Translations under genes and position numbers: made by a program
Part shown: positions 1 through 64,000 of the stretch, in pieces
Layout: every line of letters starts with the position of its first letter
Numbering within the stretch: position 1 is the first letter of the stretch
Notes under the pieces: generated by a model
Seen by the model: only the letters and a program-made list of their open reading frames with translations
Databases searched by the model: none
What the model was told of the DNA's origin: nothing
Virus record (IMG/VR): IMGVR_UViG_3300035146_000036
Strand: one strand, 5' to 3'
Length of the DNA: 64,000 nt
Source: a virus

Positions 1-1873
1 ATTTGTTCCTCCCAGTGGATGTGATGTAAAGGTACCAAACGTACATTTTTCTACATCAGATATTGCAAATTATACAAGTGGAAATACTTATCAAGATGGG
101 AGTAATTTCGAAAATAACAGATATGAAATAATCATGTCAGGAGCTGGAAAGGTTGAATTGAGTATTTGTAATATTGGCAGTTCTTTTTTTGGTACTTCTG
201 GTGCTTATTATTACTATGCTGATTATGTTGGGGCATCTGTATCTTTAGGTTCTGCTGCGTGTTTACAAAAATCCATATATAATAATTGTGTTGTAATAAA
301 TGATCCGTTTGCATTGGCGTCAAATTCAAATTCCGCAATAGGCGTTGTTGATTGCGGTAATGGTGCTGATATAATAGATTGTTTAGCTGTACAAGCATAT
401 GCTTATTGGATGTACCTTGGAGCAAATACTTCATCTAATATATTAATAAAGAATTGTATTTCCGTATTGGGCGGAAATGCTTATGGAGCGAATACGTATT
501 TATTTTGTTATTACGCTGGAAGGTGTGAAAATTTTACTATAGATAATTGCGTTGGAATATCTGCAGATATACATTCTAATGCTAAGGTTTTAGTTCTTAG
601 AGATACGAATGATGCCACGGTAACAAATATTATTGCTGCGTCTTCCCAAGATTACCAAAATCCCACTTTAACAACTAACGCAATCGCAATGGAAAACGCT
701 AAAGACGTATATTTGTGTGGTTGGAAAACATTGGGACCAGCAGGTTATAGAGTATTTTATTTCACCGATTGTAATAGAATAAAATTTAGGTGTTTAGGAA
801 GAATAGACTCTCCTGATGATATGAATAATAAAAGTCGGGAATTATTTACTCTTGTAGGAAGTTGTGTTGACATAGATATATCTAGGATATGGGCTGAAAA
901 TTCTAATTATAATTTTTCAGCCCCTCTTCCAACAACAGCAATAGGAACTTTGATTGGTAATTGTAGTTACGATTATGACCAAACATTCGATATTGCTGGG
1001 GTGGATACGGTTGTAAAAGGTTTACATGCGGGTTCTGGAAGCATTGGAGCGCCAGGCGGCATAAACGCATCTTATCCTGGCGATATTGGTGTACAAATTC
1101 ACGATGGATTTAAATCTGATACATCGGGATTTATTGTTTGTGCATTAATACCACCTTCTGATGATAATAATTATATAACTATAGTTAGTGGTAATCCCGA
1201 ATTCAATGGTGATGGTTCTTTGAATATGTCCAATGGAGATGTGATAGAAGTAGAACAAAGTTATTTTTCAAAAGGCCATATTTCGTTTACCGGTAATATA
1301 ACATCCATGTTAGGTTCAGGAGCTATTTCTTGGGGAACAGATGAATGGACGGACGTTACAGTAGAATTTCAATACGACACAGGAAGCGGTTGGAGTGGAA
1401 GTTGGTTGAATGCAAGAACAGTAGGCAATTGGACCGGAATAAGCGGCATTTCAAGCGGAATAAAATTGAAATATAGATTTACTGCTACGAATGACGTAAC
1501 GGATATGTTTCTGTTTATCACAGAAACTACTACTAGTATTGCCGTACAAGAAGCTAATTTATATTCTATTGACCAGACAGTAGTTGATTTGACAATAACG
1601 GTTGTTGATAAGAATCAAGACCCAATAAGTGGTGTACAAACTGCTATTTTTAGACAGGATAATGGTCAGCAGTTAATGAATAAAGATACCAATGTATTAG
1701 GTGTTGCAACCGAAGAATTTGTGTATTCATCAGATATTGCGATAATAATTAGATGCAGAAAATCAGAAGATATAGATGACCCTAGATATAAGCCATTTAG
1801 TACTACTGGTACAATTAGGTCTACTGGTTTTGATTTAAAAGTGACAATTCAAGAAAGTCTTGTCCTGAATTAG
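1..1873 (+). CDS. 5'-truncated structural protein with parallel beta-helix-like repeats (tailspike/fibre or depolymerase-like)
   Basis: Reading frame is open from position 2 to the window edge with no stop, so the ORF starts upstream of the window; periodic NxV/IxI/NC motifs typical of pectate-lyase-like beta-helix. Confidence 0.5.
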   Translation, partial: FVPPSGCDVKVPNVHFSTSDIANYTSGNTYQDGSNFENNRYEIIMSGAGKVELSICNIGSSFFGTSGAYYYYADYVGASVSLGSAACLQKSIYNNCVVINDPFALASNSNSAIGVVDCGNGADIIDCLAVQAYAYWMYLGANTSSNILIKNCISVLGGNAYGANTYLFCYYAGRCENFTIDNCVGISADIHSNAKVLVLRDTNDATVTNIIAASSQDYQNPTLTTNAIAMENAKDVYLCGWKTLGPAGYRVFYFTDCNRIKFRCLGRIDSPDDMNNKSRELFTLVGSCVDIDISRIWAENSNYNFSAPLPTTAIGTLIGNCSYDYDQTFDIAGVDTVVKGLHAGSGSIGAPGGINASYPGDIGVQIHDGFKSDTSGFIVCALIPPSDDNNYITIVSGNPEFNGDGSLNMSNGDVIEVEQSYFSKGHISFTGNITSMLGSGAISWGTDEWTDVTVEFQYDTGSGWSGSWLNARTVGNWTGISGISSGIKLKYRFTATNDVTDMFLFITETTTSIAVQEANLYSIDQTVVDLTITVVDKNQDPISGVQTAIFRQDNGQQLMNKDTNVLGVATEEFVYSSDIAIIIRCRKSEDIDDPRYKPFSTTGTIRSTGFDLKVTIQESLVLN

Positions 1874-1882
1874 GAGACATAT

Positions 1883-4354
1883 ATGAGTAATACAATTTTG
1901 TCAGGTGATTTAACAATTTATTATTTGTCTGAAAATAGAAGAAAACAGATTACATGGAGTGGTGGTAGTACTAAAGCAGATACACAGAAGATGATTGATA
2001 TTTATTCTGCGATGCAGGATTTATTTTCTTCTGCTCCTCAAATGGATGATGGGGTTATTTTTTCAGCTGAAACACCTGGTGAATATACAATTGGTAAAAT
2101 TGATGCTGCAGATGCTGAGCCATGGTTTATAGATTTGAGAACTATGCAGCATATAATAGGTGATTATGAGAATTTTACTGGATGTGCTTTAAAGACATCA
2201 GGATGGAAAAGAATAGTTGATAGTAATACTGGTATAGTTGTTGTTCCTGTTACAAATGCTAGTAATAATATAGTATTAGGTGATGTTGGAAATGCAATAA
2301 CTCATACAGATGGAGATGCTGGTATATTATTAGATGTTGTTGTTCCAGGTGGTACAACAGATTATTTGTTTGTAAGACCTGATTCTAGCGCTGCTGCGAA
2401 TAATTTTGACAGTAGTAGTGGAACTTTGACTTGTAATGCACATACAGCAACTCAATCGGCGGTTTCTGTTACAGGAGAGATGATTTGGGGAAATGTATAT
2501 ACGCAGGGTGGAATTTTATCTGATACTCATATTTACCTTTATCAAAATGGTGAGCGTGTTACATCTTTTGATCAGACAAATCAAGATTGGTGGGAAGATG
2601 GTCATTTGGATAGAGCTATTCCCATAACAGATTATACTACAGATAATTTTCCAGTTATAGATAGTGGTTATTTGACGGTTTATGCTAGATGTTACACAAG
2701 TGGATATTCATTTGTTGAAATTAGAATGAATACAACTTCAGGAGGTAATGTTTCTGCTCCATTGTCTTCTAGCACAGATTCTAATAATTCTACTGGATAT
2801 GCAAGTATTACTCTTTCTGGAGGGTCTGGTAATTGGAATATTGGAGATGAAATTTCAGGAGATACATCAGGTGCAAGAGGTATAATAACTCTTGTTTCAG
2901 GTACTAATCCTACCCCAACGTTGCATTTTTATTATGTAGGAGACCCATTTATAGCCTTTAATGGGTCTGAAGCAATTACAAATGAGGATGATACTGGTGC
3001 AGCAACTGGGTCTGGATCTGTTGCTAATCAAGGTCCAGCATTAACCACTTGGTTTGATGGAAATGTTTTACCAACAGTTGCTTTTACTGCGGTTACAGCC
3101 GATATTGATGATGATGGTTCAGATGAGCCATATAGTATAACATGGGATTTAAATCAAGCAAGTTTAGCTCAATTTTATGAGTATATGAAATATGTATGCA
3201 GAAGAGGTTCCACATATAATTTGGATGATCTTGATGGTCAAGAGTATATTGGTGTCACATATAGAGTAAATTATACTGGAACAGTTACAGGTACTGTAGA
3301 CGAAGGGGATTCAGTAACTGGAGTTACTTCTGGTGCTATTGGTTTAGTTCTATCTCATGATACAACTAATAAGGTTATACTTCTTAGAAATACAAGGGGT
3401 ACTTTTATAGATGGAGAGCAAATTCAGGTTGATGTAGGTAATTATATACCAGCAAGTGGAACTACTGTTTCAACAATTACTCCTATTTCTGAATGTCCGT
3501 TTGGAACATTAGCTGGTGGTATTTTCTTTGGGTCTGTTGGGGTTTTAATTTCTGATTATAAAAGTTCAGAAGAGAATTATTTTCAACTAAAAGATTCAAA
3601 TGGAGTAACTAGATCAAGGCCAACTTCTACATCTATGACTGTTTCGAATGTTGCACCATATGATTGGGTTGGAGTTTACAGGTTGTTATCTCAAGGTGGA
3701 AATATAAACAAAACAGAGTATTCCGCTGCTGGAGGGGAAACACCTGGTGATAGTACATTAGATGTGAGTGGGTCTGTAACCGTTGATACTCCAGGGAAAA
3801 CAGCTGGAGGAAGATTGGTTCTTATTGATGCTAGTGAAAATAATGCTGAATATATATTAAGATATTCTTCTTGGTCTGGTTCGCAATTTATTTTGGCAAA
3901 TTTTGCTGATACAGCAGAAGCAGGAACCAATTCAACAACGATTGTTGCTGTTGGTGCATTTTCATCTTCTGAAGTTGGAGACTTGATTTATAATGTTACT
4001 AGAGACGAAGTATCTTATATATCAGAGGTTACAAGTAATGATGAAGTTCAACTTGACCCAAATTATCCAATAGTTGGACAGACTACTGGAGATTCATTTG
4101 AGGTTAATGCTGTTCCTATAACGGTTACATCTAGTGATTATATATTTGTTCCTATTATTTTAACGTTTGTTACATCTGGTACAACAGTAAGTGCTTCGAT
4201 GGTTTTTGTTTCTCCTATTTATGGAAGAACAAGAGTTAGAAATACATCTGGTGCATCAGTTAAAATTGAGCCATTTACATCAGAGGTAACGATTCCTGCT
4301 ACTGGTGGTGAAACTGTTGCTGTTAGGAATCCTGATACGGTTTATAATGGATAA
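1883..4354 (+). CDS. Large structural protein (823 aa), fibre-like
   Basis: Long ORF with GGAG RBS; Ser/Thr/Gly-rich beta-type composition; follows the beta-helix protein. Confidence 0.45.
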   Translation: MSNTILSGDLTIYYLSENRRKQITWSGGSTKADTQKMIDIYSAMQDLFSSAPQMDDGVIFSAETPGEYTIGKIDAADAEPWFIDLRTMQHIIGDYENFTGCALKTSGWKRIVDSNTGIVVVPVTNASNNIVLGDVGNAITHTDGDAGILLDVVVPGGTTDYLFVRPDSSAAANNFDSSSGTLTCNAHTATQSAVSVTGEMIWGNVYTQGGILSDTHIYLYQNGERVTSFDQTNQDWWEDGHLDRAIPITDYTTDNFPVIDSGYLTVYARCYTSGYSFVEIRMNTTSGGNVSAPLSSSTDSNNSTGYASITLSGGSGNWNIGDEISGDTSGARGIITLVSGTNPTPTLHFYYVGDPFIAFNGSEAITNEDDTGAATGSGSVANQGPALTTWFDGNVLPTVAFTAVTADIDDDGSDEPYSITWDLNQASLAQFYEYMKYVCRRGSTYNLDDLDGQEYIGVTYRVNYTGTVTGTVDEGDSVTGVTSGAIGLVLSHDTTNKVILLRNTRGTFIDGEQIQVDVGNYIPASGTTVSTITPISECPFGTLAGGIFFGSVGVLISDYKSSEENYFQLKDSNGVTRSRPTSTSMTVSNVAPYDWVGVYRLLSQGGNINKTEYSAAGGETPGDSTLDVSGSVTVDTPGKTAGGRLVLIDASENNAEYILRYSSWSGSQFILANFADTAEAGTNSTTIVAVGAFSSSEVGDLIYNVTRDEVSYISEVTSNDEVQLDPNYPIVGQTTGDSFEVNAVPITVTSSDYIFVPIILTFVTSGTTVSASMVFVSPIYGRTRVRNTSGASVKIEPFTSEVTIPATGGETVAVRNPDTVYNG

Positions 4355-4631
4355 AAATATAAATATTGTAGAGATAAAAAGAGTTGCATCTGTTTTGTCA
4401 TGTCTAGAAAATGATTTTTTAGAGTTGGAAAAGGTAAAACATCATTTATCTAGACGAAGAGATAATTTAAATCGTCTTTTGAATGGTAGTGAATATGACA
4501 AAACTGCATTGAAATCTCAACTTGAAATGATTCCGGTTGAAGAACGAAAAGTTGATGATTTGATGTGTGAGAACAGAAGGAAAATGACGATATATAGTAA
4601 TGCAATGAAAAGATTGACATCTATAGTATAG
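4347..4631 (+). CDS. Hypothetical protein
   Basis: ORF; ATG overlaps the upstream stop (ATGGATAA). Confidence 0.4.
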   Translation: MDKNINIVEIKRVASVLSCLENDFLELEKVKHHLSRRRDNLNRLLNGSEYDKTALKSQLEMIPVEERKVDDLMCENRRKMTIYSNAMKRLTSIV

Positions 4632-4633
4632 TT

Positions 4634-5020
4634 ATGAGAATAAAAATAAAAAATAAAGATAAGGATGAGAATATTAGAAAAAAATTAAGAGCTTCTAATA
4701 TTGATAAAACTGATACTATTGAACAAAGTATAGAAGAGGTTAGATCTCTTAAAAAAGAACGTTTGAAATATATTGAAATGCGTGAAGCGTGTTCTGTACA
4801 GTATGAATATATTGACCAGATTTATTATGATGGAGAAATAGATAAGGATAATAGAGATGATATAATGGATAAAATTGAAGTTAATAAAGAGCGATTTGAA
4901 AATTTAATTGAATCATATGATTTATTAATAGAAGCTAGTGAGGATATATTAAAAAGTTTGACTGGAAGTAATTCTTTAACTGGAAAGATAAAAGATAATG
5001 GCAAGGTAAGCAAAAAATAA
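4634..5020 (+). CDS. Hypothetical K/E-rich coiled-coil protein
   Basis: ORF, charged composition. Confidence 0.4.
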   Translation: MRIKIKNKDKDENIRKKLRASNIDKTDTIEQSIEEVRSLKKERLKYIEMREACSVQYEYIDQIYYDGEIDKDNRDDIMDKIEVNKERFENLIESYDLLIEASEDILKSLTGSNSLTGKIKDNGKVSKK

Positions 5021-5640
5021 TGTCTTATTATGTAGACTGGCATAATCATTTGATTCATATTTTGGCTCCTCAAGTTGAGGTTATTGTCCAGGATTTATAT
5101 GATTTTCTTAGTGATATTATGCAGTCTCCTGTTGGTATGAATTATGATGAAATATGTTTTGCTACTGGGAAAGATTTATTGGATGAAGATATTACTACTG
5201 GTATAACATTGACTTTATATTCTCCATGGCAATTAAGATTTTGGGATGGTGCTTATGTTGCTGTAGTTAAGGGTGGAAATCTTACTGGTGGATTAGATGG
5301 TGATCCTATTGCATATACTCCTAATGTTCAGGTTATGGTTCTTCAAGCTGTTTCTTCGACGATAGTACAAACAGGAGGTACGGCACTTACTCAGGATGAA
5401 CATGATAAGTTGATGACGGGTCTTGATGAGAGTATTCCGGAAGGTGTTTGGAATGATACACCTCTTGGTGAATATTTAACAAAAGTTTTAAATATAGAGG
5501 AGGGTGATTGGCGAATAATAAATAATCAGATGATTTTTTTTGAAACAGACGGTGTTACAGAGGTAGTAAGATTTGATTTATTTGATGAAAATGGAAATCC
5601 ATCAATGGAATCAGTATATTATAGAAAGCGTGTAACATAG
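5020..5640 (+). CDS. Hypothetical protein
   Basis: ORF, start overlaps upstream stop. Confidence 0.45.
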   Translation: MSYYVDWHNHLIHILAPQVEVIVQDLYDFLSDIMQSPVGMNYDEICFATGKDLLDEDITTGITLTLYSPWQLRFWDGAYVAVVKGGNLTGGLDGDPIAYTPNVQVMVLQAVSSTIVQTGGTALTQDEHDKLMTGLDESIPEGVWNDTPLGEYLTKVLNIEEGDWRIINNQMIFFETDGVTEVVRFDLFDENGNPSMESVYYRKRVT

Positions 5641-5732
5641 TTTTTGGACATGGTAATTTTGAAATTGTAGTATATTTGTATATGTAGTATTTTGTATATG
5701 TTTGTAATATATTTAAAAATCAGGAGAATATC

Positions 5733-6062
5733 ATGACTAAAAATTTTGAAACTGTAATTTTTGTTGACCCAGTAATTTTGATTATATCTGTATTTATTTT
5801 AACGGTTGTTAGTATTTCTACTTTAGTAATTGTTTATAAAATATATAAGATGCATGATGTTAGGAATTCTGATGGCTCTTATGCCTGGATGGTACCTACT
5901 AATTTTTTTGATATTCAAAAGCAAATTACTGATAGCCAAAATAATATGGTTGTTTTAATTAAAGAAATGAATGAGCAACAGAGTCAGATTTGTGAAATTT
6001 TAAGTAATTTAGTTAGTGAAACGTCATCTTGGAGAGAACAAAAAGATGTCGAAAAAGAGTGA
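5733..6062 (+). CDS. Hypothetical membrane protein (N-terminal TM helix)
   Basis: Hydrophobic segment VILIISVFILTVVSISTLVIV; AGGAG RBS. Confidence 0.45.
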   Translation: MTKNFETVIFVDPVILIISVFILTVVSISTLVIVYKIYKMHDVRNSDGSYAWMVPTNFFDIQKQITDSQNNMVVLIKEMNEQQSQICEILSNLVSETSSWREQKDVEKE

Positions 6063-6600
6063 TGAATATGATATCCGATATTTAGGAACTCTATATGAGG
6101 ATTTATCAGAAGTTACTAAACGTCAAACTATTACTCTTCAGTCATTAGAGAGAATTGCTATAGAGACACAGACTTTTCTAGAAGCACAAGGAGAGAAGGT
6201 TGATGATAATAAGAAAACGATAAAAGATCATGATGTTAGAATAAGAAGTGTTGAGAGAAAACAGGATTTGTGTAATGCATCAGATGATATTAGTGGAATA
6301 AAGAAACAGTTGAATCGTCTTATAGCTTTTAAAGATATGATTTTGTCTAAAACAAATGAAGATAGTGGAGTTTTAGATATTCATGCATTGAGGATGAAGA
6401 AAGCTGTTGATGATGCGATGCTTAATCAAATACCTGTTAAGCTTTTGTTGATAAAAATGTTACCTTGGATGATTCTTGTTTTTGTAGTAGGTATTGTATT
6501 AGCTACTATTATTACTACTAAAATGTTTTATGATGATAAAATTATTGTTCCTAATCCGCCAATTTCGCCAATAGAAACAGAAACGAACTCGAGTTCGTGA
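6046..6600 (+). CDS. Hypothetical coiled-coil protein with C-terminal TM segment
   Basis: ORF; start placed at internal ATG after GGAGAG; C-terminal hydrophobic stretch. Confidence 0.4.
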   Translation: MSKKSDEYDIRYLGTLYEDLSEVTKRQTITLQSLERIAIETQTFLEAQGEKVDDNKKTIKDHDVRIRSVERKQDLCNASDDISGIKKQLNRLIAFKDMILSKTNEDSGVLDIHALRMKKAVDDAMLNQIPVKLLLIKMLPWMILVFVVGIVLATIITTKMFYDDKIIVPNPPISPIETETNSSS

Positions 6601-6617
6601 GTTAAAGGAGAATTGAT

Positions 6618-6884
6618 ATGCCAAAAGATATGAGAGAATTGATAGAAAAAACAAATATTGATTCAAAATTAAAAATATCATGGAATAAAATTTTTAAACA
6701 ATTAAGTGATACTTCTGAACTTGATACTGTTATTTTTCATTTTTCAAAGTCTATTTTGAGAGCTGGAATTAATAATAAAGAATTAGAAAAAAAAAGGAAG
6801 GAATTTAGAAAAGTTGCTGATGAATTAACAGAAATAATGCATGATATTGTTTATGGATATTTAGAGAAAAGATCTAATATATGA
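6618..6884 (+). CDS. Hypothetical protein
   Basis: ORF with AAGGAG RBS. Confidence 0.45.
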   Translation: MPKDMRELIEKTNIDSKLKISWNKIFKQLSDTSELDTVIFHFSKSILRAGINNKELEKKRKEFRKVADELTEIMHDIVYGYLEKRSNI

Positions 6885-7202
6885 ATAGGATTGTTACAAG
6901 AGGATTAGGTCCAACGCAATTATTGATTACTCGAGGTTATGGGTTTACTGGTGCAATAGTAAAAATTTATAGAGAAATTTTAAGATTAGTATCAAAAGTT
7001 ACTACTAGATTGGGATTAGTATCACAATGTCAGAAGAAAGATTGTGTTTAGTATCAAAAATTACTAAAGAAGTAGATTTGACATCTAATCTTAACATATC
7101 TGTCAATATTGTATCAAATATAGGATTGGTGATAGAGGATGTTTCTATGATATCTCCAGGATTGATTTTGACATCAGCATTTCATTTAGAGGAGTGCACA
7201 TA

Positions 7203-7520
7203 ATGGCTACAGTTTGTTCTAATTGTGATCTTGATGGTAAATATTATATAGGAGATATAGGTACTGAGATAATTGTAGATACTTGTGTTGATTTAGTTGA
7301 AGCTGGAGCTACAGTTACAAATTTGATTGTTGAAAAGCCAGATAGGACAGTTGAAATATGGGTTGGTTCTATTTATGGAACAACAAGTATTAAATATGTT
7401 GTTCAGGTTGGTGATTTTGACCAGGCAGGTCCATATAGAATTCAAGCATATGTTGAGATGCCTGGTTGGACTGGTAGGGGTAATACAGCAACATTCCAAG
7501 TAACGGATTTGTTTGGTTAG
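7203..7520 (+). CDS. Hypothetical small beta-rich structural protein
   Basis: ATG 8 nt after AGGAG; the ORF-track start at 7194 is GTG. Confidence 0.45.
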   Translation: MATVCSNCDLDGKYYIGDIGTEIIVDTCVDLVEAGATVTNLIVEKPDRTVEIWVGSIYGTTSIKYVVQVGDFDQAGPYRIQAYVEMPGWTGRGNTATFQVTDLFG

Positions 7521-7522
7521 TT

Positions 7523-8374
7523 TTGAGACGAATAAGAAAATATAAATGTACTAATGGGCCATCTACGTTGTGTCAGTTTTCATTAAGTAGTAAGACAATA
7601 AAATTAATGAAAGAAATTGAGAATGAATGGCCTAAAAGATTAAAGGAATCTCGTTTCTTTTTTTTACTAGATGTAGCAAATTTTTTAGTAGAGGAAGTTA
7701 AAAAGGCGAATGTATCAATTAGTATTGACGGAAAAGATAAATTATATGCAGAAGATTTGAGAATAGGGATAGTAGATAGTGAAGAAGAAAATGATGTAAT
7801 TGCTATTTATTTAGATGGTGAAAATGCAGAAGTAACAGAAGAATATGCTACAAAAACAGTATTATATTTTAATTCACATAATGGTTCACCTGAATGGATA
7901 TCTGTATTAAATAGATATGGTCCTTGGCCATCAAATATGGTTCCTATTGAAGTTAATTCGACACATGCTAGAATTGTTTCGAGATTGGCAAGAAAAGATG
8001 AAATTTTAGCATTACAAGATAGAATATTTAAGAATAGAGGTAAGATTGAATTGGATTTTTTACGGTCAGGAATTCCAAATGTTGATATTGGTGAAACAAC
8101 AAATGGAATAGGGCTTAAAGTTCATGAAGATTTGGGATATAATGTAATTAGAAAGGAATTTGGGTTTGATGGTGAAAAAGGAAGAGCGCATTGGAGGCCA
8201 GCTTTTAAGGAAACAAAAAAATATGCTATGAAGTGCATGGAAAAGGTTGTAGAATATATACAGACTGGTGATAAAAATATATTTAATTTATCATTAAAAG
8301 CTGATAGAATTAATTCGTCTGTAGTTAAATCAGGAGAGGGTTTTGCAAAAGAACTAGCTCCTTTTTTGAAATAA
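7523..8374 (+). CDS. Hypothetical protein (start uncertain; in-frame ATG at 7607)
   Basis: ORF. Confidence 0.4.
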   Translation: MRRIRKYKCTNGPSTLCQFSLSSKTIKLMKEIENEWPKRLKESRFFFLLDVANFLVEEVKKANVSISIDGKDKLYAEDLRIGIVDSEEENDVIAIYLDGENAEVTEEYATKTVLYFNSHNGSPEWISVLNRYGPWPSNMVPIEVNSTHARIVSRLARKDEILALQDRIFKNRGKIELDFLRSGIPNVDIGETTNGIGLKVHEDLGYNVIRKEFGFDGEKGRAHWRPAFKETKKYAMKCMEKVVEYIQTGDKNIFNLSLKADRINSSVVKSGEGFAKELAPFLK

Positions 8375-8391
8375 GAGTTGAGAGGTGAAAG

Positions 8392-8688
8392 ATGACAAAA
8401 TCGGTTGATATAAATCCTAATAATGTTGATAAGAATAGTAGTAAGGTTAGTAGGTTAGATGATTTGAATATTACTTTGATGGGAGTAGAGAATGATTTGA
8501 TGGGTAGAGCTTTGGATAGAAGTAGAGATGAAGTAGAAAGAGCATATGATTTTATAAATAAAGCTGCAGAGAATGATGTGATAGAAATAGATTGTGATGG
8601 TTGTGATGATGAATCTAATATTGTACAATCATCCAGTGATGAAGATAAAGATAAGAATAATGAGCCTGTTAAAGAGCCATCTGATTAA
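8392..8688 (+). CDS. Hypothetical acidic protein
   Basis: ORF with GAGAGG RBS. Confidence 0.4.
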   Translation: MTKSVDINPNNVDKNSSKVSRLDDLNITLMGVENDLMGRALDRSRDEVERAYDFINKAAENDVIEIDCDGCDDESNIVQSSSDEDKDKNNEPVKEPSD

Positions 8689-8722
8689 TTTTTTGGCGAA
8701 CTCGAGTTCGCAAGAGGATTAA

Positions 8723-9421
8723 ATGACAGTAATAGGCACTTTGGATGTTAGGGATTTTGATTTGGGGTGTATGCTTACCATTGGTGCTGAAATTGTATAT
8801 TATTCTATTGACGGTGATTTTAGAGCGCAATATGTAGTTGATGTTGATGGTGTAAATACAGATATAGATAGGTTTCAAAACAAGGTTCCTGCTTTTTTTG
8901 ATTCTCCTGAAGATGCCTATCAAGATTATATTCTTCCATGTTTTGTGTTTAAATCTAACAGTATGAATGATGCTTTTAATAGGCAACCATATGCTGGTAC
9001 TGTTGGGCGTGCTCCTTCTAAGGATGCGATTCCAATATATGGAGATAATGGTATCATAATAGGTTATAATAAATATGAAGAGCAGATTAGGCCAGACCCA
9101 TATGATATAGGTTTTGACCTTATGATTTATGCACGAAGGAAACAAGAATTAAATAGAATGGTATCTCATGTAATGAAAAAGATGAGACCGCCATACTTTA
9201 ATTTTAAAGTTGTTGACAGTTTGGGAGATGTGAGAGAATATGATGCAGGAGATATGTCATATTCTAACGCATCAGAATTGGCTGATATTGCTGACAGAAT
9301 TGCTGCTTGGACGTTGTCTTTTACTGTGCGTGGTGAAATTGACACATTTGATGGGATTTGTTCTCCAGCTATGACAGATCCTTATTCTAGCGTTCAAATG
9401 GGCGTTGAAATGGAGAATTGA
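8723..9421 (+). CDS. Hypothetical protein (possible neck/tail completion by position)
   Basis: ORF preceded by palindrome and AGAGGA RBS. Confidence 0.4.
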   Translation: MTVIGTLDVRDFDLGCMLTIGAEIVYYSIDGDFRAQYVVDVDGVNTDIDRFQNKVPAFFDSPEDAYQDYILPCFVFKSNSMNDAFNRQPYAGTVGRAPSKDAIPIYGDNGIIIGYNKYEEQIRPDPYDIGFDLMIYARRKQELNRMVSHVMKKMRPPYFNFKVVDSLGDVREYDAGDMSYSNASELADIADRIAAWTLSFTVRGEIDTFDGICSPAMTDPYSSVQMGVEMEN

Positions 9422-9422
9422 T

Positions 9423-9881
9423 ATGTCTTGGTATTATTATTCAGGAAGAGTTGTTAGGCCCGTTATGGTTGAGAAAGGACGATCTGTTTCTGTTAGACCT
9501 AATACAAAGGTTGAAATTATAGATGAATCTACGATTGAATTTAAATCGCTTTGTAGAAGAGGTTTTTTTCGTAGGACGAGTAGACCAAAAGATTTAAATG
9601 TAGATAAAAAGAATATTTCTGATAAAACATTTAAAGATGTTATTAAGAAATCAAAAATGGCAAGGCTTATTGCTGAAAAAGGTGTTACAATAGCTATGGA
9701 TGTTCCTCCAGTATCGAAAGTTAAAGTTGAATTAACTGAAGGTGAAATGGAGAATATTTCATTGGATGAAATGAGTGAAGAGAAGAAAGTTGATATAGGT
9801 GATTTTTTAGATGTTGACCAGGGTGAAGCGTTGCCGAATATTGAAATAAAAAAAGAAGAAAAAAAGAAGAAACGCCGTTAG
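9423..9881 (+). CDS. Hypothetical protein with K/E-rich tail
   Basis: ORF; ATG just after upstream stop. Confidence 0.35.
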   Translation: MSWYYYSGRVVRPVMVEKGRSVSVRPNTKVEIIDESTIEFKSLCRRGFFRRTSRPKDLNVDKKNISDKTFKDVIKKSKMARLIAEKGVTIAMDVPPVSKVKVELTEGEMENISLDEMSEEKKVDIGDFLDVDQGEALPNIEIKKEEKKKKRR

Positions 9882-9907
9882 GTCGGCTTGGCAACATGGA
9901 GTAAAAA

Positions 9908-12703
9908 ATGACTGATTACACATATCCTGGGGTCTATATTCAAGAGGTTCCTAGTGGTCCTGGTCCGATTACTGGTGTTTCAACATCTAATTTGGGTCTT
10001 ATTGGTTTTTCTACCAAAGGTCCAGTTAATGAACCAATTATATCGACAAGTTTTCAGGAATTTTCGAACAGATTTGGAAGTTTTACAGAGAAGGGTTTAT
10101 CTGCTCATGAAGCGTTTGCTTTTTTCTCTAATGGTGGACAAGTTTTGTATTTTGTTAGGGTTGTGGCTAGTGATGCTGCAACAGCTTATTGGGATTTTGC
10201 TGCAACAGTATCAAGTGAAAATGTATCAAATACTGCTGAAGGAACAGGGATTTATGATTTGGAATTAGATCATTCTCCGGTTGTTCCTGCTACATTGACA
10301 TTGACTTTTACAAATTCTGGTACACCAGCAAATCAAAACGTATTTGTTGCTGATGCTAGTGGTGTGTTAACGTTAGATACAACAGCATCGGGTGTTTCAG
10401 CTGATGGTGGTACTGGTTCTGTTGATATGGAAACAGGGGAGATTCATGTAGAATTGACTACACCTGGTCAATTTACAGGAAGTACTGATTATATTGTAGC
10501 TGAATATAATTATACGATATTCAGGTTTAGAATGGCATGGCCAGGATTGGCTGGGAATTATTTTAGAGTAAGGATAATTCCAGGAAGTGATGATTATCTT
10601 GTTCAGGCTGAAGCTAGGTGGACAAGATTTACAGTAATCGTTGAAGAAGATGTAAATTATGATGCAACAAATCGTTCATGGTCAATTGTTGAGACATGGG
10701 CAGATCTTGTATTTGATGATTCAGAGGATCCAAATTTTGTTGCTACAGTAATAAATGCTGATGGTGCTGGGTCTGATTATATCGAAGTAGTTGATTATGG
10801 AAACGGAATGAATCCTGCAGCGCTTGCAGGAACACAAATTACGTCTGAGGATATTTCTGATACTCAATTACCACAAGGCAGCACTTCTACTCCTCCTGTT
10901 GCATATGACGGAACAACAAAGGCTTGGGAATATACATTGGCAAATGCTCCATTTCAGAAGACTTTGAATATGGATTTTCAGATGGCTGATGGCTTAGTAT
11001 CTTTTACTGGTGCAGCCACAGCGGATAATGTAGTTCTTACAGATTCTGGAGCAAATTTTACTGGTGGTGGGGCAGCAGATAATTTAGCTGGTAAGATTGT
11101 TGTAAATATATCAAAGGGAGCATCTGCAGTAATAACTGCAAATGATGCAACGACAATAACAGGTGTATTAACAGGTGGGGCTGTAACATGGTTAACAGGT
11201 GATTTGTATGCTGTTATTGAGGCATCAACAAAGATAGGAACAGGAACTGCTCAAGCAAGTGGTCAAGAATCTGTAATATCACCTGGTAATACATCAAATC
11301 CTGTTCAGATTGTTCCTGGTTCAGTTGTGATGGAATTGACTCTTACTGGACCTACAACTGTTCATGTTATAGATGATGGATCTGGTAATTTATGGGATGG
11401 TTCTGGTGGATCGTTGGCAACAATTGATTATACAACTGGTCAGATTACAGGTATAAGTCCTACAACTGATGATCTTATTACGATACAGAGTGTTACAGCA
11501 TGGGCAAGTGACACAGTTGCTGTTGGTAGCGAAATTAAATTTGGTTGTATATATGCAGTTCCAATTGCATTGGAGGATGATGCGGATGGGAATATGGTAA
11601 TGTCAGATACCCAAGCAACTGGGTATCCTGCTAAGTTTTCGCTTAATCTTGTTTCTGGTGTAAATACTGTTAATTATACAACTGGTGTTGTTGATTTAAC
11701 ATGGAAAATTGAGGGTAATCCAGTTGCAGGTCCAGCAGGAGTATATTCTGAAACAGCAGATTATTATACAAATCCAGATGATGAGATAGCAACGGTATTA
11801 ACAGGAGGGTCTGATGGTTCTTCTGTTTCTAGTGATGATGTTGTAGGTGCAGATTTGGCAGTTGACCAGGAAGGCATATATGCTTTTGGAAAAGTAAATG
11901 CCTTGATGCAACTTGTAGCTGCTGATTTTCAGACAGATACAAATGTTGCTGATGCACTTATTACATATGCTGAATTGGTGAAGGATAAATTTGTTATTTT
12001 GACGGTTCCTCATGGTCTTAGTTATCAAGAGGCTGTTAATTGGAAGAAATTTCAACTTAATAAATATACTTCATATGCTGCTTTGTATTATCCGCATATC
12101 AAGATTAAGGACCCTGTGAGTGGAGTAAATCAGGATATTCCTGTTGGTGGACATGTAGCTGGGGTTTACGCAAGGACTGATACTATAAGAAATGTTGGTG
12201 AAGCTCCTGCTGGTACCGAAAAAGGTGTTTTGAATTGGTCAACTGGTCTTGAAGTTGAGTTGACTGATACACAGGTTGGTATTATATATCCAGAAAAGAT
12301 AAATGCTTTAGTAGCATGGGCTAATACTGGACGTGTTGTATGGGGTGCTAGAACATTAGATATTTCTGGAGGTGAATGGCCATATATTCAGATGCGTAGG
12401 CTTTTCATGTTTGTTGAAAAATCAGTGTTTAATAGTACTCATTTGCATGTATTTAAAAACAATGGTTCTTCATTATGGAGTGCAATAAGAACTCAGGTCG
12501 TTTCTTTCTTGTTAGGTTTGCACCAATCAGGATATTTTGCTGGAAATAGTCCAGATGAGTCATTCTTTGTGATTTGTGACCGGTCAAATAATCCTCAGAA
12601 TACAGTGGACCAAGGTATCGTGTTTTGTGATGTAGGGATTGCACCTAATAAGCCAGCGGAATTCATAGTGTTCAGATTTCAGCAAAAGGCACTCACTAGT
12701 TAA
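9908..12703 (+). CDS. Contractile tail sheath protein
   Basis: N-terminal YPGVYIQEV and C-terminal VVWGARTL motifs are characteristic of the phage/T6SS sheath family; size and position ahead of the tube genes. Confidence 0.85.
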   Translation: MTDYTYPGVYIQEVPSGPGPITGVSTSNLGLIGFSTKGPVNEPIISTSFQEFSNRFGSFTEKGLSAHEAFAFFSNGGQVLYFVRVVASDAATAYWDFAATVSSENVSNTAEGTGIYDLELDHSPVVPATLTLTFTNSGTPANQNVFVADASGVLTLDTTASGVSADGGTGSVDMETGEIHVELTTPGQFTGSTDYIVAEYNYTIFRFRMAWPGLAGNYFRVRIIPGSDDYLVQAEARWTRFTVIVEEDVNYDATNRSWSIVETWADLVFDDSEDPNFVATVINADGAGSDYIEVVDYGNGMNPAALAGTQITSEDISDTQLPQGSTSTPPVAYDGTTKAWEYTLANAPFQKTLNMDFQMADGLVSFTGAATADNVVLTDSGANFTGGGAADNLAGKIVVNISKGASAVITANDATTITGVLTGGAVTWLTGDLYAVIEASTKIGTGTAQASGQESVISPGNTSNPVQIVPGSVVMELTLTGPTTVHVIDDGSGNLWDGSGGSLATIDYTTGQITGISPTTDDLITIQSVTAWASDTVAVGSEIKFGCIYAVPIALEDDADGNMVMSDTQATGYPAKFSLNLVSGVNTVNYTTGVVDLTWKIEGNPVAGPAGVYSETADYYTNPDDEIATVLTGGSDGSSVSSDDVVGADLAVDQEGIYAFGKVNALMQLVAADFQTDTNVADALITYAELVKDKFVILTVPHGLSYQEAVNWKKFQLNKYTSYAALYYPHIKIKDPVSGVNQDIPVGGHVAGVYARTDTIRNVGEAPAGTEKGVLNWSTGLEVELTDTQVGIIYPEKINALVAWANTGRVVWGARTLDISGGEWPYIQMRRLFMFVEKSVFNSTHLHVFKNNGSSLWSAIRTQVVSFLLGLHQSGYFAGNSPDESFFVICDRSNNPQNTVDQGIVFCDVGIAPNKPAEFIVFRFQQKALTS

Positions 12704-12715
12704 TAGGGGTTTAAA

Positions 12716-13444
12716 ATGGCTCTAATAAAGGTAATTCCAAATGTGCTCATTCATGAGTTTTTGACTGGAGCTTCTTTATCAGGTGTTGCTCCAGTCAATG
12801 TAGAATATTCATTTGATTATGATAATGAAGCTAGTGGACCATTTGTAGTTGGTGACGCATTATCTTGGACTGGTGGAACGGGTCTTTTAGCAGATTTAGT
12901 AGATAATGGTACTACGGGAAGTATGACTATTGTATTGATAAGTGGAGTTGTACCAACTGATGGTTTGACTATTACAGGGGCACCGTCTGGTGCTACTTGT
13001 GATGTTGATGGTGTTGTAACATTAGTGGGTGATTGTGATTCTAATGAGACTATAAAGAGAGGGCGTTATAGAAGATATTGTAATTTGGCAGATGGTGGAT
13101 TGATAGATATTGAAGAATCTGTTGCAATAAATGGTTTCAGAGTAAAAGATGTTTTGATTAGTGCACCTGGTATTACTGCGGTTATTTTTTATGTTGTTGA
13201 TAGGGATTCGAATGCTGTATGTGCTGGTAGTGCAACTGTTACAACAGGGAATGGTTTTAATGAATGGATAGAACCTGGTTTACTTGTTGCTCCAGGATGT
13301 AAATTTAAAGTAGTTGGCACAGGTACATTAACTGATGCTGGAAGAATAATGTTTATTCTTGATAATGGATGGGGAGCAAGTGTATTTGATTTTGCACCAT
13401 CGATAGGCAGGGAAAGTCGGCCTCCTGGTATGGATAGGCCATAA
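12716..13444 (+). CDS. Hypothetical tail protein between sheath and tube
   Basis: ORF in operon. Confidence 0.4.
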   Translation: MALIKVIPNVLIHEFLTGASLSGVAPVNVEYSFDYDNEASGPFVVGDALSWTGGTGLLADLVDNGTTGSMTIVLISGVVPTDGLTITGAPSGATCDVDGVVTLVGDCDSNETIKRGRYRRYCNLADGGLIDIEESVAINGFRVKDVLISAPGITAVIFYVVDRDSNAVCAGSATVTTGNGFNEWIEPGLLVAPGCKFKVVGTGTLTDAGRIMFILDNGWGASVFDFAPSIGRESRPPGMDRP

Positions 13445-13456
13445 GGAGTTAATGAA

Positions 13457-13984
13457 ATGCGAGCAGCAAATACAGATTTCATGCAAGGTTTTAGATATCA
13501 TGTTGTGGCAAATAATGGGGAGGGCGATCCACTTCAACCATCAGTTCAATCTGATCGTGATGGTCATGATACAAATGGTCAAGCTGGTTTTCAATCGGTT
13601 ACAATTCCAGAAATTTCGGTGGAAGCAGCTGAATATAGAGAAGGTATTTTTAAATGGACAGAAAAATTTCCTGGTCCACCTACTGTATCAGAATTGACTA
13701 TGATGAGAGGTATTACAAAGCGTGATACTACATTTTATGATATGGTAATGGCATCTGTTGAAGGTGCGGAATATCGAGCAGATGTAATAATATATCATTA
13801 TCAGAGGTCTGAGATGGCTTTAGCTACATCAGCTACAGTTGGTGATGATATTCGTAGGATTGAGTGTGGAGAATGTTTTGCTATTCGTGCTAAACCAAAT
13901 GGAGATTTGGATTCTACGGCTGGAGATGTTTCTTTAGGTGAAGTAGATCTTGCAGTGGAAAAATTTGAAGTAAAATATTCTTAA
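13457..13984 (+). CDS. Tail tube protein (T4 gp19-like)
   Basis: FQSVTIPEISVEAAEYREG matches the gp19 family signature (F..VsGl..e.ev.eYrEGg); about 175 aa directly after sheath. Confidence 0.7.
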   Translation: MRAANTDFMQGFRYHVVANNGEGDPLQPSVQSDRDGHDTNGQAGFQSVTIPEISVEAAEYREGIFKWTEKFPGPPTVSELTMMRGITKRDTTFYDMVMASVEGAEYRADVIIYHYQRSEMALATSATVGDDIRRIECGECFAIRAKPNGDLDSTAGDVSLGEVDLAVEKFEVKYS

Positions 13985-14005
13985 TATTTTTATGAAGGTG
14001 CATAA

Positions 14006-14563
14006 ATGGCAAGAAATCGTTTATTGGATTTTATGCAAACTCATAAATTTTGGCTATTCGATGTAGTTCCAAGTTTGTCGCCTCCTTTTTGGGTTTTAGG
14101 GACACCCTTTTTAGGTTTTTCGAGTATTACAGCACCACAATATACTGCTGAAGTTGATAATATAAAACAGATTAATTCTATGTTTCGGAAATATGCTTAT
14201 TCTGGAGGACAAGTTGATCCAATAGTATTAACAAGAGGTGTTCGTGGTTTTGATGATACTATGTGGGAATGGATGTATAGGGCAATAACTGGTCTAGAGG
14301 TTACAAATAGACATTTGTTATTGCTTCATTTTACGAATATTAGATTATCTGATAGTCCTTTTCCAAATGTGGCTGAAGGATTTCAATTTCCGATGACTGC
14401 TGGAATTTTTCTTCCTGGTAAAGCATGGCTTCTTTGGAATTCTATTCCAATACGGTATAAAGCTGGATCAGATTTTGATGGCAAAAGTGGTGAAGTTAGT
14501 TTGGCTGAATTAGAGGTTCAGCCAGAAGCTATAACAGAATTTACATTGTTAGATCCTGTATGA
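14006..14563 (+). CDS. Tail tube paralog (gp19-like)
   Basis: Same domain pattern (LGFSSITAPQYTAEVDNIKQIN); second tube gene. Confidence 0.55.
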   Translation: MARNRLLDFMQTHKFWLFDVVPSLSPPFWVLGTPFLGFSSITAPQYTAEVDNIKQINSMFRKYAYSGGQVDPIVLTRGVRGFDDTMWEWMYRAITGLEVTNRHLLLLHFTNIRLSDSPFPNVAEGFQFPMTAGIFLPGKAWLLWNSIPIRYKAGSDFDGKSGEVSLAELEVQPEAITEFTLLDPV

Positions 14564-14576
14564 TAATTTATAGATA

Positions 14577-15056
14577 ATGGAATTTCAATATACTTCAACA
14601 ATGACGAGAAGAGAACTTGCTGTAAAACTAATGAATGTTTTACGTGAAGGGTTCAATAAAAGATTCACAAAGAGAGCTTTTATTTCTCCTGTTCCAAGAT
14701 CTTTTCCTGGTGGTCATGTAATGGTTATGTTGTCTCCGTTATATAATAAAAAAGGTGAAAATGTTGGTGAAATAAGGATTTATATCTATGTTTCAGAAGA
14801 TGAAAATATACCAATTCTTATAAGATCAGAATGGACAAGAAATGCATTTGGTTTTTGGTATAGATACGATAATAGATTATTTGATAAAGATAATGTAATA
14901 GTTGATTTGTATTCAAAAATAAGAGACATTTCAAAATGGTTTTCTGTTACAGCAGATGGGACGGTTAAGGTTTTGTCAATGAATCGTATGTTTAGAAAAA
15001 TAAAGAAAACATCTGCTCGTGACAAAGCAGTCAGAGTTGGAATGGTAATGGGATAA
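14577..15056 (+). CDS. Hypothetical protein
   Basis: ORF. Confidence 0.4.
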   Translation: MEFQYTSTMTRRELAVKLMNVLREGFNKRFTKRAFISPVPRSFPGGHVMVMLSPLYNKKGENVGEIRIYIYVSEDENIPILIRSEWTRNAFGFWYRYDNRLFDKDNVIVDLYSKIRDISKWFSVTADGTVKVLSMNRMFRKIKKTSARDKAVRVGMVMG

Positions 15057-15068
15057 GGAATTGGTAAA

Positions 15069-15392
15069 ATGAGGAATAGATTATCTGATTTTATTATTGA
15101 TAAGCCGGTTAAAGAGGAACATGTATTATCTTACAAAGGTAAACGTCTTTTTAGGGCATTAAAATCCTTGGGAGAACGTTCCATTAAAGGACGTGATGTT
15201 GATAAATATATTTTTGAAGTTGTATATAAAAATGGTGTAGAAACATTAAGAATGCTTATCGAAGGTAGACATGCTTTATCTATTAGTAATCAGATAGCAA
15301 AAGGACTTTCAAATATGGACGAACTCGAGTTCGTTGATGTTGTGAAAACAAAAAATGGTGCGAAGATTGTACTTCGTTCTATTGGAGAGTAG
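15069..15392 (+). CDS. Hypothetical protein
   Basis: ORF. Confidence 0.4.
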   Translation: MRNRLSDFIIDKPVKEEHVLSYKGKRLFRALKSLGERSIKGRDVDKYIFEVVYKNGVETLRMLIEGRHALSISNQIAKGLSNMDELEFVDVVKTKNGAKIVLRSIGE

Positions 15393-15401
15393 GAGAGTAA
15401 A

Positions 15402-15812
15402 ATGGGAAAATTAAAGATATATTCTGATAGTATAGATGAGTTACTGGTTAATAGGGTTGATGCTGATGTAATGAGTGAATCATCTGAGTTAGGTAATGAT
15501 GATGAAAAGATTGATGAGGCTTGGAAGATTGAAGACTATATGTCTAATTTTGTTTCGGTAAAAGCTTTGGTTGCGTTGTCATTGTCGATAGTAAAGCGAA
15601 TGAAAGGCAGTGCTCTTTCTAAATTTCAAGGAAAATTATCTGATATTGATAATGAGATGGAAAAAGAAATAGACAGAATGGATAGCAAAAAAGAGATGGA
15701 ATTTAATAAATTATATATGAAAAAGATAAAAGGTGTTAAGGCTAAAATATTAGAAGAATTTGGTGGCGATTTTTTGAAAGAAATTGAAGAAGATAAAAGG
15801 GAAAAAGAATGA
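15402..15812 (+). CDS. Hypothetical acidic coiled-coil protein
   Basis: ORF with GGAGAG RBS. Confidence 0.4.
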   Translation: MGKLKIYSDSIDELLVNRVDADVMSESSELGNDDEKIDEAWKIEDYMSNFVSVKALVALSLSIVKRMKGSALSKFQGKLSDIDNEMEKEIDRMDSKKEMEFNKLYMKKIKGVKAKILEEFGGDFLKEIEEDKREKE

Positions 15813-16108
15813 CAATATCTTCTGGTAATATTGCTGGTGTGATAAAACCTATTGGAATGTTAAAATTACCGTGGTGTCCATGTAGTGGTAGAATTTGTAA
15901 AATTGAAGAAATTCCAGTTAATAAAAAGAAGAAGAGAAAGATTAGTGTGTATGAGATATTGAATATTGATGGTCATACTATGCTTGAAGAAGCAAGAGAA
16001 AAACGTCATATTGTGAACGGTAAACGTGGAATATGGCGCACAATAAGAGGAAGACATTATTTTTTTCCGGATGATAAATCAGGTGTTATTCCTCCAATTA
16101 AGGGTTAA
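15809..16108 (+). CDS. Hypothetical protein
   Basis: ORF, 4-nt overlap with upstream gene. Confidence 0.35.
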   Translation: MTISSGNIAGVIKPIGMLKLPWCPCSGRICKIEEIPVNKKKKRKISVYEILNIDGHTMLEEAREKRHIVNGKRGIWRTIRGRHYFFPDDKSGVIPPIKG

Positions 16109-16110
16109 TA

Positions 16111-16320
16111 ATGGTTATTATGAAGGATATTATAGAGTCTAGTGGTTCAGAAATTATGGAGGGTATTTCATATGGTGCTGCTGAGAAGTTAGCAGATAAT
16201 ATGATAAAAAATCCTAGAAGTGTAGCTATGTTGGATAGATATGGTGTTGAGGCATCTGAGGATATTACTAGATTGAAAGATGTTCTAGTTAGATTTCTAA
16301 TAAATTATTTTAAGAGATAA
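16111..16320 (+). CDS. Hypothetical protein
   Basis: ORF. Confidence 0.3.
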   Translation: MVIMKDIIESSGSEIMEGISYGAAEKLADNMIKNPRSVAMLDRYGVEASEDITRLKDVLVRFLINYFKR

Positions 16321-16354
16321 TAAAAAAATTGATGTTTCACGTGAAACAGAGAGG

Positions 16355-16654
16355 ATGTGTAAGATGTGTAAAAAGAAGACTGTAAATGTTGTGAATTCTG
16401 ATGATTTGAGGAAGAAAGTTTCTGATGTTGAGATATTTGGTAATCCAGATACTTTTCAGTTAATTTGTAAGGCAAGTTCCAAAAATGAAGGATGGATGAA
16501 GTCAACAAAGGCTATGGAGATTCCCGGAAGAGGATGTATAATACAAGTTTCTACACAGCAAGGTGATAATGTTGCAGAAGCTATTTGTTTTGTTCCAGAT
16601 GTTGTTATTTTAGTTGATGATGAAAGTGGAAATAAAAAGATAGTAAAAGGGTAA
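16355..16654 (+). CDS. Hypothetical protein
   Basis: ORF after GTTTCACGTGAAAC palindrome and GAGAGGA RBS. Confidence 0.4.
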   Translation: MCKMCKKKTVNVVNSDDLRKKVSDVEIFGNPDTFQLICKASSKNEGWMKSTKAMEIPGRGCIIQVSTQQGDNVAEAICFVPDVVILVDDESGNKKIVKG

Positions 16655-16659
16655 TAATT

Positions 16660-16677
16660 GTGTTTTATGTCAAACAC
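16660..16677. terminator. Hairpin between convergent genes (GTGTTT-tatgtc-AAACAC), weak bidirectional terminator candidate
   Basis: 6-bp inverted repeat where plus and minus genes converge. Confidence 0.3.
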
Positions 16678-17015
16678 TTATTGATCCATTCAGTAATGAG
16701 AGCATCATAGATTTCACAGACATCGCATGGTTTAGTAAGAATATGTATATTGGGCATATCATATTTGAGTGTATAGTTTGCTGTATATATTACGAATGGT
16801 ATTGTTGAATGTTGAACTATTTTTAGTCCGTCTGATTTGTTTGGGCAATCCCAATCGCTAAGGATTATGTCAAAATTTCCGTCTTGAAGAGCTATTAGTC
16901 CATCATCACAGGAATGTTTGACTGTTATACTTTTCCAAGTATTTTTCATTACTCTGGAAAGCATACGAGTAATTTGTTCATCATCATCAATGATTAGTAA
17001 ATTCAGGTTTTTCAT
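16665..17015 (-). CDS. Stand-alone response-regulator receiver (CheY-like REC) domain protein
   Basis: LLIIDDDE...DIILSDWDCPNKSDGLKIV...LTKPCD aligns with CheY DD pocket, phospho-Asp (ISDWNMPNMDGLEL) and conserved Lys (VVKP). Confidence 0.8.
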   Translation of the reverse strand: MKNLNLLIIDDDEQITRMLSRVMKNTWKSITVKHSCDDGLIALQDGNFDIILSDWDCPNKSDGLKIVQHSTIPFVIYTANYTLKYDMPNIHILTKPCDVCEIYDALITEWINKCLT

Positions 17016-17022
17016 TGTTTTT

Positions 17023-17232
17023 TTACCATACGGCTATTTGTTTTTTGCATGAATCACAATGTTCAGTGTTTGATTTGGAGAGATGTGAATTCATAATAAA
17101 AATAGCAGTTCCTTCTTTTTCTAGTCGTTTAGCACATTCTGTACAATAGAGATAACCTCTGTTGTCGACTATTCCTGTAATTGTATTATTTGGGTCATTT
17201 TTTTGATAGATATAAATTTCTGAGGCTTTCAT
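17023..17232 (-). CDS. Small CxxC...CxxC zinc-ribbon protein, co-transcribed with REC gene
   Basis: CTEC...CDSC motifs; 8 nt upstream of the REC ORF on the same strand. Confidence 0.5.
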   Translation of the reverse strand: MKASEIYIYQKNDPNNTITGIVDNRGYLYCTECAKRLEKEGTAIFIMNSHLSKSNTEHCDSCKKQIAVW

Positions 17233-17276
17233 TAGTTTGTTCCTTTCTGTCGAAATCTTATCGACTATCTATATGA

Positions 17277-17361
17277 ATATTAACATTATGATAAAGTTTG
17301 TCAACTTTTTTGATAAAAAAATGCAAAAGTGTTGATAATAATAGTATAAAAGTGGTATTAT
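17277..17361. promoter_or_regulatory. Divergent promoter region (minus-strand TTGACA-16-TAATAT; plus-strand TTGATA-18-TATTAT)
   Basis: Hexamers read directly; located between the minus REC operon and the plus RHH gene. Confidence 0.45.
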
Positions 17362-17393
17362 TTACTCAAGTAGTGTTTTAGGAAGGTTGTTAT

Positions 17394-17573
17394 ATGCCAA
17401 GGTTGAATGTTGAAATAAAAAGTGGTGTATATAAGAGGTTTCTTGATCAATGTAAGGAGGATGGTAGAAGTGCTAGTGATGTTGTTAGAGAGTTGATTTT
17501 AGATTATGTGGAGAGAAGAGTTAGGGAAAAATTTAGGATTGCTAAAATAGAGAAAGAAGTTACAGATGAATGA
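17394..17573 (+). CDS. Ribbon-helix-helix (CopG/Arc-like) DNA-binding protein, 59 aa
   Basis: VYKRFLDQCKEDGRSASDVVRELILDYV is a typical RHH beta-strand plus two helices; GGAAGG RBS; below the ORF-track size cutoff. Confidence 0.6.
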   Translation: MPRLNVEIKSGVYKRFLDQCKEDGRSASDVVRELILDYVERRVREKFRIAKIEKEVTDE

Positions 17574-18393
17574 GATGAATGATGAAAAGGTTATCGATGA
17601 TAAAATTGTATTAGGTAAGACAAAAGGTCATGTTCTTGATATAGGGCCAGGTTGTATTACTATTGAGTTGCCAGCAGGATATATTCATGAGGATGGAGAG
17701 CTTCACGTGCATGCTGTATTACGTGAGATGAAGGGACCAGAAGAAGAATTGTTGGCTAGTAAAGGTTCAATAGTTTCTAGATTGAATGTTATAATTGGGA
17801 ATTGTTTAGAGCAAATAGGGTCTATTAGTGATAAGTCTTTATTAAGAAAAATAGCTTGTAATCTGATAGCTCAAGATAGAATGGCTATTCTTTTGGCTCT
17901 TCGTAGAATATCACTTGGTGATTTTTATGATTGTACAGTTACATGTCCAGAGTGTAATGTGAGTCAGCATGTTACGGTAAATTTATCAGAAATTGAAATT
18001 TCACCAATGCCAAATAGGATGGAAAGAGAAATGGTTAATGTTCTTCCTAGTGGAAGAGAAGTAAAATGGCATGTGATAAGGATAGAAGATGAAGAATGGC
18101 TTACAGAGCAGCGTAAAAGAAAAAGAGATAAAGAACTTTTAACATTACATTTATTGTCTCGTGTTGATTCGATTGATGATATTGAAGTAGATAGAAAGAA
18201 TAAGTATAAAGAAGCTATTGATTTGTTGATGGATTTACCGATAAGGGATAGAGCTACTTTGAGAGATCTTTTTGATAAAAAAGAAGATAATATAGATACG
18301 TTGGTGCAGTTTATGTGTGAGAGGTGTGGACATGAATGGGAAGGTAAGTTGGATGTTGGTCAGCCAAGTTTTTTCTTCCCATCGGTCAAATAG
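17566..18393 (+). CDS. Tail assembly chaperone candidate (gpG-like); -1 frameshift at 18369-18375 would extend it to 18575 (gpGT-like)
   Basis: Located immediately upstream of the tape measure gene; T TTT TTC slippery heptamer near the 3' end; the -1 frame is open to 18575. Confidence 0.5.
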   Translation: MNEMNDEKVIDDKIVLGKTKGHVLDIGPGCITIELPAGYIHEDGELHVHAVLREMKGPEEELLASKGSIVSRLNVIIGNCLEQIGSISDKSLLRKIACNLIAQDRMAILLALRRISLGDFYDCTVTCPECNVSQHVTVNLSEIEISPMPNRMEREMVNVLPSGREVKWHVIRIEDEEWLTEQRKRKRDKELLTLHLLSRVDSIDDIEVDRKNKYKEAIDLLMDLPIRDRATLRDLFDKKEDNIDTLVQFMCERCGHEWEGKLDVGQPSFFFPSVK

Positions 18394-18600
18394 ATGTCCT
18401 TGAGGATGAAATGTTTTATTTAATGGAAAGACAAGGACAGAGTTATTTGACCATTATGAATATGCCATATTCAAGAAGAAAGCGGTTTGTAGAAAAAAAA
18501 TCTTCATTAGATAGATCTGCTATGAATGTTAAAAAGAATCAGCAAAGTTATAGCAGACCAAGACGAAGAAGGTAACGAACTCGAGTTCGTGAGGTAAATA

Positions 18601-21600
18601 ATGAGTTTTCTTGGTATATCATTGGAGATGGCAGCTGTTGATGCTGGGATGAAGGATGGCATTATAAAGGCTGCAAAAGCACTTGATGATGTTAACAAAA
18701 TGTTAATAGACCAGGATAGTGTTATCAAGAAAATCAAGAAAGAGAATTTTTTTGAAGATACAGAAAAAAATGCCGGTAAAGCATCTAATAAAGTAGGTAT
18801 TTTATCTAAGACATTTAAAGAGCTTGGCAATATTGGGTCAAAATCTGCAAATAAAATAAAATCATCTTTTGATAAAATAAGAAATTCTGTGATGCAATTT
18901 AATATTGCTGATATGGCATCAAATGTTAGAACATTAACTGGAGAGACTGGTAATCTTACAAATAGTTTGGAAGCTACAATGGTGAGTATGCTTCAGTCTA
19001 CTAAACCAGTTGCTGCATCATTGAATTTATCAGGAAAGGAGATGAGGAAGTTTGCAAGTCAAGCGGCAAGTATGGCCTATAGTATGAATACATCGGCTGA
19101 TGCTGTTGCAGAGACAATGAGGTCAATTCATGTAGCTAATAAGGGAGCAACAGAGGCTATGAATGAATTGGGATTGTCTACAAAAGATTGGGTAAAAGTT
19201 GTTCAAACAACTAACGTTCCTATGTCTGAATATACAGCTATTCTTGGTGATATGACAACAAGTTGGCAAGCTTCACCAAAAGAGGCCGCTAATATGATTG
19301 ACAGCCTTATGGCAATAGGAAAGGCTGCTGGAACTGGAACTGGTGCTGTAAAGAATGCAAAAGTTCAGTTGGATGAATTAGGGGAAGTTTTTAAAACATT
19401 GCCTCCTTCTATGGCAAGAACTTCTGACGAGATAATGAGTTTAATGCAATCATCAGCTAGAATGTCTGGTGTATTTAGAGAGATGGGAGATACGCAAGAA
19501 GAAGCTATAACAAAGGCAAATACTGTAGCAAGAATGTTTGCTGAACAGGATGTAGCTATTAGAAAAGCTTTAAATATTGGTGATGACCGTGCTCTTATGG
19601 ATAATCCATTGCTTAAGTATCTTATGAGACTTGGTATTGGATTTGATTCGGCCAGAAAGATTATTGAAACTGGTAGTCGTGATGTAGTTGCTGGTATGAA
19701 GATGGTTAATAATGTTTATGCACGTTTTGGAACTGATGTGTCTCCACAAGTTCAAAGAGCTTTATCTGGATTAAGTGGTGCTCTTGGGGAAGGAGCTGCT
19801 GGATTATCATATTTGGCGACTAATACAAAACAAGGAACTGCTGCATTAGATAAAATGGCAAAAATGGCTGTTGATGGGTCTGGTGCATTAAAGAAATTTG
19901 GAAAAGATGCATATAGTTCCGGGTTAACCTTACAAGAAACATATGATAGAGCAAAAGAGTCATTTGATACAACTGTTAGAAGTATAGCTAGACAAAATGT
20001 AAGAAATCTTGTTGGAAAACAAATTGCTGGTATGCGTGAAGCAGGAAAAGAAATAAAAGAACTTGGTTCTGATAAAACTTGGGGACCATGGGTAAATGCA
20101 TTATCTCAATTTCGTCAGATGGGTATTAGTGGTGTATTTGCATCTATGGCTGAATATACAGGGGTTGGTGCTAAAAACGCGGCAAAATTTGGATCTAAAA
20201 TTGGATTAGTATTTGATACAGTTAGTCAGTTTGGAAGTGAACTTGCTCCAATAATGCATATGTTGGGTATGGCAGGTCCTCTTGCTCCATTAATTGCTGC
20301 TGGAGGTATTGGTGCTTTATTATTTATGGATGATTCGTCTGTTAGACAAATTTTAGGTCCATTTTATAAAATTTTTAATGATTTAAAAAATAAGGCTGCA
20401 AAAATATGGGATTATTTTATAGGTATTTGGGATAATAAAGTTGTTCCTAGGATTAAAGTATTTTGGAAATATGATATGAAACCAGCAATGATTGATTTTT
20501 GGAATGAAGATTTTATTCCTTTTTTGAAAGAAAATATTCCTAAATTGGGGATGGCAATATGGGATGGAATTAAGTGGGCTTGGAATAAATTAGGAGAGAT
20601 GACAGGAACTACTGGTCAGGCAGGTGTTATAGGTGGAGCTATGTTGGCTGGTTTTGGACCAGGAATGGTCGGAGCTGGTACTCAAGCTGGAATAGCTTTT
20701 TTGAAAGCTGTTGCATCTCATCCAACTGCTGCTGGTGCTACAGGTCTTGCTGGTTTAGCTGCTTATGCTGGGTGGAAAATGGCAGAGTCTATTTTTGGGC
20801 CAAAATCTGTTAGTAATGCAATAGCTGAAGCTGAGGTAATAGCTGGTGGAAGTGCTGATAAATTTGGAATGTATAAGTTGGCATGGCAGCGTAAACCGGA
20901 AGAGATGGCAGGTCAATTGGGCAGATTAAGAGCTGCTCTTAAAGCGGAAAAGGAAAGTTGGTTTCCTGATAGTGATGATGTTAAAATTCTTGAAAAAGCT
21001 ATATCTTTATTAACAGATGCCCAAAGTGAGCTTATTCTTGATAAGACGGAATCGAATGTTGAAAAATATACTTTGGGTGGAAAGACGACAGCAGAGCAAT
21101 TTATAAATGGTCTAACATCAGGATTAGAAGAAGGTAGGCAATCTGTTGATGATGGTCTTGATTTTATAGCAGATGGAATGATAGCACATTCTCCAATAAA
21201 ATCTGGTCCTCTTGCTGGTGAAGGAGAGTCTAACGCTGCATATCGTGGTGGATATTTTACGATGGAACAGTTTGCTTTAGGTATTACAGATAGTACTGAT
21301 ATTATTAGGAGAGCAATTGAAACAACTCTTAATGATTCTGTTATACTTACTATAGATACATATGCTGCTAAAATGAGAGACCTTGCTAAACAAAAGATGT
21401 TTTTGGCATCTGTTGCTAAAGCAATGGTAAAAGATTTAGGTGGAAATATAGAAACATCTATTGATTCCGAATCTGATATAAATGTGAAAAAGAATTTTGA
21501 AGCTGCTATGAATTTACCTGGTCTTGCTAGTGTTGTTTTGGCTGTTTCAAATGAAGGTGCTCAAACAAGGAAATTATTAAAACGTATTTTAGAAGAAAAT

Positions 21601-21675
21601 ATACGTCAAACTAGTGTAATGAGTGGTGGTGTGAGTATTCCTGTGACAGGAACTACTACTCCACCACCAAGTTGA
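18601..21675 (+). CDS. Tail tape measure protein
   Basis: 1024 aa, Ala/Gly-rich helical protein with hydrophobic Gly-rich segments; between chaperone candidate and baseplate genes. Confidence 0.75.
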   Translation: MSFLGISLEMAAVDAGMKDGIIKAAKALDDVNKMLIDQDSVIKKIKKENFFEDTEKNAGKASNKVGILSKTFKELGNIGSKSANKIKSSFDKIRNSVMQFNIADMASNVRTLTGETGNLTNSLEATMVSMLQSTKPVAASLNLSGKEMRKFASQAASMAYSMNTSADAVAETMRSIHVANKGATEAMNELGLSTKDWVKVVQTTNVPMSEYTAILGDMTTSWQASPKEAANMIDSLMAIGKAAGTGTGAVKNAKVQLDELGEVFKTLPPSMARTSDEIMSLMQSSARMSGVFREMGDTQEEAITKANTVARMFAEQDVAIRKALNIGDDRALMDNPLLKYLMRLGIGFDSARKIIETGSRDVVAGMKMVNNVYARFGTDVSPQVQRALSGLSGALGEGAAGLSYLATNTKQGTAALDKMAKMAVDGSGALKKFGKDAYSSGLTLQETYDRAKESFDTTVRSIARQNVRNLVGKQIAGMREAGKEIKELGSDKTWGPWVNALSQFRQMGISGVFASMAEYTGVGAKNAAKFGSKIGLVFDTVSQFGSELAPIMHMLGMAGPLAPLIAAGGIGALLFMDDSSVRQILGPFYKIFNDLKNKAAKIWDYFIGIWDNKVVPRIKVFWKYDMKPAMIDFWNEDFIPFLKENIPKLGMAIWDGIKWAWNKLGEMTGTTGQAGVIGGAMLAGFGPGMVGAGTQAGIAFLKAVASHPTAAGATGLAGLAAYAGWKMAESIFGPKSVSNAIAEAEVIAGGSADKFGMYKLAWQRKPEEMAGQLGRLRAALKAEKESWFPDSDDVKILEKAISLLTDAQSELILDKTESNVEKYTLGGKTTAEQFINGLTSGLEEGRQSVDDGLDFIADGMIAHSPIKSGPLAGEGESNAAYRGGYFTMEQFALGITDSTDIIRRAIETTLNDSVILTIDTYAAKMRDLAKQKMFLASVAKAMVKDLGGNIETSIDSESDINVKKNFEAAMNLPGLASVVLAVSNEGAQTRKLLKRILEENIRQTSVMSGGVSIPVTGTTTPPPS

Positions 21676-22073
21676 GATATAAAATGAGTATTGGAACAGA
21701 CCCAAATCCAAAGAAGAATTTATTGAGAGCTAGTACATTTTCTTATATGAATTTTATGCCTGAGCAGTTGATTTATGATAAGGAAAAGAATAATTTGATT
21801 AGATTTAGATCTATGTTTGAAATGCCTAATTGGGATGGTGTGGAGGATGGAGAATTTAGTTATGTTATTAGTGGGCAAAATGAACGTTTGGATAAAATAG
21901 CTGCTAAATTTTGGGGAATTGATAGACAGGAACTTTATTGGGTAATTGCAGCAAGAAACAATTTGGATCTTCCAGATGTTCAACTTTATCAAGGTAGGAC
22001 AATAAAAATTCCATCTAAAAGTTGGATAGATACATATTTGTTACCTCAAACACAGAATTATATTGAAAGATGA
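21672..22073 (+). CDS. LysM-domain tail protein (P2 gpX-like)
   Basis: YVISGQNERLDKIAAKFWGIDRQELYWVIAARNNL...GRTIKIP is a LysM motif; 4-nt overlap with the tape measure gene. Confidence 0.65.
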   Translation: MRYKMSIGTDPNPKKNLLRASTFSYMNFMPEQLIYDKEKNNLIRFRSMFEMPNWDGVEDGEFSYVISGQNERLDKIAAKFWGIDRQELYWVIAARNNLDLPDVQLYQGRTIKIPSKSWIDTYLLPQTQNYIER

Positions 22074-23398
22074 CAGTTAGATTTATAGATCCTGTTGCAC
22101 AAGTAATAATCAAAGACCATGAAAGTGGTGAGGAATGGCATTGGGGGTCTCCATCACATCCTTTTTTGACTTCTCTGACTATGATATGGGAAGGTGATAT
22201 GGTTATAACTGGTATAGTTATAGGTGTAGATATGCCTTATGATTATGCTATGACTGCGCTTGACGCATCAAAAACGCCATTTAAAAAAGATAATCTTGTG
22301 AGAGTTAGAATGGGATATGCATCAGGGGAATGGACAGAATGGGCTCATGGTGTATTAGCTGTTGGAGGAAAAGGATTATCAATAGGACCAGATGGTTTAT
22401 CTGGTAATTTAGAAGTTAGTCATGTACCGATGAAGCTATCGGGATATACAGTTTCGAAAGATATCTTGAAGAATGCTGGATATGATGTTGAAAAATTATT
22501 AAAATTACTAGGGGAAGAGATAGGTTGTGAAGTTGATATAACATCAAATGCTTTATCAAATATGAATGCATGGAAGCTTGCTGAACCAAGAACGATTTCT
22601 TATAAAGAAAAGGCTAATTTCTATGCTGGTCTTGAAGGTATGAGTATTTGGCAAATTTTTATAACTGTTTGTAAAGATAATGATTGTTCATTTTTTATTA
22701 AGAAATATAAGGGTGAGAAGACAATAATTGTTCATACTGAAAAAGATATAACGAGTGGTAATTTGAATGAAACTGATTATGTAAATAAATATGTAATAAG
22801 AGGTATTGTAGATCCTTTAAATAATCAATATCCTTGTTTTGGATTTACACCTAAATCTGATGAGGCAGTGTGGTTGAGTAGGATACCTAGTTCTGCATCA
22901 GCAGGAACAAATGGTAGGGGAATAGATTCTGAGACTGCTGAAGATGTTGAATATGATGTTAGGTCTGAAGATCAAGAAGATGCAAGAGATGGTAAAGTTG
23001 AGAATACTGAGCCACAAGATATAAAAGCATCTGATGGATATGAAAAATATATAGCTGATGCTTTTAAAAATGATGGTTCTCTTGGAACTTTTATGAGTGC
23101 ACCAATTTTACCATATGGAACAGAAATTTTTAAAAATCAGGTTAGAAAATTTCAACGTCAAGGTGATCCTGGTATGCATATGGAAATAAACAGTATTGGT
23201 GTTCCTAGTGAAATGGTTGGTAATCTTTGTCAGTTGTGGGGTGCTGGTGTGTTATTTAATGGTACGTTTTGTATAGAGAAGATGGTTCATTCGTGGAGTC
23301 CTGGTTCATGGGAAATGCGATTGAATGTTTATAGACGTGGATATAAGGCTGTGTCTGGAGAGCAGAAAGAATCTTCTGGAGGTCAGCTTCCAAAATGA
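22070..23398 (+). CDS. Putative baseplate hub protein (positionally equivalent to P2 gpD / T4 gp27)
   Basis: Synteny only: tape measure, LysM, this ORF, spike; translationally coupled. Confidence 0.4.
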   Translation: MTVRFIDPVAQVIIKDHESGEEWHWGSPSHPFLTSLTMIWEGDMVITGIVIGVDMPYDYAMTALDASKTPFKKDNLVRVRMGYASGEWTEWAHGVLAVGGKGLSIGPDGLSGNLEVSHVPMKLSGYTVSKDILKNAGYDVEKLLKLLGEEIGCEVDITSNALSNMNAWKLAEPRTISYKEKANFYAGLEGMSIWQIFITVCKDNDCSFFIKKYKGEKTIIVHTEKDITSGNLNETDYVNKYVIRGIVDPLNNQYPCFGFTPKSDEAVWLSRIPSSASAGTNGRGIDSETAEDVEYDVRSEDQEDARDGKVENTEPQDIKASDGYEKYIADAFKNDGSLGTFMSAPILPYGTEIFKNQVRKFQRQGDPGMHMEINSIGVPSEMVGNLCQLWGAGVLFNGTFCIEKMVHSWSPGSWEMRLNVYRRGYKAVSGEQKESSGGQLPK

Positions 23399-24345
23399 AA
23401 TGGATTGAATGGCTTAGGGATTATCTTGCAGATGTTACGCATGGTCTAGAGAGGTTCTGCGGTAGATATTATGGTAGTTATTTGGGAAGGGTAATTGATA
23501 TAGCAGACCCTGATAACAGGGGAAGGATAAGAGCTACATGTCCAGCTATAAATATGCCAAAGGCTGAAGATGTTCCAGGTGGATATTGGATATTACCATG
23601 TATGCCAGGATTAGGAGAGGATTCTGATGGAAAAATGACTGGTATATTTCATCCTCCTGAAGAAGGTTCTCTTGTGTGGCTTCAGTTTGAATTTGGTGAC
23701 CCAAGAAAACCTTTATATATGGGAGGATTTTTAACAACTAGAAATACTTCAGATACATTTTTTTCTGATGATGCTGAAAAAAAAGGGCCATCAAAGAGAG
23801 GTATAAGGACAAAAGCTGGTCATTTTTTAAGATTCAATGATGACCCAGATAAGTTGGAAATTACAATTGCTAGAGGAGATGGTGAAGGAGAGCCAACATC
23901 TCAATTCATAAGTATGACAACAGAAGGTCATACACTGATAACGAATAGTAATGGGTCTTCATTATATATGAATGCCGAAGATAATGAAACTACACTTCAG
24001 ACATTGGATTCTAATGGAAATGTATTATCGATGCTTTTTCTAGGTGATGACAAGATTACTTTGACTACAAAGTCAGGTGGTGCAATAGGTATAGATGGGA
24101 AAGATATTGTGTTAACAGGGGATAATGTTGTTGCAGATGCAAATAAACAATTTTCTGCAAATGCTGGTACTGTAATGCTTGGAAAAGGTGCATCTGAGCC
24201 AGCAATTAGGGGCAATAAGTTTGCTATTGGTTGGGGAATTATGCATCAGCATACTTCTACTGCTCCAGGAAGTCCTACAACACCAGGTGCAACACCTCCT
24301 GTGATGCTTTATAGAGAATTAAGTGAGAATGTTTTTATATCATGA
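23395..24345 (+). CDS. Baseplate central spike (gpV/gp5/VgrG-like OB-fold plus beta-helix)
   Basis: YLGRVIDIADPDNRGRIRATCP...GYWILPCMPGLG...GSLVWLQFEFGDPRKPLYMGG matches the Phage_base_V family pattern. Confidence 0.7.
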   Translation: MKWIEWLRDYLADVTHGLERFCGRYYGSYLGRVIDIADPDNRGRIRATCPAINMPKAEDVPGGYWILPCMPGLGEDSDGKMTGIFHPPEEGSLVWLQFEFGDPRKPLYMGGFLTTRNTSDTFFSDDAEKKGPSKRGIRTKAGHFLRFNDDPDKLEITIARGDGEGEPTSQFISMTTEGHTLITNSNGSSLYMNAEDNETTLQTLDSNGNVLSMLFLGDDKITLTTKSGGAIGIDGKDIVLTGDNVVADANKQFSANAGTVMLGKGASEPAIRGNKFAIGWGIMHQHTSTAPGSPTTPGATPPVMLYRELSENVFIS

Positions 24346-24695
24346 GTAAATGTAAAATTGCATTATTACCTGTTCCTGGATTAGCGATACCTATTCCACA
24401 ACCACCATTTAGTATGCCGTCAAGGCCAAAGATACCTGGGATTCCAAAGACTCCTAATATACCTGGAATAAGTATTGAGGTTAAAATTCCAAAGTTAGCG
24501 ATACCTATACCGCAACCACCATTTAGTATGCCGGCAATACCTAAGATACCTAGGATTCCCGGTAAAGTACCTGGTATTGCGGTTAGGGATTTTTCTGTTA
24601 AATTGGCAGTTCCTATACCACAACCACCATTTAGTATGCCAGCAAGGCCAAAGATACCTAATGTTCCTAAATTGCCAAGATGTCCTTTGGATTAA
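24342..24695 (+). CDS. Proline-rich protein with three tandem ~38-aa repeats (LAIPIPQPPFSMP..PKIP)
   Basis: Repeat seen at protein and DNA level (~114-bp period). Confidence 0.5.
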   Translation: MSKCKIALLPVPGLAIPIPQPPFSMPSRPKIPGIPKTPNIPGISIEVKIPKLAIPIPQPPFSMPAIPKIPRIPGKVPGIAVRDFSVKLAVPIPQPPFSMPARPKIPNVPKLPRCPLD

Positions 24696-24731
24696 TTGCG
24701 AACTCGAGTTCGTTGTGATAGGGTATAGAAT

Positions 24732-25160
24732 ATGAGTATTGTTAATACGGTTCCTTCTGCAAAAGATTTGGATATTATTAAGACGTTCAAGTTTCCATTT
24801 CAAATTGGTGCTGTTGGTTTTCCAGAAATGGAAGATCCAACAAAATATAGTTTTGCAAATATTGTAGCATTGCTTTTGACTGGTGTTGGAGAGAGGGTGA
24901 TGAATGTTGGCCTTGGGGTGAATGTTCATGATTTTTTGTTTTCAAATATGACACCTATTCAACAGGTTCGTCTTTCAAGTATGGTATCTACTGCTATAGA
25001 AACATTTATACCATGGGTTAATGTTATAAGTGTAATTCCTAGTCAATTGAAGTATGATGATGGTATTGGTTCTAAAATAACGTTTGATATTACGTATTCT
25101 GTTGGAGGACAGGACAGTACTCAACAAATAATTTATCCACCAACTGTACAAGGGTATTAA
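24732..25160 (+). CDS. Baseplate wedge protein gp25/gpW family
   Basis: LLTGVGERVMNVGLGVNVHDFLF and KITFDITYSV match GPW_gp25 conserved motifs. Confidence 0.75.
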   Translation: MSIVNTVPSAKDLDIIKTFKFPFQIGAVGFPEMEDPTKYSFANIVALLLTGVGERVMNVGLGVNVHDFLFSNMTPIQQVRLSSMVSTAIETFIPWVNVISVIPSQLKYDDGIGSKITFDITYSVGGQDSTQQIIYPPTVQGY

Positions 25161-25161
25161 A

Positions 25162-27342
25162 ATGTCAGATGACCAATATAGTCCGTTAGTTCCAGACCAA
25201 ACGTTTTTGAATGAAGTGAAATATGCTGCTCGAGATTTTGTTTCTATTGCTGATGATTTGCTTCGTAGATTAAAAATAGAATATGGTACCGTATATAATG
25301 ATTATGCAAGTACTTCTCAGGGGATAATGTTGAGAGACCTTGTGGCATGGGCTTATGCTGCTTTAACATGGTATTTGGATAGGACTGCATCAGATTGTTT
25401 TTTATCTACAGCAAGGACCAGAAGCGCAGTAGAACGACTTGTAGAACAAATTGCATATAAGATGACACCTGCTTCTCCTGCTGGAACTACGTTGGTTTTG
25501 ACTTTTCCTGGTGGAACTACATCAGGATTCATAATGAAAGATCGGTGGAGATTTCAAGGACCAAATGGATTGACTTTTGAGTCTTATGCTAAAATAACGC
25601 AATCATCTGCTTTGTCAGAAGGTGCAACAATAAATGTAGATGTAAGGCAAGGTGATACTAGGATATTAACTTATACTGCAAATGGTAGTAAGAATCAGAC
25701 ATATAGATTAGCCAATATTTTAGAAGATCGTTTTCTTGCTGTAGACGCTACTGAAGTATGGGTTGATGGTCAGTTGTGGGAAGAAAAGGATTTTTTAGAG
25801 TATGAAAAAACGAATCATTATGAGATTAGTTATTTAGCTAATCCACCGATTATTAGATTTGGTGATGGATTGGCAGGTAATATACCTGCGTCTGGTTCTG
25901 AGATAAAAATTCGTTTTTTGATTATTGATGGTAAAAATGGTAATGTAAGAAGTAATACAATACAATCTTCTATTGATACTTTGACGATAAATGGGCAACC
26001 TGTTTTATTTGATGTTAACAATACAAATCGTGCTGTAGGTGGATTAGATCCAGAAGATGCTGAGAAAGCAAAACGTTTGGCTCCTTCAAGTTTTGCTGCT
26101 CGTGGTGCTGCAATAACACAACAAGATTACGAGGCTCTTTCAAATAGTTTTGTAGATCCAGCATATGGGGCAGTTGCAAAAGCATATGCTGTTAATCCAA
26201 GGAGTTTTTATAGTGATACAGTATTTAATGCATTAGTTGTTGATATTCAAACGTTGCTTTTATCTTTTTCTAGTATTATTGGAGCAATGGAAGAGTCAGT
26301 AATTATTGATGCTGCATCTTTGACAACAGCTTTAGCATCAATAGAGACATCAGTGGATGAATTAGACACATTAAGACAACAAATATATAGTTGGTCTGGG
26401 GCTGCTTCTGCTGGTGCTTCTTCTGCTAGAAGTTCAATGAATGAGGCTTCTTCTAGAAGTACATTGGCTATGAATTTAGCTAATGATGCAATAAATACTG
26501 GTGAAGCATTAGTTCAATATATTCAGGATGGAAATACTAATATTGATCATATTTTGGCAGAAGTTAATAATATGCTTGTAGATATAACGGGTTCTCATCA
26601 GGAATCTACACAAGCTGCAAGTGTCGCATCTTCTGCATCTTCTGCTATAGAAAATGTTGTATTGTTAAATTCTAATAATATAATGAATGCTACTAATACA
26701 GATGGGGCTGTAGATATAGAAGTTAATAATATAGTTTCTCAAATATCTTCTTTGGCTATTCGTATTAGTAATATTCAAAGTACTTTATCTTCTATAGATG
26801 GTAATTTTGATTCATTATCTTCTCAAATTAATTTAATTATGTCAGATATGAAAGATAGAATAGGCGTTTTATTTTCTGATGATTGTTTGTCAAATTATGT
26901 TCAGGTTCCTATTTTGTCATTAGATTTAGATGGTAATTATTCTTCTCCATCTATTGGATTGAGGTCTGCGTTACAAGAATATTTGGATGGAATAAAAGAA
27001 GTTACACAAGTTGTAGAGGTTGTTGATGGAATTTCTGTTCTTATTTTGGCTGACATTTCTATAAAAGTTAAGATTATTGAAGCATATGTTATTTCTGAAG
27101 TTAAATCTCAGATTGAATCTGTTGTTATAAGTCTTTTAAAGGGAAGAGAGTTTAATCAACCATTATATTTGTCTGATTTATATGATATTGTTACAGAATC
27201 TTCGGCTGGGATTAATTATGTGAATATTTCTATAACTGGACCAACTGATTATTTAGTAGATGGAAATCTTATTCCAGATTCAAATCAAGTGATAGTATTG
27301 GGAAGTCTTGTTATAAAAAATGAAATAGGAGAAATATTATAA
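25162..27342 (+). CDS. Baseplate J-like protein (gpJ/gp6 equivalent)
   Basis: Position immediately after gp25/gpW and size; no motif verified. Confidence 0.45.
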   Translation: MSDDQYSPLVPDQTFLNEVKYAARDFVSIADDLLRRLKIEYGTVYNDYASTSQGIMLRDLVAWAYAALTWYLDRTASDCFLSTARTRSAVERLVEQIAYKMTPASPAGTTLVLTFPGGTTSGFIMKDRWRFQGPNGLTFESYAKITQSSALSEGATINVDVRQGDTRILTYTANGSKNQTYRLANILEDRFLAVDATEVWVDGQLWEEKDFLEYEKTNHYEISYLANPPIIRFGDGLAGNIPASGSEIKIRFLIIDGKNGNVRSNTIQSSIDTLTINGQPVLFDVNNTNRAVGGLDPEDAEKAKRLAPSSFAARGAAITQQDYEALSNSFVDPAYGAVAKAYAVNPRSFYSDTVFNALVVDIQTLLLSFSSIIGAMEESVIIDAASLTTALASIETSVDELDTLRQQIYSWSGAASAGASSARSSMNEASSRSTLAMNLANDAINTGEALVQYIQDGNTNIDHILAEVNNMLVDITGSHQESTQAASVASSASSAIENVVLLNSNNIMNATNTDGAVDIEVNNIVSQISSLAIRISNIQSTLSSIDGNFDSLSSQINLIMSDMKDRIGVLFSDDCLSNYVQVPILSLDLDGNYSSPSIGLRSALQEYLDGIKEVTQVVEVVDGISVLILADISIKVKIIEAYVISEVKSQIESVVISLLKGREFNQPLYLSDLYDIVTESSAGINYVNISITGPTDYLVDGNLIPDSNQVIVLGSLVIKNEIGEIL

Positions 27343-30300
27343 TGTCAGAAAGTCCAAGATATAATTGGCCTATTCCACAATGGAATGCTGATTGGCAATC
27401 ATGGCAGCAAAGATTTGAAGATCTTTCAAATGATATTGATTCTACTGTATTTTCAAATATGGAAGGATCTAAGTGTATATTTTATCAGCTTCCAAATGCT
27501 AGAGTTTATGATGATTCAGGTACTTATAAACTTGAGATGCTTTCTGATTTGATTCTTATTTCAAGAACTTATAATATGAAAGTTACGGTTGATTCATCAA
27601 GTGATTTAGTACTGATTCCATATAATTTGATAGGATTAACGTTTACTGCTGGAACTGTGGAAGAAACCACGGTTGAGTTCGAATTATTTAATACAGCACC
27701 AATAGATTCAGACGTTCATATTTTTGGATATGTTACAGCGGATTATTCAATAAATTGGTTTAATGGTTCAGTATTTGCTGATGGTGAAGATGCTAGACAA
27801 ATTTTTTCTTTTTTGGCATCTACAGGTGCTGATACAAATAAAGTAAAAGTTACCAATGCTGATACTACAGCTGATTTTCTAAGTAGTAAAATAACTTCTG
27901 GTTCAAATATTACGATTAATGTTTTAAATCCAGGTGGTGATGAAGAATTAGAAATAGTTGCAACTAGTGGGTATTGGAGTAGAAATGCAGTTCCAGCATA
28001 TGTGTATCCAACTACAGATACTGATGCTATGAGAATAGGAGATGGTAGTGTTTCAGTTCCAGGTATTGCATCGAAAACGTATGTTGATACAGGGTTTAGA
28101 TGGGATGTAACAGAATCTCCATCTAGTAGTAATGAAGATAGTATATATTTTGTTTCAGAGGGTAATGATGTTGCGTCAGTTTATTATGATAATACTACTT
28201 CAGAACAAGTTATTTCTTTTGTTGATGAAGCTACAAATGATAATGCAACAATAAGAAAAAGAATGGTACCAGGTACAGCATCAGATTTAGTTGTTTTTAA
28301 TATTGAAGTAGAAGGAGGAGTAAATACAGATGGTTCTCAGTTGATTTTAAAATCAATGACTAATGATGATACATCTCATCTTCAGACTTCTACTGTTGAA
28401 ATTGAAAGTATTGCTTCAGGATTGGATGCTTTGTCTGTATTAAAAGCATCAACTGGAGTAGGTGCTACATCTGGTACTGCTGAAGTACAAATTTTAGCAG
28501 AGGGATATAATGATGTAAATTGTTTAATTAGAGCTCAAGATTTGGCTGCACATACAACATCGATAGTGATATTATCTGATGGTGGGTCAGTATCGGATGT
28601 TTCGATTAAAGCAGAAGGAACTGTTCAATCAAATGCAGAATTTGGTACAGACCCAAGTACTGGTTATGCATATACAGATTTGTTTGCTATATCAACAGAT
28701 TCGTTATCAAGTATGGAGATAATTTCACAATCTGGTGGTGGTGGAAATATTGATGCTGAACTTGATATAAAAGCATTAAATAATGGTGCAGATGCATATG
28801 ATGATGCAACTGTAGTTGTTAGAAGTTATGCTGTTGCAGGTTATGCATCTGTAGTAATTGGTGCTCCAAGTACTGAGGATGTTATATTATCTGTAAGTGA
28901 TTCTGTATTTTTTAAATTTGCAGATGTAGATAAACTAGAGGTTTATCATTCTACTGATACAGTAGTGTTTAGTACCTTTGAACCAGATGATACGTTATCT
29001 GTATTAGAATTTAGTCATAAGAAGTATGCTGGAACAAGTGAAGCTGCGATTGAATTTAATGTTATTGGTGACACTGGAACAGGTGGGTCTAGATTTACTA
29101 TAAATAGTTATAATTATGAAACTACAGATAAAGCAGATATTGAGATTTATGCTAATGGTGGTACTCCCAAAATTGATATTGTAGCAACTTCTACAGGTAG
29201 TGGATTGGCAGAAGTAAATTTGTATGCTGATGGTAATGTAACTGGAGATGGAGAAGTAGATATATTAGCTACAAGTGCAACATCAAATGCTTTTGTTCAT
29301 ATTGCTGCAGAGGGAAATGTTAGTGGAATAGTGTATGTTGGATCGATATCAACAGATATAGTTGCTTTTACTGATGTATCTTCATCTGCTATTCATGGTG
29401 TATGGTCTGAAGATGCAATTCCTTTTTCTATTAGTCCATCAGAATGGACAACGTACAATTCAAATTTTGGTGAAGTATCATTATTGGCTGCATTAAATGT
29501 GGCATATACTTCAGGTGGTGGTAGTGTATCTGAGCCTGCTGGACAGATTGTGTATGGTACAGGAGCTGGTGTTGATTCCTCTTCTATATTTATGTGGGAT
29601 ACTGTAAATAGTGTTCTTATAGTAGGTCATAATGGTACTAGACAAGCTACATCTTTAGATAGTAAGGCTGAAATTCAAGATGGAATAACATCAGGAAAGT
29701 GGACAACTACATTAGCAGATTCATCAGCGTTATCATTTATAAGAAGTTATAATGTTTCTGTAGGTTCTCATACTGCTGTTCCTGCAGATGGTTATCTTGG
29801 TGAGATTAATTTTTATGGATCTACAGGAAGTGCATGGGCTGAAGGTGCTCGTATTATAGTTTCTGCTGCTAGTACTTTTTCTGGAACAAATTCTGGGTCT
29901 GATTTAAGTTTTTATATAACAGAAAAAACTACTACTACTCCAGCATTGGCTATGCGTCTTGATTCTAATGGATATCTTTCGATTACGGATTCATCTTCTG
30001 CTGCAGCAACGGCTGCTCTTGAGATATTTGGCAATGGAGATAATACATATGATAATATATTAGCTTTGTCGTTTTTTAGTGATTATACAGGTGAGCGACC
30101 GATGGTTAGGATAAGAAAATCTCAGACTGATACTATTGGGAATCATGGTGCTGTTTCTTATGGGTCGGCATTAGGTGAGATAGTTTTTCAAGCATCAAAT
30201 GGAACATCGTTTGCAAGTGCTCTTGAACTTAGGACTGTTGCTACAAGTCCATGGTCTGGGTCATCAGAAGGAGCAAAACTAGAATTATGGCAATCTCTTG

Positions 30301-31325
30301 CTGGAGATACTGGTATTGAAAGAGCGGTTGTAATTTATAGGGGTGGTGAATTATTAACAGCGAGTGGATATTCAACAGTACACATGCATATAGGTGATGA
30401 TGGTGATCATGAATCACTTGTTATAAGAGCTAATAATTTATTTGTATTTCAAGATGTTAATACTTTAGATGATTCTTATATGGGTGGTAATCTTGTTGTT
30501 GGTGGTGGAAATGATTTTGATGGGTCATATTTGTCTGATTCTATAATTGTTGGTGATTCTAATAGTTTCACTACTTCTTCAGGATTGATTTATAGAGGAA
30601 ATTCTAATACTATATCATCAGTTCAAGATTCATTATTATTGTTGACTAGTACGAATCCAACTAATATTACAAAATCTATTGCTATTTGTACTAGTTCTAC
30701 TTTTCAAAACTGTAGTAATACAATTGCTGTTGGTTCTGCGCATGTTTGTCAAAACAGTAGTTATAGTTTAATGCTTGGATATGGATGTTATAGTGATACG
30801 CATCCTGGTGTAGTTGTTAGAGGGCAAAGGTCAAAGGCTGATTTTGATTATGGTGAATTTTTTACAGCTGGAAGACTCGATGGTTCTACATTAGGTAGTT
30901 CTCAAGCATTTAAAGCTATTCCAATGATGTATAGAACTACTGATACTACACCAACGGTTCTTACTACTACTGGTTCTGGAACTACTTCTCCTTTAGTGAT
31001 AGAAGAAGAATATCTATATTGTTTTGAATGTCGTTTAGTTGGTACAGCACATGGGGCTACTGTTGATGCAATTGAGATTTGGGTTTGGGATGTTGAGGTG
31101 TGGAGGAATTCTGTGAATGGTATACAATTTCATGAAACAGAGAGATATCATATTGCTTTAAGTGGTGGAGTTGGGAATGCAAGTTGGCAAAAAAATGATA
31201 CGGATCATACATTAGAACTTGAAGTTCAAGGTACAGGTAGTGAACTTCTTGAAGTTGATTGGTTTGCTCATATATGGGGAGGAGTTAAGCTTAAAACTAC
31301 TTATGATGAAATATATGGTGGGTAG
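27342..31325 (+). CDS. Very large baseplate/tail fibre protein (1327 aa)
   Basis: Overlaps the gpJ-like stop; Ser/Thr/Gly-rich beta composition; position of gpI/fibre. Confidence 0.5.
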   Translation: MSESPRYNWPIPQWNADWQSWQQRFEDLSNDIDSTVFSNMEGSKCIFYQLPNARVYDDSGTYKLEMLSDLILISRTYNMKVTVDSSSDLVLIPYNLIGLTFTAGTVEETTVEFELFNTAPIDSDVHIFGYVTADYSINWFNGSVFADGEDARQIFSFLASTGADTNKVKVTNADTTADFLSSKITSGSNITINVLNPGGDEELEIVATSGYWSRNAVPAYVYPTTDTDAMRIGDGSVSVPGIASKTYVDTGFRWDVTESPSSSNEDSIYFVSEGNDVASVYYDNTTSEQVISFVDEATNDNATIRKRMVPGTASDLVVFNIEVEGGVNTDGSQLILKSMTNDDTSHLQTSTVEIESIASGLDALSVLKASTGVGATSGTAEVQILAEGYNDVNCLIRAQDLAAHTTSIVILSDGGSVSDVSIKAEGTVQSNAEFGTDPSTGYAYTDLFAISTDSLSSMEIISQSGGGGNIDAELDIKALNNGADAYDDATVVVRSYAVAGYASVVIGAPSTEDVILSVSDSVFFKFADVDKLEVYHSTDTVVFSTFEPDDTLSVLEFSHKKYAGTSEAAIEFNVIGDTGTGGSRFTINSYNYETTDKADIEIYANGGTPKIDIVATSTGSGLAEVNLYADGNVTGDGEVDILATSATSNAFVHIAAEGNVSGIVYVGSISTDIVAFTDVSSSAIHGVWSEDAIPFSISPSEWTTYNSNFGEVSLLAALNVAYTSGGGSVSEPAGQIVYGTGAGVDSSSIFMWDTVNSVLIVGHNGTRQATSLDSKAEIQDGITSGKWTTTLADSSALSFIRSYNVSVGSHTAVPADGYLGEINFYGSTGSAWAEGARIIVSAASTFSGTNSGSDLSFYITEKTTTTPALAMRLDSNGYLSITDSSSAAATAALEIFGNGDNTYDNILALSFFSDYTGERPMVRIRKSQTDTIGNHGAVSYGSALGEIVFQASNGTSFASALELRTVATSPWSGSSEGAKLELWQSLAGDTGIERAVVIYRGGELLTASGYSTVHMHIGDDGDHESLVIRANNLFVFQDVNTLDDSYMGGNLVVGGGNDFDGSYLSDSIIVGDSNSFTTSSGLIYRGNSNTISSVQDSLLLLTSTNPTNITKSIAICTSSTFQNCSNTIAVGSAHVCQNSSYSLMLGYGCYSDTHPGVVVRGQRSKADFDYGEFFTAGRLDGSTLGSSQAFKAIPMMYRTTDTTPTVLTTTGSGTTSPLVIEEEYLYCFECRLVGTAHGATVDAIEIWVWDVEVWRNSVNGIQFHETERYHIALSGGVGNASWQKNDTDHTLELEVQGTGSELLEVDWFAHIWGGVKLKTTYDEIYGG

Positions 31326-31346
31326 TAATAATATGAGAGGTATTTG

Positions 31347-32225
31347 ATGAATATATATTATATAAATTTGGACCGTTCAGAAGATAGAAGAGAAAAAATG
31401 GAGAAATCTTTTGAGCATGAAAAATTAATAAGGATATCCGCTATAGATGGCATGGAATGGGCTATTGAAGATACGTTTGATACTAGAGGGTTTCCTGTAT
31501 GGAATTTAGAGTATCGTGATAAATTTGTTAATGAAGGTATATTATTTGAAAATAGTATTCTTCCACCAACTCATGTTGCGTGTAATTTAAGTCATAGAAA
31601 GGCTATTCAGGAGTTTTTGAATACTGATGATGAATGGGCAATTATTATGGAGGATGATGTTGAAAAGTCAAAAGCTTATTTTAAAGATGGAGAATTGATA
31701 GAAAAAAAAGTAGTTATTCCTAGTGATGCTGATATGTTTTATTTATGTGGGACAAGACCAGATAGACGGATATACGTTTTTGATGATGGTCAAGTTAGAA
31801 AAACTAGGACATTGATGGGATATTGTATATCAAGAAGAGGTGCTGAATTATTTTTAAAATCAACAATACCAATGATGTGGCTTTCTGATTATCAATTTCC
31901 TGTTTGTTGTTTTGATAGTATGTTAAATAATATAAGAGAGATTAAAATAAGAGATAGAAAAATAGTTTTTAAAAAGCGTATATTATTTAAAGAGAACAAA
32001 GATGATAAAGGAAATATTATAAGGAAGAAAAAGGAATGTGTTTCATTTTCAATTCCAAATAAAGATAACTATAGGACTATAAAACCAATTTTTCCAAAGG
32101 AAATAGAAAGTGAAGAAAAGATAAAAGCTTTTGCTGATAAAAAAGATGGTTTAATAAGACATTCTATTTTGTCTAAGCAATCATTACTTGGTAATTATGA
32201 AGGACATGGGAAAAGATTTTATTGA
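31347..32225 (+). CDS. Glycosyltransferase family 25 (LPS-type)
   Basis: IYYINLDRSEDRREKM...ISAIDG and VACNLSHRKAIQEF...WAIIMEDDVE match GT25 signature motifs. Confidence 0.75.
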   Translation: MNIYYINLDRSEDRREKMEKSFEHEKLIRISAIDGMEWAIEDTFDTRGFPVWNLEYRDKFVNEGILFENSILPPTHVACNLSHRKAIQEFLNTDDEWAIIMEDDVEKSKAYFKDGELIEKKVVIPSDADMFYLCGTRPDRRIYVFDDGQVRKTRTLMGYCISRRGAELFLKSTIPMMWLSDYQFPVCCFDSMLNNIREIKIRDRKIVFKKRILFKENKDDKGNIIRKKKECVSFSIPNKDNYRTIKPIFPKEIESEEKIKAFADKKDGLIRHSILSKQSLLGNYEGHGKRFY

Positions 32226-32228
32226 TAG

Positions 32229-32795
32229 ATGAAGAAAGAAGAGGGTTATAAAGGTATGAAATATCGAGATGTTGATGCGTTGTTGAAGATTTTTAAAAAG
32301 CTTGCTAAGACAGTTGAAGTTATTCCAAGGTGGGAAAATGCTAAACGTGTAAAAGTATTAAAGGAGATTATTGGACCTATTGATATAGCGCGTGAAGTAA
32401 CTGATGAGATGAAATCTTATTATGAGAAACAAGATAAGATATTTGAAAAACATGGTACGCCAGTTTCTAGTCAAGGTGGAATGGGTTACAGGATTGAAAA
32501 TTGGGGACCAGTTAATGAAGAAATTGCTATTTTAAAAGAAGAGAATAAAGATCTTTTAGAGAAGGAAAGAGAAAGAAAAAAAGATATAGAACTTTTACTT
32601 GATAAGGATGTTGAAGTTAATATTGAACCAATTGATTATGAATGGTGTGGAGATTTAATTGATGGGAATGATCTTGTTGTATTAATGGATTTTAATCTTG
32701 TAAATGAACCTATGTCTGATGAAGAAGCTGAAGAAGCTGAAGATGCAAAACTTAAAAATATTAGGAATCAGAAAAAAAGAGCAAGAAAGAAATAA
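32229..32795 (+). CDS. Hypothetical K/E-rich protein
   Basis: ORF. Confidence 0.4.
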   Translation: MKKEEGYKGMKYRDVDALLKIFKKLAKTVEVIPRWENAKRVKVLKEIIGPIDIAREVTDEMKSYYEKQDKIFEKHGTPVSSQGGMGYRIENWGPVNEEIAILKEENKDLLEKERERKKDIELLLDKDVEVNIEPIDYEWCGDLIDGNDLVVLMDFNLVNEPMSDEEAEEAEDAKLKNIRNQKKRARKK

Positions 32796-32813
32796 TAGGG
32801 AGTAAAGTAAAAA

Positions 32814-35078
32814 ATGTCTCTAGCTTCTAGTAGTATAAATAAGTCTAGGATAAAGTTTCGTTTTGCTGAAAGATATGCTAGTGATGCAGCAAATATTCAG
32901 ACAGGAGTGAATAGTCCTGGTGTTTATAGAGGTGCAGAAGTATTAGAATCTGAAGGTGGAGCAGATACTTCTTTTAGAATTGAGCTCGGACCAGAAAATG
33001 ATTCATTGATTCTTCATCAGAATATTACAAATGGAATGGCCACAGTTGTTAGATTGGAATCAAGAGTCATATTAGATATGAGTTCTCAAACATGGCCTAT
33101 TCCTTCAGATGTTGAATGGGTTGTTTATATGGTTGTTAATTATCAGGATTTTCAGGATACGACTGGAGCTTTTGAGGTTGATATTCCATCTAATGTTCCT
33201 GATGATGCAGTTATTCTTGCTCATATATTGATGCAATCTGGTGATATTTCTATATTGCAATCAAGAATTAGGACTGATGGTAGTTATAGGGATAAGGTTT
33301 TAGGTAAGAAAGGGATACTTGTAAGAAGAAAAATTGAAAAAACTACTAGTAGTGCAACAAGATTTCAACTTACAGGTAGGATATCATTTGTTGATAAAAC
33401 GTATAATTGGGCTGGGAAAGTTAGACTTGTAGTCGGAATAAGTAATGATACAGGGATGATTGGAAGTAATGGTGGTGCGATATCTGCTGGGTCATGGTAC
33501 ACACAAGAAATTGGTGGTAGTGCAATAACTGTATCAGATTTGGATGAAGATGGTTGTTATACTGATCCATGGATTTCTATGTCATTTCTTGATGTTTCTG
33601 AATCTAATTGGACTGGAACGTTTGCTGTTGTTTATTGGGAATTTGTAGAGTTTGAAAATCTTGATACTGATGATGCTGTTGCTACAGATGTAAATCCTCA
33701 TGCAAACAATGTTTATTGTAAAGAAAATACAACATATACTGATGCACAATTATCTAATGGTTCATTAACTAGTCAGATTAGTAGTTTATTGTATCATATA
33801 CAACAGAGGATTAAGGATATTCATCCAGATTCTGTTTCATCTTCATGGACTTTATTATGGAGGTCAAACAATGTTATATTTGATTCTAATGTAGATGAAA
33901 AAACTGTATCGGTTTATTTTTCTAGTGAAGGTATTCTTGTATGCAAGGGTGGGTATATGAGTGGTACCAATGATTTTCATATAAATGAAATTGGTTATTG
34001 TTCTGTAGTATTTATAGATGATGACAAAATTTATAAAATGGTGAGGTCATTTATAAGTGCTCCTACTTCTGTAGATATACGCTATGATGGAGATTGGGAT
34101 TCTTGGGATAGATATGGAGCAGGCCTTTTTACATTTGGAACAAGTGGTGTTCAACGTTTATTTAATTTTTTTGAGTATGGAACTGCAAAAATGGCAGCAT
34201 TGCCTAATGAAGGAGGAAGAGATTTTCGTTTAGAAATTCTTCGTTTGGCAGAACATGTTCGTGTTTATTATACAAATCCTGATGATGGTGCATCTTTTGA
34301 AATTGCATGTGGTTGTTATTGGGATGACTCCGTTAATTTATGGAAAAGAGTAGGTACACAAGAATTTAATAGTGTATTATATTCTTTTACTAGGTCTGGA
34401 TTTGTTTTTTTTAATAAAAATCGTAATGATGCAAATTGGACAACTGGTTGGAGTTCAACGGATTTTTCTGTATCATGGTCATTTTCAGATGATACGAGTT
34501 TTTCACCGATTAAGTTAGTTGGTTCAATAAAAGAAGAATGGGATGTAGATTTTAGGGTTGTTTTATCAAATGATTTGATAAAGGCAATGGGAAAATTTGT
34601 AGGATGGGACGGTGTTGAGAGAGGAAAAAAACTTTTTTATAGAGGTGAAAGATTAATTGTACCTTCAACTGGCAATTTTTCAGTAGTAAAGAAAAGTGGT
34701 CTTAATGCGGATATAGTAGTAAGTGCTCCGACTAGTTGGGGATTTACCGCTGGAGGTCTTATATATTTAGTTGATTCTTTAGAAGGTGCAGCTATTTATA
34801 CTCTTGTTAGTGATAGAATAAATTTAATTGGATGGAATTTAGGAATAAATCCTGGTTCTCATATTTGTTTGAGAGGTGATGGAGTTAATAAATCATGGTT
34901 GGTTAAAGAAGTTTATGAGTTGGGTGGTGCAACAAATAATACATCATGTATCGTAGAAACTAATAGTGGTGTTGATAATGTTCCAACATCTGTAGGAACG
35001 AAAAAAGCGTATTATGTACCAAATTTTGATTTAGGAAGTGAAGTAACAGCTGTTTATACAATAAAATTGTTTGGATGA
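32814..35078 (+). CDS. Large structural protein (754 aa), fibre-like
   Basis: ORF with GGGAG RBS; beta-rich composition. Confidence 0.45.
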   Translation: MSLASSSINKSRIKFRFAERYASDAANIQTGVNSPGVYRGAEVLESEGGADTSFRIELGPENDSLILHQNITNGMATVVRLESRVILDMSSQTWPIPSDVEWVVYMVVNYQDFQDTTGAFEVDIPSNVPDDAVILAHILMQSGDISILQSRIRTDGSYRDKVLGKKGILVRRKIEKTTSSATRFQLTGRISFVDKTYNWAGKVRLVVGISNDTGMIGSNGGAISAGSWYTQEIGGSAITVSDLDEDGCYTDPWISMSFLDVSESNWTGTFAVVYWEFVEFENLDTDDAVATDVNPHANNVYCKENTTYTDAQLSNGSLTSQISSLLYHIQQRIKDIHPDSVSSSWTLLWRSNNVIFDSNVDEKTVSVYFSSEGILVCKGGYMSGTNDFHINEIGYCSVVFIDDDKIYKMVRSFISAPTSVDIRYDGDWDSWDRYGAGLFTFGTSGVQRLFNFFEYGTAKMAALPNEGGRDFRLEILRLAEHVRVYYTNPDDGASFEIACGCYWDDSVNLWKRVGTQEFNSVLYSFTRSGFVFFNKNRNDANWTTGWSSTDFSVSWSFSDDTSFSPIKLVGSIKEEWDVDFRVVLSNDLIKAMGKFVGWDGVERGKKLFYRGERLIVPSTGNFSVVKKSGLNADIVVSAPTSWGFTAGGLIYLVDSLEGAAIYTLVSDRINLIGWNLGINPGSHICLRGDGVNKSWLVKEVYELGGATNNTSCIVETNSGVDNVPTSVGTKKAYYVPNFDLGSEVTAVYTIKLFG

Positions 35079-35084
35079 TAAAAT

Positions 35085-37544
35085 ATGACAACGACTTTAA
35101 ATTATCCAAGTGGGACTGGTTTTTTTGGGAGGGGATATTGGGGAAGAAAAGTATTTTGGTTAAATGTACCTTCTCAATGGAGGAATTTAGACCAGTATAA
35201 TTATTTGCAAATGTTGCTTAATACATGGGGGGATGTAGGTGAGAATTTAATTGAATATATTAAACTTCTGCCTAAACAAAGAGACCCATATGAAGTTAGG
35301 ACGTTAAATACTATAGTAAAATGGTTTTATGTAACAGAAGCATTTAATTATTATGATAAAGATAAAGGAAATGTAATTAGATTAATAGGTGAGAAAAATC
35401 CAGATAGATTACCAGGATCTAGTTTGTCATCAGTGCCAAGTACTGATGAAGATGTAATGTCGGAACAATTTCCTTGGTATCCGTATGAGCCATTAGCTGA
35501 TGTAGGTAAATTTTGGCAAGTTAAATGGATGGATGCGAAGTATGAAGTTGTAAATGTAAGGGCTAGAAATTTTGACCAAGTTGAAATATATAATCAATAC
35601 ACTTCGTTGGCAAATGAGATATGGGTAAAGGGTGGAGATTTAACGTTATTATTTGATTATTTAACAAATAGGTCATGGGATAAGTCTATAGAAGATGATC
35701 TAATTCAAGGTACTGTAGAAATAGGTATTACTGATGGGTCTCAGAGACCATATGTTGAATTTCCTGTTACTCCAATAAGGCTTGAGAATAGGTGGTCTGA
35801 TGTTGTTCCTCCATCAACTTTGATTGAGTCATCTACGTTAAGAATTTATATTCCATTACAGGGTGGTGGATATAGAATACTTTATGATTTGCCAATAAGT
35901 GAAAATGAAGGGACATTACATGCAGAAAGTGGAGGAATAATAGGTGGTGCTGTTGTTGGAAATGTTAATTATTTATCTGGTAAATTAGATTTTGATTTAT
36001 CTATATTGTCTGAATTTTCATCACAGACGGCACTAGATATAAAAGCAAAATATCAAGTTAGGGGATATTATATGAAATTTAATGCGCCACCTAATATTGA
36101 TTATTTGGCGCATGATTACGGATTTAATAATGACGAGAATGACCCAGAAGATGTTCAGAGGTCATCTATAGCTAATGTAACAAAATTTTGGGGTATTAAA
36201 TCAACACAAGATTCGTATCGTATTAGAGGGGAAATAAGTCTTTTTGATGTTTATATGCAAGGTTTGTATAAAATTTGTAGTGCTGAACTTGCGTCTAAAC
36301 TTCCAAGCAATTCTGTTTATGAAGTAGGAACAACTTTTTATACTGATGTTATGCCAACATTTATACGGTATGACCATATTTCTGTAGATGAACTATTTTA
36401 TGACTATGATTCTGGTGGAAGTCCGATATGGGTTACTATAATAGATAATATGCTTATTGCATTGGATTCTTCTAGATGGGACGGCATGACAATAGGTCAG
36501 GCATATGCTGTAGATGTGACTCAGGGATATTATGCTCCAATATCAGAAGTTAATGCAGTCTTACGTGGACCCGCAACTGTTCAGTCTGTTACGCAGATTA
36601 GCCAAGAAGAGCTTGAAGAAAGAAGATGGGAGAATGGGTATAGATATGAAATAGAGATGCGTAGATGTCAGTATGAAGCGTTTAATATGATATTAGATTC
36701 TAATGGTATACAGACGAAGGAATTGTTTGCTTTATCTGTATATGATTATAATCCTGTTGGTCCAGAATATGGTATTCCACCTAATGTAAATGATGTTTAT
36801 TATTATATTGATCGTGAAGATACAACTTGGACTCTTACATCTTCTCCATCATCAGACCCAAAAGAAGATATTGGAGTTTGGACTGTAGATATTAGATTTG
36901 GAGTTGGTGTTTCTTCTCCGATACAAGTATCTGATGATATTGCTGTTAGATATTTTCCGTTATTTGATGATATGGATTGTTGTTATTGTAGAGCTAGTAG
37001 TATGCGTGCTTATATTGACGTTATAGAAGAAGCATATGATTTTTATGATACATATGAAAAAATAGAGTATGCAATTACAAGATTAAAAATGAAATTGAGT
37101 GACCTTTTGCCTATTCATACTAGAATTATTGAATGGGAGATTACAAGACGATTTCAAGAAGAATTTTATGGTGTTGAAAATGGTGCTACAGTTATTCATA
37201 CATTAACTGGAGAGCAATTTTTAAATAATACAAAAGTTTTATTATCAGTTAAATATCGTGGTGATAGTGATTCTGGAACACCTAATACAGATTTGGATTT
37301 TCGTGTATATAGTGAAGATACCGGTACTGTTTGGGAATTATTAAATTGGAATCCAGTTACTCCTGCTGGTGATAATGAAACATGGGTTGATGTTGTTACA
37401 GATGAAGAAATAATTCTTCCTGATGACCCATCAGACCCTGGTCCACCAATAGTTCCATATTATGCATCGGTTCGTGCTATTGCTGGTTCTGCGTCTTTAT
37501 ATGGTGATGTTATGTGGATTTTTAAGATTACTACTAAGGAGTAA
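35085..37544 (+). CDS. Large structural protein (819 aa)
   Basis: ORF. Confidence 0.45.
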   Translation: MTTTLNYPSGTGFFGRGYWGRKVFWLNVPSQWRNLDQYNYLQMLLNTWGDVGENLIEYIKLLPKQRDPYEVRTLNTIVKWFYVTEAFNYYDKDKGNVIRLIGEKNPDRLPGSSLSSVPSTDEDVMSEQFPWYPYEPLADVGKFWQVKWMDAKYEVVNVRARNFDQVEIYNQYTSLANEIWVKGGDLTLLFDYLTNRSWDKSIEDDLIQGTVEIGITDGSQRPYVEFPVTPIRLENRWSDVVPPSTLIESSTLRIYIPLQGGGYRILYDLPISENEGTLHAESGGIIGGAVVGNVNYLSGKLDFDLSILSEFSSQTALDIKAKYQVRGYYMKFNAPPNIDYLAHDYGFNNDENDPEDVQRSSIANVTKFWGIKSTQDSYRIRGEISLFDVYMQGLYKICSAELASKLPSNSVYEVGTTFYTDVMPTFIRYDHISVDELFYDYDSGGSPIWVTIIDNMLIALDSSRWDGMTIGQAYAVDVTQGYYAPISEVNAVLRGPATVQSVTQISQEELEERRWENGYRYEIEMRRCQYEAFNMILDSNGIQTKELFALSVYDYNPVGPEYGIPPNVNDVYYYIDREDTTWTLTSSPSSDPKEDIGVWTVDIRFGVGVSSPIQVSDDIAVRYFPLFDDMDCCYCRASSMRAYIDVIEEAYDFYDTYEKIEYAITRLKMKLSDLLPIHTRIIEWEITRRFQEEFYGVENGATVIHTLTGEQFLNNTKVLLSVKYRGDSDSGTPNTDLDFRVYSEDTGTVWELLNWNPVTPAGDNETWVDVVTDEEIILPDDPSDPGPPIVPYYASVRAIAGSASLYGDVMWIFKITTKE

Positions 37545-37546
37545 TT

Positions 37547-38335
37547 ATGGCTATTGGATTAGTAGTAAGTATTGTTGACGCAATTATGAATGGACCAGAA
37601 GGTGGTCAATATGCATCTTTAACAATTGCTGGAGTTGACCCTACTGACCCATCTAAAATATACAAAGCTGGTATTGATCCTGGAGATGATTTTGATTTTA
37701 GTGAAAGAGCACTTCAGTATTGGCCGGAAACCATACAGGATAGTATTGATATAGGATGGTCTTTGAAAGATATAGGTGGTGCTTCACACGCTCTTGCTCA
37801 ATGGTCATCAAATAATGGAAGAACGATTAGTTTTGATATTCAACTATCTAGATTTATGATGCCAGTCAAAACTAGAACGGCTAAAGAACAATTTTTGTCA
37901 TATTCAGAACCTGGGTCAAATAGATTAGAAGAAAGAGACAATAGACCATATAATGTTGATATTAAAGAACAGATTCATTTTTTGAGAGGATTTTGTTATC
38001 CAACATATAAAAGTATTGATAATGTAAAGGTGGCATATCCTCCACCGATTGTAATTTTAAATATTCCAAATTTTGGTTTAAATGAATCTGGAGGAGATGC
38101 TATTTTTTGTATAATGACTGGGTGTGATGTAACATATACATTAGCATTTAGAGATGGAACACCAAGAAGAGCAACAGTTTCTGTTACTTTTAGACAGATT
38201 GTACAAACAGCAAAGGGTATTTTGTTTAAAGGCTTTAAAGATGCTCCTTCGAAATATTCATTTGATGATAATGAAGAATTAGGAAAGAGTGCTGGGAGGG
38301 AAGTTAATGGAATAGACCCATCGATGGTGAGATGA
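37547..38335 (+). CDS. Hypothetical protein
   Basis: ORF with AAGGAG RBS. Confidence 0.45.
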   Translation: MAIGLVVSIVDAIMNGPEGGQYASLTIAGVDPTDPSKIYKAGIDPGDDFDFSERALQYWPETIQDSIDIGWSLKDIGGASHALAQWSSNNGRTISFDIQLSRFMMPVKTRTAKEQFLSYSEPGSNRLEERDNRPYNVDIKEQIHFLRGFCYPTYKSIDNVKVAYPPPIVILNIPNFGLNESGGDAIFCIMTGCDVTYTLAFRDGTPRRATVSVTFRQIVQTAKGILFKGFKDAPSKYSFDDNEELGKSAGREVNGIDPSMVR

Positions 38336-38347
38336 AAAGGTGATAAA

Positions 38348-38575
38348 ATGGTTATGAAGGCTATATCAAAAAGTAACAAACTTTCTGAAAATATTTCTAT
38401 TGATGAAAAGTATACTGGTGATGATACAGATGGTTTTGTTATGGTAATATTTCCAATTGATACGTGGAATAAAGTTCAGGAGATGAGCAAAAAGATAGGA
38501 ATTGAGACAGGAGAAGTTATTTCAGTTGCACTTGAGATGATGAAAGATGAGATGAAGAAGAAGGAAAGTAGATAG
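38348..38575 (+). CDS. Hypothetical small protein
   Basis: ORF. Confidence 0.35.
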   Translation: MVMKAISKSNKLSENISIDEKYTGDDTDGFVMVIFPIDTWNKVQEMSKKIGIETGEVISVALEMMKDEMKKKESR

Positions 38576-39397
38576 ATGAGTGGTATAAAGCGGTTTTTAG
38601 TTAGGAAATTTTGGAGAGAAAGAGGATTGGGTTGTGAACAAAATCCATATGATAAAAGAGATTTTGTTTATAGTTATAAAACTAAAAAAGGTGTTTTTCC
38701 TGAGTTTGAATCATTAGAACAATATTCAGAAGTTGTTGATCAATTAAATACCAATTCATGTGTAGGGAATGCTGTAGCTGGTGCGATAAGAATTCTTGAG
38801 AACAAAAAACGACACAATGAATCAAATTTTAAATATGGTTATCCATCTAGAATGTTTTTGTATTGGAATTCAAGAGTTCAACATGATGTTATCCCGTTAA
38901 AAGATGATGGAACATATATTAGGGCTTGTTGTAAAGGTTTGGTTAAATATGGTGTTCCAGATGAGATTAATTGGCCATTTATAAAGCGAGATATTAATAG
39001 AAAACCTGTTTTTAAAACATGGATGAGAGCAGATTCACGTAAAAATGGTAAATATTTTGCTATTTTTGAATCTGATAAAAACAGGATTGATGCAATAAGG
39101 ACAGCAATATGTGATGGTTATCCTGTAGTTTTTGGTACTAAGATTTCAAAGTCATTTATGCCTGCGGTCGGTAGAGAAGTAATATATAGGCCAGATGATT
39201 CTGATAATATTGTTGGAAATCATGCTATGGTTATTGTTGGATATAGGATAGTTGGAAGTGATATTCAATTTAGAGTTATGAATAGTTGGGGTAAATATTG
39301 GCGTGATTATGGGTATTGTTGGTTAGATTCTGAATATATTACATGGAATGAAACTAGAGATTTTACGATTATTAAAGGATGGGGAATGTTAAGATGA
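38576..39397 (+). CDS. Papain-like cysteine peptidase (C1A family)
   Basis: LNTNSCVGNAVAGAIRILE (active-site Cys region), GNHAMVIVGY (His), NSWGKYWRDYGYCWL (Asn/Trp) match papain Q-C-H-N architecture. Confidence 0.75.
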   Translation: MSGIKRFLVRKFWRERGLGCEQNPYDKRDFVYSYKTKKGVFPEFESLEQYSEVVDQLNTNSCVGNAVAGAIRILENKKRHNESNFKYGYPSRMFLYWNSRVQHDVIPLKDDGTYIRACCKGLVKYGVPDEINWPFIKRDINRKPVFKTWMRADSRKNGKYFAIFESDKNRIDAIRTAICDGYPVVFGTKISKSFMPAVGREVIYRPDDSDNIVGNHAMVIVGYRIVGSDIQFRVMNSWGKYWRDYGYCWLDSEYITWNETRDFTIIKGWGMLR

Positions 39398-39756
39398 GAA
39401 GTTTTGTTTTTGTTGGGTCAATGATGTTTGTTTCATGGTGTAGTCCAAGTCCTGTTATTCCTGAGTTACCTGTTCATGATAGTGAGATTGATACGTTTAA
39501 TCCTGTTCCAGAAGCTTTTGATAGTGATGAAAGGAGAGATAAGACGCCTTGTGAGAGAGCGTGTGATAATTTAAGGAATATGGGTTGTGATGGCTCTGAG
39601 GGGTCTCCAGGACCAGATGAGGAGTTTGGTAATAGTGATGATGTGGCTTGTGAAGATGTTTGCGAAAGGATAATGGATGAAGGTGATTTTTCTATAGAAC
39701 CAGAATGTGTTGCTAAAGCAAAGAGTTGTGAAGAAGTAGAGGAATGTGGGAAATGA
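39379..39756 (+). CDS. Secreted acidic Cys-rich small protein
   Basis: N-terminal hydrophobic signal-like segment; 10 Cys; acidic. Confidence 0.45.
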   Translation: MGNVKMRSFVFVGSMMFVSWCSPSPVIPELPVHDSEIDTFNPVPEAFDSDERRDKTPCERACDNLRNMGCDGSEGSPGPDEEFGNSDDVACEDVCERIMDEGDFSIEPECVAKAKSCEEVEECGK

Positions 39757-40160
39757 AAACAAGAAAAATTGAATTTATACAATCATGTAGATTTGTGTTG
39801 GTAATTTCAGGGAATGAATATGAGGTGTCAAGGATATCTGGAATTAGTATAGGACACGGAATGGAAAAAGGAGGATGTATATGTAGTAATGTTACAATTG
39901 AATCAGCAATGAAGAAAGATGAAGAAGGTAATCTTTTTAATTCATTATTTTATGTTTTTAAAGAATATTTTAATGGTAATAATTTTGATATAAAATTATA
40001 TTTTATTAATATAAATGGTGGTAAAGAAAATTTTTCATTTTTATTGCAAGGTTGTAAAATGTTAAATTATTTTGTTAATGATATTGATGCTGCTTGTAAT
40101 GGTTGTTTTTTAGAAAGTATTGAAGTTATTCCTAGGGATTTGATATTAAGTAATGAATAG
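39744..40160 (+). CDS. Hypothetical protein
   Basis: ORF. Confidence 0.35.
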   Translation: MWEMKTRKIEFIQSCRFVLVISGNEYEVSRISGISIGHGMEKGGCICSNVTIESAMKKDEEGNLFNSLFYVFKEYFNGNNFDIKLYFININGGKENFSFLLQGCKMLNYFVNDIDAACNGCFLESIEVIPRDLILSNE

Positions 40161-40190
40161 CGAACTCGAGTTCGCAAGAAGGAGGATGAG

Positions 40191-40541
40191 ATGAGATTTT
40201 TTGTATTGTTGGTATTAGTTTTGTCGTTGTTTGGGTGTAATAAATCAGTAGTAAGAAACAAATCGGTTTATAGAGAGGAGTTGAATTTTATTGATGCTGC
40301 TTCAGATGAAACTGTTGTGAATGGTAAAGCATTGATAGCAAGTATGTGTGAATGTTCTGAAATTGAAGGTGTAAAAGGGTTTACAACTGCTGAATGTCAG
40401 AATCTTGCTGAAACAGTGCTTGTTGTTGAGGCAAGAGTAAAGTATCATACTAATATGATGAGATTTAATAGTGGCTTGATAGAAGAAAGGCCATCAGAGG
40501 ACCCACCAGAGGTTCCTGATACTAATACGTTGTGTCCATAG
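40191..40541 (+). CDS. Putative lipoprotein
   Basis: MRFFVLLVLVLSLFGC lipobox; AAGGAGGA RBS; palindrome upstream. Confidence 0.55.
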   Translation: MRFFVLLVLVLSLFGCNKSVVRNKSVYREELNFIDAASDETVVNGKALIASMCECSEIEGVKGFTTAECQNLAETVLVVEARVKYHTNMMRFNSGLIEERPSEDPPEVPDTNTLCP

Positions 40542-40558
40542 GTTGAAAAAGGAGAAAT

Positions 40559-40951
40559 ATGATGAGTACTAAATGGGAAGAATTGATTAGTAGTATAATA
40601 AAAACGGTTGGTGTTGCTGGAGTTTCAGAACTTGAAAAAGCTCTTGCAGAGTTAGAAAGTGAAGCTAAGAAGCCATGGCAAAAAGCGATTTTAAATATTG
40701 CTGGTGATTTGCTTGCAAAACATGGTATTGATGGTATTAAGATGCTTGAGGCATTGATAGAAAACATTATGAATGATGAAGTGCCAGATTTATCTTTTGC
40801 TTCCTTAAAGGACCGTTCTGATTATTTGGCAGCTATTCAGAATATGGAAGCTGATGACAAAAAGAAAGTTAGAGAATTTTTTACGAAAATTGGATATAGT
40901 CTTGGTGTTGTAGTCAAGTCAATAATATCTGGTGTCCTCGGTTTTAATTGA
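40559..40951 (+). CDS. Hypothetical protein
   Basis: ORF with AAGGAG RBS. Confidence 0.45.
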   Translation: MMSTKWEELISSIIKTVGVAGVSELEKALAELESEAKKPWQKAILNIAGDLLAKHGIDGIKMLEALIENIMNDEVPDLSFASLKDRSDYLAAIQNMEADDKKKVREFFTKIGYSLGVVVKSIISGVLGFN

Positions 40952-41010
40952 CTAGTATCATAGTTGTTTGCTAAAAATAGTTGAAGGTTGTTCACCAAAG
41001 GGAGGCTTAG

Positions 41011-41598
41011 ATGCCAACAGGTGTTATAAAAGGTTCAGAGTCTGAGGCTATTTGGGCTAGAGCTGTGAAGACAACAGAGGAACAATATCCTGGTTTAAAA
41101 GGCAAGGATAAAAATAAATTTTATGCTATAGTTATGACTATTTATAAAAATATGTGTACAAAGCATAAATGTACTCCTAAAAATGAATCAGATATGTCTA
41201 TGATTTTGAATCGTTTAGAGCTTTTTGGAGAGTCTTTGCCTGTAGATTATACTGGATGGCAATTAGAGGAACCATTGAATGCTGAAGAGAAAAAGTTGAC
41301 ATCAAATGTTGTTAGAGATTTGAATAAAGGTATGAGAAATGCGATGTCTGGTCTTAATAAATGGATGATGAATAATTATGTTGATGTTACTAGTAGTGAT
41401 GGAATGGATAAGATAGGCAAGGAATTATCTGTTGTTTGGGGTAAGTATATTAAACCTATTATAAATAATAAAAAATATATTAGTACAGGTATAACTGATG
41501 CAGAGCCAGTATATGAAGCTGGTCAACGATTGATTAATTTTATAAAAAAATATTATGGATTAACTTCTTGGACTAGTTTAGGTGATTATATTTATTGA
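41011..41598 (+). CDS. Hypothetical protein
   Basis: ORF with GGGAGG RBS. Confidence 0.45.
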   Translation: MPTGVIKGSESEAIWARAVKTTEEQYPGLKGKDKNKFYAIVMTIYKNMCTKHKCTPKNESDMSMILNRLELFGESLPVDYTGWQLEEPLNAEEKKLTSNVVRDLNKGMRNAMSGLNKWMMNNYVDVTSSDGMDKIGKELSVVWGKYIKPIINNKKYISTGITDAEPVYEAGQRLINFIKKYYGLTSWTSLGDYIY

Positions 41599-41610
41599 GA
41601 GGTAGTAAAT

Positions 41611-42228
41611 ATGAGATTAAAGAAATTAGCTGAATCTATTCTATCTATATCTGAAGAAGCATTAATTGAATCTGCTAAATTAAAAGGTAAAGAATATGGT
41701 GATGCAGTTGCTTTTTTTAAAAAAGGTATATTGCCTGATGGTTCATCTTGGGGAAGACCATTAAATTTTAGATTTGGATATGATAACGAACCTGTTGTAA
41801 GTAGAGAGAGGATAAAGGATACAAAAACAGGCAAGGAATATAGTGCTCGTATTCATTTATTGCCAGGTAAAGGTGGTGGTTCTGGAATATCAATAGATGC
41901 ACCTGCATCAAATCATCTTTTTAATATGATGGGTACTGAACCTAAAATTATTCAGGCTGTAGGAAAAGCTTTTTTAGAAGTTGTAAAAAGAAAATCTAGA
42001 AAGCTGAATTATTCTTTTGCGAGATGGCTTAAGGAAAAAGACAATTTTTTGCATCATATTGTTGGTTGGGATAACAGAGATAAGTATAAGATTGATGATG
42101 TAATATTTAAATCTATTCGATATGAGACACCAATGGTGGACCCAACAAGAAGAAAATGGCCTTCCGGAAGGACTGAAATATGGGTTCCTGTAACTGCAGA
42201 TGTGATTATAAATTTGAAGAACAAATAA
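41611..42228 (+). CDS. Hypothetical protein
   Basis: ORF. Confidence 0.45.
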   Translation: MRLKKLAESILSISEEALIESAKLKGKEYGDAVAFFKKGILPDGSSWGRPLNFRFGYDNEPVVSRERIKDTKTGKEYSARIHLLPGKGGGSGISIDAPASNHLFNMMGTEPKIIQAVGKAFLEVVKRKSRKLNYSFARWLKEKDNFLHHIVGWDNRDKYKIDDVIFKSIRYETPMVDPTRRKWPSGRTEIWVPVTADVIINLKNK

Positions 42229-42229
42229 G

Positions 42230-42517
42230 GTGATTTGCATGAAAGATTTATTAGAAAGAGTTGAAGCAAAATGGTATAAAGATGCAAAAAAAGCTGATAG
42301 AAAAGTTAAAGATGTATATTCTAATTTGGAAAGAATAGAAAAACAAGTTGGAATTATAAGAAGAACTATGGACCGTCAAAAACAATTTCCAGGCAAGAAG
42401 GATACTATGGCTGCTGTTGAAGATAGTGGTTCAAATGCAATGATGATGATAGAGTTTGCTAAAGAGGTTTTAAAAGACATTGTTGAGATAAATAAGTATA
42501 ATGTTAGTAGTAGATAA
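42230..42517 (+). CDS. Hypothetical protein
   Basis: ORF. Confidence 0.35.
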   Translation: MICMKDLLERVEAKWYKDAKKADRKVKDVYSNLERIEKQVGIIRRTMDRQKQFPGKKDTMAAVEDSGSNAMMMIEFAKEVLKDIVEINKYNVSSR

Positions 42518-42548
42518 TTTGAAAGATAAGATTTTTGGAGGGAAATAA

Positions 42549-42914
42549 ATGACTTTATCCGTTAGTGACCAGGTTCCACCAGTAGGAACTAAATTGATTG
42601 TTAATGATGATGCTGATGAAACGTCTAATAATTCTGTAACTGGTGCATCAGGCAGTATTTATCAGCTTGAAATTGATAATACGAATAATTCTGATAATCC
42701 TGCTTACTTGAAAATATATGACAATGCATCACCAGTTGTTGGGACAACGGCACCTGATTTTATTTTTAAGGCAGCGATTAGCCAAACTATGTCTTTAGCT
42801 GTTCCAAGTGGATTACCTTTTAATAATCTTTCATTTGCTGTTGTTGTATCTGGAGGAACAGCGGGTACTACTGGACCGACGAATCCAGTTATTATAAGAA
42901 TGGTTACGTCATAA
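42549..42914 (+). CDS. Hypothetical beta-rich protein
   Basis: ORF with GGAGGG RBS. Confidence 0.45.
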   Translation: MTLSVSDQVPPVGTKLIVNDDADETSNNSVTGASGSIYQLEIDNTNNSDNPAYLKIYDNASPVVGTTAPDFIFKAAISQTMSLAVPSGLPFNNLSFAVVVSGGTAGTTGPTNPVIIRMVTS

Positions 42915-43243
42915 TGTTAAAAATGAGTGATATATTTAATATTATAGAGAGTAATAATGCAGATTTATTAAGGGCGAAAAATAGGTCTGAAAATATACAT
43001 AAAACACTTATGCCAAGAAGTGCTTCTGAATTATCTAGGTCAGGAACAATGATAAGGAAGAAGTTTGATAAATATATTGATGCTCTTAAAGATCTTATAG
43101 AAAAGGACAACCTTACTATTGATAGGATTATGTGGAAGGGTTTTTCACATGATTTTTTAATAAAAATAAATGAATTGTTGAGTTTGAATGAATGTTTTAG
43201 TGTAGTAGTTGACGAAATTAATAAAATAAACAAAAAGAAATAG
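42914..43243 (+). CDS. Hypothetical protein
   Basis: ORF. Confidence 0.4.
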   Translation: MLKMSDIFNIIESNNADLLRAKNRSENIHKTLMPRSASELSRSGTMIRKKFDKYIDALKDLIEKDNLTIDRIMWKGFSHDFLIKINELLSLNECFSVVVDEINKINKKK

Positions 43244-43274
43244 AACGAACTCGAGTTCGCACCAAGAAGGATAT

Positions 43275-43607
43275 ATGATGTTAAAACGAGATAAGAAGAT
43301 AGACCCAAAAAAATTTTCGATATTTAAAAGATTTATTCCAAGGGCCAAGGAGATTTCAAAATCTAAATTAAATAGGGGGATATATCGTGAACAGGGTGCT
43401 TGGGATAATATTAAAAATATGTCTGATAATGAATGGATAAAACGAATTATTAATCATATTCGTGCAGCAGATTTAACTATGTCAGATAATGATATGATAA
43501 AAGATCCTGGTAAAGCTATGACATATTATAGAGAAAACATCAATGAAAATGAAAATATGAGTGATATTTTGGAGAGTATTGAAAGGAAGATAAAGAATGG
43601 GATGTAA
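43275..43607 (+). CDS. Hypothetical protein (NMSDILESIE motif)
   Basis: ORF after palindrome and AAGAAGGA RBS. Confidence 0.45.
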   Translation: MMLKRDKKIDPKKFSIFKRFIPRAKEISKSKLNRGIYREQGAWDNIKNMSDNEWIKRIINHIRAADLTMSDNDMIKDPGKAMTYYRENINENENMSDILESIERKIKNGM

Positions 43608-43677
43608 GAAAAAAGGCGGAAAGAAGAAAAAGAAATAATTGTTTCACGTGAAACATTGAATATTAAGAGAGGAAGCA

Positions 43678-44205
43678 ATGGATATATTTGAAGAGAAATG
43701 GTCTGCTGATGTTGTGACAAAATGGGAACCACCAGAAGGTTTTTTTAAACAGAGTGCAGAAAAAATTGCTTCTGGATTAAAAACAGCATCGAATGATTTA
43801 AAGACTGCCATGGGTAGATTGAATTTCTATATCAATAGAGCTGGCAAAAAATTGAGCGATGAAGACAGAAGCAAGCTCGAGTCTGCAAAGAAAAAATTGA
43901 GCAAGATGTATGAAGATTCAGCACCAAGAATGAGTAATATTTTAGAGCGAATCGAGGAAAGCAAAGATAAATATTCAGCTAATATGGTAAAAGGAGCCAT
44001 AAGAGATATTGAAAAGTTATTAAACAAATACGCTTCAATGAGTGAGTTTAATAAGGAAGATTTGAAGAAACTTATTTATGGATTATTGATAAAAACATCT
44101 TATATAAGTGATGAGTTAAGTATTTTGTTGTCATCTGGTAGGGATAAGAATAAATTTAAGAAAATTTCGAGTGATATTAAAAATACAGCATTTGAAATAA
44201 AATAA
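43678..44205 (+). CDS. Hypothetical protein (paralog family with MSxILExIEE motif)
   Basis: ORF after GTTTCACGTGAAAC palindrome. Confidence 0.45.
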   Translation: MDIFEEKWSADVVTKWEPPEGFFKQSAEKIASGLKTASNDLKTAMGRLNFYINRAGKKLSDEDRSKLESAKKKLSKMYEDSAPRMSNILERIEESKDKYSANMVKGAIRDIEKLLNKYASMSEFNKEDLKKLIYGLLIKTSYISDELSILLSSGRDKNKFKKISSDIKNTAFEIK

Positions 44206-44241
44206 AAAAATAAAGCAATTAAATATACAGTTGCTAAAAGG

Positions 44242-44586
44242 ATGACAAAAAAAATGAGCGATAAAGATAATAATAGAATGAGCGATATTTTAGAAGGAAT
44301 AGAGGAAGGTATGAAAGGATTTGACCCATCCTTGAAATTGAATAAAGGAGATATTGCTCTTGGTCAAGCGATTGGACATTTATGGAAAGCAGCAGAAGAA
44401 TTAGATGCAGCAAGTGGTATGGGTAAATATGAAAAAATATTGCATGATGTTATTAATAGAATAGGTAAAGATATAGAAAGTGTTAATGATAGTCGTACAG
44501 GATATATGGATGCTATTTATGGTATATCTCAAAAAGTATGGGGAAGAGGAAGTAAATTTCCTAAGTTTGCATATACAACAAAATAA
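44242..44586 (+). CDS. Hypothetical protein (MSDILEGIEE motif paralog)
   Basis: ORF. Confidence 0.45.
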   Translation: MTKKMSDKDNNRMSDILEGIEEGMKGFDPSLKLNKGDIALGQAIGHLWKAAEELDAASGMGKYEKILHDVINRIGKDIESVNDSRTGYMDAIYGISQKVWGRGSKFPKFAYTTK

Positions 44587-44626
44587 ACAAAGCAACTAAA
44601 TATATAGTTGTTTAAAGGAGGACAAA

Positions 44627-45130
44627 ATGTCAGAAGTGCCGACAGGAAAAGAATTAAGAGTGGATAGTGCAATTCCATATGCATCCCAGATAATGAATGA
44701 TTCCACCTATCCAGGGAAGTATGTGGATGATGCGTTGGATGGAGTTTATACAACAATCGGTTGTAGACTGCGTGCGGTTGCAGAAGACTTGGATCTTCAT
44801 ACTTTGAATGATGAGGTATCTATAGCATTAGGAGGATCAGCATCTGATGCATGGCATCCAACTTTTGCTGTAGTAAAGGTAAAAACAGTTACTGGTACAC
44901 CAAGTACACCTGCAGAAATTACTATTGGGACTTCAACGGGTGGAACTCAGTTAGTTACTGCAACTGCCTTAACAAGTCTTACTACGCTTGGGGCTACGTT
45001 GATAATCTCATTTACTGGAGCTAAAGCTGCAATTACTGCTGATTCAACTATTTATGTGAAATGTACAACGGCTGAAGCTGTGGCTAGTGTATTAACTGCC
45101 GATGTTTATGTCTACGGTGAAATCCTCTAA
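44627..45130 (+). CDS. Hypothetical protein
   Basis: ORF with AAGGAGGA RBS. Confidence 0.45.
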   Translation: MSEVPTGKELRVDSAIPYASQIMNDSTYPGKYVDDALDGVYTTIGCRLRAVAEDLDLHTLNDEVSIALGGSASDAWHPTFAVVKVKTVTGTPSTPAEITIGTSTGGTQLVTATALTSLTTLGATLIISFTGAKAAITADSTIYVKCTTAEAVASVLTADVYVYGEIL

Positions 45131-45306
45131 TTTTCTTTTTTGTATGAAAAAATGTCAATAAAGTACGCAATTTTTTCTATTTGAAATCATTGGGTTTTTT
45201 AAGGTACGCAATTTTTTCACGCAAAAAGTATCCATTCTGAAAAAAGTATACAGCAAAAAAACTAATAATTTCGCGTTTTGAAAGTTGGCACGCGTAATGC
45301 AACCTA

Positions 45307-45579
45307 TTGTTGGCAGTTGCTGATGAAAGGATGATAGATAAGATGAAAGCTGAAGAAATCATTAAAATTGAAAATCCTGTTTTCAGGATAAGATGTTCAG
45401 AAAAACAATTCAGCAAATTGACAGCTACTGCTATCAAGTTTGGCAGTAAAGCTGTGCTAAAGTCGACGGGTAGAACTGTTGAACATGAGATGTTTATTGT
45501 TTCGGCAATCAGACAGGAGACACTGTTTCGGATGAGAACTCATCAATCAACACTGTTACCTGTATCTATAATTCATTAA
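45307..45579 (+). CDS. Hypothetical protein (start uncertain)
   Basis: ORF in GC-richer island. Confidence 0.3.
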   Translation: MLAVADERMIDKMKAEEIIKIENPVFRIRCSEKQFSKLTATAIKFGSKAVLKSTGRTVEHEMFIVSAIRQETLFRMRTHQSTLLPVSIIH

Positions 45580-45619
45580 TCTCTTAGATATTAAGTAGTT
45601 GATGACGAAAGGATAAATT

Positions 45620-45814
45620 ATGAGTTATCAAAAAGGCGTTACGATATATTGTGACAATTTTATTGGCGAAGAAGAGAATCAGTGTTGTGCTTCTATTTCA
45701 ACACCGTATGCTGATGTCAGAGGGGCAAGGTCTTTTGCCCGAAAAAATGGATGGAAATGTGATGGAGAGTGGGATTATTGCCCACTCTGTAAGGAAGAAC
45801 TAAAGGTCGACTAA
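45620..45814 (+). CDS. Small Cys-rich (zinc-ribbon-like) protein
   Basis: ORF with C..CC...C..C pattern. Confidence 0.4.
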   Translation: MSYQKGVTIYCDNFIGEEENQCCASISTPYADVRGARSFARKNGWKCDGEWDYCPLCKEELKVD

Positions 45815-45863
45815 TAATTGACCGAAATAAGGCCGATTTACGGCCAGAAAAAGGAGTAAGAAG

Positions 45864-46346
45864 ATGAAAGAAGAAAAAATAATATGCCCATCTTGCGGGT
45901 ATGACAGTGAAGGATATGCATCGTATCTTCCAGAGTGTCCGCATTGTGGAGAGAAGAATCCGTATCCAAATCTTATACCGCATCACCGTATTGTCAATCT
46001 TACCCCCCATAAGGTAACGTATTGGGAACGGCTTGATGCTCAGGATCATCCGCATGTCGTGGAAGAATACCCTTCGGAAGGCATCGCAAGATGCCAAGAA
46101 AAAATCAATCAGATAGGCGTCTATTACGATGCCTATGGGTATGATGGTAAATCGGCGACACCGCTGATTTACGAAACGTCATACGGTGACATAGAGGGGC
46201 TTCCTGAGCCCATGCCAGGGGTACTATTTATTGTATCAAGGCTTGTTAAACAAGCCGTACCGTACAGAGATGATTGTGTAGTGCCGTGTATGGTACTACG
46301 AGACACACAAGGATGTGTTATAGGTTGTATGGGATTTTCTCTATGA
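45864..46346 (+). CDS. Zinc-ribbon protein
   Basis: CPSCG...CPHCG N-terminus; AAGGAG RBS. Confidence 0.45.
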   Translation: MKEEKIICPSCGYDSEGYASYLPECPHCGEKNPYPNLIPHHRIVNLTPHKVTYWERLDAQDHPHVVEEYPSEGIARCQEKINQIGVYYDAYGYDGKSATPLIYETSYGDIEGLPEPMPGVLFIVSRLVKQAVPYRDDCVVPCMVLRDTQGCVIGCMGFSL

Positions 46347-46357
46347 GGATTTTCTCT

Positions 46358-46576
46358 ATGAATATTAAAAAAAATGAATGCATGTTTTGTGGAGAAAGGA
46401 TTTTAGAAGGAGTATTCTGCTCAGAGCAATGCAAGAATTTAGCCATTTCTGAAGCTGAGGATATAGACAGGAGAATTTATTTTCTTTTCGGAAAAAAATC
46501 AAATTATTGTCAAAGAAAACTTACTAAGATGTTTGACGAGATGTCAACTAAAGAAGAAAGAGGAGAAGATCAATGA
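46358..46576 (+). CDS. Small zinc-binding protein (MNIKKNECMFCGER...)
   Basis: Start ATG lies in the second copy of a 15-bp tandem duplication; CxxC...C..C. Confidence 0.4.
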   Translation: MNIKKNECMFCGERILEGVFCSEQCKNLAISEAEDIDRRIYFLFGKKSNYCQRKLTKMFDEMSTKEERGEDQ

Positions 46577-47601
46577 AAAAAGTAGAGTTATCATGGAGTG
46601 AGGGTGATACAGATGTCATTATTTTGGTGGATGATGATCCGCTGAAAATTCTGACGTATGAATTTGACTCGGATGCCGTGCATGATTTTTGTATAGCAGG
46701 GCAACTATATTATCGGTCAAAATCTGGGTTATCTGGGGCGGGTTGGGTTCCTGCCAATGATGTCTTAAAGTTGGGATGGTATCGCGTAGACATTCCTAGG
46801 CAATCTCCCGTTAATGTTGCATCAATTGGGGATGGTCTTTATATGTGGATCCCAATTCGGGGTCACAAGGGGATAGATAAAAATTATCCAGTAGTTATAT
46901 CAGACCGGTTAGACAAAGTATGGTTTTTACCAGTGAATTTTGTGCAACGCAACATTTCTTCCATCATCCAAAGTCTCGATGTCGCAATGTCGAATGATTG
47001 TTTGACCGCAAAACAGATTCCATTTACTTGGCTTGTGCCTGAGCGACCACCATTGCTTGAAGTTCGACGCTTCGATACTAACGAAAATAACGAATTAGTG
47101 GATGTATCTTATGAGTGTACTTTATATACGATGGAATCTACTGCTTCAAGACCTTCAATTAGTAGATTTCTTAATTTGGAAGAATATACCATTCCTACTC
47201 ATCAATGGTTGGGAGAACTTGCTAGGCCGCAAACAACGTGGATGAAAAATTTAGGTATTTATCAAGTCTTAGATGACCAGTGGGTTGTAGTTGGAAAAGA
47301 AGGCTTGATAGAGCATACTCTTTCATCGGACCCTCGAATGATAGATGGCGGGGAGATGTGTCATGGGTGGGCATTCGAAGGCGATGGTTTAGTTTGGCGT
47401 AGTACTTTTGATGGTATAAACACTAATATTTATGCCATAAAAGAAATTCCTAGTAGCCGCATTTCTGATGTGCATGATGTGCAGAATGATAATGATGAGG
47501 AATATATAGCGCATGAAATTACCATTAGCGAATATCAGTGGAAAGTGATGACGTCACAGGATCGTCATGCCATGATGGATAAAAACTTAAAAAAAAGTTG
47601 A
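46573..47601 (+). CDS. Hypothetical protein (342 aa)
   Basis: ORF with 4-nt overlap to the upstream gene. Confidence 0.45.
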   Translation: MKKVELSWSEGDTDVIILVDDDPLKILTYEFDSDAVHDFCIAGQLYYRSKSGLSGAGWVPANDVLKLGWYRVDIPRQSPVNVASIGDGLYMWIPIRGHKGIDKNYPVVISDRLDKVWFLPVNFVQRNISSIIQSLDVAMSNDCLTAKQIPFTWLVPERPPLLEVRRFDTNENNELVDVSYECTLYTMESTASRPSISRFLNLEEYTIPTHQWLGELARPQTTWMKNLGIYQVLDDQWVVVGKEGLIEHTLSSDPRMIDGGEMCHGWAFEGDGLVWRSTFDGINTNIYAIKEIPSSRISDVHDVQNDNDEEYIAHEITISEYQWKVMTSQDRHAMMDKNLKKS

Positions 47602-47655
47602 CAAAGCATTTTTGAGGTCTTAAAATCAGTATAGATGCTCAACAAGATGTTGAGC
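47599..47655 (+). promoter_or_regulatory. Sigma70-type promoter (TTGACA-16-TAAAAT) followed by stem-loop CTCAACAAGATGTTGAG
   Basis: Near-identical copy at 49313-49369. Confidence 0.6.
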
Positions 47656-47670
47656 GAAAGGAGAAGAAAG

Positions 47671-47991
47671 ATGAAAAACCTGATAGGGTATGAGGCAATT
47701 GATTTCAAGCGTAGTAATTCAGATTCAGTGCTCTGCAAATATGCAGACCCCATAGAAGACGCGCGTTATGACATCTCAGTAGCAGATGCTGAGGAAATCG
47801 CCAGCGAAGACCCCAGTCTCATCTTTATCTATGTCAAGCCAACGGAATTTCTAGTTTATATGGATGCGCCTCGACATTGGGCTGTAGCCGCTGTCGATCT
47901 GGATGATGATTTGAGTTGGGCGCGAAATTGTAACGGGGTATTCAAAAACCCCAAAGACGCGGAAGCCCATGCTGCGCGATTGAATGGATAG
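47671..47991 (+). CDS. Hypothetical protein
   Basis: ATG after AAGGAG; ORF-track start at 47635 lies inside the stem-loop. Confidence 0.4.
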   Translation: MKNLIGYEAIDFKRSNSDSVLCKYADPIEDARYDISVADAEEIASEDPSLIFIYVKPTEFLVYMDAPRHWAVAAVDLDDDLSWARNCNGVFKNPKDAEAHAARLNG

Positions 47992-48075
47992 AATTGATCC
48001 CGTCTACCCGTTAGCAATGTCGGTGGAATGTCGGTGGAATGTAGGCCGATTCGGCCATAACAAAGGAGATAAACT

Positions 48076-48546
48076 ATGAAAATTTATGCAACAATGCCAA
48101 CATATAGCGTAGAAGAGGATTGGATTAAGGGTTTGCTACTATTCGGTTCAGATTACGCGCGTGCGTATCTGCGTGTGTATAAGAGTCGAGACGATAACTG
48201 GCACATGATAGGACATGAAGAAAAATCCTCTCTAATAGAAGAGAAAATGCCTTCTCCATCCGACGGCGGATGGCAGAATAAACCATATTTAGTTATGGCT
48301 CCTGATATTATGGCAGTGAAAAATGATGCGCTGGGACGAGTATGGCGAGCACATGAGGCGTATGAGAGTCGATCTCGTAATACGACGTTGGTTAGGTATC
48401 GAGGTGTCAGTAGCGATGTGTACGGCTACGAGTATGTCGAGCTTATAGTCGGCGAGAAATCATCATTCATAGATTTATCCATATGCTCAGAATGGTCCGA
48501 TGGCGATGTATCCTTTGAGGATATTATAGAGTTTTTATATCAATGA
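48076..48546 (+). CDS. Hypothetical protein
   Basis: ORF with AAGGAG RBS. Confidence 0.45.
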   Translation: MKIYATMPTYSVEEDWIKGLLLFGSDYARAYLRVYKSRDDNWHMIGHEEKSSLIEEKMPSPSDGGWQNKPYLVMAPDIMAVKNDALGRVWRAHEAYESRSRNTTLVRYRGVSSDVYGYEYVELIVGEKSSFIDLSICSEWSDGDVSFEDIIEFLYQ

Positions 48547-48589
48547 ACCAGATGATTAATTTTATTGGGATTGGGTAAATAAAAAGTAT

Positions 48590-49294
48590 TTGAAGATATT
48601 TTATTTTTTATTTATAATCTCTCTTATGAGAGAATTACTTGATCGATTAGAAGAAAAAATTGCAGATATCGAGGATTCTGGTCTTGGTGGAAAATATTTT
48701 GAAAAAATATTTGTAAAGGCGTTGAATCTAATCGGTATGGAATTTATTGCTAATATAGCAAGTGGACCAGGATGGGATATTCATACCAGAGGGGATAAAT
48801 GGTTGAAGTTGATATCTGATAAAGATGTAAATATTAAGGTTTGTGGAACTAAGTGGATGTTGTCTTCATCGGAGTTGGCAAAAATTTTGCCATGGGAAAA
48901 ATTACCGGATGATTATGACAGTTTAAAATACGAAAAAAAGATTAGGCGTATTTTTGCACAAAAAAAAGTATCACAAATATATTTTTTGAAGCCAAAAACT
49001 CTTGATATACAAAATCAAATTATAATGGCTACAGAAAATGAAGATATTGATATTCTTAACAAACTTGTTGTTAAGAAAAATTTTAGGATAGAAAAACTTG
49101 GTAGAGGGTATGAAATAAAAATTCTTGATAATGGAAAAAGAATTACATCTGTTGCCATTATAAAAGATGGAAAGGTTTTCATGAGGAGTGAAAAGCCACG
49201 TAGTATTGGAGGTACAAATACTGTTGCTTTTAGATCACCTACACCCAAAATCAGTAAAATATCTAGACCTATTACTAAAAAAGAAAAACTTTAG
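48590..49294 (+). CDS. Hypothetical protein (probable start at 48626, 8 nt after a TTGAAG-17-TATAAT promoter)
   Basis: ORF; promoter hexamers read directly. Confidence 0.4.
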   Translation: MKIFYFLFIISLMRELLDRLEEKIADIEDSGLGGKYFEKIFVKALNLIGMEFIANIASGPGWDIHTRGDKWLKLISDKDVNIKVCGTKWMLSSSELAKILPWEKLPDDYDSLKYEKKIRRIFAQKKVSQIYFLKPKTLDIQNQIIMATENEDIDILNKLVVKKNFRIEKLGRGYEIKILDNGKRITSVAIIKDGKVFMRSEKPRSIGGTNTVAFRSPTPKISKISRPITKKEKL

Positions 49295-49312
49295 AGAAAA
49301 CTTAAAAAAAAG

Positions 49313-49369
49313 TTGACAAACTATTTTTAATGTCTTAAAATCAATGTAGATACTCAACAAGATGTTGAG
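49313..49369 (+). promoter_or_regulatory. Sigma70-type promoter (TTGACA-17-TAAAAT) plus stem-loop, duplicate of 47599-47655
   Basis: About 50 nt nearly identical to the upstream copy. Confidence 0.6.
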
Positions 49370-49381
49370 GAGGAGACAATT

Positions 49382-51589
49382 ATGGTTATAAAAAACAAAT
49401 TTTCGAAACGTTGTGAGTGTTGTGGAGAGCAAGTTGGCGTGGGTGACGGTTTTGCTTTCGTTGAAAATGGTACTTGGCATACAGTTTGCAAATCAACAGC
49501 TTGTCATCGAAAACTTGGCGTAGACCAGAATAGAGATAATGTCCGTAAATTGACCGAGGATGGCAAGGTCATCATGGGGTATGACAAAAATGCTATTACT
49601 CTGTTGCGTTCTATGCCTGGGGCTCGATGGAATCCAGACGAAAAGCACTGGACAGTGAGTGTCAAGACTGAGGACTTGGATAGAGTCATCGAGATTGCTG
49701 ACCAACTAAAACTCGATGTTCCTGATAGTCTAAGGAAGCGTGCTTCAATCGGTACCGTAGCCTCTCAAGAAGCTGAAAAACGAGCTGAACGTGTCAGGGT
49801 TGACGGAAGTCCTCTTTATGATTTTCAGCGTGATGGAGTTAGATTTCTTGCTCTTCATAATCATGCGTTGATGGCTGATGATATGGGACTCGGGAAAACC
49901 GTTCAGGCTCTTGTTGCCATTCCTGAGAAATCAAGAGTTTTAGTTACTTGCCCTTCTGCTGTTAAATACAACTGGAGAGATGAGATTCAACTTTGGAGAC
50001 CAGATTATTCTATTAGGATAGTCAAGGGTAAAAAAGACGATAATATTGTCCCTAACGAGGGTGAGATAGTTATTGTCAATTATGATATTCTGCCCAAATG
50101 GTTGATGCCCACAATTGATAGTGGGAAAATAAATAAGAAGGGTGACCCGATTCTGGTTGCTGATATTCCATCAGACAAACGTTCTGGTTTGAGCGAGACA
50201 ATTGTTATTTTTGATGAAGGTCATCTTGCAAAAAATTACAAAGCTAAAAGGACACAAAAGGTTACACAATTATCAAAAAATGTTGCCAAGGTTTGGGTTT
50301 TGACTGGAACTCCGTTGATGAATCGACCATTTGATTTGTGGGGTGTTTTGTGTGCGTTTGGAATGTATCCTTTGGGTGGATTTAACAAGTTTGTTAATCT
50401 TTTCAATGGTTCATGTAGTAAGTACGGTGGGTATGAGTTTGGTCTTCCCACTCAGGAAGTTGTTGAGAGAATGAAGAGAGTTATGATTCGTAGACTCAAA
50501 AAAGACGTTCTCAAAGACCTTCCTCCTAAGACTTATCAGAGGATTGAGGTTGATTGTTCTAGTAGGTCTCTCAATAAGGAATTGAAAGAACTTGCTCAAG
50601 AAATTGCCGATGCTCAAGGAATCAATTTTGATGCAGATGATTTTTCAATGTTGGACCTTGATACAATCCCTGATTTTAATGCTTTTTCTCGAGTAAGGGC
50701 TTTGTTGGCTAAAGCTAAAATTCCTGCTATGTTGAATTTAATTGAAGAGCATGAGGAAACTGATACGCCAGTCGTTGTTTTTTCTGCTCATAGATCCCCT
50801 ATAGATGAGTTGGCTAGTCGTGATGGATGGGACGTAATAACCGGTGATACGTCTGCAGAGGATAGACAGAATGTCGTAAGGAGGTTTCAATGTGGCGAAT
50901 TGAAGGGTGTTGGTTTGACAATCAAGGCTGGGGGTGTTGGTCTTACTTTGACAAGGGCTTCTAATGCGATTTTTGTTGATCTTGACTGGACACCCTCTTG
51001 GAATATTCAGGCAGAGGACAGAATTTGCAGGATAGGTCAGAAGAGTAACAATGTGACTATCAAAAGGCTGGTTTCTTCTCATCCTCTTGATATTCACATT
51101 CAAAATATTATAGAGTACAAAGTCAAACTTGCCTATATGGCTCTTGATAATGATTATGTTTTCAAGGGTGGCCAAAAAGTTTCTAGTAAAAAGTCTGATT
51201 TTGTAGATCTCAAAGAGGAGAGTGATGAAGAGCTCTCGGAAAGGATTCGCAAAGCGGAGTATGAAGCCAATCGAGAGTATTACTCTCAGAAAATCAGGAG
51301 AGTGGCTGATCGGGAATCTGAGCGGGTTTCTCATGTGCCAGAACCTGAACTAACCGAGGAAAGGAAGAGCCTACTGAGGGGCGCTCTAGGCCATCTGTGT
51401 AGTGTTTGTGATGGGGCTTTTCTGAAGGATGGAATGGGATTCAATAAGCCTGATGCCTGTATTGGGCATTGGATGAATTCTATAGATATTGAAACGGCTG
51501 AAGATGATATTTATAGAGTGCTGGAAAGAATTCTTGTGAGATATCGAAAGACTCAACTTGCGGGTAAGTTTGATGGAATTTGGAGTTGA
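49382..51589 (+). CDS. SNF2-family helicase/ATPase with N-terminal Cys-rich zinc-finger-like region
   Basis: DMGLGKTVQ (motif I), IFDEGHLAKN (motif II), LTGTPLMNRPFDLW (III), GGVGLTLT (V), QAEDRICRIGQ (VI). Confidence 0.8.
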   Translation: MVIKNKFSKRCECCGEQVGVGDGFAFVENGTWHTVCKSTACHRKLGVDQNRDNVRKLTEDGKVIMGYDKNAITLLRSMPGARWNPDEKHWTVSVKTEDLDRVIEIADQLKLDVPDSLRKRASIGTVASQEAEKRAERVRVDGSPLYDFQRDGVRFLALHNHALMADDMGLGKTVQALVAIPEKSRVLVTCPSAVKYNWRDEIQLWRPDYSIRIVKGKKDDNIVPNEGEIVIVNYDILPKWLMPTIDSGKINKKGDPILVADIPSDKRSGLSETIVIFDEGHLAKNYKAKRTQKVTQLSKNVAKVWVLTGTPLMNRPFDLWGVLCAFGMYPLGGFNKFVNLFNGSCSKYGGYEFGLPTQEVVERMKRVMIRRLKKDVLKDLPPKTYQRIEVDCSSRSLNKELKELAQEIADAQGINFDADDFSMLDLDTIPDFNAFSRVRALLAKAKIPAMLNLIEEHEETDTPVVVFSAHRSPIDELASRDGWDVITGDTSAEDRQNVVRRFQCGELKGVGLTIKAGGVGLTLTRASNAIFVDLDWTPSWNIQAEDRICRIGQKSNNVTIKRLVSSHPLDIHIQNIIEYKVKLAYMALDNDYVFKGGQKVSSKKSDFVDLKEESDEELSERIRKAEYEANREYYSQKIRRVADRESERVSHVPEPELTEERKSLLRGALGHLCSVCDGAFLKDGMGFNKPDACIGHWMNSIDIETAEDDIYRVLERILVRYRKTQLAGKFDGIWS

Positions 51590-51592
51590 ATA

Positions 51593-52156
51593 ATGAAAAT
51601 TGATTTAAGTGGAAGAAATTTGCGAGGAGCCATTTTGGAAGGGGCTGACCTCGAAGGAGCCAATCTAAAAGGGGCTGACCTTGAAGGTGCCAACCTCAAA
51701 GATGCCTACCTAAAAGGAGCCAATCTAAAAAAAGCCAACCTTGAAGGGGCCAATCTAAAAGGGGCCTTCCTCGAAGGGGCTGACCTCGAAGGGGTTAAGT
51801 TCAAAGAAGCCAACCTCAAAGGGACCAATCTTGAGGGGGCCATCCTTAAATGGGCCAACCTAGAAGGTGCCAAACTCAAAGAAGCCAACCTAAAATTGGT
51901 CAACTTTGAAGGGGCAGACCTTAAAGATGCTAACCTTGAAGGGGCCAATTTTGAAAGTGCCAACCTCTACTTGGCCAATCTTGAAAGTGCCAACCTTAAA
52001 GGGGCCAAGTTTAAAAGGGCTTACTTGGAAGGAGTCAACTTTAAAGGGGCTTACCTGGAAGGGGCTGAATTGGAAAAGACAGATTTAAGTGGGATAAATT
52101 TAGAAGGGGCCTATCTCAAAGGGTCCAACCTCGAAGGAAGAAAAAATGAAAATTGA
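51593..52156 (+). CDS. Pentapeptide-repeat protein 1
   Basis: A[DN]L[EK]GA repeats throughout; starts [13 protein letters not shown]. Confidence 0.75.
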
Positions 52157-52784
52157 TTTAAGTGGAAGAAATTTGCGAGGAGCCAACTTCGAAGGAATTG
52201 ATTTGCGAGGTGCTAAGCTAGAAAGGACCAACCTTGAAGAAGCTAACCTCGAAGGAGCCAACCTAAAAGGGGCCAAACTCGAATGGACATACCTAAGATG
52301 TGCCAATCTTGAAGGGGCAGACCTTGAAAAGGCAGACTTTACAGGGGCCAATCTTGAAGGTGCTAACCTTGAAGGTACTGACCTCAAAGGGGCAGACCTA
52401 AGAGGTGCCAATCTCGAAAGGGTCAACCTCAAAATGGCCAACATCGAAGATGCCAACCTAAGATATGCCAATTTTAAAGGGTCAGACTTTACAGGGGCCA
52501 ACCTTGAAGGGGCAGACCTTGAAATGGCAGACCTCAAAAGGGCCAATTTAGAAATGGCAGACCTAAAAAGGGCCAATCTAGAAGGGGCCATCCTTAAATG
52601 TGCCAACCTTGAAGGAGTCAATCTAGAAGGAGCCAATCTAGAAGGAGCCAACCTCGAAGGGGCCAAAATTAAAGGGGCCTACCTCAAAGGAGCCAATCTT
52701 AAAGGAGCCAATCTTAAAGAGGTCGATCTAGAAGAGGTCGATCTAGAAGGGGCCAACCTCGAAGGGATAAAAAATGAAAATTGA
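52146..52784 (+). CDS. Pentapeptide-repeat protein 2
   Basis: Tandem paralog with same N-terminus; start overlaps the upstream gene. Confidence 0.75.
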
Positions 52785-53286
52785 TTTAAATGGAAGAAAT
52801 TTGCGGGGAGCCATCCTCAAAGGGGTCAACTTCGAAGGAGCCAACCTAAAAGGGGCTGACCTCGAAGGGGTTGACCTCGAAGAAGCTAACCTCAAAGGGG
52901 CCAATCTCAAAGGGGCCAATCTTGAAAGTGCCAACCTTGAAAGTGCCAATCTTGAAAGTGCCAACCTTAAAGGGGCCAATCTTAAAGGGGTCAACCTAAA
53001 AGGGGTTGGCCTCGAAGGGGTTGACCTAAAAGGGGTTGACCTCGAAGATGCCAATCTAGAATGGGCCTACCTTAAAGATGCCAATCTTGAAGGGGCCAAT
53101 CTCAAAGATGCCAACATCAAATGGGCTTACCTTGAAGGGGTCAATCTCAAAGATGCCAATCTTGAAAGTGCCAATCTTGAAAGTGCCAACCTTAAAGGGG
53201 CCAATCTTGAAAGTGCCAACCTTAAAGAGGTCAAGTTCAAATGGGCTGGCTTCGAAGGGGCCAACCTCGAAGGAACCAAGATATAA
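52774..53286 (+). CDS. Pentapeptide-repeat protein 3
   Basis: Tandem paralog. Confidence 0.75.
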
Positions 53287-53634
53287 AAATAAATATACTA
53301 AGTAGAGGAGAGATATTATGAAAAAGAAAAGATATCCTGAACCAACTATGCCTAAGCCTGATTTGGAGCAAATTGAGAGATGGGGTTTTTCTTCGGTTTG
53401 TGAAGCAACAGATGGATGTGTAGTGGAACCTGATGGTATATGTCCACATGGATATCCATCGTGGTTATTGTATCTTGGATATATATAGACAGCGAACTCG
53501 AGTTCGCAAAGAAGAAGATTAATATGGATATTTCTAAAATAATGATTGATACGACATATGAATCTATTATTTAGTTATTTGTATGAAAGATATGGATAGG
53601 AAATTATTGGAATATTTTTTATTTAAAAAAGTAC

Positions 53635-53662
53635 TTGACAACTGTATTTCCAATAATATATA
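53635..53662 (+). promoter_or_regulatory. Sigma70-type promoter (TTGACA-16-TATATA)
   Basis: Hexamers read directly. Confidence 0.45.
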
Positions 53663-53741
53663 TTCTCTTTACATCAAAAAAAGAGCTAAGATAATGGGGA
53701 GTCAATAAGTATATAGTGTTGACAAACTATTGGAGGTTAAA

Positions 53742-54014
53742 ATGGAAGAAAAAAGTGATGATTATTTGATTGGTGAATTGGAACGATTGAATATAACATT
53801 GGAAAGTATTTTAAATATTTTTCTATCTGATAATAATGTAGATATTACGAATGAAAAAAGTGATTCAGTTGTAGTTGATATTAAAAAAATTTGTAACGTG
53901 ATTCCTGTATGCAAAAATAGGATAGAGAAATTATCTCGTATTAATAGAGAACTCATGGCAAATATGTGTGCTATAGAAGAAATTGTTATGGGTAATGAAA
54001 ATCGAGATAGTTGA
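53742..54014 (+). CDS. Hypothetical protein
   Basis: ATG after GGAGG; ORF-track start is TTG. Confidence 0.4.
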   Translation: MEEKSDDYLIGELERLNITLESILNIFLSDNNVDITNEKSDSVVVDIKKICNVIPVCKNRIEKLSRINRELMANMCAIEEIVMGNENRDS

Positions 54015-54038
54015 CAATGTAGTTTTTTTGTGTATTAT
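54011..54038 (+). promoter_or_regulatory. Sigma70-type promoter (TTGACA-16-TATTAT)
   Basis: Hexamers read directly. Confidence 0.45.
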
Positions 54039-54221
54039 CTATGACTAGATAGTTGGCAAGATGCCAAAGAAAGGTTGATTTGATAATGAAAATTGATAAA
54101 TGTAAAGTTGCTTTTTCTATTAAACTAGATCCTAAAGTGGTCAGGGAAGCAGCGTTGAGATATCCTGATAAGACTGTTTTGGATGCTTTTTTTCTTATGG
54201 GGTTTTTTATGGGGGTATTGA

Positions 54222-54404
54222 ATGTTAGATAAAGAGGATAGAAATAGAATTGTAAATATGTTAGGTATGGTAGAGAAATTGTTTGATAATATTGCTATTA
54301 TTGCTGTTGATAAGACAGATGATTCTATTGTATATGGAATTAATTATGTTAAAGAGCAAGAGGAAGAGCAAGAGGATAAATTGAAGGGGGTAGAAACGGG
54401 GTAA
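54222..54404 (+). CDS. Hypothetical small protein
   Basis: ORF. Confidence 0.3.
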   Translation: MLDKEDRNRIVNMLGMVEKLFDNIAIIAVDKTDDSIVYGINYVKEQEEEQEDKLKGVETG

Positions 54405-54406
54405 AT

Positions 54407-54793
54407 TTGGAGGATGATATGGTATCGAAAGAAGAAATTGAAAGAGTGTGGAAGGATACTTATGATGCATATGAAAAATTTGTTGAGCTTGAGAATAAAA
54501 AGATAGAGCTTTTAAATAGTTATTACTCTGATAAATATGACCTAAAGCTTGGAGAAAGTGAAGTTTATCAGGTTTTTTCAAATAAAAAGATTCTTGTTCA
54601 TGGTTTTTGTCAAGATAATGGTATCGATGATAAGCCTTCTATTATAGGCAGATTGATATTGCCTTTTGGAGTTTCGAAACAGATAAAAACATTTTCTCCT
54701 GATGCTTGGCAGACAGATAGCGAAAGGAGAGGAGAGGTTAACGGAAATATAAAAAATTCTGATAATTTTGTTAATGTAAATGGAAATTTTTAA
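54407..54793 (+). CDS. Hypothetical protein
   Basis: ORF with GGAGGA RBS. Confidence 0.4.
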   Translation: MEDDMVSKEEIERVWKDTYDAYEKFVELENKKIELLNSYYSDKYDLKLGESEVYQVFSNKKILVHGFCQDNGIDDKPSIIGRLILPFGVSKQIKTFSPDAWQTDSERRGEVNGNIKNSDNFVNVNGNF

Positions 54794-54811
54794 GATTTTT
54801 TCTATATTTTG

Positions 54812-54840
54812 TTGACAAACGTTTTTTGTTTTCATATATT
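54812..54840 (+). promoter_or_regulatory. Sigma70-type promoter (GTTGACAAAC-17-TATATT) followed by hairpin CCTCGA-ggga-TTCGAGG at 54857-54874
   Basis: Hexamers read directly. Confidence 0.5.
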
Positions 54841-54906
54841 ATATAATATGATGATGCCTCGAGGGATTCGAGGTATAGATAGTATTTTTGAAAAGGAGCG
54901 TTTGTT

Positions 54907-55923
54907 ATGGAAAAGATTTTATGGGTTTTTGTATATTTTATATCTTTGGGGTGTGCTGCTGAACCAGATGCATTTTTGGACGTCGATGCTGGATATATTT
55001 GGATAGATTCTGCTTATATTTACAGTAACAGTAATGTTTTTGATACTGGAAATGAGTATGTTGATGCAGATGCCGATTCTGATAGTGATACAGATGCCGA
55101 TACAGACGCTGATGCGGACACCGATACTGATACAGATGCAGATACTGATGCAGATTCTGATACAGATACTGATACAGATAGCGATTCTAATACAGATAGC
55201 GATTCTGATACAGATAGCGATTCTGATATGTATATAGATACTGATACAGATATCAATATTGAATGTGAAAGTGAATGTCTAAGTAGTTGTTCTTCTTTAG
55301 GTGGAATTCCTGTTAGTGGTACATGTCCTAGAGGTTTGAAATGTTGTAATATGAATGGGTATGTGGATAGTGATGCTGATACAGACTCAGATGCGGACAC
55401 GGACACGGATGCAGACTCAGATTCAGACTCAGATGCGGACACGGATGCAGACTCAGATACTGATACGGATACTGATTTTGATACGGATTTTTATGGTTTA
55501 ATGGATACTGAAACAGAAGAATCAGTATGTTTGGATAATGGATATGAATTCCCTGATGATTCTGGGATATGTTGGTATTATAGGTCAGATCTTCCAGAGG
55601 AGAGGTCAGATTGTATAAGTGTATGTCATAGTTTTGGCCTTGAATATTCTGATGATACTGAAAATGTGATTAAGGATAATCATAAGAATTGTATATCTAT
55701 AGTCCAAGGATTGGGGTTAGAAGGTGAAACTGGATATTGGTATGCTTCGATTGATTCTTGTGGAATAGGAGACCGTACATGGAATGTTGGAGCAGCTGGG
55801 TGTACATATCACAATGATTCTAGTGATATGGTTTTTCATCAGATACTTGTGGTTGTTTGTAATGGTGGGGCAATCATGTCAAATCGTAGGTCAGTAGATC
55901 CTAGATTATGTGCTTGTGAGTAA
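54907..55923 (+). CDS. Secreted/lipoprotein-like protein with Asp-dipeptide (DA/DS/DT) repeat blocks and Cys-rich modules
   Basis: N-terminal hydrophobic signal ending ISLGCAA; two (D-A/S/T)n blocks; 6-Cys block C-x3-C-x3-C-x11-C-x5-CC. Confidence 0.55.
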
Positions 55924-55926
55924 TAT

Positions 55927-56448
55927 ATGGATGTAGTAGCAAAGTATAAGTTAATTAGGAAGTTGAGAAAGATCGTTGAGAATGAAGGATCGTCTTTGTT
56001 TGAAAGAGAGAATGCCAGACTTAGGATAGTTGAGATAGAGGAAAAAATAAAAGAATATTTAGATTCAGTACAAAAAAAGGCAAAGGATAGAATGAAGCAG
56101 GATGTTTCAAGTGTCCATTTTAAAAAGCCTAACAAAAAGAATATTTTTTTTAATTTTAAAAAAAAGTTGGATGATGGAGTTAGTATACCAGTTTTTCCTG
56201 TTGATTTAGCGTTTGGATGGAATAGTGAATCTCTGGTTGAGATATCTACTTTTTTTGATGATGTTAATAAGGTTATTTTGATGGAATGGAAATGTCCATG
56301 TTGTGGGAGACATGTCGAAAGGATGATTACAAAGAAACATAGAGCAAGATTAATGGGTAAACCTGATGGAATTAAAAATTTTATTGAAGGAATAAGGGTC
56401 GGTTCAATAAACCAATTATGTGATGAATGTTATGAAAAATATAGATGA
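55927..56448 (+). CDS. Hypothetical protein with C-terminal zinc ribbon
   Basis: CPCCGRH...CDEC. Confidence 0.45.
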   Translation: MDVVAKYKLIRKLRKIVENEGSSLFERENARLRIVEIEEKIKEYLDSVQKKAKDRMKQDVSSVHFKKPNKKNIFFNFKKKLDDGVSIPVFPVDLAFGWNSESLVEISTFFDDVNKVILMEWKCPCCGRHVERMITKKHRARLMGKPDGIKNFIEGIRVGSINQLCDECYEKYR

Positions 56449-56460
56449 AAGGCACGTGAT

Positions 56461-56787
56461 ATGTTGATTGATGATTATGATAAGGCTAATGATATTTTGG
56501 GTCCAAAAACAACTTCTGAAAAAGTATTAGTGTCTTCTTTGAAGACTATTGGTTTCGGAAGAGCGATGCAATTGGTTCAAATAAATTGGGGACTTTATAA
56601 CGAATCTGGAATAGATATGTTTTGTAAACCAGGTTCTGAGTTTGTTGTTGGACCATGTAAAGCCGAAGTGGTGGCATGTGGATGTGATGATCCAGTTGAT
56701 TGCGAATGGTGTGCTGGTACTGGGTGGCTTACAAAAAAAGTGAAGAAGATGAAAGATGCAATTAGTATGGTTAAAAGATGCAATTAA
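56461..56787 (+). CDS. Hypothetical Cys-containing protein
   Basis: ORF. Confidence 0.4.
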   Translation: MLIDDYDKANDILGPKTTSEKVLVSSLKTIGFGRAMQLVQINWGLYNESGIDMFCKPGSEFVVGPCKAEVVACGCDDPVDCEWCAGTGWLTKKVKKMKDAISMVKRCN

Positions 56788-56798
56788 TATGGTGAAAA

Positions 56799-57041
56799 AT
56801 GTCAATACGAAAAAAAGATATAGGAAAAATTGATTTAAGATTTTTTGTGTTGTTGTTTATAATAAGTGGTGCAGAACTTTTTGAATTCAATTTTGATGAA
56901 TCAATAGATGGATTATTGTTTTTATTTTCGATTGCTATGATTGGAATTGAATTGATTTGGAGGTTAATTAGAAAGATTATATTATATAGAGATAGGACTA
57001 TTTTAAAGGTTGTTGAAGATACGGATAGATATTTGAAATAA
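56799..57041 (+). CDS. Small membrane protein
   Basis: Two hydrophobic segments. Confidence 0.4.
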   Translation: MSIRKKDIGKIDLRFFVLLFIISGAELFEFNFDESIDGLLFLFSIAMIGIELIWRLIRKIILYRDRTILKVVEDTDRYLK

Positions 57042-57104
57042 AATTGTGGTTTAGTCAGGTTGGTGACGAACTCGAGTTCATTAAGGTTGTAAGGTGTTGG
57101 AAAG

Positions 57105-59993
57105 ATGAAAAATGAAGTTGTTAAAGTAAAATTTAATGGTAATGAAATTGTAGTTTTTTTAGAAGAAGAAGATGTTTGGGTTTCTGTTTGGAGTGTTTGT
57201 GATGGAATTGGGATTGATAAAACGGGTCAAAAAAGAAGATTATTAACTTACGACATGGTGACATGGAAGACCTATGAAGATTCAAATGGAATTTTGAAAG
57301 ATGTTTTTTTAATTAATTTGAATGCACTTAATGATTGGTTGTATTCTATTAATAGATGGAGAATATATCCATTATCAAGGAAGAAATTGGATATATATTG
57401 TAGTGGATTATTTGATGAAATAAAAAAAAATATTGATTTTATTAATACTAACGATGATGAGAATATATACGAAATTATTGATATAGAGTTTTTAGATAAT
57501 AAGATTCAATTTATTATAGATGAATACGAAAATATATGGATTTCTGTTGAACAAATATGTGAGCATTTAAATATTGATTTGGATTGGTATATGCAAGCAT
57601 TGGTTGATTTAGCAGATTTAGCAGATCTAGGATATAATGTTTGTACGTTTAAAGTCTTTGATTCAGATGGTGAAAAATATGATGTTTTTATGATTCATAT
57701 TAATTCTGTAAAAGCATGGTTAAATGCAATACGTTTTAATGATATTAAATTTGAATTTAGGGGGATATTAACTAGATATAGAGAAGAAATAGTTGATTTT
57801 GTAATGAATGCTATTGTTGATTTTGATACTATTTCAGTATTTGGAAATGAAACTATTAATAACAATATGGTTTCTGATGAAAACAAAACAATAGAGAATG
57901 TTATAGAGAAGGAGGATACTCAAAATATTGAGTTAGGAAGAAGGATAGATGATAATAAATATGAAGCTATAGAGATTTATTTTTATGGTGGAATCATTGA
58001 ATTGGTTGAAGATGAAAATAATAATATTTGGATAAATGTTAAAAAAATATGTGATATGTTTGGAATAAGTTATTCTGAGCAACATATTAAACTTGAAAGT
58101 ATAGATTGGAAAAATTGGGTAGTTTGGAAGATTGTTAATAAGCAATTTATGATTAATTTAGATTGTTTTAAAGATTGGTTGTTAAAGATTGAACCTAATA
58201 TAGTTAGTTTAAAATCAAGACATATATTGGTGAAGTATCAGAAAGAGATTGATTCAGATATAATAAGAAAAGTATTTCGTGAAGAAATAGAGGGGGGAAA
58301 TAAAAATAATAAAGTTGATAAAGCGGATTTTTATGTTTCAAAAACAAAAAAGATAAAAAAATTAAAAAAAGATATAGATGATAATTATAAGTGTTATGTC
58401 GTAGATGTTGGTTCTAATAATAAAAAGGTTGAAGTTGTTAGAGATGGAAATGGTGGTATTTGGATATATACAAAGAGAATTTGTAAGATATTAGGTATTG
58501 ATTATAGAAATCATATGATGAAGTTAGCAAGTAAGGATTGGGCAAATTGGAAGATTATTTTTGCAGTTCATAATAATGGTAAGAAACATAAATGGTTTAT
58601 GCTTCATATAGATTGTTTTGATAAATGGATAAATAGTATTAAGAAAAATATTTTAAAAACAAAAGATAATATGTCATGGGGTGATTTTGTTGAAATAAAA
58701 AAGTATAGTTATATGATAAAGAAGGGTGTCGATAGAGCAATAAGAGAAGAAAATACAACTGTTGTTGAAGAGCATTTTGAAGGAGAAGAATTAGTTGGTA
58801 GAACTGTATATGAGACTGATGAAGAGATAGATAAATCAAAGGATGTTGTGAAATGCGACACCCTTGAAGAAGATGAAGAGCAGAGAGATGGGGGGGTGAA
58901 ACGCCCCCTCATCGAAAAAGAAGATGAAGAATACAAGGATGTCGTGAAATGCGACACCCTTGAAGAAGATAAGGAAGAAAAGATGAAGGATGAGAAGATG
59001 AGTAAAGATATAATGAATGATATAGTAAAAATGTTTGAGTATGAAGGTGAACCGTTGACGGCTCTTACTTACAAAGGACAGCCAGCAGTCATTGCTAAAG
59101 AGTTTGGAAAGTTTTTAGGATATGCAAAAGATGGATCAAAATTGGTAAGTCTTATCAATGATGAATGGAAAAAGTCTTTTGAGTCAGGAAAGCATTTTGT
59201 TGTTTTGAAGGATAAAGAACTTAAACAATTTAAGGAACTTATGAAAGTAAACCCGTCATACGGGTTTAGTCGAGCACCCCATATAATGCTTCTTTTTAGA
59301 AAAGGAATGTATAAGACAGCTTTCAAGAGTGGGAAGGAAAGAGCAGAGCCGTTAATAGATTTTGTTGTAGACGAGGTGTTTCCTCAGTTGGAGAAGTACG
59401 GAAGCTATGACCCTAATAGGATAGCAGATTCCGGGTTAGTGAAGAAGGGAGTTTGGATACCTGAGATGTCGTCTGAAGCTCTTGAAGTACTGCTGAGAGA
59501 GAGGAAGGGGCGTGAGCTTGCCGAGAAAGATAGAGATGGGGCTATAGTATTAGTTAGGGAGCAGAAAGAGAAAATAGCAGAGATGAAGGAGGATATTAAG
59601 GAGTTTCGAGCAAGAGAGGGAGGAATAACTATAGAGGAGTTTGCACGTGTAGTATGGATTGGTGGTGTTAAGTACAATAGAGATCAGATGTATGCTCTTT
59701 TGAGGGAATTAGGTTTTTTAATTGAATGTGGTGTAGGTTATAATAAGCCACGTAAAAAATATGTTGATGACAAAAAATGGTTTGATACACAGATAAGAAT
59801 AGGTAGTGATGGTTATATAAGGAGAAATGGAATTGCATTGATTTTTCCGGAAGGTGAGGATGGAGTGATTAAAGAGATGAGGAGACATCCTGAATTTTTT
59901 GGTAAAGTTATTAAGCATAGGGATAGAAAATATATAGGTGGTGAGCAAACATCTTTTGATTGGGTTGATAATAAGAATAAGACGGTAAAGTAA
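57105..59993 (+). CDS. Large antirepressor-like protein with about five tandem Bro-N/KilA-N-like modules and a C-terminal ANT/KilAC-like region
   Basis: Recurrent module [IV]W[IV]x[VT]xxIC..[LF]GI[DS] (DVWVSVWSVCDGIGID; NIWISVEQICEHLNID; NIWINVKKICDMFGIS; GIWIYTKRICKILGID); KDVVKCDTLEED duplicated. Confidence 0.5.
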   Translation: MKNEVVKVKFNGNEIVVFLEEEDVWVSVWSVCDGIGIDKTGQKRRLLTYDMVTWKTYEDSNGILKDVFLINLNALNDWLYSINRWRIYPLSRKKLDIYCSGLFDEIKKNIDFINTNDDENIYEIIDIEFLDNKIQFIIDEYENIWISVEQICEHLNIDLDWYMQALVDLADLADLGYNVCTFKVFDSDGEKYDVFMIHINSVKAWLNAIRFNDIKFEFRGILTRYREEIVDFVMNAIVDFDTISVFGNETINNNMVSDENKTIENVIEKEDTQNIELGRRIDDNKYEAIEIYFYGGIIELVEDENNNIWINVKKICDMFGISYSEQHIKLESIDWKNWVVWKIVNKQFMINLDCFKDWLLKIEPNIVSLKSRHILVKYQKEIDSDIIRKVFREEIEGGNKNNKVDKADFYVSKTKKIKKLKKDIDDNYKCYVVDVGSNNKKVEVVRDGNGGIWIYTKRICKILGIDYRNHMMKLASKDWANWKIIFAVHNNGKKHKWFMLHIDCFDKWINSIKKNILKTKDNMSWGDFVEIKKYSYMIKKGVDRAIREENTTVVEEHFEGEELVGRTVYETDEEIDKSKDVVKCDTLEEDEEQRDGGVKRPLIEKEDEEYKDVVKCDTLEEDKEEKMKDEKMSKDIMNDIVKMFEYEGEPLTALTYKGQPAVIAKEFGKFLGYAKDGSKLVSLINDEWKKSFESGKHFVVLKDKELKQFKELMKVNPSYGFSRAPHIMLLFRKGMYKTAFKSGKERAEPLIDFVVDEVFPQLEKYGSYDPNRIADSGLVKKGVWIPEMSSEALEVLLRERKGRELAEKDRDGAIVLVREQKEKIAEMKEDIKEFRAREGGITIEEFARVVWIGGVKYNRDQMYALLRELGFLIECGVGYNKPRKKYVDDKKWFDTQIRIGSDGYIRRNGIALIFPEGEDGVIKEMRRHPEFFGKVIKHRDRKYIGGEQTSFDWVDNKNKTVK

Positions 59994-59994
59994 G

Positions 59995-60318
59995 ATGAAA
60001 GTTATAGAGTATGAAGAGTGGTTAAAAGAAGCATCAAAGCGATATCCGGATAAGAATATTGTTTTTACTTGTCCTGTATGTGGATATAAGCAGTCTTTAA
60101 AGGAATTGAAGGAGGCAAAGGTACCAGAAGGTTCTTGGGGGTTTTCATGTATTGGAAGGTATATAGGTGGGCGAGATGCTATTAAAGAAAAAGGAAAGGG
60201 ACCATGTAATTATGCTGGAGGAGGTCTTTTTCAACTGAATCCTATTCATGTGAAAGATGAAGAGGGTAATATTCATCAATTGTTTGATTTTGCGGATGAC
60301 CCACTTAAGGAAAAATAA
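59995..60318 (+). CDS. Zinc-ribbon protein
   Basis: CPVCGY...C..C. Confidence 0.45.
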   Translation: MKVIEYEEWLKEASKRYPDKNIVFTCPVCGYKQSLKELKEAKVPEGSWGFSCIGRYIGGRDAIKEKGKGPCNYAGGGLFQLNPIHVKDEEGNIHQLFDFADDPLKEK

Positions 60319-60857
60319 TGAAAAAGAATGAAGAAAATGTGGAGATAGAAGTACTTGAGTTGTCTCCTGAAGATTCACTTATTTTTGCAGAAGCCATATT
60401 GAATCCAAGAGAGCCATCTGATGTTTTGAGACGAGATTTTGATCTTTACAAAAAGATGGTAATTAGTGACCAGGATGATATAGGTGAAACGAACTCGAGT
60501 TCGCCAAAAAAAGGATTATGGATGTTAAAGGATATTGTTACACCAAATGATGTGGTTGATATATTAAATAAGGTTTTAGCTATAGATTCATATGCAATAA
60601 ATCAACTTATTAATATGCGTGTTATTTGTAATAAGGATTTAGCAGATATACCAAATATACAAGTTGGAAAGAGACCAGAGGGTGGATATAGAGTAGGCAT
60701 ATTGGGTATTTTGAATGGTGTATTTGGTAAAGATGATACAACTGGATTTGGTTGTATATGTGCTAATATAAATAAAGAGACAGGTTTGGTTGAGAGATTT
60801 TCAATTTTGAATGAAAATGATTTTGAAGATATAAAAAACAATAATACGATTGCCTGA
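60318..60857 (+). CDS. Hypothetical protein
   Basis: ORF; contains a copy of the CGAACTCGAGTTCG palindrome. Confidence 0.4.
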   Translation: MKKNEENVEIEVLELSPEDSLIFAEAILNPREPSDVLRRDFDLYKKMVISDQDDIGETNSSSPKKGLWMLKDIVTPNDVVDILNKVLAIDSYAINQLINMRVICNKDLADIPNIQVGKRPEGGYRVGILGILNGVFGKDDTTGFGCICANINKETGLVERFSILNENDFEDIKNNNTIA

Positions 60858-60869
60858 AATTGAAAATAG

Positions 60870-60899
60870 TTGACAAACTGGTTGTTACGTGGTTATATA
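60870..60899 (+). promoter_or_regulatory. Sigma70-type promoter (GTTGACAAAC-17/18-TATATA)
   Basis: Hexamers read directly. Confidence 0.5.
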
Positions 60900-60943
60900 A
60901 GGCATAACTAATTGGTTAGTTGTATACAAAGAGGAGATAAAAG

Positions 60944-61255
60944 ATGAATGTTTTTTTAGTTTTTGAGATGGTTCCTGAAGATATGAAAGCATATTTTATT
61001 CAGAATGTATCTGATGAAGATCTTGATATCCTAGATAAAGCAAATGGTAAGTATATAAATACAGATTCGGATTCTGAAGCGGTATCAGAGATTTTGGATT
61101 TTGTTTCTGAAGACATATATTGTGAAGACCCAGATAAGGAGACTAACGGTAAATGGTTGAAAGATGAAGTAAAATATTCAGGGAAGAAAGGACCCTTTTT
61201 TGATGCTAGTGAACATCGTATTGATAGAGTTTATATGTGTGGAATGATAATGTGA
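60944..61255 (+). CDS. Hypothetical acidic protein
   Basis: ORF with AGAGGAG RBS. Confidence 0.45.
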   Translation: MNVFLVFEMVPEDMKAYFIQNVSDEDLDILDKANGKYINTDSDSEAVSEILDFVSEDIYCEDPDKETNGKWLKDEVKYSGKKGPFFDASEHRIDRVYMCGMIM

Positions 61256-61338
61256 TAGATTATGAAGTTTATTTTAGGTTAATAAGGAAAGGTTGTTTGT
61301 AATTTTTTATTTGGATAAATTTTAACAATAGTGAATAA

Positions 61339-61755
61339 ATGATAAGAAAAATGGAAAAGAAAAAAAGTTGGTTTTGGTTAATAGTTTTATTTATAATAAT
61401 AAGTATAGGCATTATGCTTTGGTCTGTAATATATCATTATTCGATATTGCCACATATGCCAGTTTCAGAAAGATTTGAAAAGCTTAGAGAAATAGAACGT
61501 TTAGAAATTAAATATGCACAAATAAATAATGAAATATGTGAAGATTTAATTTCTAAATTAAGATTTCTAGATAATGTAATTGATGCATGGACAAAACAAA
61601 AAAATAATTACGATGAATTGAAAGATATAAATAAAGATATATATAAATATTTTGAAGAAGATCATACTTTAAGAGATAGTATAAGAAATGCTAAATCAAG
61701 AAGACTTTTAATTTTGGATGAAATATCTAAAAATAATTGTTCTGTTGATTATTAA
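61339..61755 (+). CDS. Hypothetical membrane-anchored protein
   Basis: N-terminal TM helix WFWLIVLFIIISIGIMLW. Confidence 0.45.
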   Translation: MIRKMEKKKSWFWLIVLFIIISIGIMLWSVIYHYSILPHMPVSERFEKLREIERLEIKYAQINNEICEDLISKLRFLDNVIDAWTKQKNNYDELKDINKDIYKYFEEDHTLRDSIRNAKSRRLLILDEISKNNCSVDY

Positions 61756-61770
61756 ATATTAAAAAAACAG

Positions 61771-61843
61771 TTGACAAAAATTTGTCAATCTATATTACAC
61801 TAGAACAAGGAGAGGATATATATAGGATATATATGTTCTAGAC
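61771..61843 (+). promoter_or_regulatory. Palindromic TTGACAAAAATTTGTCAA element plus 8-bp inverted repeat (CTAGAACA...TGTTCTAG) enclosing the RBS of the next gene
   Basis: Read directly. Confidence 0.45.
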
Positions 61844-62095
61844 ATGTGGGAGATTGACATGGTTAAAGAGTTAAAAGAGAAGAAAATCAGTATTTTAGGA
61901 GAGATAGGTTCTCTTTCAAACATATTAAAAAAAGATGTTTCTAAGGATGTTATTGGATACATTAATAGCCGTTTGGCGAAGTTAAAGGCTGAATTAGACA
62001 ATGTTGAGTTTCTTTTGAAAGAGACATGTGTTACAAATAATTACAGTGTAGCGAGAAAAAGTTCAGGTTTTGTTTATTTTAATGTTTATGGCTGA
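61844..62095 (+). CDS. Hypothetical coiled-coil protein
   Basis: ORF. Confidence 0.4.
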   Translation: MWEIDMVKELKEKKISILGEIGSLSNILKKDVSKDVIGYINSRLAKLKAELDNVEFLLKETCVTNNYSVARKSSGFVYFNVYG

Positions 62096-62101
62096 TTTTT
62101 G

Positions 62102-62158
62102 TTGACAAACGGTTTTGTAGGGTTAGAATAGAGGATAGATACTGAGCAAGATGCTTAG
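62102..62158 (+). promoter_or_regulatory. Sigma70-type promoter (TTGACA-16-TAGAAT) plus stem-loop CTGAGCAAGATGCTTAG
   Basis: Third copy of the promoter plus stem-loop cassette, with compensatory stem changes. Confidence 0.5.
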
Positions 62159-62187
62159 GAAAGGAGAAACAAAAAGGAGAGTTAGAT

Positions 62188-62469
62188 ATGAATCCATATA
62201 TGGAAGAGTCAACAATTAAAGAGTTATGGTGTGATTCTTGTTTGGAGACAACATACCATGAATGGATTAATGGAAGATGGGTTTGTGTAAATAGTTTTAA
62301 ACATGACGATATATGTGAAAAACGTCATAGAGAATATGTGTTGCAACTTGCTTATGATAGAGGATTAAGGGCGAATACTTTTGCTACTAATGATGAATTG
62401 TCTGTTTTGGGATATGCAAGAGAATGGGATAGAGGGTTTAAAGAGAGAAAGACAGGAGTTAGATTATAG
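62188..62469 (+). CDS. Hypothetical Cys/His-containing protein
   Basis: ORF with AAGGAG RBS. Confidence 0.45.
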   Translation: MNPYMEESTIKELWCDSCLETTYHEWINGRWVCVNSFKHDDICEKRHREYVLQLAYDRGLRANTFATNDELSVLGYAREWDRGFKERKTGVRL

Positions 62470-62470
62470 A

Positions 62471-62546
62471 TGCGGAGTAGAGCAGTAGTTTAGCTCGCTG
62501 GTTTCATACGCCAGGTCAGTCAAGGGTTCGAATCCCTTCTCCGCAA
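62471..62546 (+). tRNA. tRNA, anticodon CAU (Met, or Ile2 if lysidine-modified)
   Basis: Cloverleaf folded by hand: acceptor TGCGGAG/CTCCGCA, D-stem GAGC/GCTC, anticodon stem CTGGT/GCCAG with loop TTCATAC, T-arm AAGGG-TTCGAAT-CCCTT; variable loop looks 7 nt. Confidence 0.6.
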
Positions 62547-62559
62547 AAATTTAGTTTAA

Positions 62560-62631
62560 GCCGATGTAACTTAATGGTAGAGTAACTGACCTGTAATCAG
62601 TTTGTTGGAGGTTCAAGTCCTCTCATCGGCT
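62560..62631 (+). tRNA. tRNA, anticodon UGU (Thr) with unusual C33
   Basis: Acceptor GCCGATG/CATCGGC, D-stem ACTT/GAGT, anticodon stem ACTGA/TCAGT with loop CCTGTAA, T-arm GGAGG-TTCAAGT-CCTCT. Confidence 0.6.
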
Positions 62632-62641
62632 TTAGGAGGTA

Positions 62642-62902
62642 TTGATTATTATCATGTTATTAGAACCTGGTTCAGTTGCTTTTGTGATAAGTAGTGATTA
62701 TGTATATGGTGGTTATCCTGTAGTTGTTGTTGAAGAAGATACTAGTAGAGAAAATTGTTTTATTGTAAGGAAAAAAATTGGTTTAATATGGTATAATCAA
62801 GTCGTTTCTAGAGATATTCTTAGGGAGTTATCTTTTGATGAGGTAGAGAAATATAAAGAAGATTTGGATTTTTTGAACATGTCGCTTCAAAAGAAGCTTT
62901 GA
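62642..62902 (+). CDS. Hypothetical small protein between tRNAs
   Basis: ORF. Confidence 0.3.
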   Translation: MIIIMLLEPGSVAFVISSDYVYGGYPVVVVEEDTSRENCFIVRKKIGLIWYNQVVSRDILRELSFDEVEKYKEDLDFLNMSLQKKL

Positions 62903-62920
62903 TTGAAACGTAATAAATAG

Positions 62921-62993
62921 TCGCCATTAGCTCAATTGGTTAGAGCGCTCGCCTTATAAGCGAGTGACCGAGGTTCAAATCCTTGATGGCGAA
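62921..62993 (+). tRNA. tRNA, anticodon UAU (Ile, AUA-decoding)
   Basis: Acceptor TCGCCAT/ATGGCGA (7 perfect bp), D-arm GCTC-AATTGGTTA-GAGC, anticodon stem CTCGC/GCGAG with loop CTTATAA, T-arm CGAGG-TTCAAAT-CCTTG. Confidence 0.7.
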
Positions 62994-63009
62994 AAGGAGA
63001 TAAAATAAA

Positions 63010-63177
63010 ATGACTAGAGATTATTATGATGATGGAATGAGAGATGGACGTGGTGATGCATGGAGAAATGGAAGTGAAGAATATCCAGAATCCGATGGTG
63101 ATAGATATTCATATCGGACTGGATATGAGGATGGTGAACGTCGTAGAAAATGGCATGAAGAAGAAGAAGATTATTGA
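63010..63177 (+). CDS. Small acidic protein (55 aa, MTRDYYDDGMRDGRGD...)
   Basis: ATG after AAAAGGAGA RBS directly downstream of tRNA; below the ORF-track cutoff. Confidence 0.4.
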   Translation: MTRDYYDDGMRDGRGDAWRNGSEEYPESDGDRYSYRTGYEDGERRRKWHEEEEDY

Positions 63178-63250
63178 TTGTTATGAAGATATACTACCTT
63201 TGGGGATTAAAATCTTCTTATCGGCTCAAAGTATATAAAGGAGATTTGAA

Positions 63251-63661
63251 ATGGGATTAATAAATAGTCCTATAGATAGAATTAGATATCCATTTGCCAT
63301 GGGAGGTTCAATTGATATTGATGAAAGTGTATCTGTAGAAGAACGATATGTTTGTATTATTGATGGTGAGGTAATATCAAAAGGGTATGGTGATAGTTAT
63401 TTAGTATGTAAATCTTGTCATGGTAAAATATATAAAAAAGATTTACTTCTTTATTGTTTTGTTTGTCCTTTGTGTGGTTTTAAAGTTGATGCTTATGGAG
63501 GTTATTCAGAATATAGAGAAAACATGGAGTTATTTAAAAAAGAAATTGTTAATCTTATTAATGAAAGTTCGTATCGTAGAGTTGCTAAAGAAAACAATGT
63601 ATCAATTGATATTTTGAAGCAATGGGTTAAAGATCATGACCTTTTAGATGACATAAAATGA
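63251..63661 (+). CDS. Zinc-ribbon protein
   Basis: CKSCHG...CFVCPLCG; AAGGAGA RBS. Confidence 0.45.
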   Translation: MGLINSPIDRIRYPFAMGGSIDIDESVSVEERYVCIIDGEVISKGYGDSYLVCKSCHGKIYKKDLLLYCFVCPLCGFKVDAYGGYSEYRENMELFKKEIVNLINESSYRRVAKENNVSIDILKQWVKDHDLLDDIK

Positions 63662-63667
63662 TAAAAT

Positions 63668-63874
63668 ATGGAACATAAAATAGAGCAGATTGAATATGAA
63701 AAGCCAAAGGATGTTCCAAAATGTCTTGGATATCATATTAATAGCGTAGATTACGGGGAAGATTTTGATTGCAGATATGACGTAACTTGGGGATGTGAAG
63801 AGTGTTTGTGTAATTGGGATATAGGTGGTTGGAAAGACCCGAGAACGCCAGAAAAATATGATGAAGAAATATAA
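63668..63874 (+). CDS. Small Cys-rich protein
   Basis: ORF; CxxC-like motifs. Confidence 0.35.
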   Translation: MEHKIEQIEYEKPKDVPKCLGYHINSVDYGEDFDCRYDVTWGCEECLCNWDIGGWKDPRTPEKYDEEI

Positions 63875-64000
63875 AGCGGGGACATTGGTAAGGGGAGAGG
63901 ATGAATAGGATTCAGGAGAAGGAGGTGTATCATGAGACGTTGCTGGTAATAGGCAACAAAAGGGCGATTGAGTCAAATAGTTTATATCATGGTGATATAA

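Follow-up and report, generated by a model that had tools for sequence, protein, structure and literature searches.

What is the role of a short palindrome that recurs, almost letter for letter, along a 64-kb stretch of phage DNA? The window analysed here is the whole 64,000-nucleotide stretch of the record, and it forms part of an uncultivated T4-like myovirus of ~158 kb. The exact 14-mer CGAACTCGAGTTCG occurs in it at 6584, 8697, 15320, 18576, 24699, 40161, 43246, 53493 and 60490 (n = 9), and a tenth site at 57067 agrees at 13 of 14 positions (CGAACTCGAGTTCA, a G14A variant). A renewed search recovered the same nine exact copies and single near-match that the initial annotation had counted, at the same positions, and no further copy was found in the 64-kb window when up to two mismatches were allowed. 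The abundance had been described as far above chance, and it is: shuffled windows are expected to hold 0.04 copies, against 10 observed, and none of 100 shuffles reaches 10. Every GAAC-N4-GTTC of the window has TCGA as its N4, and CTCGAG is also present five times in places other than the motif. The extension to 16 bp by A/G and T/C, proposed from the same ten sites, holds well beyond them, with a purine at -1 and a pyrimidine at +14 in 10/10 copies of the window and in 56/56 non-redundant sites of the phage family. In the family sites, W is preferred at -2 and +15, and T at -3 (57%) mirrors A at +16 (52%); this flank symmetry persists despite a strongly asymmetric strand composition, with C at ~10%. 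The consensus is T-W-R-CGAACTCGAGTTCG-Y-W-A, a conserved word of 16-20 bp whose 20-bp duplex form is TWRCGAACTCGAGTTCGYWA, and its density is about one copy per 4-6 kb.

Seven copies had been placed shortly upstream of start codons, and the gaps between motif end and ATG are indeed 11-24 nt (20, 12, 11, 19, 16, 15 and 24 nt for the ATGs at 6618, 8723, 18601, 24732, 40191, 43275 and 57105). Given as 16-mers, with no strand assigned to any of them, copy 4 (18575..18590) lies 0 nt past the stop codon of 18411-18575, before the tape-measure gene, and copy 5 (24698..24713) lies 3 nt past the stop of 24342-24695, before a gene for a gp25-like baseplate wedge; both gene names agree with PHROG matches, of 18601-21675 to a tape-measure PHROG and of 24732-25160 to baseplate-wedge, gp25-type PHROGs. 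Copy 6 (40160..40175) follows the stop of 39744-40160 by 0 nt, copy 2 (8696..8711, gCGAACTCGAGTTCGc) follows that of 8392-8688 by 8 nt, in a position kept in two diverged relatives (L167 and L117), and copy 7 (43245..43260) follows that of 42914-43243 by 2 nt. The 308-bp cassette downstream of copy 7 (43275-43582) is missing in the near-identical genomes L137-L140, where the motif is retained. Copy 9 (57066..57081) is the G14A variant, aCGAACTCGAGTTCAt, and precedes a 962-aa Bro-N/Ant-like gene; relative R has no motif copy at the matching position. Copy 1 (6583..6598, aCGAACTCGAGTTCGt) had been taken for a plain upstream copy, which it is not, since it covers the final codons of ORF 6046-6600. 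Three further copies had been assigned to the interior of ORFs, and this is clearly true only of copy 3 (15319..15334), which encodes D-E-L-E-F-V within ORF 15069-15392 and whose nucleotides are conserved in L200 and L116, whereas its flanks are only ~75% identical. The accessory gene downstream of it, 15402-15812, is missing from relative R. Copy 8 (53492..53507), by contrast, is intergenic, 4 nt past the stop of 53318-53488 and ~140 nt upstream of an early promoter at 53635; downstream of it is only an ORF of ~20 codons, and relative R has ~600 nt extra immediately downstream of the equivalent site. Copy 10 (60489..60504) does fall within the long ORF 60318-60857, but it precedes by 15 nt an in-frame ATG at 60519, with which a distinct module (60519-60857) matching phrog_21281 begins; in relative R this module is missing and an early promoter takes its place.

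Non-coding DNA makes up ~6.8% of the window, and the binomial probability that at least 7 of 10 copies fall there is ~1e-6. Across the family, the typical layout between co-directional genes is a stop codon, 0-25 nt, the motif, 11-27 nt and a start codon, with the upstream interval in that range at 34/44 sites and the downstream one at 30/46. At least 11 nt always separate the motif from a start codon; it never enters the Shine-Dalgarno region, and a large proportion of the spacers of more than 25 nt contain it. The emphasis first laid on start codons was correct in that copies do precede them, but it was over-read, as the tie to the upstream stop codon is at least as tight. Much of the start-codon bias arises because genome compaction leaves minimal spacers. 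Since canonical parS palindromes are found in spacers of the same kind and the stop-codon tie is tight, the motif stands where any non-coding DNA site would be expected in a genome that is 93% coding. Moreover, some family copies are not beside a ribosome-binding site at all: they lie upstream of early promoters (a few at 8-33 nt from a -35 box), after a tRNA gene, whose 3' end one copy abuts, or before a terminator-like hairpin.

The search of related phages that the initial annotation had proposed found the motif unchanged in the relatives and also in an unrelated myovirus. Among all relatives it is invariant down to ~55% protein identity (thymidylate kinase is 55% identical), and it is letter-identical among phages whose proteins have diverged to 25-55% identity. 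Because the 14-mer is identical in 15/15 orthologous pairs, the intragenic copy included, while the orthologous flanks are 71% identical, selection, judged from these alignments, acts on the DNA word itself. The unrelated myovirus, IMGVR_UViG_3300035136_000034, is 38 kb long and carries nine unchanged copies. It has only three small accessory genes in common with the family, at 73-78% identity; the proteins common to both phage types are those of 47635-47991 and 56461-56787 in the window and a D/T-repeat protein, and there are no others. A contig resembling the family, L334, carries a CRISPR array in which 9/15 spacers match IMGVR_UViG_3300035136_000034, and these spacer matches indicate that the two phage types probably have a common host. 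The repeat of this array, GTTTCCACGGTCTTACGACCGTGGCTTTATTGAAGC, had no match in plasmid and phage collections. A type I-C-like CRISPR unit, GTCGC...GTGGATTGAAAC, was also seen.

The thymidylate-kinase homologues are all metagenomic and gave no host name. No GenBank phage matched 49 kb of the window in Megablast, and tblastn returned remote matches only, with the sheath 33% identical to that of Bacillus phage BCD7 and the helicase ~30% identical to those of Thermus and Rhodothermus phages. No lysogeny genes were seen in the T4-like phage, and the motif-bearing phages look strictly lytic (T4-like). Contigs of the MAG binchicken_co196_315 hold at least 22 motif copies, and in a genome scan multiple copies were found only in a mis-binned phage MAG filed as 'uncultured archaeon', with chance single matches outside that MAG. 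The same 14-mer in Kordia and Fibrobacterota genomes forms terminator-like hairpins with an A-tract and a T-tract, unrelated to the phage motif. A repeat on the high-GC contig L246, which has a remote thymidylate-kinase homologue, was likewise judged unrelated (GCGCTCGAGCGC, mostly intragenic). In a literature search the exact 14-mer was met only in the loops of shRNA vectors.

We propose that the motif is a two-fold symmetric site on duplex DNA for a dimeric, sequence-specific protein that putatively acts as a roadblock in operons, a reading to which we give a probability of about 45%. Earlier, the palindrome had been attributed to either a dimeric regulator site or an RNA hairpin, and the former alternative gained while the latter lost. 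The mirrored flanks are uncoupled: the pair (-1,+14) forms 33 Watson-Crick pairs against 27.5 expected (p = 0.11), and the pair (-2,+15) falls below expectation, so the half-sites are apparently read independently. As RNA, the motif would fold into a stem of 5-6 bp with -5.0 to -6.7 kcal/mol at 37 C. A protein site on duplex DNA is therefore favoured over an RNA hairpin, since the symmetric flanks show no covariation, the centre is invariant, the hairpin is weak, and neither a promoter nor a T-tract accompanies the word. Canonical parS, for which protein binding is proven, stands in spacers of this type in the same genome, and this too speaks for a protein site. It is from the symmetry, invariance, distribution and conservation of the site, and from the absence of promoter and terminator features, that we infer the binding of a protein, the kind of protein that binds and its effect on transcription. 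The motif stands in the shortest possible spacers between co-directional genes, after the stop codon and before the next ribosome-binding site, and a few copies are written into coding sequence. A bound dimer would thus stand in the path of RNA polymerase transcribing long operons, and may, like a stoperator, work as a roadblock or as a valve that controls the gene block downstream. As genome copy number rises, the sites may also act as a sink for the binder. Some points weigh against such a site. Regulons of transcription factors normally show a spectrum of weaker sites, which is absent here. In addition, a function at the RNA level would also account for the transcribed location and the distance of at least 11 nt from the start codon, and the benefit of a roadblock is not obvious in phages that look strictly lytic.

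A function in RNA is a real but minor possibility. A CGAAC-UCGA-GUUCG hairpin could be read by a sequence-specific RNA-binding protein or endoribonuclease, as a processing site, as a 5' or 3' stabiliser of cleaved polycistronic mRNA, or as a translational operator, much as T7 uses RNase III sites between its genes or T4 its RegA/RegB controls. Consistent with this, all copies are in transcribed DNA, on the coding-strand side, in a stop-motif-start layout that spares the Shine-Dalgarno region, and one copy adjoins the 3' end of a tRNA gene; at a few sites the flanks lengthen the helix and sequester the Shine-Dalgarno sequence, as at 8697 (-14.4 kcal/mol). Among the proteins of the family are also a nuclease with an NYN domain, one with a KH domain, and RNA ligase/repair proteins, and the phage has RNA hairpins elsewhere, as 5'-UTR stem-loops behind early promoters. 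However, those genuine hairpins behave in the opposite way, varying in sequence while keeping their pairing, whereas the motif shows no compensatory variation: its R/Y, W/W and T/A preferences are independent rather than base pairs, and Y at -1 with R at +14 is never seen, though it would pair equally well. The stem is far below RNase III substrates, and an RNase III-type processing site as in T7 or SP82, with an irregular stem of ~20 bp or more, was rejected on that account. Downstream of some copies stands a promoter or a terminator-like hairpin rather than a ribosome-binding site, and Rfam at gathering thresholds found only three tRNAs and no family matching the motif. The earlier judgement that the palindrome is not a terminator is borne out by the lack of a T-run after the phage copies, and so is the view that it is not a module-specific promoter, as no -35/-10 or other element stands at a fixed distance from it. 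It is extremely doubtful that the motif is a promoter or core element for phage-specific transcription by a middle/late sigma-like factor or a phage RNA polymerase. Admittedly, apart from the Shine-Dalgarno sequence no other word recurs upstream of genes in the structural module, T4-type late promoters (TATAAATA) were not found near starts, and leaders would be short, like those of T4 late genes. Yet a perfect palindrome with no asymmetric flank element or conserved flank gives no direction, and at 11-27 nt from the ATG transcription would have to start inside the motif. The genes for the major capsid protein and the sheath have no copy, some copies are intragenic or precede sigma70-type promoters, the real early promoters of the window, of the sigma70 type, are found away from the motif, and Pfam summaries show no RNA polymerase or sigma family; the promoter reading was rejected.

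Two further explanations place the motif in DNA transactions. Identical short repeats at gene boundaries could help co-infecting phages to acquire, lose and swap accessory genes, so that spread and homogeneity would reflect a selfish or evolvability role rather than regulation; we regard this recombination or cassette-junction element as unlikely. Differences in gene content do lie directly downstream of at least 5/10 window copies, a tally made on motif-bearing spacers: the cassette 43275-43582 is the difference from L137-L140, 15402-15812 and 60519-60857 are differences from relative R, and R in turn has extra DNA after the equivalents of 53493 and 6584. Moreover, the only two indels of the conserved tail module both adjoin a copy, the unrelated phage has the motif together with the three accessory genes at 73-78% identity, and there is precedent in the repeats of Cluster O phages (PMC4351075) and in the PeSLs (PMC4122927). 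On the other hand, copies before core tail genes keep their positions across deep divergence, which argues for a function in place, and the best-resolved junction, at 43246, breaks 15 nt downstream of the motif, between Shine-Dalgarno sequence and ATG, with no second copy at its other end. Because indels survive only at gene boundaries and the motif fills many spacers longer than 25 nt, the association is partly expected, and recombination alone leaves the symmetric flank preferences and the conserved intragenic copy unexplained. That the word is instead where DNA is methylated, otherwise modified or nicked, or a parS/NBS-type site of chromosome organisation, is highly unlikely. It contains TCGA and CTCGAG, the family has methyltransferases of the N6_N4 and D12 classes, canonical parS co-occurs with it, sometimes 27-70 nt from a copy, and the exactness of the copies is more parS-like or restriction-like than operator-like. 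Nevertheless, 16-20 specified positions far exceed what methyltransferases read, CTCGAG has five further sites outside the motif, and the sampled proteins have no ParB family. True parS (the 16-bp palindrome TGTTTCACGTGAAACA or a close variant) is separate from the motif, at 16333-16348 and 43640-43655, and the motif itself was rejected as parS, from which it differs at 6/8 half-site positions, with ParBc absent from the Pfam summaries. What the motif presumably shares with parS and the Noc-binding site is a 16-bp palindromic architecture with a central C-N-C|G-N-G, amounting to 2/8 half-site positions.

If the motif is a site for a dimeric protein, the putative binder is more likely to be a host protein that is conserved than a phage repressor that evolves fast, because the word is identical in diverged phages and in an unrelated myovirus of the same presumed host, with no recognisable DNA-binding protein shared between family and myovirus. 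No LexA, ParB or shared HTH family turned up when the window, ~185 further family proteins and the unrelated phage were scanned with Pfam; the scans gave only two XRE-type HTH proteins in the family, a weak RHH match at 17394-17573, and Bro-N domains. The product of 56461-56787 was considered as a shared phage-encoded binder and rejected, as it belongs to a tiny family and has a 47%-identical homologue in a motif-free phage contig; its AlphaFold model is unusable (pLDDT 47.8).

The only named candidate for the binder is a LexA-type SOS repressor, suggested because the arms and spacing of the motif equal CGAAC-N4-GTTCG in all window and family copies. The SOS box of B. subtilis and S. aureus is CGAACN4GTTCG (PMC9578287). 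This consensus is a Gram-positive one and may not be that of the phage host. LexA is itself a dimeric binder, and its specificity is conserved over whole phyla, which would explain the same word in very different phages. In contrast, SOS boxes have a variable N4 centre, often variable arms, and overlap promoters. Graded variation of this kind was not found in the motif, with TCGA at the centre of every copy and no copies with one or two mismatches except the G14A variant, nor was a conserved promoter element at a fixed distance, as the overlap of SOS operators would lead one to expect. Hence a site with an invariant centre, fixed R/Y flanks and no promoter overlap does not match a classical SOS operator, and LexA itself as the binder is possible at best. 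A bolder version, which we consider improbable, is that the motif and the canonical parS copies are landing pads for host proteins, with dozens of optimal LexA-type boxes, in lytic T4-like phages and in an unrelated competitor of the same host, capturing or titrating the SOS repressor. Replicating phage DNA would then gate downstream gene blocks to LexA cleavage or, alternatively, induce the SOS response of a host whose DNA is undamaged. If true, this would be a virus-borne sink and sensor of a transcription factor, convergently maintained in unrelated phages. A literature search for LexA decoys or titration by phages returned nothing relevant.

Among known systems, binding sites that combine near-perfect symmetry with dispersal include the 12 KorB OB sites of plasmid RK2 and chromosomal parS/NBS, palindromes of 13-16 bp, many of them far from promoters, whose binders are dimeric ParB-family proteins, replicon- or host-encoded, with global effects. 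They resemble the motif in being scattered over a replicon, but the motif does not have the parS sequence, and the search for a ParB-family gene here was negative. The nearest precedent for the motif is a palindromic repeat of 17 bp in Cluster O mycobacteriophages, TGTTCGGNNNCCGAACA (TGTTCGG-N3-CCGAACA), for which a dimeric DNA-binding protein was inferred and whose function is still unexplained (PMC4351075). Like the motif, it has dozens of copies per genome with invariant inverted arms, mostly off promoters in short intergenic and sometimes intragenic positions, with indels next to or between copies. However, it has a 7-3-7 design with a variable centre, whereas the motif is a contiguous 16-mer with an invariant one, and it is confined to one cluster of phages, whose host phylum and phage type are not those of the present phages, whereas the motif is common to a T4-like family and an unrelated myovirus of the same presumed host. 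The mechanistic model used here comes from the stoperators of Cluster A phages (L5 gp71 sites; PMC9283540, PMC6550527), which are also many, near-identical, genome-wide and in short co-directional spacers, and where the bound protein stands in the path of elongating RNA polymerase. Unlike the motif, stoperators are asymmetric 13-mers oriented with transcription and bound by a monomeric immunity repressor in temperate phages; the motif is a palindrome in a T4-like phage, and a repressor candidate common to its carrier phages was not found. The PeSLs of T4-type phages (PMC2839356, PMC4122927) are similar as repeated intergenic stem-loop elements, and they are associated with indels and swaps of accessory ORFs, as the motif may be; but they combine a terminator-like stem-loop, a sigma70 early promoter and a Shine-Dalgarno sequence, are variable, and lie in hyperplastic regions. 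In contrast, the motif is invariant and promoterless, with no -35/-10 between it and the ATG, and also precedes core tail genes; the promoter-plus-hairpin elements of this phage are a class separate from it.

In summary, dispersed invariant palindromes have been described in phages before, in the Cluster O mycobacteriophages, and never explained. Here, the identity of the word across phages points to a conserved, probably host-encoded reader, and this, the SOS-box arms and the presence of canonical parS in the same spacers make the question tractable. Whatever the reader, the motif can be used in practice to mark this phage community and to link it to its host. If the reader is a phage factor or the signal acts in RNA, the motif would represent a new regulatory layer for an uncultivated T4-like lineage. 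If it is a global regulator of the host, large lytic phages would wire their operons to proteins that bind the host chromosome, or soak them up.

The palindrome CGAACTCGAGTTCG occurs in the window in nine exact copies, at 6584, 8697, 15320, 18576, 24699, 40161, 43246, 53493 and 60490, and in one variant copy, CGAACTCGAGTTCA, at 57067; a pattern search of the 64-kb window at up to two mismatches returned no additional ones. Dinucleotide-preserving shuffles of the window give an expectation of 0.04 copies. All ten GAAC-N4-GTTC words in the window have TCGA as their centre, and the motif accounts for 10 of the 15 CTCGAG sites. A purine precedes and a pyrimidine follows every copy. The coordinates, the copy number and the 16-bp extension proposed in the initial annotation are thus all correct.

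The window (G+C 30-39%) is about 93% coding, with almost all genes on the plus strand, where G strongly exceeds C (skew 0.19-0.54 in 4-kb windows) and C makes up ~10% of the coding strand; this extreme skew is common to all relatives and to the unrelated 38-kb phage IMGVR_UViG_3300035136_000034. PHROG and Pfam matches identify a contractile-tail phage with a sheath (9908-12703), a tape measure (18601-21675), baseplate proteins and gp19-type tube proteins. Related contigs encode a T4-type major capsid protein (Gp23), portal (Gp20) and prohead protease, and likewise a RecA/UvsX-like protein, DnaB, Cpn10, an NYN nuclease, a KH protein, two XRE-type HTH proteins and two DNA methyltransferases. The window protein at 47635-47991 is also encoded on the 158,275-nt contig Ga0373597_0000001, and the window is therefore part of a ~158-kb uncultivated T4-like phage, for which no close relative was found among GenBank phages. 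The sole minus-strand island (16665-17573), in the middle of the tail module beside a parS site, encodes a 116-aa protein that resembles a receiver domain and another of 69 aa, and borders 341 nt of non-coding DNA and a weak ribbon-helix-helix protein (17394-17573). Three pentapeptide-repeat genes (51593-53286) stand in tandem directly 3' of the SNF2 helicase, and their number varies among near-identical genomes, with extra copies in locus L137 and a different set in L141. A second repeated hairpin (AAGCAAYTAAATATAYAGTTGY) lies at 44206-44253 and 44587-44626, on either side of gene 44242-44586, which is missing from relative R. A tRNA cluster at 62471-62993 (Met, Thr, Ile(tat)) is followed by 13 more tRNAs in the continuation contig IMGVR_UViG_3300034989_000084 (L121 1513-9395), where one motif copy begins right at the 3' end of the tRNA-Arg(cct) gene.

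Motif scans of IMG/VR, GTDB genomes and JGI metagenomes yielded many low-G+C, G-skewed contigs with several copies each, which are relatives of the window phage (56-99% protein identity). They include contigs 8, 16, 26 and 80 of the metagenome-assembled genome 'uncultured archaeon binchicken_co196_315' (GenBank CAYUTF01; loci L143-L230), which are phage: these four contigs (168 kb) carry at least 22 copies and share 60-95% protein identity with the T4-like phage, and the archaeon label looks like a binning or taxonomy artefact. The copies at 8697, 15320, 18576, 24699, 40161, 43246, 53493 and 60490 all have positional equivalents there. Comparison of 15 orthologous pairs gives 71% identity for the 40-nt flanks but an unchanged 14-mer in all 15; the intragenic copy is also kept, its synonymous positions frozen. 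Even where thymidylate kinase is only 55% identical, the exact word is retained (four copies in 20.7 kb). The 38-kb phage, a different and smaller myovirus with Baseplate_J, Pam3_gp18 and Bro-N domains, has nine copies in spacers of the same kind and has only three genes, all accessory, in common with the T4-like family. An Asp/Thr-Ser repeat secreted protein (window 54907-55923), which bears an Lcl_C/DUF1566 domain in the 38-kb phage, and a CxxCxGxG zinc-finger-like 108-aa protein (56461-56787) are shared at 73-78% identity (L122 5307-8097), and such similarity points to recent gene exchange between the two phage types.

Seven window copies lie entirely within spacers, as against a non-coding fraction of ~6.8% (binomial probability ~1e-6). 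These spacers are minimal, with the upstream stop codon 0-8 nt away in six cases and the ATG 11-24 nt downstream; across 60 family sites, the motif begins 0-25 nt past the stop codon in 34 of the 44 cases that could be scored, and the start codon follows it at 11-27 nt in 30 of 46, never nearer than 11 nt. The copy at 15320 is intragenic, that at 6584 overlaps a gene's end, and that at 60490 stands upstream of an in-frame ATG (60519), the start of a separate module with a PHROG match. An inventory of all window spacers of at least 25 nt revealed sigma70-type early promoters (GTTGACAAAC...TAnAAT) at 47598, 49313, 53635, 54011, 54812, 60870, 61770 and 62102, six of them 11/12 matches to the extended consensus GTTGACAAAC-N-TAnAAT, each with a downstream 5'-UTR hairpin (promoter plus leader at 47598-47655, 49313-49369, 54011-54070 and 62102-62158). 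Canonical parS, TGTTTCACGTGAAACA, has two exact copies (16333-16348 and 43640-43655) in short spacers 16-24 nt before starts; they are kept in the relatives L168, L200, L214 and L221, sometimes 27-70 nt from a CGAAC-motif copy, and no accompanying ParB gene was seen. Spacers of this kind thus also house promoters and parS, and a non-coding DNA site of whatever type will come to lie just before a ribosome-binding site in this genome. The bias towards start codons described in the initial annotation is therefore real, but it is not diagnostic of function.

The motif is best read as a symmetric protein-binding DNA site, to which we assign a probability of roughly 0.45 from sequence comparison, in preference to an RNA element. 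Among 56 non-redundant sites, position -1 is A/G and +14 is T/C in every one, A/T is preferred at -2 and +15, and T at -3 (57%) is mirrored by A at +16 (52%) despite ~10% C on the strand. Mirrored positions do not covary: Watson-Crick counts in seven pairs are not above shuffled expectation, with one marginal exception (pair -5/+18, p = 0.04, uncorrected), and the sites tolerate A/C combinations. Symmetric preferences of this kind are expected for two identical subunits each contacting one half-site on duplex DNA and are unlike selection for a longer helix. As RNA, the motif could fold into a hairpin of 5-6 bp (-5.0 to -6.7 kcal/mol at 37 C); it has no matching Rfam family, and no sequence variation within it could show compensation. 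The phage's genuine 5'-UTR hairpins, in contrast, vary in sequence while keeping their pairing, and several have a conserved AAGA-type loop with compensatory stem changes (CTCAAC-AAGA-TGTTGAG, CTGAGC-AAGA-TGCTTAG, GTTGGC-AAGA-TGCCAA). Moreover, what comes after some copies is an early promoter, 8-33 nt away, or a terminator-like hairpin, and a copy can also lie directly 3' of a tRNA gene, so the motif is not bound to the ribosome-binding site; an RNA element is thus unlikely. A primary role in gene flux appears less likely still. The near-identical genomes L137-L140 lack the 308-bp gene 43275-43582 after copy 43246, and the junction falls between Shine-Dalgarno sequence and ATG, 15 nt 3' of the motif. 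In relative R, 15402-15812 (after copy 15320) and 60519-60857 (after copy 60490) are missing, and additional DNA follows the equivalents of 53493 and 6584. Such indels resemble those reported at Cluster O repeats and at PeSLs of T4-type phages, and may arise secondarily from identical repeats in permissive places instead of reflecting what the motif is for.

As for what might bind such a DNA site, Pfam and PHROG scans of the window proteins, ~185 more proteins of the family and 50 from the unrelated phage gave no candidate, no LexA, ParB, sigma or RNA-polymerase family, and no DNA-binding family that the two phage types share. The zinc-finger-like protein that they do have in common, at 56461-56787, has only six database relatives and an unusable structure model, and a 47%-identical homologue is encoded on a contig lacking the motif. 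That the word is identical while phage proteins have diverged to 25-55%, with no shared binder, argues for a slowly evolving host protein. The motif has the same arms as the SOS box of B. subtilis and S. aureus, CGAAC-N4-GTTCG (PMC9578287), a consensus that may not be the host's; a Firmicutes-like host would fit the phage's promoters, Shine-Dalgarno sequences and purine skew, although these do not prove it. Although this identity of the arms favours LexA itself, the centre is invariant, the flanks are fixed, weaker sites are absent and no promoter is overlapped, which makes LexA a doubtful binder. Whichever protein binds the DNA site, a dimer sitting in the spacers would, as at a stoperator, hinder transcription from passing into the gene block beyond, and genome replication could turn the sites into a sink for it.

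Dispersed phage palindromes of this unexplained kind are already known, and the closest case is the 17-bp palindrome of Cluster O mycobacteriophages, which has more than 30 copies, invariant arms and no known function, and is both intergenic and intragenic, mostly off promoters, with indels at copies (PMC4351075). Stoperators are distributed similarly but lack the symmetry and are specific to a repressor; PeSLs likewise belong to T4-type phages and may share the indel association, but include promoters; and SOS boxes have the same arms but not the same behaviour. What sets this motif apart is that it is common to unrelated phages, matches the LexA box in its arms and coexists with canonical parS.

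A CRISPR array links the two phage types. It lies at 2312-3444 of L334 (Ga0316579_10011283), a 3.8-kb metagenome contig whose remaining sequence is similar to the tRNA region of the T4-like family, and has 16 repeats (GTTTCCACGGTCTTACGACCGTGGCTTTATTGAAGC); it is possibly phage-borne and aimed at a competitor. Solitary units like type I-C CRISPR repeats (GTCGC-hairpin-...GATTGAAAC) also occur between phage tRNA genes, one in the window (62881-62909, just upstream of tRNA-Ile) and six in L334 (864-1530), and could be processing signals or repeat mimics. Nine of the 15 spacers in the array match the 38-kb phage at 88-100%, and one of the nine, sp1, contains CGAACTCGAGTTCG, its match across a motif copy being only partial (24/26 nt). 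Therefore, both phage types meet in the same host, and the motif belongs to a host-linked phage community rather than to a single lineage.

Follow-up and report, generated by a model that had tools for sequence, protein, structure and literature searches.

What is a CheY-like receiver gene, read leftward, doing within the rightward tail module of a phage, and does it act on the tail genes around it or on the host? The question arises from a 64,000-nucleotide stretch of DNA (the window) out of the ~173-kb genome of a virulent-looking myophage with 34% G+C. An initial annotation had described in it a stand-alone receiver (REC) and a zinc-ribbon protein behind a shared leftward promoter, with a divergent ribbon-helix-helix (RHH) repressor-type gene beside them, and had suggested that the cassette taps host two-component signalling to control late or tail gene expression, or host behaviour. 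The minus-strand TTGACA-16-TAATAT element and the REC, zinc-ribbon and RHH-like ORFs are all present at the annotated positions (Table 1).

Table 1. Features of the receiver cassette and its borders (positions in the 64,000-nt window).
Feature	Position	Strand	Remarks
REC, stand-alone CheY-like receiver, 116 aa	16665..17015	-	SDWDCP signature, shortened α4
Zinc-ribbon protein, 69 aa	17023..17232	-	C30xxC33...C59xxC62 and H50 invariant
Divergent control region, 161 bp	17233..17393	.	71-98% identical in relatives
Shine-Dalgarno (SD) site GAAAGGA of the zinc-ribbon gene	17241..17247	-	Direct sequence reading
5' leader hairpin GUCGAU-AAGAU-UUCGAC	17249..17265	-	DNA palindrome GTCGA-N7-TCGAC
Leftward early-type promoter, TTGACA (17304->17299)-16-TAATAT (17282->17277)	17277..17304	-	TGn extension
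Candidate rightward promoter, TTGATA-18-TATTAT (TGn)	17332..17361	+	Upstream of the RHH gene
SD site AGGAAGG of the RHH gene	17380-17386	+	Upstream of 17394
Probable RHH protein, 59 aa	17394..17573	+	MPRLNVEIK strand, then ...EDGRSASDVVRELILDYV helix pair
T4 gp26-type baseplate-hub protein, 275 aa	17566..18393	+	Start of the downstream tail block

Within the structural half of the window, REC and the zinc ribbon alone are clearly encoded on the minus strand, and the full 64 kb holds at most two further minus-strand ORFs, both doubtful. The zinc ribbon is the first gene of the leftward unit and REC follows it, with 7 nt between the stop of the one and the start of the other. All three ORFs behave as real genes under purifying selection, with dN/dS ratios of 0.06-0.46 among the syntenic relatives in which synonymous sites are unsaturated, values similar to those of the neighbouring structural hub gene. 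These ratios, together with the profile and structure matches of REC and the conservation of the 161-bp intergenic region, place the genes beyond chance. The possibility that the cassette is an invertible segment was considered and rejected, as no convincing inverted repeats were found at its flanks. No terminators were predicted between the convergent REC and upstream genes, and three tRNAs were the sole matches of an Rfam search. The upstream gene carries the label 'Lockin' (PF26760) in relatives.

Homologous phages hold the cassette at the equivalent position, with synteny in at least eight relatives. The trio of REC, zinc ribbon and RHH gene is retained in seven of them; another member of the same lineage, L029, keeps REC, the RHH gene and the leftward promoter and is without the zinc ribbon. 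Among 50,697 GenBank phages there was no match for positions 14500-22000 at the nucleotide level or for REC at the protein level. The sheath protein is just 33% identical to that of Bacillus phage BCD7, in which no cassette lies between the tube and hub genes. A scan of 185,579 species genomes returned one member of the REC family, on a 53-kb copy of the same phage that had been binned within an 'uncultured archaeon' MAG; since promoters and SD sites are of bacterial appearance, the archaeal assignment is regarded as a binning artefact.

The identification of the 116-residue protein as a stand-alone receiver is borne out by profile matches and alignments. REC matches Pfam PF00072 with E=1e-6 and 29.3 bits, just under the gathering score of 30.2; its orthologues P0002-P0004 have a precomputed PF00072 match, and that of P0001 is marked 'weak'. 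A profile of the REC family finds CheY structures in the PDB at E~7e-7, and hhalign aligns REC with CheY over the full length (96% probability, E=2e-9) and with Spo0F at 94% probability, with the Asp, Thr and Lys-Pro in register. CheY is the best match in both NCBIfam and the PDB, and the NCBIfam matches also include CpdR and DivK-type models. The gene itself is well constrained (dN/dS 0.06-0.2).

The acidic pocket, phospho-acceptor Asp and Lys that had been claimed for the protein are intact, and so are the conserved Thr and Pro. The catalytic residues are the acidic pair D10/D11, which aligns with D12/D13 of CheY, the phospho-acceptor D54, which aligns with D57 of CheY and D54 of Spo0F, and the pairs T78-A79 and K95-P96. 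Across 24 family members D11, D54, P58, T78 and K95 are invariant and W55 and D56 nearly so, position 10 holds an acidic residue (D or E) in almost all, and P96 follows K95 in the lineage of the window and in almost all of the family. The Cys of the DWDCP motif, which corresponds to Met60 of CheY, gives way to M, V or L in distant members and so is not catalytic.

The resemblance to CheY thus extends to a stand-alone receiver of about 120 residues with the acidic pair, phospho-Asp, Thr and Lys-Pro in register, and to a shared SDW-x-x-P loop (SDWNMP in CheY, SDWDCP in REC). However, the two proteins are only ~26% identical, the position three residues before the conserved Lys (K-3), which serves as a switch, is non-aromatic in REC (I92), and both helix α4 and the α3-β4 loop are shorter, α4 by about five residues in sequence alignments against CheY and Spo0F. 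CheA, CheZ and chemotaxis genes are absent near REC, which, unlike CheY, is phage-encoded and stands behind an early-type phage promoter. As α4 is part of the usual output face of receivers, its shortening could indicate a non-canonical output or a non-signalling role. An AlphaFold2 model built from a five-sequence alignment is poor (pLDDT 58.8), resolving β1-α1-β2-α2-β3 and α5 and leaving residues 57-95 unresolved; the α3-β5 half of the fold is consequently without model support.

By sequence, REC belongs to a distinct, so far undescribed family of stand-alone receivers, which in this analysis was seen only on phage-like DNA. Exhaustive searching with HMMER returned ~25 clusters at 50% identity, with members of 108-150 aa and E values of 1e-42 to 1e-12, which outscore every generic receiver in the same search and share the signature [ST]DWDCP. 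The members are all metagenomic, carried by contigs of 18-120 kb that are viral or phage-like; no member was found in a cellular genome, either in the scan of species genomes or among the HMMER clusters. In unrelated phages the receiver sits in replication or nucleotide-metabolism modules, next to genes for dCMP deaminase, DNA ligase, UDG and 5'-3' exonuclease, and is without RHH gene, hub gene or zinc ribbon. REC is the sole gene common to the window and these other lineages, and so it has no conserved phage partner.

The observation that the window encodes no kinase also holds: HisKA, HATPase_c, Hpt and a second Response_reg domain are absent from its 86 other ORFs (E<=1e-3), and no kinase or Hpt gene was found within ~7-10 kb on either side of REC in the relatives and other family members. 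The kinase with which a receiver is paired in a two-component system is therefore lacking throughout the 64-kb window of the ~173-kb genome and the flanks of the family.

Two invariant CxxC knuckles justify the description of the 69-residue protein as a CxxC zinc ribbon, C30, C33, C59 and C62 being unchanged in eight orthologues of 62-96% identity (dN/dS 0.12-0.46). It could be assigned to no family in Pfam, NCBIfam or PHROG, where the matches (E>=0.02) cover the knuckles only. A profile search of the PDB found nothing, and the AlphaFold2 model (pLDDT 69.7) gave no Foldseek match, the best PDB hit having E=1.3. The JGI name 'deoxycytidylate deaminase', attached to one orthologue, was judged spurious, being based on the CxxC motifs only.

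For the 59-residue protein, RHH identity is probable: the matches are mutually concordant, but every HMM score is below threshold and none is significant alone. In Pfam, the sub-threshold matches are to VapB_antitox (20.1 bits, cut-off 27.9), RHH_5 (18.0, cut-off 26), ParG (17.8, cut-off 21.4) and RHH_1 (15.8, cut-off 20.5). Weak matches were likewise obtained to Arc-like PHROGs (E 1e-3 to 0.09) and, in the PDB, to ParG (E 0.025) and AvtR (E 0.1), and hhalign against Arc gave E 3.5e-4 with a probability of 37%. The protein is similar in size to Arc, Mnt and CopG and shares their N-terminal MPxxN β-strand, and its G-R-S-x-S/N...helix pattern is in register with P22 Arc; the gene is under purifying selection (dN/dS 0.08-0.19). 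Its place is unusual for a repressor of the Arc/Mnt/CopG type, since it is coupled to a baseplate-hub gene.

As had been noted, the RHH gene overlaps the start of the gene downstream, its stop (17571-17573) meeting the next ATG (17566) in an 8-nt overlap, ATGAATGA, and the two genes are apparently translationally coupled. The downstream gene had been taken for a tail chaperone. Profiles identify it instead as a T4 gp26-type baseplate-hub protein (PF12322, 51.3 bits against a cut-off of 24.5; phrog_150 'baseplate hub', E=6.5e-16). The rightward tail block includes the RHH gene, and the hub gene lies outside the cassette proper.

The control region between the divergent genes is very conserved, the identities in Table 1 coming from relatives in which 43-84% of synonymous positions differ (pS). 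The predicted leftward promoter is of sigma-70 type and conserved in relatives; its -35 box shows no change in any of the seven aligned relatives, and L029 has it as well. Sigma-70-like matches in the region barely exceed those in shuffled sequence (18 against 14.4 expected), and the promoter is a consensus match only. The candidate rightward promoter, whose function we infer, is conserved in the seven close relatives, unrecognisable in L029 and not accompanied by a leader hairpin.

Five promoter-plus-leader units occur in the window, the leftward promoter belonging to one of them and those at 47598, 49313 (SNF2 helicase), 54011 and 62102 all heading non-structural genes. In the cassette a conserved TAGATA (17271->17266) precedes the hairpin, and an GAAAGGAG-type SD site also follows the hairpin in the other leader units. 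Across the five units the arms covary and the AAGAU loop is conserved: pairing reaches 93%, against 30-50% when the pairing register is slid, and compensatory changes occur in 4 of the 6 pairs, the L029 orthologue of the leader adding a compensatory stem change of its own. The composite motif TAGATR-N6-AAGAT is enriched (6 found, 0.34 expected), its copy at 42511, without stem or promoter, probably being a chance occurrence. Generic [AG]AGAT-loop hairpins with at least five paired bases are not enriched (18 found, 16 from shuffles).

These comparisons also bear on the palindrome GTCGA-N7-TCGAC, which occurs once in the window. As an operator for the RHH protein it was rejected, because the four other promoters and L029 carry different complementary arms around a constant AAGAT loop; the apparent palindrome is a 5' leader hairpin whose arms covary. 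A search of the control region for a conserved operator repeat private to the RHH protein found none. The protein would most plausibly bind somewhere within this very conserved region.

Receivers that consist of a single domain are familiar from Spo0F, the CheY2-type sinks, DivK and CpdR, whose output is phosphotransfer or protein binding. These phosphorelay and phosphate-sink receivers provide the functional analogy proposed here for REC. Receiver domains of unknown function encoded by phages are also on record. REC matches phrog_731, phrog_5982 and phrog_20458 (E 1e-6 to 0.03) over the receiver domain only; these profiles span 227-1030 positions and so describe multi-domain regulators or hybrid kinases, whereas members of the REC family are stand-alone proteins of 108-150 aa. 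A CheY-like gene, CDS-30, is annotated in the genome of Alteromonas phage V22 (PMC7289586). The cREC proteins of jumbo phages have a Rec fold with conserved catalytic Asp residues, never occur with histidine kinases, are defined by linkage to genes that process NAD+/ADP-ribose and cyclic nucleotides, and have been predicted to be nucleotide-processing enzymes (Iyer, Anantharaman, Krishnan, Burroughs and Aravind 2021, PMC7824862). REC resembles cREC as a kinase-free Rec domain in a large phage that has kept the catalytic Asp; in contrast, the REC family scores as a canonical CheY-like receiver, and no NAD+/ADP-ribose or cyclic-nucleotide enzymes of the cREC type occur in the window or around other members of the family.

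What, then, would the cassette do? It is unlikely that REC, the zinc ribbon and the RHH protein form one circuit that responds to host signalling by switching late or tail genes, for example with the RHH protein repressing the divergent promoters and phosphorylated REC, or the zinc ribbon, relieving repression or activating them. The adjacency of the three genes around the conserved 161-bp region, the coupling of the RHH gene to the hub gene and the retention of the trio in seven relatives would all fit such a circuit, but elsewhere REC does without the other components, L029 dispenses with the zinc ribbon while keeping REC, the RHH gene and the leftward promoter, and has no recognisable rightward promoter, the only palindrome of the region is a leader RNA hairpin common to unrelated early promoters, and REC has no DNA-binding domain. 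Control of late or tail genes by the cassette, as initially proposed, is not upheld: a functional link to the tail genes is unsupported because the receiver sits among DNA-metabolism genes in unrelated phages, and the leftward promoter is of a class shared with four non-structural promoters. Given its family contexts and promoter class, REC is most readily understood as an early gene whose place in the tail module is incidental. A functionless cassette of chance or decaying ORFs is very improbable, and effectively already refuted; decay might be suspected from how small the ORFs are, from the HMM scores of the RHH-like and zinc-ribbon proteins, which stay below threshold, and from gene-sized gains and losses in the cassette, but the dN/dS values given above, with synonymous sites near or at saturation in distant comparisons, the synteny, the invariant Cys and catalytic residues and the conserved promoter, leader and SD sites contradict it.

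Two further readings concern REC itself. It could be an enzyme, a small phosphatase or phosphotransferase with an Asp nucleophile, as in REC and HAD chemistry, acting on a small phosphorylated or cyclic-nucleotide molecule such as acetyl-phosphate or a defence second messenger. The finding of this stand-alone family here on phage DNA alone and never with a kinase nearby, the strict conservation of the active-site rim DWD[CM]P, catalytic residues that would fit a small-molecule phosphatase equally well and the cREC precedent (PMC7824862) are in keeping with this. We nevertheless hold it to be quite improbable: judged by the description of cREC the family is much nearer to canonical CheY, its best matches among cellular proteins and in the PDB are CheY proteins, T78 and K95-P96 of the canonical switch are retained, NAD+/ADP-ribose-processing genes are absent from all neighbourhoods examined, and PADLOC gives a single weak match, to the N-terminal half of REC (E=0.0012). 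Alternatively, REC might mimic a host receiver such as CheY, PilG/H, Spo0F or a CpdR/RssB-type protein, binding in stoichiometric amounts to that receiver's partner, be it motor switch, kinase, protease or sigma factor, without need of phosphotransfer. CheY-type single-domain regulators are indeed its nearest cellular relatives, the shortened α4 alters the usual output face, and the early expression suggested by the promoter would suit a host-takeover factor. Pseudo-receivers usually lose some of their catalytic residues, however, and the whole family strictly keeps all five, along with the Ala/Gly after the Thr and the Pro after the Lys, which would be unexpected if phosphochemistry were dispensable; a phosphorylation-independent adaptor thus seems unlikely.

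The reading that we prefer, and to which we give an even chance, is that REC would be an early, host-directed orphan receiver serving as a phosphate sink or decoy, and it would probably act on host phosphate signalling rather than on the tail genes. The leftward unit would then be an accessory unit lodged in the tail module and transcribed early by the host RNA polymerase, with TTGACA-16-TAATAT driving an early mRNA whose 5'-terminal hairpin would be common to other early or replication transcripts. Host histidine kinases, Hpt proteins or acetyl-phosphate would phosphorylate D54, and REC would function as a sink on host two-component signalling or as a decoy for a host receiver; as an alternative output, it might inform the phage of the physiological state of the host by way of a protein contact that depends on phosphorylation. 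The constant cargo of the unit would be REC with its full phospho-acceptor chemistry, for which no conserved phage partner would be needed, and the zinc ribbon and other small ORFs would be lineage-specific passengers. The timing of expression, the phosphorylation of D54 and the host target are steps that we infer only.

Bacteria sense chiefly through two-component phosphotransfer, and phages are known to tap quorum sensing and other host signals. The literature searched yielded no functional study of a stand-alone receiver encoded by a phage. What was a single curious ORF has become a definable family of ~25 clusters that has its own signature, keeps its active site intact, lacks a kinase and occurs in early-gene contexts, and the question it raises is which host kinase or partner a virus-made CheY-like protein meets, and what the phage gains. 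The shared promoter-plus-5'-hairpin units offer, in addition, a handle on the early regulon of this uncultured 173-kb phage lineage. More tentatively, the [ST]DWDCP mini-receivers as a whole might form a virus-specific class of early orphan receivers that drain or re-route host two-component signalling by taking phosphoryl groups from histidine kinases or CheA/Hpt-type donors of the host, a generalisation we find possible if rather doubtful. If true, such mini-receivers could affect motility, pili, sporulation or stress responses, and a phosphate sink or receiver decoy of viral origin would be known for the first time, in several phage lineages that are unrelated to one another.

The window belongs to a contractile-tailed phage and encodes a sheath, two gp19-type tube proteins, a gp26-type hub, a 1024-residue tape measure, gp5/V-like and gp25-like proteins, an SNF2 helicase and three tRNAs, with a G+C content of 34%. 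An identical zinc-ribbon protein is found on a 172,915-bp contig, indicating a genome of about 173 kb. The three open reading frames proposed in the initial annotation, encoding a stand-alone CheY-like receiver (REC), a zinc ribbon and a ribbon-helix-helix (RHH) protein, lie exactly where it had placed them. The break in strand usage described there is also present, the structural half being all plus-strand coding except for the two leftward cassette genes, as is the overlap between the RHH stop codon and the ATG at 17566, in the string ATGAATGA.

Coordinates of cassette genes, promoters, promoter-plus-leader units and variable cassette stretches, with pairwise dN/dS among relatives (synonymous sites unsaturated); L-handles are contigs of relatives
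Feature	Location	Strand	Length	dN/dS
REC-like ORF	16665..17015	-	116 aa	0.06-0.20
Zinc-ribbon ORF (C30xxC33, C59xxC62)	17023..17232	-	69 aa	0.12-0.46
RHH-like ORF	17394..17573	+	59 aa	0.08-0.19
Structural hub gene	17566..18393	+	275 aa	0.11-0.25
Leftward promoter, TTGACA-16-TAATAT with TGn extension	17304->17277	-		
Candidate rightward promoter	17332-17361	+		
Promoter-plus-leader unit (cassette)	17304-17230	-		
Promoter-plus-leader unit	47598-47673	+		
Promoter-plus-leader unit, upstream of SNF2 helicase	49313-49384	+		
Promoter-plus-leader unit	54011-54090	+		
Promoter-plus-leader unit	62102-62190	+		
Variable cassette stretch	L005:7147-7987			
Variable cassette stretch	L006:7147-7815			
Variable cassette stretch	L015:4742-6004			
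Variable cassette stretch	L029:7001-7972			

Several other features of the window were recorded. The tRNA genes (Met-CAT, Thr-TGT and Ile-TAT) are clustered at 62471-62993 (+). Immediately 3' of the SNF2 helicase, at 51593-53286 (+), lie three tandem pentapeptide-repeat paralogues of 187, 212 and 170 residues (Pfam Pentapeptide, E down to 2e-80), possible DNA mimics or anti-restriction proteins. A 962-residue protein (57105-59993, +) combines four P22_AR_N (antirepressor N-terminal) repeats with Bro-N, an unusually large fusion, and one of the 39 ORFs of the structural half (1-38335) contains a Glyco_transf_25 (LPS glycosyltransferase family 25) domain (E=5.8e-12). Between its sheath and tube genes the relative L001 has an additional 300-residue gene (L001:14376-15278, -) with faint Sigma70_r4/HTH Pfam matches; the counterpart position in the window holds a 242-residue ORF (12716-13444) with no Pfam match.

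The assignment of the 116-residue protein as a receiver was borne out by profile searches, which gave CheY-like matches in Pfam, NCBIfam (top match CheY) and the PDB, with the D, T and K positions aligned. The match to Pfam Response_reg (E=1e-6, 29.3 bits) is marginally below the gathering score of 30.2 and covers profile positions 2-84 only. When the five closest sequences are combined into a profile, CheY structures rank first (E~7e-7), and full-length profile-sequence alignment gives probabilities of 96% for E. coli CheY and 94% for B. subtilis Spo0F. The acidic pocket, phospho-aspartate and lysine are as originally described: D10/D11 correspond to D12/D13 of CheY, D54 to D57 and K95-P96 to K109-P110, while T78 aligns with T87. 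The loop following the phospho-aspartate reads SDWDCP, in contrast with SDWNMP in CheY, and helix α4 carries a deletion of about five residues in the CheY and Spo0F alignments. The AlphaFold2 model is poor (pLDDT 58.8, from a shallow alignment); β1-α1-β2-α2-β3 and α5 are modelled and residues 57-95 are not, so that the fold assigned to the C-terminal half is that predicted from sequence alignment only.

HMMER, run exhaustively against 1.84 billion cluster representatives, returned 1,717 matches at E<=1e-3. The best-scoring 25 or so (E 1e-42 to 1e-12) are nearly all short, stand-alone proteins of 108-150 residues that span the whole profile; from about E=1e-12 down, most entries are generic receivers or hybrid kinases. 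In an alignment of 24 family sequences D11, D54, P58, P73, T78 and K95 are invariant, and W55, D56 and G63 nearly so, with Ala or Gly at T+1. The cysteine of the DWDCP motif is not catalytic, since it occupies the position of CheY Met60 and distant members have M, V or L instead. Metagenome assemblies are the source of all ten clusters that were checked, and for seven of these the contigs are shorter than 7 kb; one, P0017, is on an NCBI-held contig of 64.7 kb. Six other members lie on viral contigs from IMG/VR, 18-120 kb in length, which have only REC in common with the window. A pattern scan of 185,579 prokaryotic species, one genome each, found a single family member, on a 53-kb copy of this phage; the remaining matches are ordinary receivers of 23-39% identity, and CheY proteins are the next-best cellular relatives. 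Judged by these comparisons, the family is a sub-family of the CheY-like receivers and, in this analysis, was confined to phage-like DNA. Stand-alone receivers of 127-139 residues, with D, D, T and K intact, were also seen on two unrelated phage contigs, one of high G+C (L017:5998-6381 and L018:5989-6408), adjoining tail-fibre-like, holin-like and amidase-like genes; orphan receivers thus recur in phages outside the DWDCP family.

As to whether homologous phages carry the cassette at this position, all three orthologues, apart from the zinc ribbon of L029, are syntenic in all relatives obtained from metagenomes and IMG/VR (L001-L016, L029 and L034), between small tube-proximal genes and the hub and tape-measure genes. 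Distant comparisons show a high proportion of synonymous differences (pS 0.43-0.84). On synteny and dN/dS, all three cassette genes are real. The leftward cassette is a hot spot of gene-sized gain and loss: relatives have one to four extra unrelated small ORFs in it. The window lacks a 58-59-residue ORF (MSLPKTSISFKEA...) that its closest relatives have between zinc ribbon and REC, a clean indel of about 181 bp (window 17016-17022 versus L014:5816-5999 and L009:9816-9999) leaving 7 nt between the two genes. L029, a distant member of the same lineage (sheath 73% identical), retains REC, RHH and the leftward promoter; downstream of this promoter and its leader, the place of the zinc ribbon is taken by an unrelated 274-residue Cys-rich ORF, together with a small membrane-like ORF. 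A gene convergent with REC (16355-16654, +), its stop 10 nt away, is missing from L015; relatives' copies bear the precomputed Pfam label PF26760 'Lockin'. L034 (CAYUTF010000016.1, 53,464 bp), a 93%-identical copy of the phage region, is filed under an 'uncultured archaeon' MAG, which is probably a binning artefact because its promoters and SD sites are bacterial-type.

The four cysteines and H50 of the zinc ribbon are invariant in eight orthologues, and searches of Pfam, NCBIfam, PHROG and PDB profiles, and a structure search with its predicted model, gave no named family or structure; as it is dispensable in L029, we treat it as a passenger. For the 59-residue protein, matches to VapB antitoxin, RHH_5, ParG, RHH_1, Arc-like PHROGs and the PDB entries for ParG and AvtR agree with one another, and it can be placed in register with P22 Arc (MPxxN strand, ...GRS.. 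helix); identity among relatives is 75-100%. By this concordance the protein is probably an RHH, although every match is individually below threshold. It plausibly binds the conserved control region, in which no private operator was identified. The candidate rightward promoter is kept only among closer relatives. The palindrome GTCGA-N7-TCGAC (17249-17265) was considered as an RHH operator and rejected, being the cassette copy of a covarying 5'-leader RNA hairpin.

The minus-strand promoter of the initial annotation was recovered, with a TGn extension. Window and relatives share 71-98% identity across the 161-bp intergenic region, which in distant comparisons is better conserved than the synonymous sites of the flanking genes. 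In a whole-window scan the best TTGACA-type promoters fall in intergenic gaps of the non-structural half, and side-by-side comparison shows that the cassette promoter has the same architecture: TTGACA, 16/17 nt, TAxxAT, about 5 nt, TAGAT[AG], a 6-nt arm, AAGAT, the complementary arm, (A)GAAAGGAG and ATG, where GAAAGGAG is the SD and the arms form a 6-bp hairpin with a constant AAGAU loop. TAGATR-N6-AAGAT occurs six times in the window against 0.34 expected, five times with the full layout, the cassette copy lying at 17304->17245 (-). The arms vary among the five copies yet stay complementary (93% paired versus 30-50% when slid), with compensatory changes in four of the six pairs and one more in the L029 orthologue; the folding of each copy agrees with the prediction, and no Rfam family matched. 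The usual spacing would put the transcription start within the TAGAT box and the hairpin within a few nucleotides of the 5' end, directly before the SD. Such hairpins resemble 5'-terminal mRNA stabilisers or translational operators, and the family is probably a phage early-regulon signal of this kind. Zinc ribbon and REC would then be co-expressed with early or replication genes by the host RNA polymerase. No terminator was found between REC and the convergent gene; if early expression holds, late rightward transcription would therefore run antisense through zinc ribbon and REC. TGn-extended promoters, strong SD sites and a distant similarity of the sheath to Bacillus phage BCD7 hint at a Gram-positive host.

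The initial annotation suggested that the cassette might control late or tail genes, or host behaviour. Its domain calls, the orphan status of the receiver and the promoter stand, whereas the link to control of tail genes is not supported: a regulatory circuit for tail genes is opposed by the contexts of the family in other lineages. On contig L027 REC has a dCMP deaminase on one side and an ATP-dependent DNA ligase on the other; on the contig of family member P0045 a 5'-3' exonuclease, UDG and dCMP deaminase precede it; on L047 and L048 it is embedded among small ORFs of shared orientation, in one case with an AAA ATPase. Kinase and Hpt genes are absent from all four contexts, as are an RHH-hub pair and any homologue of the zinc ribbon of the window. 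Together with L029, they indicate that REC is the constant element and needs no conserved phage partner, and that the tail-module location is particular to the window lineage. The absence of a kinase claimed for the window was likewise confirmed, with no HisKA, HATPase_c, Hpt or second receiver in its 86 other ORFs (Pfam, E<=1e-3), a scan that covers 64 kb of the genome of about 173 kb.

The most economical reading, to which we give about an even chance, takes REC as an orphan CheY-like receiver that is expressed early, has its phosphochemistry intact and targets a component of the host, perhaps serving as a phosphate sink, as a decoy for a receiver or as a sensor of the host phosphorylation state. 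A less likely rival is a decoy that works independently of phosphorylation. In another, REC would be a phosphatase of small molecules, along the lines of the cREC idea (Iyer et al. 2021); cREC is defined by linkage to NAD+/ADP-ribose genes (PMC7824862), whereas such genes are absent from the neighbourhoods of the present family that were examined, which argues against this. Receiver-containing phage PHROGs and AMG-style annotations already exist, and no functional study of a phage-encoded stand-alone receiver was found in the literature searched. The receiver domain itself is ordinary; the lead, a clear one that can be tested, is a virus-borne family of orphan receivers in the context of early genes.

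Follow-up and report, generated by a model that had tools for sequence, protein, structure and literature searches.

The tail assembly chaperone gene that directly precedes the tape measure gene in the phage represented by IMG/VR record IMGVR_UViG_3300035146_000036 would, in our reading, give rise to two proteins, a short form that ends at the zero-frame stop codon and a long form produced by a programmed -1 slip on the heptamer T_TTT_TTC, and we put the probability of this reading at about 85%. The source analyzed was a 64,000-nt stretch of that record, referred to below as the window. What was computed directly is the geometry of the site and its lack of variation among the relatives compared, the family to which the protein belongs and the conservation of the -1 frame as protein-coding sequence. 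A frameshift in a tail chaperone gene is in itself ordinary and is well known in long-tailed phages. Among the GenBank relatives that were inspected there was no annotated joined product, the extension being listed as a separate small gene or left unannotated, and no published description of recoding in genes of the gp26/gp51 type was found, which is not proof of novelty. On the present reading, the annotation of the window gene should name a tail assembly chaperone and join its -1 frameshift product, in place of a "baseplate hub" protein followed by a hypothetical 54-aa ORF.

The proposed slip site and the -1 frame

The 275-aa ORF has the C-terminus ...GQPSFFFPSVK*, encoded by the zero-frame codons AGT TTT TTC TTC CCA TCG GTC AAA TAG, with the TAG at 18391-18393 (Table 1). 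When coordinates and register were re-derived, the placement of T_TTT_TTC at 18369-18375 at the end of this ORF, as given in an earlier note made from the letters of this DNA, proved correct. A -1 slip would make CTT (18375-18377) the first codon of the new frame, followed by 65 further sense codons and the TAA at 18573-18575, so that 60 of the 66 post-shift codons lie past the zero-frame stop and bases 18375-18393 are dual-coding with the zero-frame end. The same note had rightly described the -1 frame as open to this TAA, had the stop just 5' of the tape measure start and overlapping a palindrome (the last A of TAA is the first base of the palindrome at 18575-18590), and had placed the chaperone directly 5' of the tape measure gene (the extension ends at 18575 and the tape measure gene starts at 18601); one of its counts needed revision, the open stretch being 66 codons rather than 61. 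The gap to the tape measure start is 25 nt. The predicted trans-frame product has 336 aa (270 + 66) and reads ...GQPSFF-LPIGQIDVLEDEMFYLMERQ...RPRRRR, and the tryptic peptide predicted to span the slip junction is LDVGQPSFFLPIGQIDVLEDEMFYLMER.

Table 1. Features in and around the chaperone gene (positions in the window)
Feature	Position	Strand	Remarks
Sheath gene	9908-12703		Upstream of chaperone
Tube genes	13457-14563		Upstream of chaperone
Short-product gene, zero frame	17566..18393	+	275-aa gp26/gp51-family (PF12322) tail/hub assembly chaperone, by sequence assignment
Slippery heptamer T_TTT_TTC	18369..18375	+	X_XXY_YYZ register (agT TTT TTC); zero-frame stop 15 nt on
-1 frame extension	18375..18575	+	66 codons plus TAA; translation LPIGQIDVLEDEMFYLMERQGQSYLTIMNMPYSRRKRFVEKKSSLDRSAMNVKKNQQSYSRPRRRR
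Predicted RNA stem-loop	18384..18452	+	Begins 8 nt 3' of heptamer; in the window only, not conserved
GAGGA and ATG 18411	18401..18413	+	5-nt spacing; possible own start of 54-aa ORF 18411..18575
Palindrome copy ACGAACTCGAGTTCGT, 16 nt	18575..18590		Between extension stop and tape measure ribosome-binding site
Tape measure gene	18601..21675	+	1024 aa, ATG at 18601; presumed chaperone client
Palindrome core copies	6585, 8698, 15321, 18577, 24700, 40162, 43247, 53494, 57068, 60491		

Family and fold of the chaperone

By sequence, the product of the gene at 17566-18393 is a member of the T4 gp26/gp51 family of tail/hub assembly chaperones. The 275-aa protein matched the Pfam family PF12322 ("T4_baseplate") over residues 70-260 with 51.3 bits (gathering cutoff 24.5; E 1.6e-13) and was also matched to phrog_150. 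The same Pfam family was matched by T4 gp26, by T4 gp51 and by all 32 aligned homologs of the window protein, as well as by 37 of 37 homologs in the databases, whose lengths range from 222 to 306 aa. Consistent with this assignment, a BFVD fold search returned T4-like baseplate hub assembly proteins with E-values down to 5e-26. A second PF12322 paralog was not found in the window, and an NCBIfam search gave nothing useful.

The AlphaFold model of the chaperone has a core with pLDDT >90 and, together with a half-versus-half hhalign comparison (E 2e-6), indicates that the protein consists of two tandem modules of ~110 aa (residues about 20-145 and 146-268), each closed by a CxxC zinc knuckle (C127/C130 and C251/C254). 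The predicted structure may resemble solved phage tail assembly chaperones, and the closest known systems include the HK97 tail assembly chaperone (PDB 2OB9), YqbN of B. subtilis (3KLU) and RBSTP2171 (3FGX); a Foldseek search of the model against the PDB gave nothing significant, nor did the fused profile retrieve any PDB sequence. One distant homolog, P0037, scored above the gathering score of PF10109, the family of P2 gpE and Mu gp41, with the match falling on the second module, and no match to PF10109 was obtained for the window protein at E-values up to 1.

Conservation of the site and the -1 frame

Relatives were gathered from IMG/VR, GTDB genomes and GenBank phages, and the site was compared in the window and 20 distinct relatives that span 25-81% protein identity and a locus GC content of 34-67%. 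Both the slippery site and the open frame, which the earlier note had described in this one DNA, were retained among them: NNT-TTT-TTC was found in register in the window and in all 20 relatives, down to 25% identity, at 12-24 nt ahead of the zero-frame stop, and across 22 loci the -1 frame contains 0 stop codons past the zero-frame stop, whereas the two remaining frames contain 55 and 75. Mean column identity is 57% in the alignment of 21 sequences, all of which share the nucleotide block GTTTTTTCTTCCC without change. The codon that precedes TTT-TTC encodes S, G, N, D or F and its third base is always T. The share of TTT among Phe codons varies from 0.06 to 0.97 across the relatives, and the invariance of the site goes beyond what a conserved Phe-Phe would explain because TTT makes up just 6-32% of the Phe codons in several of them; the site persists even where this share is as low as 6-14%.

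The -1 frame itself evolves as a protein-coding sequence. The consensus of the extension is LPxG..LExEVFFL.E....Y..xMxMPYSRRKRFVExK followed by a basic tail, and differences at codon positions 1, 2 and 3 were 0.48, 0.365 and 0.659, respectively, which is an excess at third positions. Such an excess (0.65 versus 0.42 and 0.33) was also present in the part of the extension upstream of ATG 18411 in the window.

The alternative that survives best, which we nonetheless consider unlikely, is that recoding does not occur and that the ATG at 18411 opens a small gene of the ordinary kind, the 54-aa ORF 18411-18575, the heptamer being no more than conserved Phe-Phe codons. In its favor, ATG 18411 is preceded at a distance of 5 nt by GAGGA (18401-18405), ORFs of this sort are called on their own by gene callers and in GenBank (HSE3 gp075, NVP2275O_435, P0132 and P0133-P0152), and a distant clade carries the domain as a separate ORF. 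Against it, the ATG is not retained even in the closest relatives, being ATA in L043 (81% identical) and ATT in L005 (69%), and the GAGGA is accounted for by the conserved LEEE codons of the LE(D/E)E motif. The LPxG..LExE segment that lies upstream of the ATG is conserved with the coding signature of the -1 frame, and no ATG, GTG or TTG precedes the conserved LExE in 14 of the 20 loci with reliable data. Several relatives (L008, L022, L023, L027 and L037) have their first start codon only 19-40 codons into the extension. In addition, the synonymous positions of the heptamer are frozen despite a strong opposite codon bias. Since ATG 18411 has a well-spaced GAGGA, a separate 54-aa protein is possible in the window, where it would coexist with the frameshift product and not replace it.

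Less likely still is transcriptional slippage, in which the RNA polymerase rather than the ribosome would lose or add a base on the run of T. The site is indeed homopolymeric (T6 in the window and T8 in L043), and sequence comparison alone does not distinguish a slip at the RNA level from a ribosomal one. Six T is a short run, however, and efficient slippage by RNA polymerase usually requires runs of about 7-9 or more. Moreover, the trailing C and the codon register are kept throughout the relatives, even at the two places where the site has moved independently (L030 and L041); this fits tandem tRNA re-pairing on X_XXY_YYZ, and the closely similar T_TTT_TTG of P2 is annotated as a translational frameshift.

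The co-occurrence of heptamer and open frame is beyond chance overlap. As a control, all plus-strand ORFs of the window with 100 aa or more (66 ORFs) were scanned for in-register X_XXY_YYZ heptamers, which number 169, with 22 falling in the last 20 codons of an ORF; among these 22, a long -1 continuation is present only at 18369-18375, where it extends 60 codons past the stop (next best, 17 codons). The supposition that the heptamer and the open -1 frame coincide without function, to which an AT-rich window with so many in-register heptamers might lend itself, is effectively refuted by this control, in which -1 open runs have a median of 4 codons and reach at least 60 codons at just 1.5% of codon positions, and by the conservation of the open frame in 22 loci.

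Other arrangements of the extension among relatives

The heptamer is not always at the same distance from the stop. An in-register T_TTT_TTC with an open -1 frame was found 48 nt before the stop in L030 and L031 and 3 nt before the stop in Vibrio phage 2.275.O. A distant clade (L026, L028 and L034; 28-29% identity) has no heptamer and encodes the extension domain as a separate ORF of ~95 aa, around 3210-3500, with a GTG start just past the stop; this ORF still carries RLFVPLG..LE...MP.SRRRRLVE. Physical fusion is therefore not obligatory for the existence of the domain. Around 2150-2400 of Bacillus phage BCD7 (L050), a homolog of the extension was noted in the -1 frame of a locus that has neither an FF motif nor an X_XXY_YYZ heptamer, the only run ahead of the stop being CTG GGG GAG.

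At six further loci the extension lies in the +1 frame: Listeria phage LIS04 (L045), Bacillus phages SP-15 (L046) and HSE3 (L040), Streptococcus phage GXN1 (L039), Microcystis phage Mel-JY01 (L048) and LR756508 (L049). At these loci the junction always contains a pyrimidine directly after a Phe codon (TTT-T or TTT-C), and a +1 slip there would yield ..FF-(V/L/T)P.., which matches the FF-LP of the -1 clade. The +1-frame loci may use +1 recoding or separate initiation.

The closest relative at the protein level mentioned above, L043 (CAYUTF010000016.1), is a 53-kb contig from a metagenome bin labeled "uncultured archaeon", which is a binning label only; an archaeal host has no independent support from sites of the Shine-Dalgarno type or from the T4-like tail genes.

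Database searches with the extension and RNA structure

The window extension matched no Pfam family, and specifically not DUF6760 (PF20546), a family of small uncharacterised proteins. DUF6760 was weakly matched by the extensions of 6 of 24 relatives (best E 1.8e-4, all below the gathering score), and because of these matches it may be the separately annotated form of the extension; no literature on DUF6760 was found. PF28602, a newer Pfam family, lies on the C-terminus of gp51 homologs. A word-index search with the extension returned only the identical 54-aa ORF, and an exhaustive search gave 20 representative matches, 19 of which are small ORFs of 52-85 aa. A protein of 676 aa accounts for the remaining one and shows ten partial matches. 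An in-frame fusion of PF12322 to the extension was not recognised among the 20 matches, the 676-aa protein not having been inspected. The model of the extension has three helices (273-289, 294-298 and 302-327) with pLDDT values of 57-69, in a region with almost no alignment depth.

The stem-loop predicted 3' of the heptamer in the window has a centroid energy of -21 kcal/mol and a z-score of -2.41, and 3 of 200 shuffled sequences were as good. RNAalifold found no consensus pairs 3' of the site in 19 relatives. A hand-drawn hairpin of 6 bp around the zero-frame stop was rejected (51.8% paired versus 48.0% for shuffles). We do not claim a stimulatory RNA structure for the site.

Gene neighborhood

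The chaperone gene sits within a contractile-tail module with the order sheath, two gp19-like tube proteins, chaperone, tape measure, LysM protein, hub, gp5/VgrG-like spike and gp6-like wedge. The hub gene is at 22070-23398. The tape measure protein was matched to phrog_167 ("tail length tape measure protein"; E 1.5e-7) and weakly to PF10145 (E 0.0027). Two minus-strand ORFs, 16665-17015 (-) and 17023-17232 (-), break the otherwise plus-strand tail module; one of them encodes 116 aa that on visual inspection suggest a response-regulator receiver domain, and the other encodes 69 aa with two CxxC pairs. A 59-aa ORF at 17394-17573 resembling Arc/RHH proteins (weak Pfam and PHROG matches) overlaps the start of the chaperone gene.

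The 12-nt core of the palindrome, GAACTCGAGTTC, occurs in 10 copies in the window versus 0.06 expected, and a relative that is 69% identical (L002) has a copy of the palindrome at the same spot, about 4976-4990. Its likely role in this phage group is that of a regulatory site or an RNA hairpin; it is probably a regulatory element in its own right that lies outside the frameshift signal.

Three tRNA genes, for Met (cat), Thr (tgt) and Ile (tat), are present at 62471-62993, and a gene for tRNA-Phe was not found in the window. Identical or related proteins (P0132, P0004 and P0030) are encoded on contigs of 149-173 kb. The genome of the phage is probably well over 100 kb.

Proposed mechanism

The slip itself, how efficient it is and what each of the two products does are inferred, and the following sequence of events is put forward as a model. 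For most ribosomes, translation would end at the TAG at 18391-18393 with the 275-aa short form. A smaller share would step back one base on U_UUU_UUC at 18369-18375, with two tRNA-Phe re-pairing in tandem (UUU-UUC to UUU-UUU), and would then read 66 codons to the UAA at 18573-18575, so producing the 336-aa long form with its additional, predicted helical and basic domain. If the analogy with lambda G/GT and P2 E/E+E' holds, the tape measure protein would be coated by both forms, bound through their common core, and the rarer long form would use its extension to attach the complex to the tube or hub and thereby start polymerisation of the tail tube. Neither form would be expected to stay in the virion, again by analogy with those two systems.

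Comparison with known systems

In lambda, binding to the tape measure protein is a function of the G part and binding to the tube protein one of the T part, and the virion contains neither (PMC5009743). The window gene resembles lambda G/GT in lying next to the tape measure gene on its 5' side, in the slippery heptamer near its 3' end and in the combination of an abundant short product with a rarer, C-terminally extended one, which here is predicted. It differs in that lambda gpG has about 140 aa, compared with 275 aa here, in that the window protein is a tandem duplication of a zinc-knuckle module, in that the lambda heptamer is G_GGA_AAG and in that the tail here is contractile. No sequence similarity to gpG was detected, and of the gpG/gpGT-like pair proposed in the earlier note it is thus the arrangement that stands and not homology to lambda gpG.

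The P2 system shares several features with the window gene. Both P2 gpE and the window protein are chaperones of myoviruses encoded ahead of the tape measure gene, the P2 heptamer T_TTT_TTG lies 14 nt before the stop (NC_001895) whereas T_TTT_TTC lies 15 nt before it here, and the extensions are about 57 aa in P2 and 66 aa here. Unlike the window protein, however, P2 gpE is a single module of 91 aa that lacks zinc knuckles. Within the P2/Mu gp41 family (PF10109, PF06528), the PF10109 cutoff was passed by distant homologs and not by the window protein, and PF06528 was not matched by the window extension at E-values up to 10. Direct homology of the chaperone to P2 gpE was rejected (hhalign E 0.51), as was the identification of the extension as a homolog of P2 E' (hhalign E 0.035, equal to the reversed control). 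Since the PF10109, PF06528 and hhalign tests failed, we have not placed the window protein in the P2 gpE/E+E' family; by sequence, the relation would be at most a distant one, via P0037.

The third system for comparison is T4 itself, whose tail has gp26 and gp51 as its "hub assembly chaperones" and in which gp51 is needed for hub and tail assembly while being absent from the finished particle (PMC3004832). According to a major review, long-tailed phages share G-T frameshifting as a conserved feature "except T4" (PMC5009743). The two PF12322 paralogs of T4, gp26 and gp51, come from separate and divergently transcribed genes. The first of these (208 aa) stops 3 residues after an EFF motif, much as the zero-frame product here stops 5 residues after SFF(F), and the second (249 aa) continues in frame into a 48-aa tail that weakly resembles the -1 extension of the window. 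Unlike the window gene, T4 gene 26 has no heptamer, its 3' end being GAG TTC TTT GAG TTA CTA TAA, and genes 26 and 51 are not adjacent to the tape measure gene, gene 29.

Several comparisons bear on whether the gp51 tail and the -1 extension are related. An hhalign alignment of the trans-frame products with gp51 homologs was continuous through the extension (E 1.6e-4), and when the tails were aligned alone, the gp51 tail against the -1 extension gave P 4.9e-4, compared with 0.16 for the reversed control. In the AlphaFold models, helices of 15-17, 5 and at least 16 aa follow one another in this order in both the gp51 tail and the extension, beyond the last strands of the zinc knuckle. When a HMMER profile of the gp51 C-terminus was searched against all six-frame segments, the extensions did not score above decoys, and the link to gp51 therefore rests on hhalign and the order of secondary structure only. 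These results are suggestive only of homology between the gp51 tail and the -1 extension.

T4 gp26 and gp51 could correspond to the short and long forms made from two genes, a correspondence that we regard as plausible, not established, with the odds about even. Equally balanced, in our estimate, is the broader proposition that the PF12322 family is the contractile-tail counterpart of lambda G/GT, whose long form can be made interchangeably by a -1 slip, through the +1 frame, from a separate ORF or from a duplicated gene. The -1 slip on T_TTT_TTC would be the route in the phage of the window, in the Vibrio jumbo phage and in a 595-kb megaphage, and the +1 frame behind a UUU-Y junction that in SP-15-like phages of Firmicutes, in the Microcystis phage and in a 484-kb megaphage. 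A separate ORF would serve in L026, L028 and L034, and gene duplication in T4, where the gp51 copy would carry the extension in frame. If true, such interchangeable routes would account for T4 as the stated exception to tail-chaperone frameshifting. Should the correspondence of gp26 and gp51 to the two forms hold, the T4 exception would become a testable case of gene duplication replacing recoding, and it would provide a concrete hypothesis for the long-questioned role of gp51.

Follow-up and report, generated by a model that had tools for sequence, protein, structure and literature searches.

A xylellain-type C1A cysteine peptidase and an adjoining predicted lipoprotein, inherited together across phage lineages

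The window (the whole 64,000-nt stretch of viral DNA that was analysed) belongs to a large, contractile-tailed phage. Its tail/baseplate module encodes a tape measure protein, a gp5/V OB spike, a gp6-like wedge protein and a CIS_tube-family protein. A papain-family (C1A) cysteine peptidase gene had been predicted "at the end of the tail-fibre block"; it does indeed come after the tail/baseplate module, but a fibre identity is undemonstrated for the large proteins encoded upstream. The series of ORFs for exported, Cys-rich and lipoprotein products that had been described downstream of it is real. The genes of this region and the active-site codons of the peptidase were located as follows.

37547–38335, + strand: CIS_tube-family (PF19266) tail/baseplate protein, the final structural gene that could be recognised ahead of the module
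38348–38575, + strand: acidic 75-aa ORF that separates the CIS_tube-family gene from the peptidase
38576–39397, + strand: xylellain-type C1A cysteine peptidase, ATG-to-stop ORF of 273 aa
38741–38743, + strand: catalytic codon Q56
38759–38761, + strand: catalytic codon C62
39221–39223, + strand: catalytic codon H216
39281–39283, + strand: catalytic codon N236
39287–39289, + strand: codon W238
39394–39756, + strand: partner gene CRP, 120-aa predicted lipoprotein-type precursor
39744–40160, + strand: 138-aa ORF with six Cys and no signal, between CRP and the lipoprotein gene
40191–40541, + strand: 116-aa predicted lipoprotein with a canonical lipobox (LFGC) and five Cys

The start of the peptidase ORF abuts the stop codon of the 75-aa ORF, and GAAGGAAAG forms a Shine-Dalgarno-like stretch 5' of it. 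The protein matched PF00112 (Peptidase_C1) in Pfam with an E value of 2.3e-7 and 31.5 bits (gathering score 20.7), and its other Pfam matches were sub-threshold relatives only (Peptidase_C1_2 and Peptidase_C39_2). A precomputed PF00112 assignment was present for 67 of the 73 homolog clusters. Neither CHAP (PF05257) nor NlpC/P60 (PF00877) gave a profile match at E<=10, and an identity as a CHAP or NlpC/P60 protein was therefore rejected, in agreement with the original prediction that this is not the generic fold of phage lysins. Those lysin domains, which occur in endolysins and virion-associated lysins, resemble the peptidase in the papain-like fold of clan CA and in the Cys-His mechanism; the peptidase, however, has the two-lobed C1A architecture, a Gln oxyanion residue and an Asn-Ser-Trp motif. 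The best hit in a sequence search of the PDB was xylellain of Xylella fastidiosa (3OIS_A, E 3e-21, 29% identity over query residues 11–267), followed by Der f 1 and cathepsins K and S. The peptidase is a single domain with neither an I29 pro-domain nor a cell-wall-binding domain; no signal peptide (Tat or Sec) and no TM segment were found.

The active-site regions named in the original prediction (Q/C, H and N/W) were borne out residue by residue. Q56, C62, H216, N236, S237 and W238 show no variation in alignments of 24 or of 48 sequences and share columns with papain Q19, C25, H159, N175, S176 and W177, so that the catalytic Cys-His dyad, the oxyanion-hole Gln, the orienting Asn and the Asn-Ser-Trp motif stand in the correct order. 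The AF2 model (pLDDT 93.4, pTM 0.92) contains the two-lobed papain fold, and in Foldseek searches of the PDB xylellain was the best match (TM 0.80–0.81), followed by pro-cathepsins; TM values against cathepsins were 0.6–0.73, all with probability 1.00. An N-terminal segment, RG.G..P.P.D.RD (about residues 16–29), is conserved and aligns with the N-terminal segment of xylellain; its residues G19, D26, R28 and D29 are invariant in alignment A4, and it was modelled confidently (pLDDT 80–94). In xylellain, this segment reportedly blocks the active site. Structural relatives in BFVD included several Caudovirales Peptidase_C1 proteins, phage C1-type domains named peptidoglycan-binding-like, N-acetylmuramidase or Cu-amine-oxidase (cell-wall-binding type), and mycobacteriophage Lysin A. 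The assignment to the papain family is far beyond chance, and sequence and model together confirmed the predicted product as an intact, short, single-domain xylellain-type C1A cysteine protease.

Such enzymes had been called unusual in phages. This holds for GenBank, where homologs were found in just 2 of 50,697 phage records, both at about 30% identity, but earlier phage cases are evident from PHROG 16701 ("peptidase"), from the BFVD proteins above and from the literature. In 2023 it was stated that short xylellain-type C1A peptidases have been acquired by Myoviridae and Siphoviridae (PMC10380794), and the enzyme itself is not new because its genes in tailed phages had already been noted there. 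The peptidase agrees with the short bacterial xylellain-type enzymes of that study in length, in its single domain, in lacking I29 and a signal, and in having xylellain as its closest relative. At about 270 aa, xylellain has the same single-domain layout without I29, with identical catalytic residues and an N-terminal segment homologous to that of the phage enzyme; it differs in falling outside the CRP-linked clade described below, in having no known lipoprotein partner and in not being phage-encoded. Baculovirus V-cath and the cathepsins of giant viruses are likewise PF00112 members acquired by viruses through horizontal transfer, but they are mostly of cathepsin B/F/L type with signal peptides and pro-domains, are derived from eukaryotes and have no lipoprotein partner.

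The ATG of CRP at 39394 overlaps the peptidase stop codon as ATGA, and the two genes in the window are predicted to be translationally coupled through this overlap; an upstream ATG at 39379 is a second possible start. The CRP product opens with a hydrophobic signal segment whose last residue is an invariant Cys. A Pro/acid-rich linker joins this to a helical domain of about 65 aa, which carries eight conserved Cys, probably paired in four disulfides, and the motif LGCxGxxGSPGxDExxGTxDD. All 34 sequences compared share the Cys at the end of the signal segment. Roughly half of the family, and every huge-phage member, has a canonical lipobox ([LVI][ASTVI][GAS]C), whereas position -1 is W in the window and R, K or H in its closer relatives. 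The core helices were modelled with pLDDT 80–92 and the most conserved loop with about 59, which suggests, at the level of the model, a flexible binding loop. CRP could be assigned to no Pfam or NCBIfam family, structural relatives were not detectable, and it has no homology or structural similarity to the inhibitor families staphostatin, Spi, cystatin, chagasin and thyropin. The family comprises at least 1,085 representative clusters. A tblastn search of the 50,697 GenBank phage records with two CRP types gave no match, and there is therefore no cultured model system. The lipoprotein partner of a phage C1A peptidase appears to be previously undescribed, and the novelty lies in this partner, not in the enzyme.

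About 21 distinct phage lineages have CRP next to the peptidase. It lies beside the peptidase on the same strand in the window and in 13 other loci (L001, L003, L005, L006, L007, L012, L013, L014, L015, L095–L097 and L105), on the opposite strand and divergent from it in the huge phages L098–L102, and likewise adjacent in L113–L115. The junctions in L001, L003, L005 and L012 are 4-nt overlaps or a 2-nt gap. The genes flanking the pair are unrelated from lineage to lineage, and the phages that carry it differ widely in size, lifestyle and host GC content (33–66%). The divergences of peptidase and CRP co-vary (Mantel r 0.86, with 0 of 5000 permutations as high). In a neighbour-joining tree, whose deep nodes have weak bootstrap support, the CRP-linked peptidases form one clade and the CRP-less phage homologs FLC9, LR756511 and L008 group with xylellain; the FLC9 homolog, gp163, is a lone moron-like gene. 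In a genome scan for homologs with an 11-sequence peptidase alignment, no CRP was found beside about 78 bacterial peptidase homologs, and a CRP HMM found nothing, even at E<=10, in the two GenBank phages with distant peptidase homologs. Judged from these comparisons of sequence, peptidase and CRP form a two-gene unit that recurs across many unrelated phages and is restricted to phages. The Cys-rich ORF downstream is co-inherited with the peptidase as its obligate partner, a point absent from the original prediction; a cysteine protease juxtaposed to and co-inherited with a small partner is what was found here. As a separate observation, the bacterial homologs belong to a different, long, multidomain and mostly signal-less subfamily without CRP, and were uninformative on function.

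Membership of the other small ORFs in the module is less clear. The 75-aa ORF has no TM segment and no family match; it has a conserved counterpart in L001 (BLASTP), and gene calls of similar size occupy the equivalent position in L014 and L115. The 116-aa lipoprotein, the second exported protein of the block, is 55% identical to its L001 counterpart. Whether these two belong to the module is uncertain. The 138-aa ORF occurs only in the closest relatives (L009–L011 and L014) and is lineage-specific filler. NCBIfam provided no name for any module or neighbouring protein. PADLOC gave no match for any of the six module proteins, on which ground membership of the module in a defence system was rejected.

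The pair most often closes, at the distal end, a set of tail, baseplate or fibre genes (the window and L014, L001, L115, L114, L003, L006, L007 and L013). In L013 the pair adjoins a lysogeny module, and in the huge phages it lies among non-structural auxiliary genes, mainly auxiliary metabolic ones.

Our best reading, which we hold tentatively, is that an envelope-directed, signal-less protease delivered by the tail is paired with a periplasmic lipoprotein inhibitor that acts in exclusion. The peptidase would be synthesized in the cytoplasm late in infection and restrained by its own conserved N-terminal segment, as in xylellain. Its site of action would lie outside the cytoplasm, on protein or peptide targets of the envelope, because its obligate partner CRP would fold and act only in the periplasm or outer membrane. 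In the window phage, the peptidase would most likely be carried by or delivered with the tail and act locally during entry, since it ends the baseplate/tail operon and since the gp5-like spike (23395–24345) has an OB domain only and lacks a lysozyme domain. CRP would be the cognate tight-binding inhibitor, a small, proteolysis-resistant, disulfide-knotted protein presenting the conserved flexible GSPGxDE loop, and may shield the envelope of a cell that is infected or lysogenic and keep out superinfecting relatives. The pair would then correspond to T4 gp5 lysozyme with Spackle, with a protease in place of the lysozyme, and would follow the genetic logic of staphopain-staphostatin and Bfp-Bfi. 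It has been reported that clan-CA protease genes adjoin genes for specific inhibitors, including lipoprotein inhibitors on prophage (PMC2873492), that Spackle inhibits the T4 tail lysozyme (PMC7677548), and that T5 Llp, a lipoprotein of the outer membrane, has its gene next to that for the receptor-binding protein (PMC9586334). That the pair is a new, mobile, phage-specific effector-immunity module, in which the protease is bound for the periplasm via a contractile tail or lysis, there to attack envelope proteins or peptides, and CRP is a novel disulfide-knot outer-membrane lipoprotein inhibitor that provides self-protection and superinfection exclusion, is possible but doubtful.

None of the known systems matches this arrangement in full. 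In staphopain-staphostatin, SpeB-Spi and Bfp-Bfi, a papain-fold protease gene also adjoins a gene for a protein of about 100–140 aa, with which it is co-transcribed. The Bacteroides fragilis Bfi proteins are predicted to be periplasmic or to be lipoproteins, and a prophage or conjugative transposon carries some of the pairs (PMC2873492). The proteases of these systems belong to families C47 and C10, whereas ours is C1A; their inhibitors are built as lipocalin-like beta-barrels or mimic propeptides, whereas CRP is helical with four predicted disulfides. The topology of staphostatin is reversed here, with the protease lacking an export signal and the partner exported, and inhibition by CRP is proposed by analogy. 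T4 gp5-Spackle and T5 Llp resemble the proposed arrangement in combining an envelope-acting virion component with a small exported protein that neutralises it in infected cells. They have no sequence or fold similarity to the pair; the Spackle gene lies apart from gene 5, whereas CRP adjoins the peptidase, and the T4 enzyme is a lysozyme, whereas a protease is encoded here, whose virion association is inferred from gene position. In the type VI pairs Tae/Tai and Tse1/Tsi1, a papain-fold cysteine hydrolase is delivered by a contractile machine, and the gene for a periplasmic or lipoprotein immunity protein lies directly 3', often overlapping. These effectors are NlpC/P60- or CHAP-like amidases rather than C1A enzymes, are bacterial and not phage-encoded, and had no detectable homology to the pair.

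A role as an accessory lysis enzyme, the leading alternative, is rather unlikely. The peptidase would accumulate in the cytoplasm like a canonical endolysin, reach the periplasm through holin lesions and cleave peptidoglycan peptide cross-links or the protein tethers joining outer membrane and wall; CRP, with other adjacent lipoproteins, would be an outer-membrane anchor, activator or spanin-like partner and not an inhibitor. Absence of a signal is typical of endolysins, the BFVD relatives include cell-wall-type C1 entries and Lysin A, and no other muralytic domain was found within the 64-kb window. A cassette of an 87-aa lipoprotein, the peptidase, CRP, an Amidase_2 endolysin and an N-terminal-TM coiled-coil protein is present in L012 and again in L096; genes for a 2-TM holin-like protein, an N-terminal-TM coiled-coil protein and an Amidase_2+PG_binding_1 protein lie 5' of the pair in L005, and SLT genes were found in the neighbourhood of the pair in L007 and of the peptidase in L008. 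However, L005, L007, L012 and L096 already possess a conventional lysin, and a lysin lies within 4 kb of the pair in only about 4–5 of the roughly 21 lineages, a modest enrichment that is tempered by the fact that such cassettes often follow tail genes anyway. A Pfam/PHROG scan of 88 neighbour genes at nine further loci gave just two Amidase_2 matches, and the association with lysis is therefore real in some lineages and not general. No holin, spanin or lysin gene was found near the pair in the window, L001, L114 or L115, and the window and L001 have no i-spanin-like gene nearby. We also know of no C1A enzyme that cleaves the D-amino-acid-containing stems of peptidoglycan. Like Rz1-type o-spanins, CRP is a small phage lipoprotein, predicted for the outer membrane, with periplasmic cysteines and sometimes encoded near an endolysin gene; an o-spanin identity was nevertheless rejected on gene order and domain character. 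The gene directly 5' of CRP encodes the soluble peptidase and not an i-spanin, CRP is neither paired with nor embedded in an i-spanin gene, N-terminal-TM coiled-coil genes occur only in L005, L012 and L013 and never adjoin CRP in canonical order, and a highly conserved eight-Cys domain, folded with four predicted disulfides, is unlike a typical o-spanin.

The remaining explanations place the activity elsewhere. There is a small chance that the peptidase is a cytoplasmic host-takeover or anti-defence protease that cleaves host or defence proteins, with CRP an unrelated exclusion lipoprotein travelling along. This would suit a peptidase without an export signal whose bacterial relatives are mostly signal-less and multidomain, the anti-defence genes at peptidase loci (Acb2/Tad1-hairpin in L005 and Acb5 in L008), the auxiliary gene setting in huge phages and the existence of CRP-less phage homologs such as FLC9 gp163. 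It leaves unexplained why CRP is retained in every member of the clade despite changes of gene order and backbone and why the two divergences are so tightly correlated, and neither PADLOC nor any other defence-related match points to it. Processing of tail-fibre, baseplate or other virion proteins at assembly has a slighter chance still. The gene ends tail/baseplate modules in the orientation of the structural genes, and no terminator-like site on the + strand separates the two, but the structural genes 5' differ completely by lineage while the peptidase is conserved, L113 and L098–L102 carry the pair away from structural genes, and a periplasmic lipoprotein would have no role in cytoplasmic assembly. 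The phage maturation proteases known to us belong to other families than C1A. Of the three functions suggested in the original prediction (tail-associated lysin, fibre-maturation protease and secreted effector), fibre maturation is the least supported. A lysogenic-conversion or secreted effector acting on the environment, competitors or a eukaryotic host, with CRP shielding the producer's surface as has been proposed of Bfp/Bfi, is highly improbable: the lysogeny module beside the pair in L013 and the prophage-borne Bfp/Bfi precedent speak for it, whereas the peptidase lacks a secretion signal, large phages with the pair (the window phage and phages of 230–407 kb) have no recognisable lysogeny genes nearby, and the samples appear to be environmental metagenomes without a specific host association.

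Phage C1A peptidases are a known class, noted earlier in tailed phages, to which no function has been assigned so far. If CRP is an inhibitor, it would represent a large family of cysteine-protease inhibitors not known before, small and disulfide-rich and of use as reagents and scaffolds, and a new mechanism of superinfection exclusion or self-protection. If the pair acts in lysis, it would add a proteolytic step to the lysis of Gram-negative hosts by phages, and the lysis variant of the module would be a new, protease-based form of outer-membrane detachment. If the effector-immunity reading is true, the module would be the first protease-based counterpart of T4 gp5-Spackle. Under either reading, the pairing yields a simple and directly testable hypothesis.

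The ORF at 38576-39397 (+) comprises 273 codons from ATG to TGA and begins right behind the stop codon of a 75-codon ORF; a ribosome-binding-like stretch (GAAGGAAAG) lies upstream. It had been predicted from the sequence alone to encode a papain-family C1A peptidase and not a CHAP/NlpC-type protein, and this was borne out on both counts. Pfam PF00112 Peptidase_C1 was matched with 31.5 bits (gathering score 20.7, E 2.3e-7) and PHROG 16701 'peptidase' at 1.7e-9; no Pfam match to CHAP or NlpC/P60 was found even at E<=10, and CHAP/NlpC membership was rejected. The top match in a sequence search of the PDB was 3OIS (xylellain of Xylella fastidiosa, E 3e-21 over residues 11-267), followed by mite allergens and cathepsins K and S. 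Q56, C62, H216, N236, S237 and W238 were invariant in alignments of 24 and 48 sequences and shared columns with papain Q19, C25, H159, N175, S176 and W177, so the catalytic residues were aligned as in papain. The AlphaFold2 model (48 homologs) had a pLDDT of 93.4 and a pTM of 0.92, and Foldseek placed xylellain nearest to it (TM 0.80-0.81), then pro-cathepsins and Legionella Lpg2622. The N-terminal segment is conserved and aligns with the N-terminal segment of xylellain, which in that enzyme blocks the active site; no signal peptide or TM segment was found. Judged by its sequence, the protein is an intact C1A cysteine peptidase showing every family feature that could be checked, and it is xylellain-type by size, architecture and top match.

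Transcription runs on the + strand throughout the 64-kb window, which is phage-like and has a G+C content of about 33%. It belongs to a contractile-tailed phage, and its recognisable genes include the following, together with two gp19-type tube proteins, gp25, gp15 and a T4_baseplate domain:

9908-12703 (+), tail sheath
17566-18393 (+), baseplate hub
18601-21675 (+), tape measure
23395-24345 (+), gp5/V-type OB-fold spike
25162-27342 (+), gp6-like wedge
31344-32225 (+), GT25 glycosyltransferase (PF01755, LPS-biosynthesis type; PHROG 'glucosyltransferase')
37547-38335 (+), CIS_tube-family protein

The peptidase had been placed at the end of a tail-fibre block, which is plausible but unproven, since the large proteins at 27342-37544 had no family match. 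The glycosyltransferase gene lies inside this baseplate and large-tail-protein block, and by BLASTP it had no counterpart in L001, a close relative (57% identity, 188-kb contig) otherwise largely collinear with the window. Across the window, searches at E<=1e-4 revealed no lysozyme, amidase, transglycosylase, CHAP, M15 or holin family. The spike protein lacks a lysozyme domain, and 38046-42735 contains no + strand terminator-like site. A perfect palindrome of about 16 bp, (A/G)CGAACTCGAGTTCG(C/T), occurs in 10 copies (6583, 8696, 15319, 18575, 24698, 40160, 43245, 53492, 57066 and 60489) where 0.01 would be expected by chance. Most copies fall in the short spaces separating + strand genes, such as the one directly ahead of the tape-measure gene and the one separating ORF 39744-40160 from the lipoprotein gene at 40191, and the palindrome is probably a phage-specific regulatory site or an RNA stem-loop. 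The window also encodes a 962-aa protein combining P22_AR_N, Bro-N and Ant-type anti-repressor domains (57105-59993), three clustered tRNA genes (Met-CAT, Thr-TGT and Ile-TAT; 62471-62993) and three pentapeptide-repeat proteins (best E 2e-80).

Searching 50,697 GenBank phage records by tblastn, only two matches to the peptidase were obtained, both of about 30% identity, in a 595-kb uncultured phage and in the 322-kb Burkholderia phage FLC9, whose homolog gp163 is annotated 'hypothetical protein' and is a lone gene on the opposite strand. The enzyme is thus rare in cultured phages, which partly bears out the original prediction that it would be unusual in phages, but its presence in phages was already known: BFVD holds several Peptidase_C1 proteins from Caudovirales, and the names of some refer to peptidoglycan-binding or cell-wall-binding domains; short xylellain-type C1A peptidases have been reported as independent acquisitions by Mimiviridae and by Myoviridae and Siphoviridae (2023 phylogenomics, PMC10380794). 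A metagenome protein collection gave 73 homolog clusters, nearly all of 245-340 aa with PF00112. Bacterial genomes contain many homologs of 30-36% identity, which are longer multidomain proteins (410-880 aa) with a different N-terminal motif. These relatives (contigs L016-L093) form a separate, mostly signal-less family; its members share ...RADGSERKVSGY...LPxKVDLR as their conserved N-terminal motif, carry a long C-terminal extension that is uncharacterised, and occur widely in Myxococcota, Methylococcales, Cytophagales, Beijerinckiaceae, Verrucomicrobiota and cyanobacteria.

In L003, a 181-kb phage-like contig with a homolog of 40% identity, only the peptidase and the next small downstream ORF are common with the window in this region. 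In the window this ORF (39394-39756, +) encodes CRP, a 120-aa lipoprotein-type precursor. Its most likely start is the ATG at 39394, in an ATGA overlap with the peptidase stop and preceded by an AAGGA...GGGGA stretch. The N-terminal hydrophobic segment ends in a Cys invariant in 34/34 sequences, followed by a Pro/acid-rich linker and a domain of about 65 residues in which eight cysteines are conserved, with the motif LGCxGxxGSPGxDExxGTxDD. No model of Pfam, PHROG, NCBIfam or PADLOC matched CRP, and neither sequence nor fold matched any known inhibitor family. In an exhaustive profile search 1,085 representative clusters passed E<=1e-3, and 213 passed E<=1e-10; nearly all of these proteins stand alone and have 86-168 aa, so CRP is a sizeable undescribed family. 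The identical CRP was found on contigs of up to 173 kb, and the genome is therefore at least 173 kb. In about half of the family (alignment A5) lipobox position -1 is W, R, K or H and not G, A or S, as in the VSWC of the window (39394-39441); the remainder, including all huge-phage members, have canonical lipoboxes. The non-canonical form reflects either an unusual host signal-peptidase II specificity or another anchoring mode.

A CRP match adjoins the peptidase in the window and in loci L001, L003, L005, L006, L007, L012-L015, L095-L097 and L105, where it lies downstream on the same strand and usually overlaps; in L006 it was overlooked by the gene caller and found by the HMM. In phages of 233-407 kb (L098, L099, L101, L102) CRP is divergent, on the opposite strand just upstream of the peptidase, with textbook lipoboxes (LVGC, LLGC, SIGC, SGC). 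In L113, L114 and L115 a small ORF adjoining the peptidase agrees with a CRP cluster in length and contig. The CRP HMM had no match beside about 78 bacterial homologs, nor, even at E<=10, in loci L008, L103 and L104, FLC9 or the GenBank phage LR756511; L106, whose contig ends at the peptidase 3' end, was left out of the scoring. Lineages carrying the pair have non-homologous flanking genes and a locus G+C between 0.34 and 0.66. Peptidase and CRP were strongly correlated in their pairwise identities (Mantel r 0.86; 0/5000 permutations as high). In an NJ tree the CRP-linked peptidases formed one clade, with only the unscorable L106 also inside; deep bootstrap was weak, with strict monophyly in 4/100 replicates, mostly due to L106 and L104. 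Xylellain, so alike in size, architecture and top match, nevertheless grouped with the CRP-less phage homologs. Peptidase and CRP are passed on together, in phages alone; adjacency kept through changes of orientation and backbone is a classic signature of a functional pair. One such pair, with a 74%-identical peptidase, lies on a contig from an 'uncultured archaeon' MAG bin (L014, CAYUTF010000016.1, 53 kb). With this pair, and with neighbouring genes that resemble those of the window in size and order, the contig almost certainly comes from a phage and was binned wrongly.

The commonest site of the pair is the distal end of a tail, baseplate or fibre module, as in the window, L014, L001, L115 and L114, the last after Baseplate_J and four fibre-sized genes. 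The same position is seen in L006, where it follows a beta-helix tailspike-like protein, in L007 and L013, where it follows Laminin_G_3 fibre-like proteins, and in L003, where it lies between large Cys-rich proteins. L003 also carries a RelB/ParE-type toxin-antitoxin pair (2218-2761) and an IS605 OrfB/TnpB (Cas12f-like; 15923-17152), the latter inserted among large tail-like genes beside the peptidase-CRP pair. In the Mu-like L113 an SNF2 helicase gene precedes the pair. In huge phages its neighbours are auxiliary genes, among them peptide deformylase, AdoMet decarboxylase and dCTP deaminase; in L098, L101 and L102 (286-407 kb contigs) the peptide deformylase gene is on the strand opposite the peptidase, at a distance of 0.7-1.6 kb. 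Given these varied contexts, the pair behaves like a mobile two-gene cassette that inserts at common accessory sites, namely behind tail fibres, within or close to lysis genes, or in auxiliary islands. Directly upstream of the peptidase, five lineages carry a member of a second lipoprotein family, also uncharacterised, which is 86-88 aa long and has a canonical lipobox and two more conserved Cys; this gives a three-gene cassette of lipoprotein, peptidase and CRP:

7748-8014 in L006, second lipoprotein
2497-2763 in L012, second lipoprotein (87 aa)
6621-6881 in L013, second lipoprotein
3168-3416 in L015, second lipoprotein
about 5693-5944 in L096, second lipoprotein (87 aa)

CRP is predicted to be exported and disulfide-rich. 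It would then fold and act only outside the cytoplasm, which would make the envelope the relevant site of the peptidase. The peptidase would be kept quiet in the cytoplasm by its conserved N-terminal segment and would have to reach the envelope either carried by the virion during entry or by way of holin lesions when the cell is lysed. We tentatively favour CRP as the cognate inhibitor or immunity protein of the peptidase, a full scenario that is clearly less than an even bet, with the module working much like protease-inhibitor or effector-immunity pairs. This reading is favoured because protease inhibitors are typically small domains that hold several disulfides and have a flexible loop that is conserved, because the divergent arrangement in huge phages permits separate timing of the two genes, and because the peptidase of the window closes a tail operon whose spike is without a lysozyme domain. 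It is also in line with the recurrence of clan-CA protease genes beside genes for their specific inhibitors, among them inhibitors of lipoprotein type encoded on a Bacteroides prophage (PMC2873492), and with the precedents of exclusion proteins neutralising the phage's own entry apparatus, T4 Spackle (PMC7677548) and T5 Llp (PMC9586334).

The main rival, with perhaps one chance in a few, is an accessory lysis enzyme for which CRP would be an outer-membrane anchor or activator. It draws on the tight cassettes of L012 and L096 (87-aa lipoprotein, peptidase, CRP and Amidase_2 endolysin, with an N-terminal-TM coiled-coil protein next in line in L012), on the Mu-like L005, where the genes ahead of the pair are holin-like with 2 TMs, coiled-coil with an N-terminal TM and one with a C-terminal TM, and an Amidase_2+PG_binding_1 gene lies 3.5 kb upstream, and on the peptidoglycan-binding fusions among structural relatives. 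A role of CRP as spanin was rejected on gene order. A protease for cytoplasmic takeover or anti-defence is unlikely, a morphogenetic protease more unlikely again, and a secreted conversion factor the least probable, with very little expectation attached to it.

The peptidase alone is another member of a known enzyme class; what is new here is a protease/partner pair, specific to phages, with a novel partner family. The pair exposes a CRP family of >1,000 clusters without annotation and, for a class of phage genes that had been orphans, provides a hypothesis that is concrete and cheap to test.
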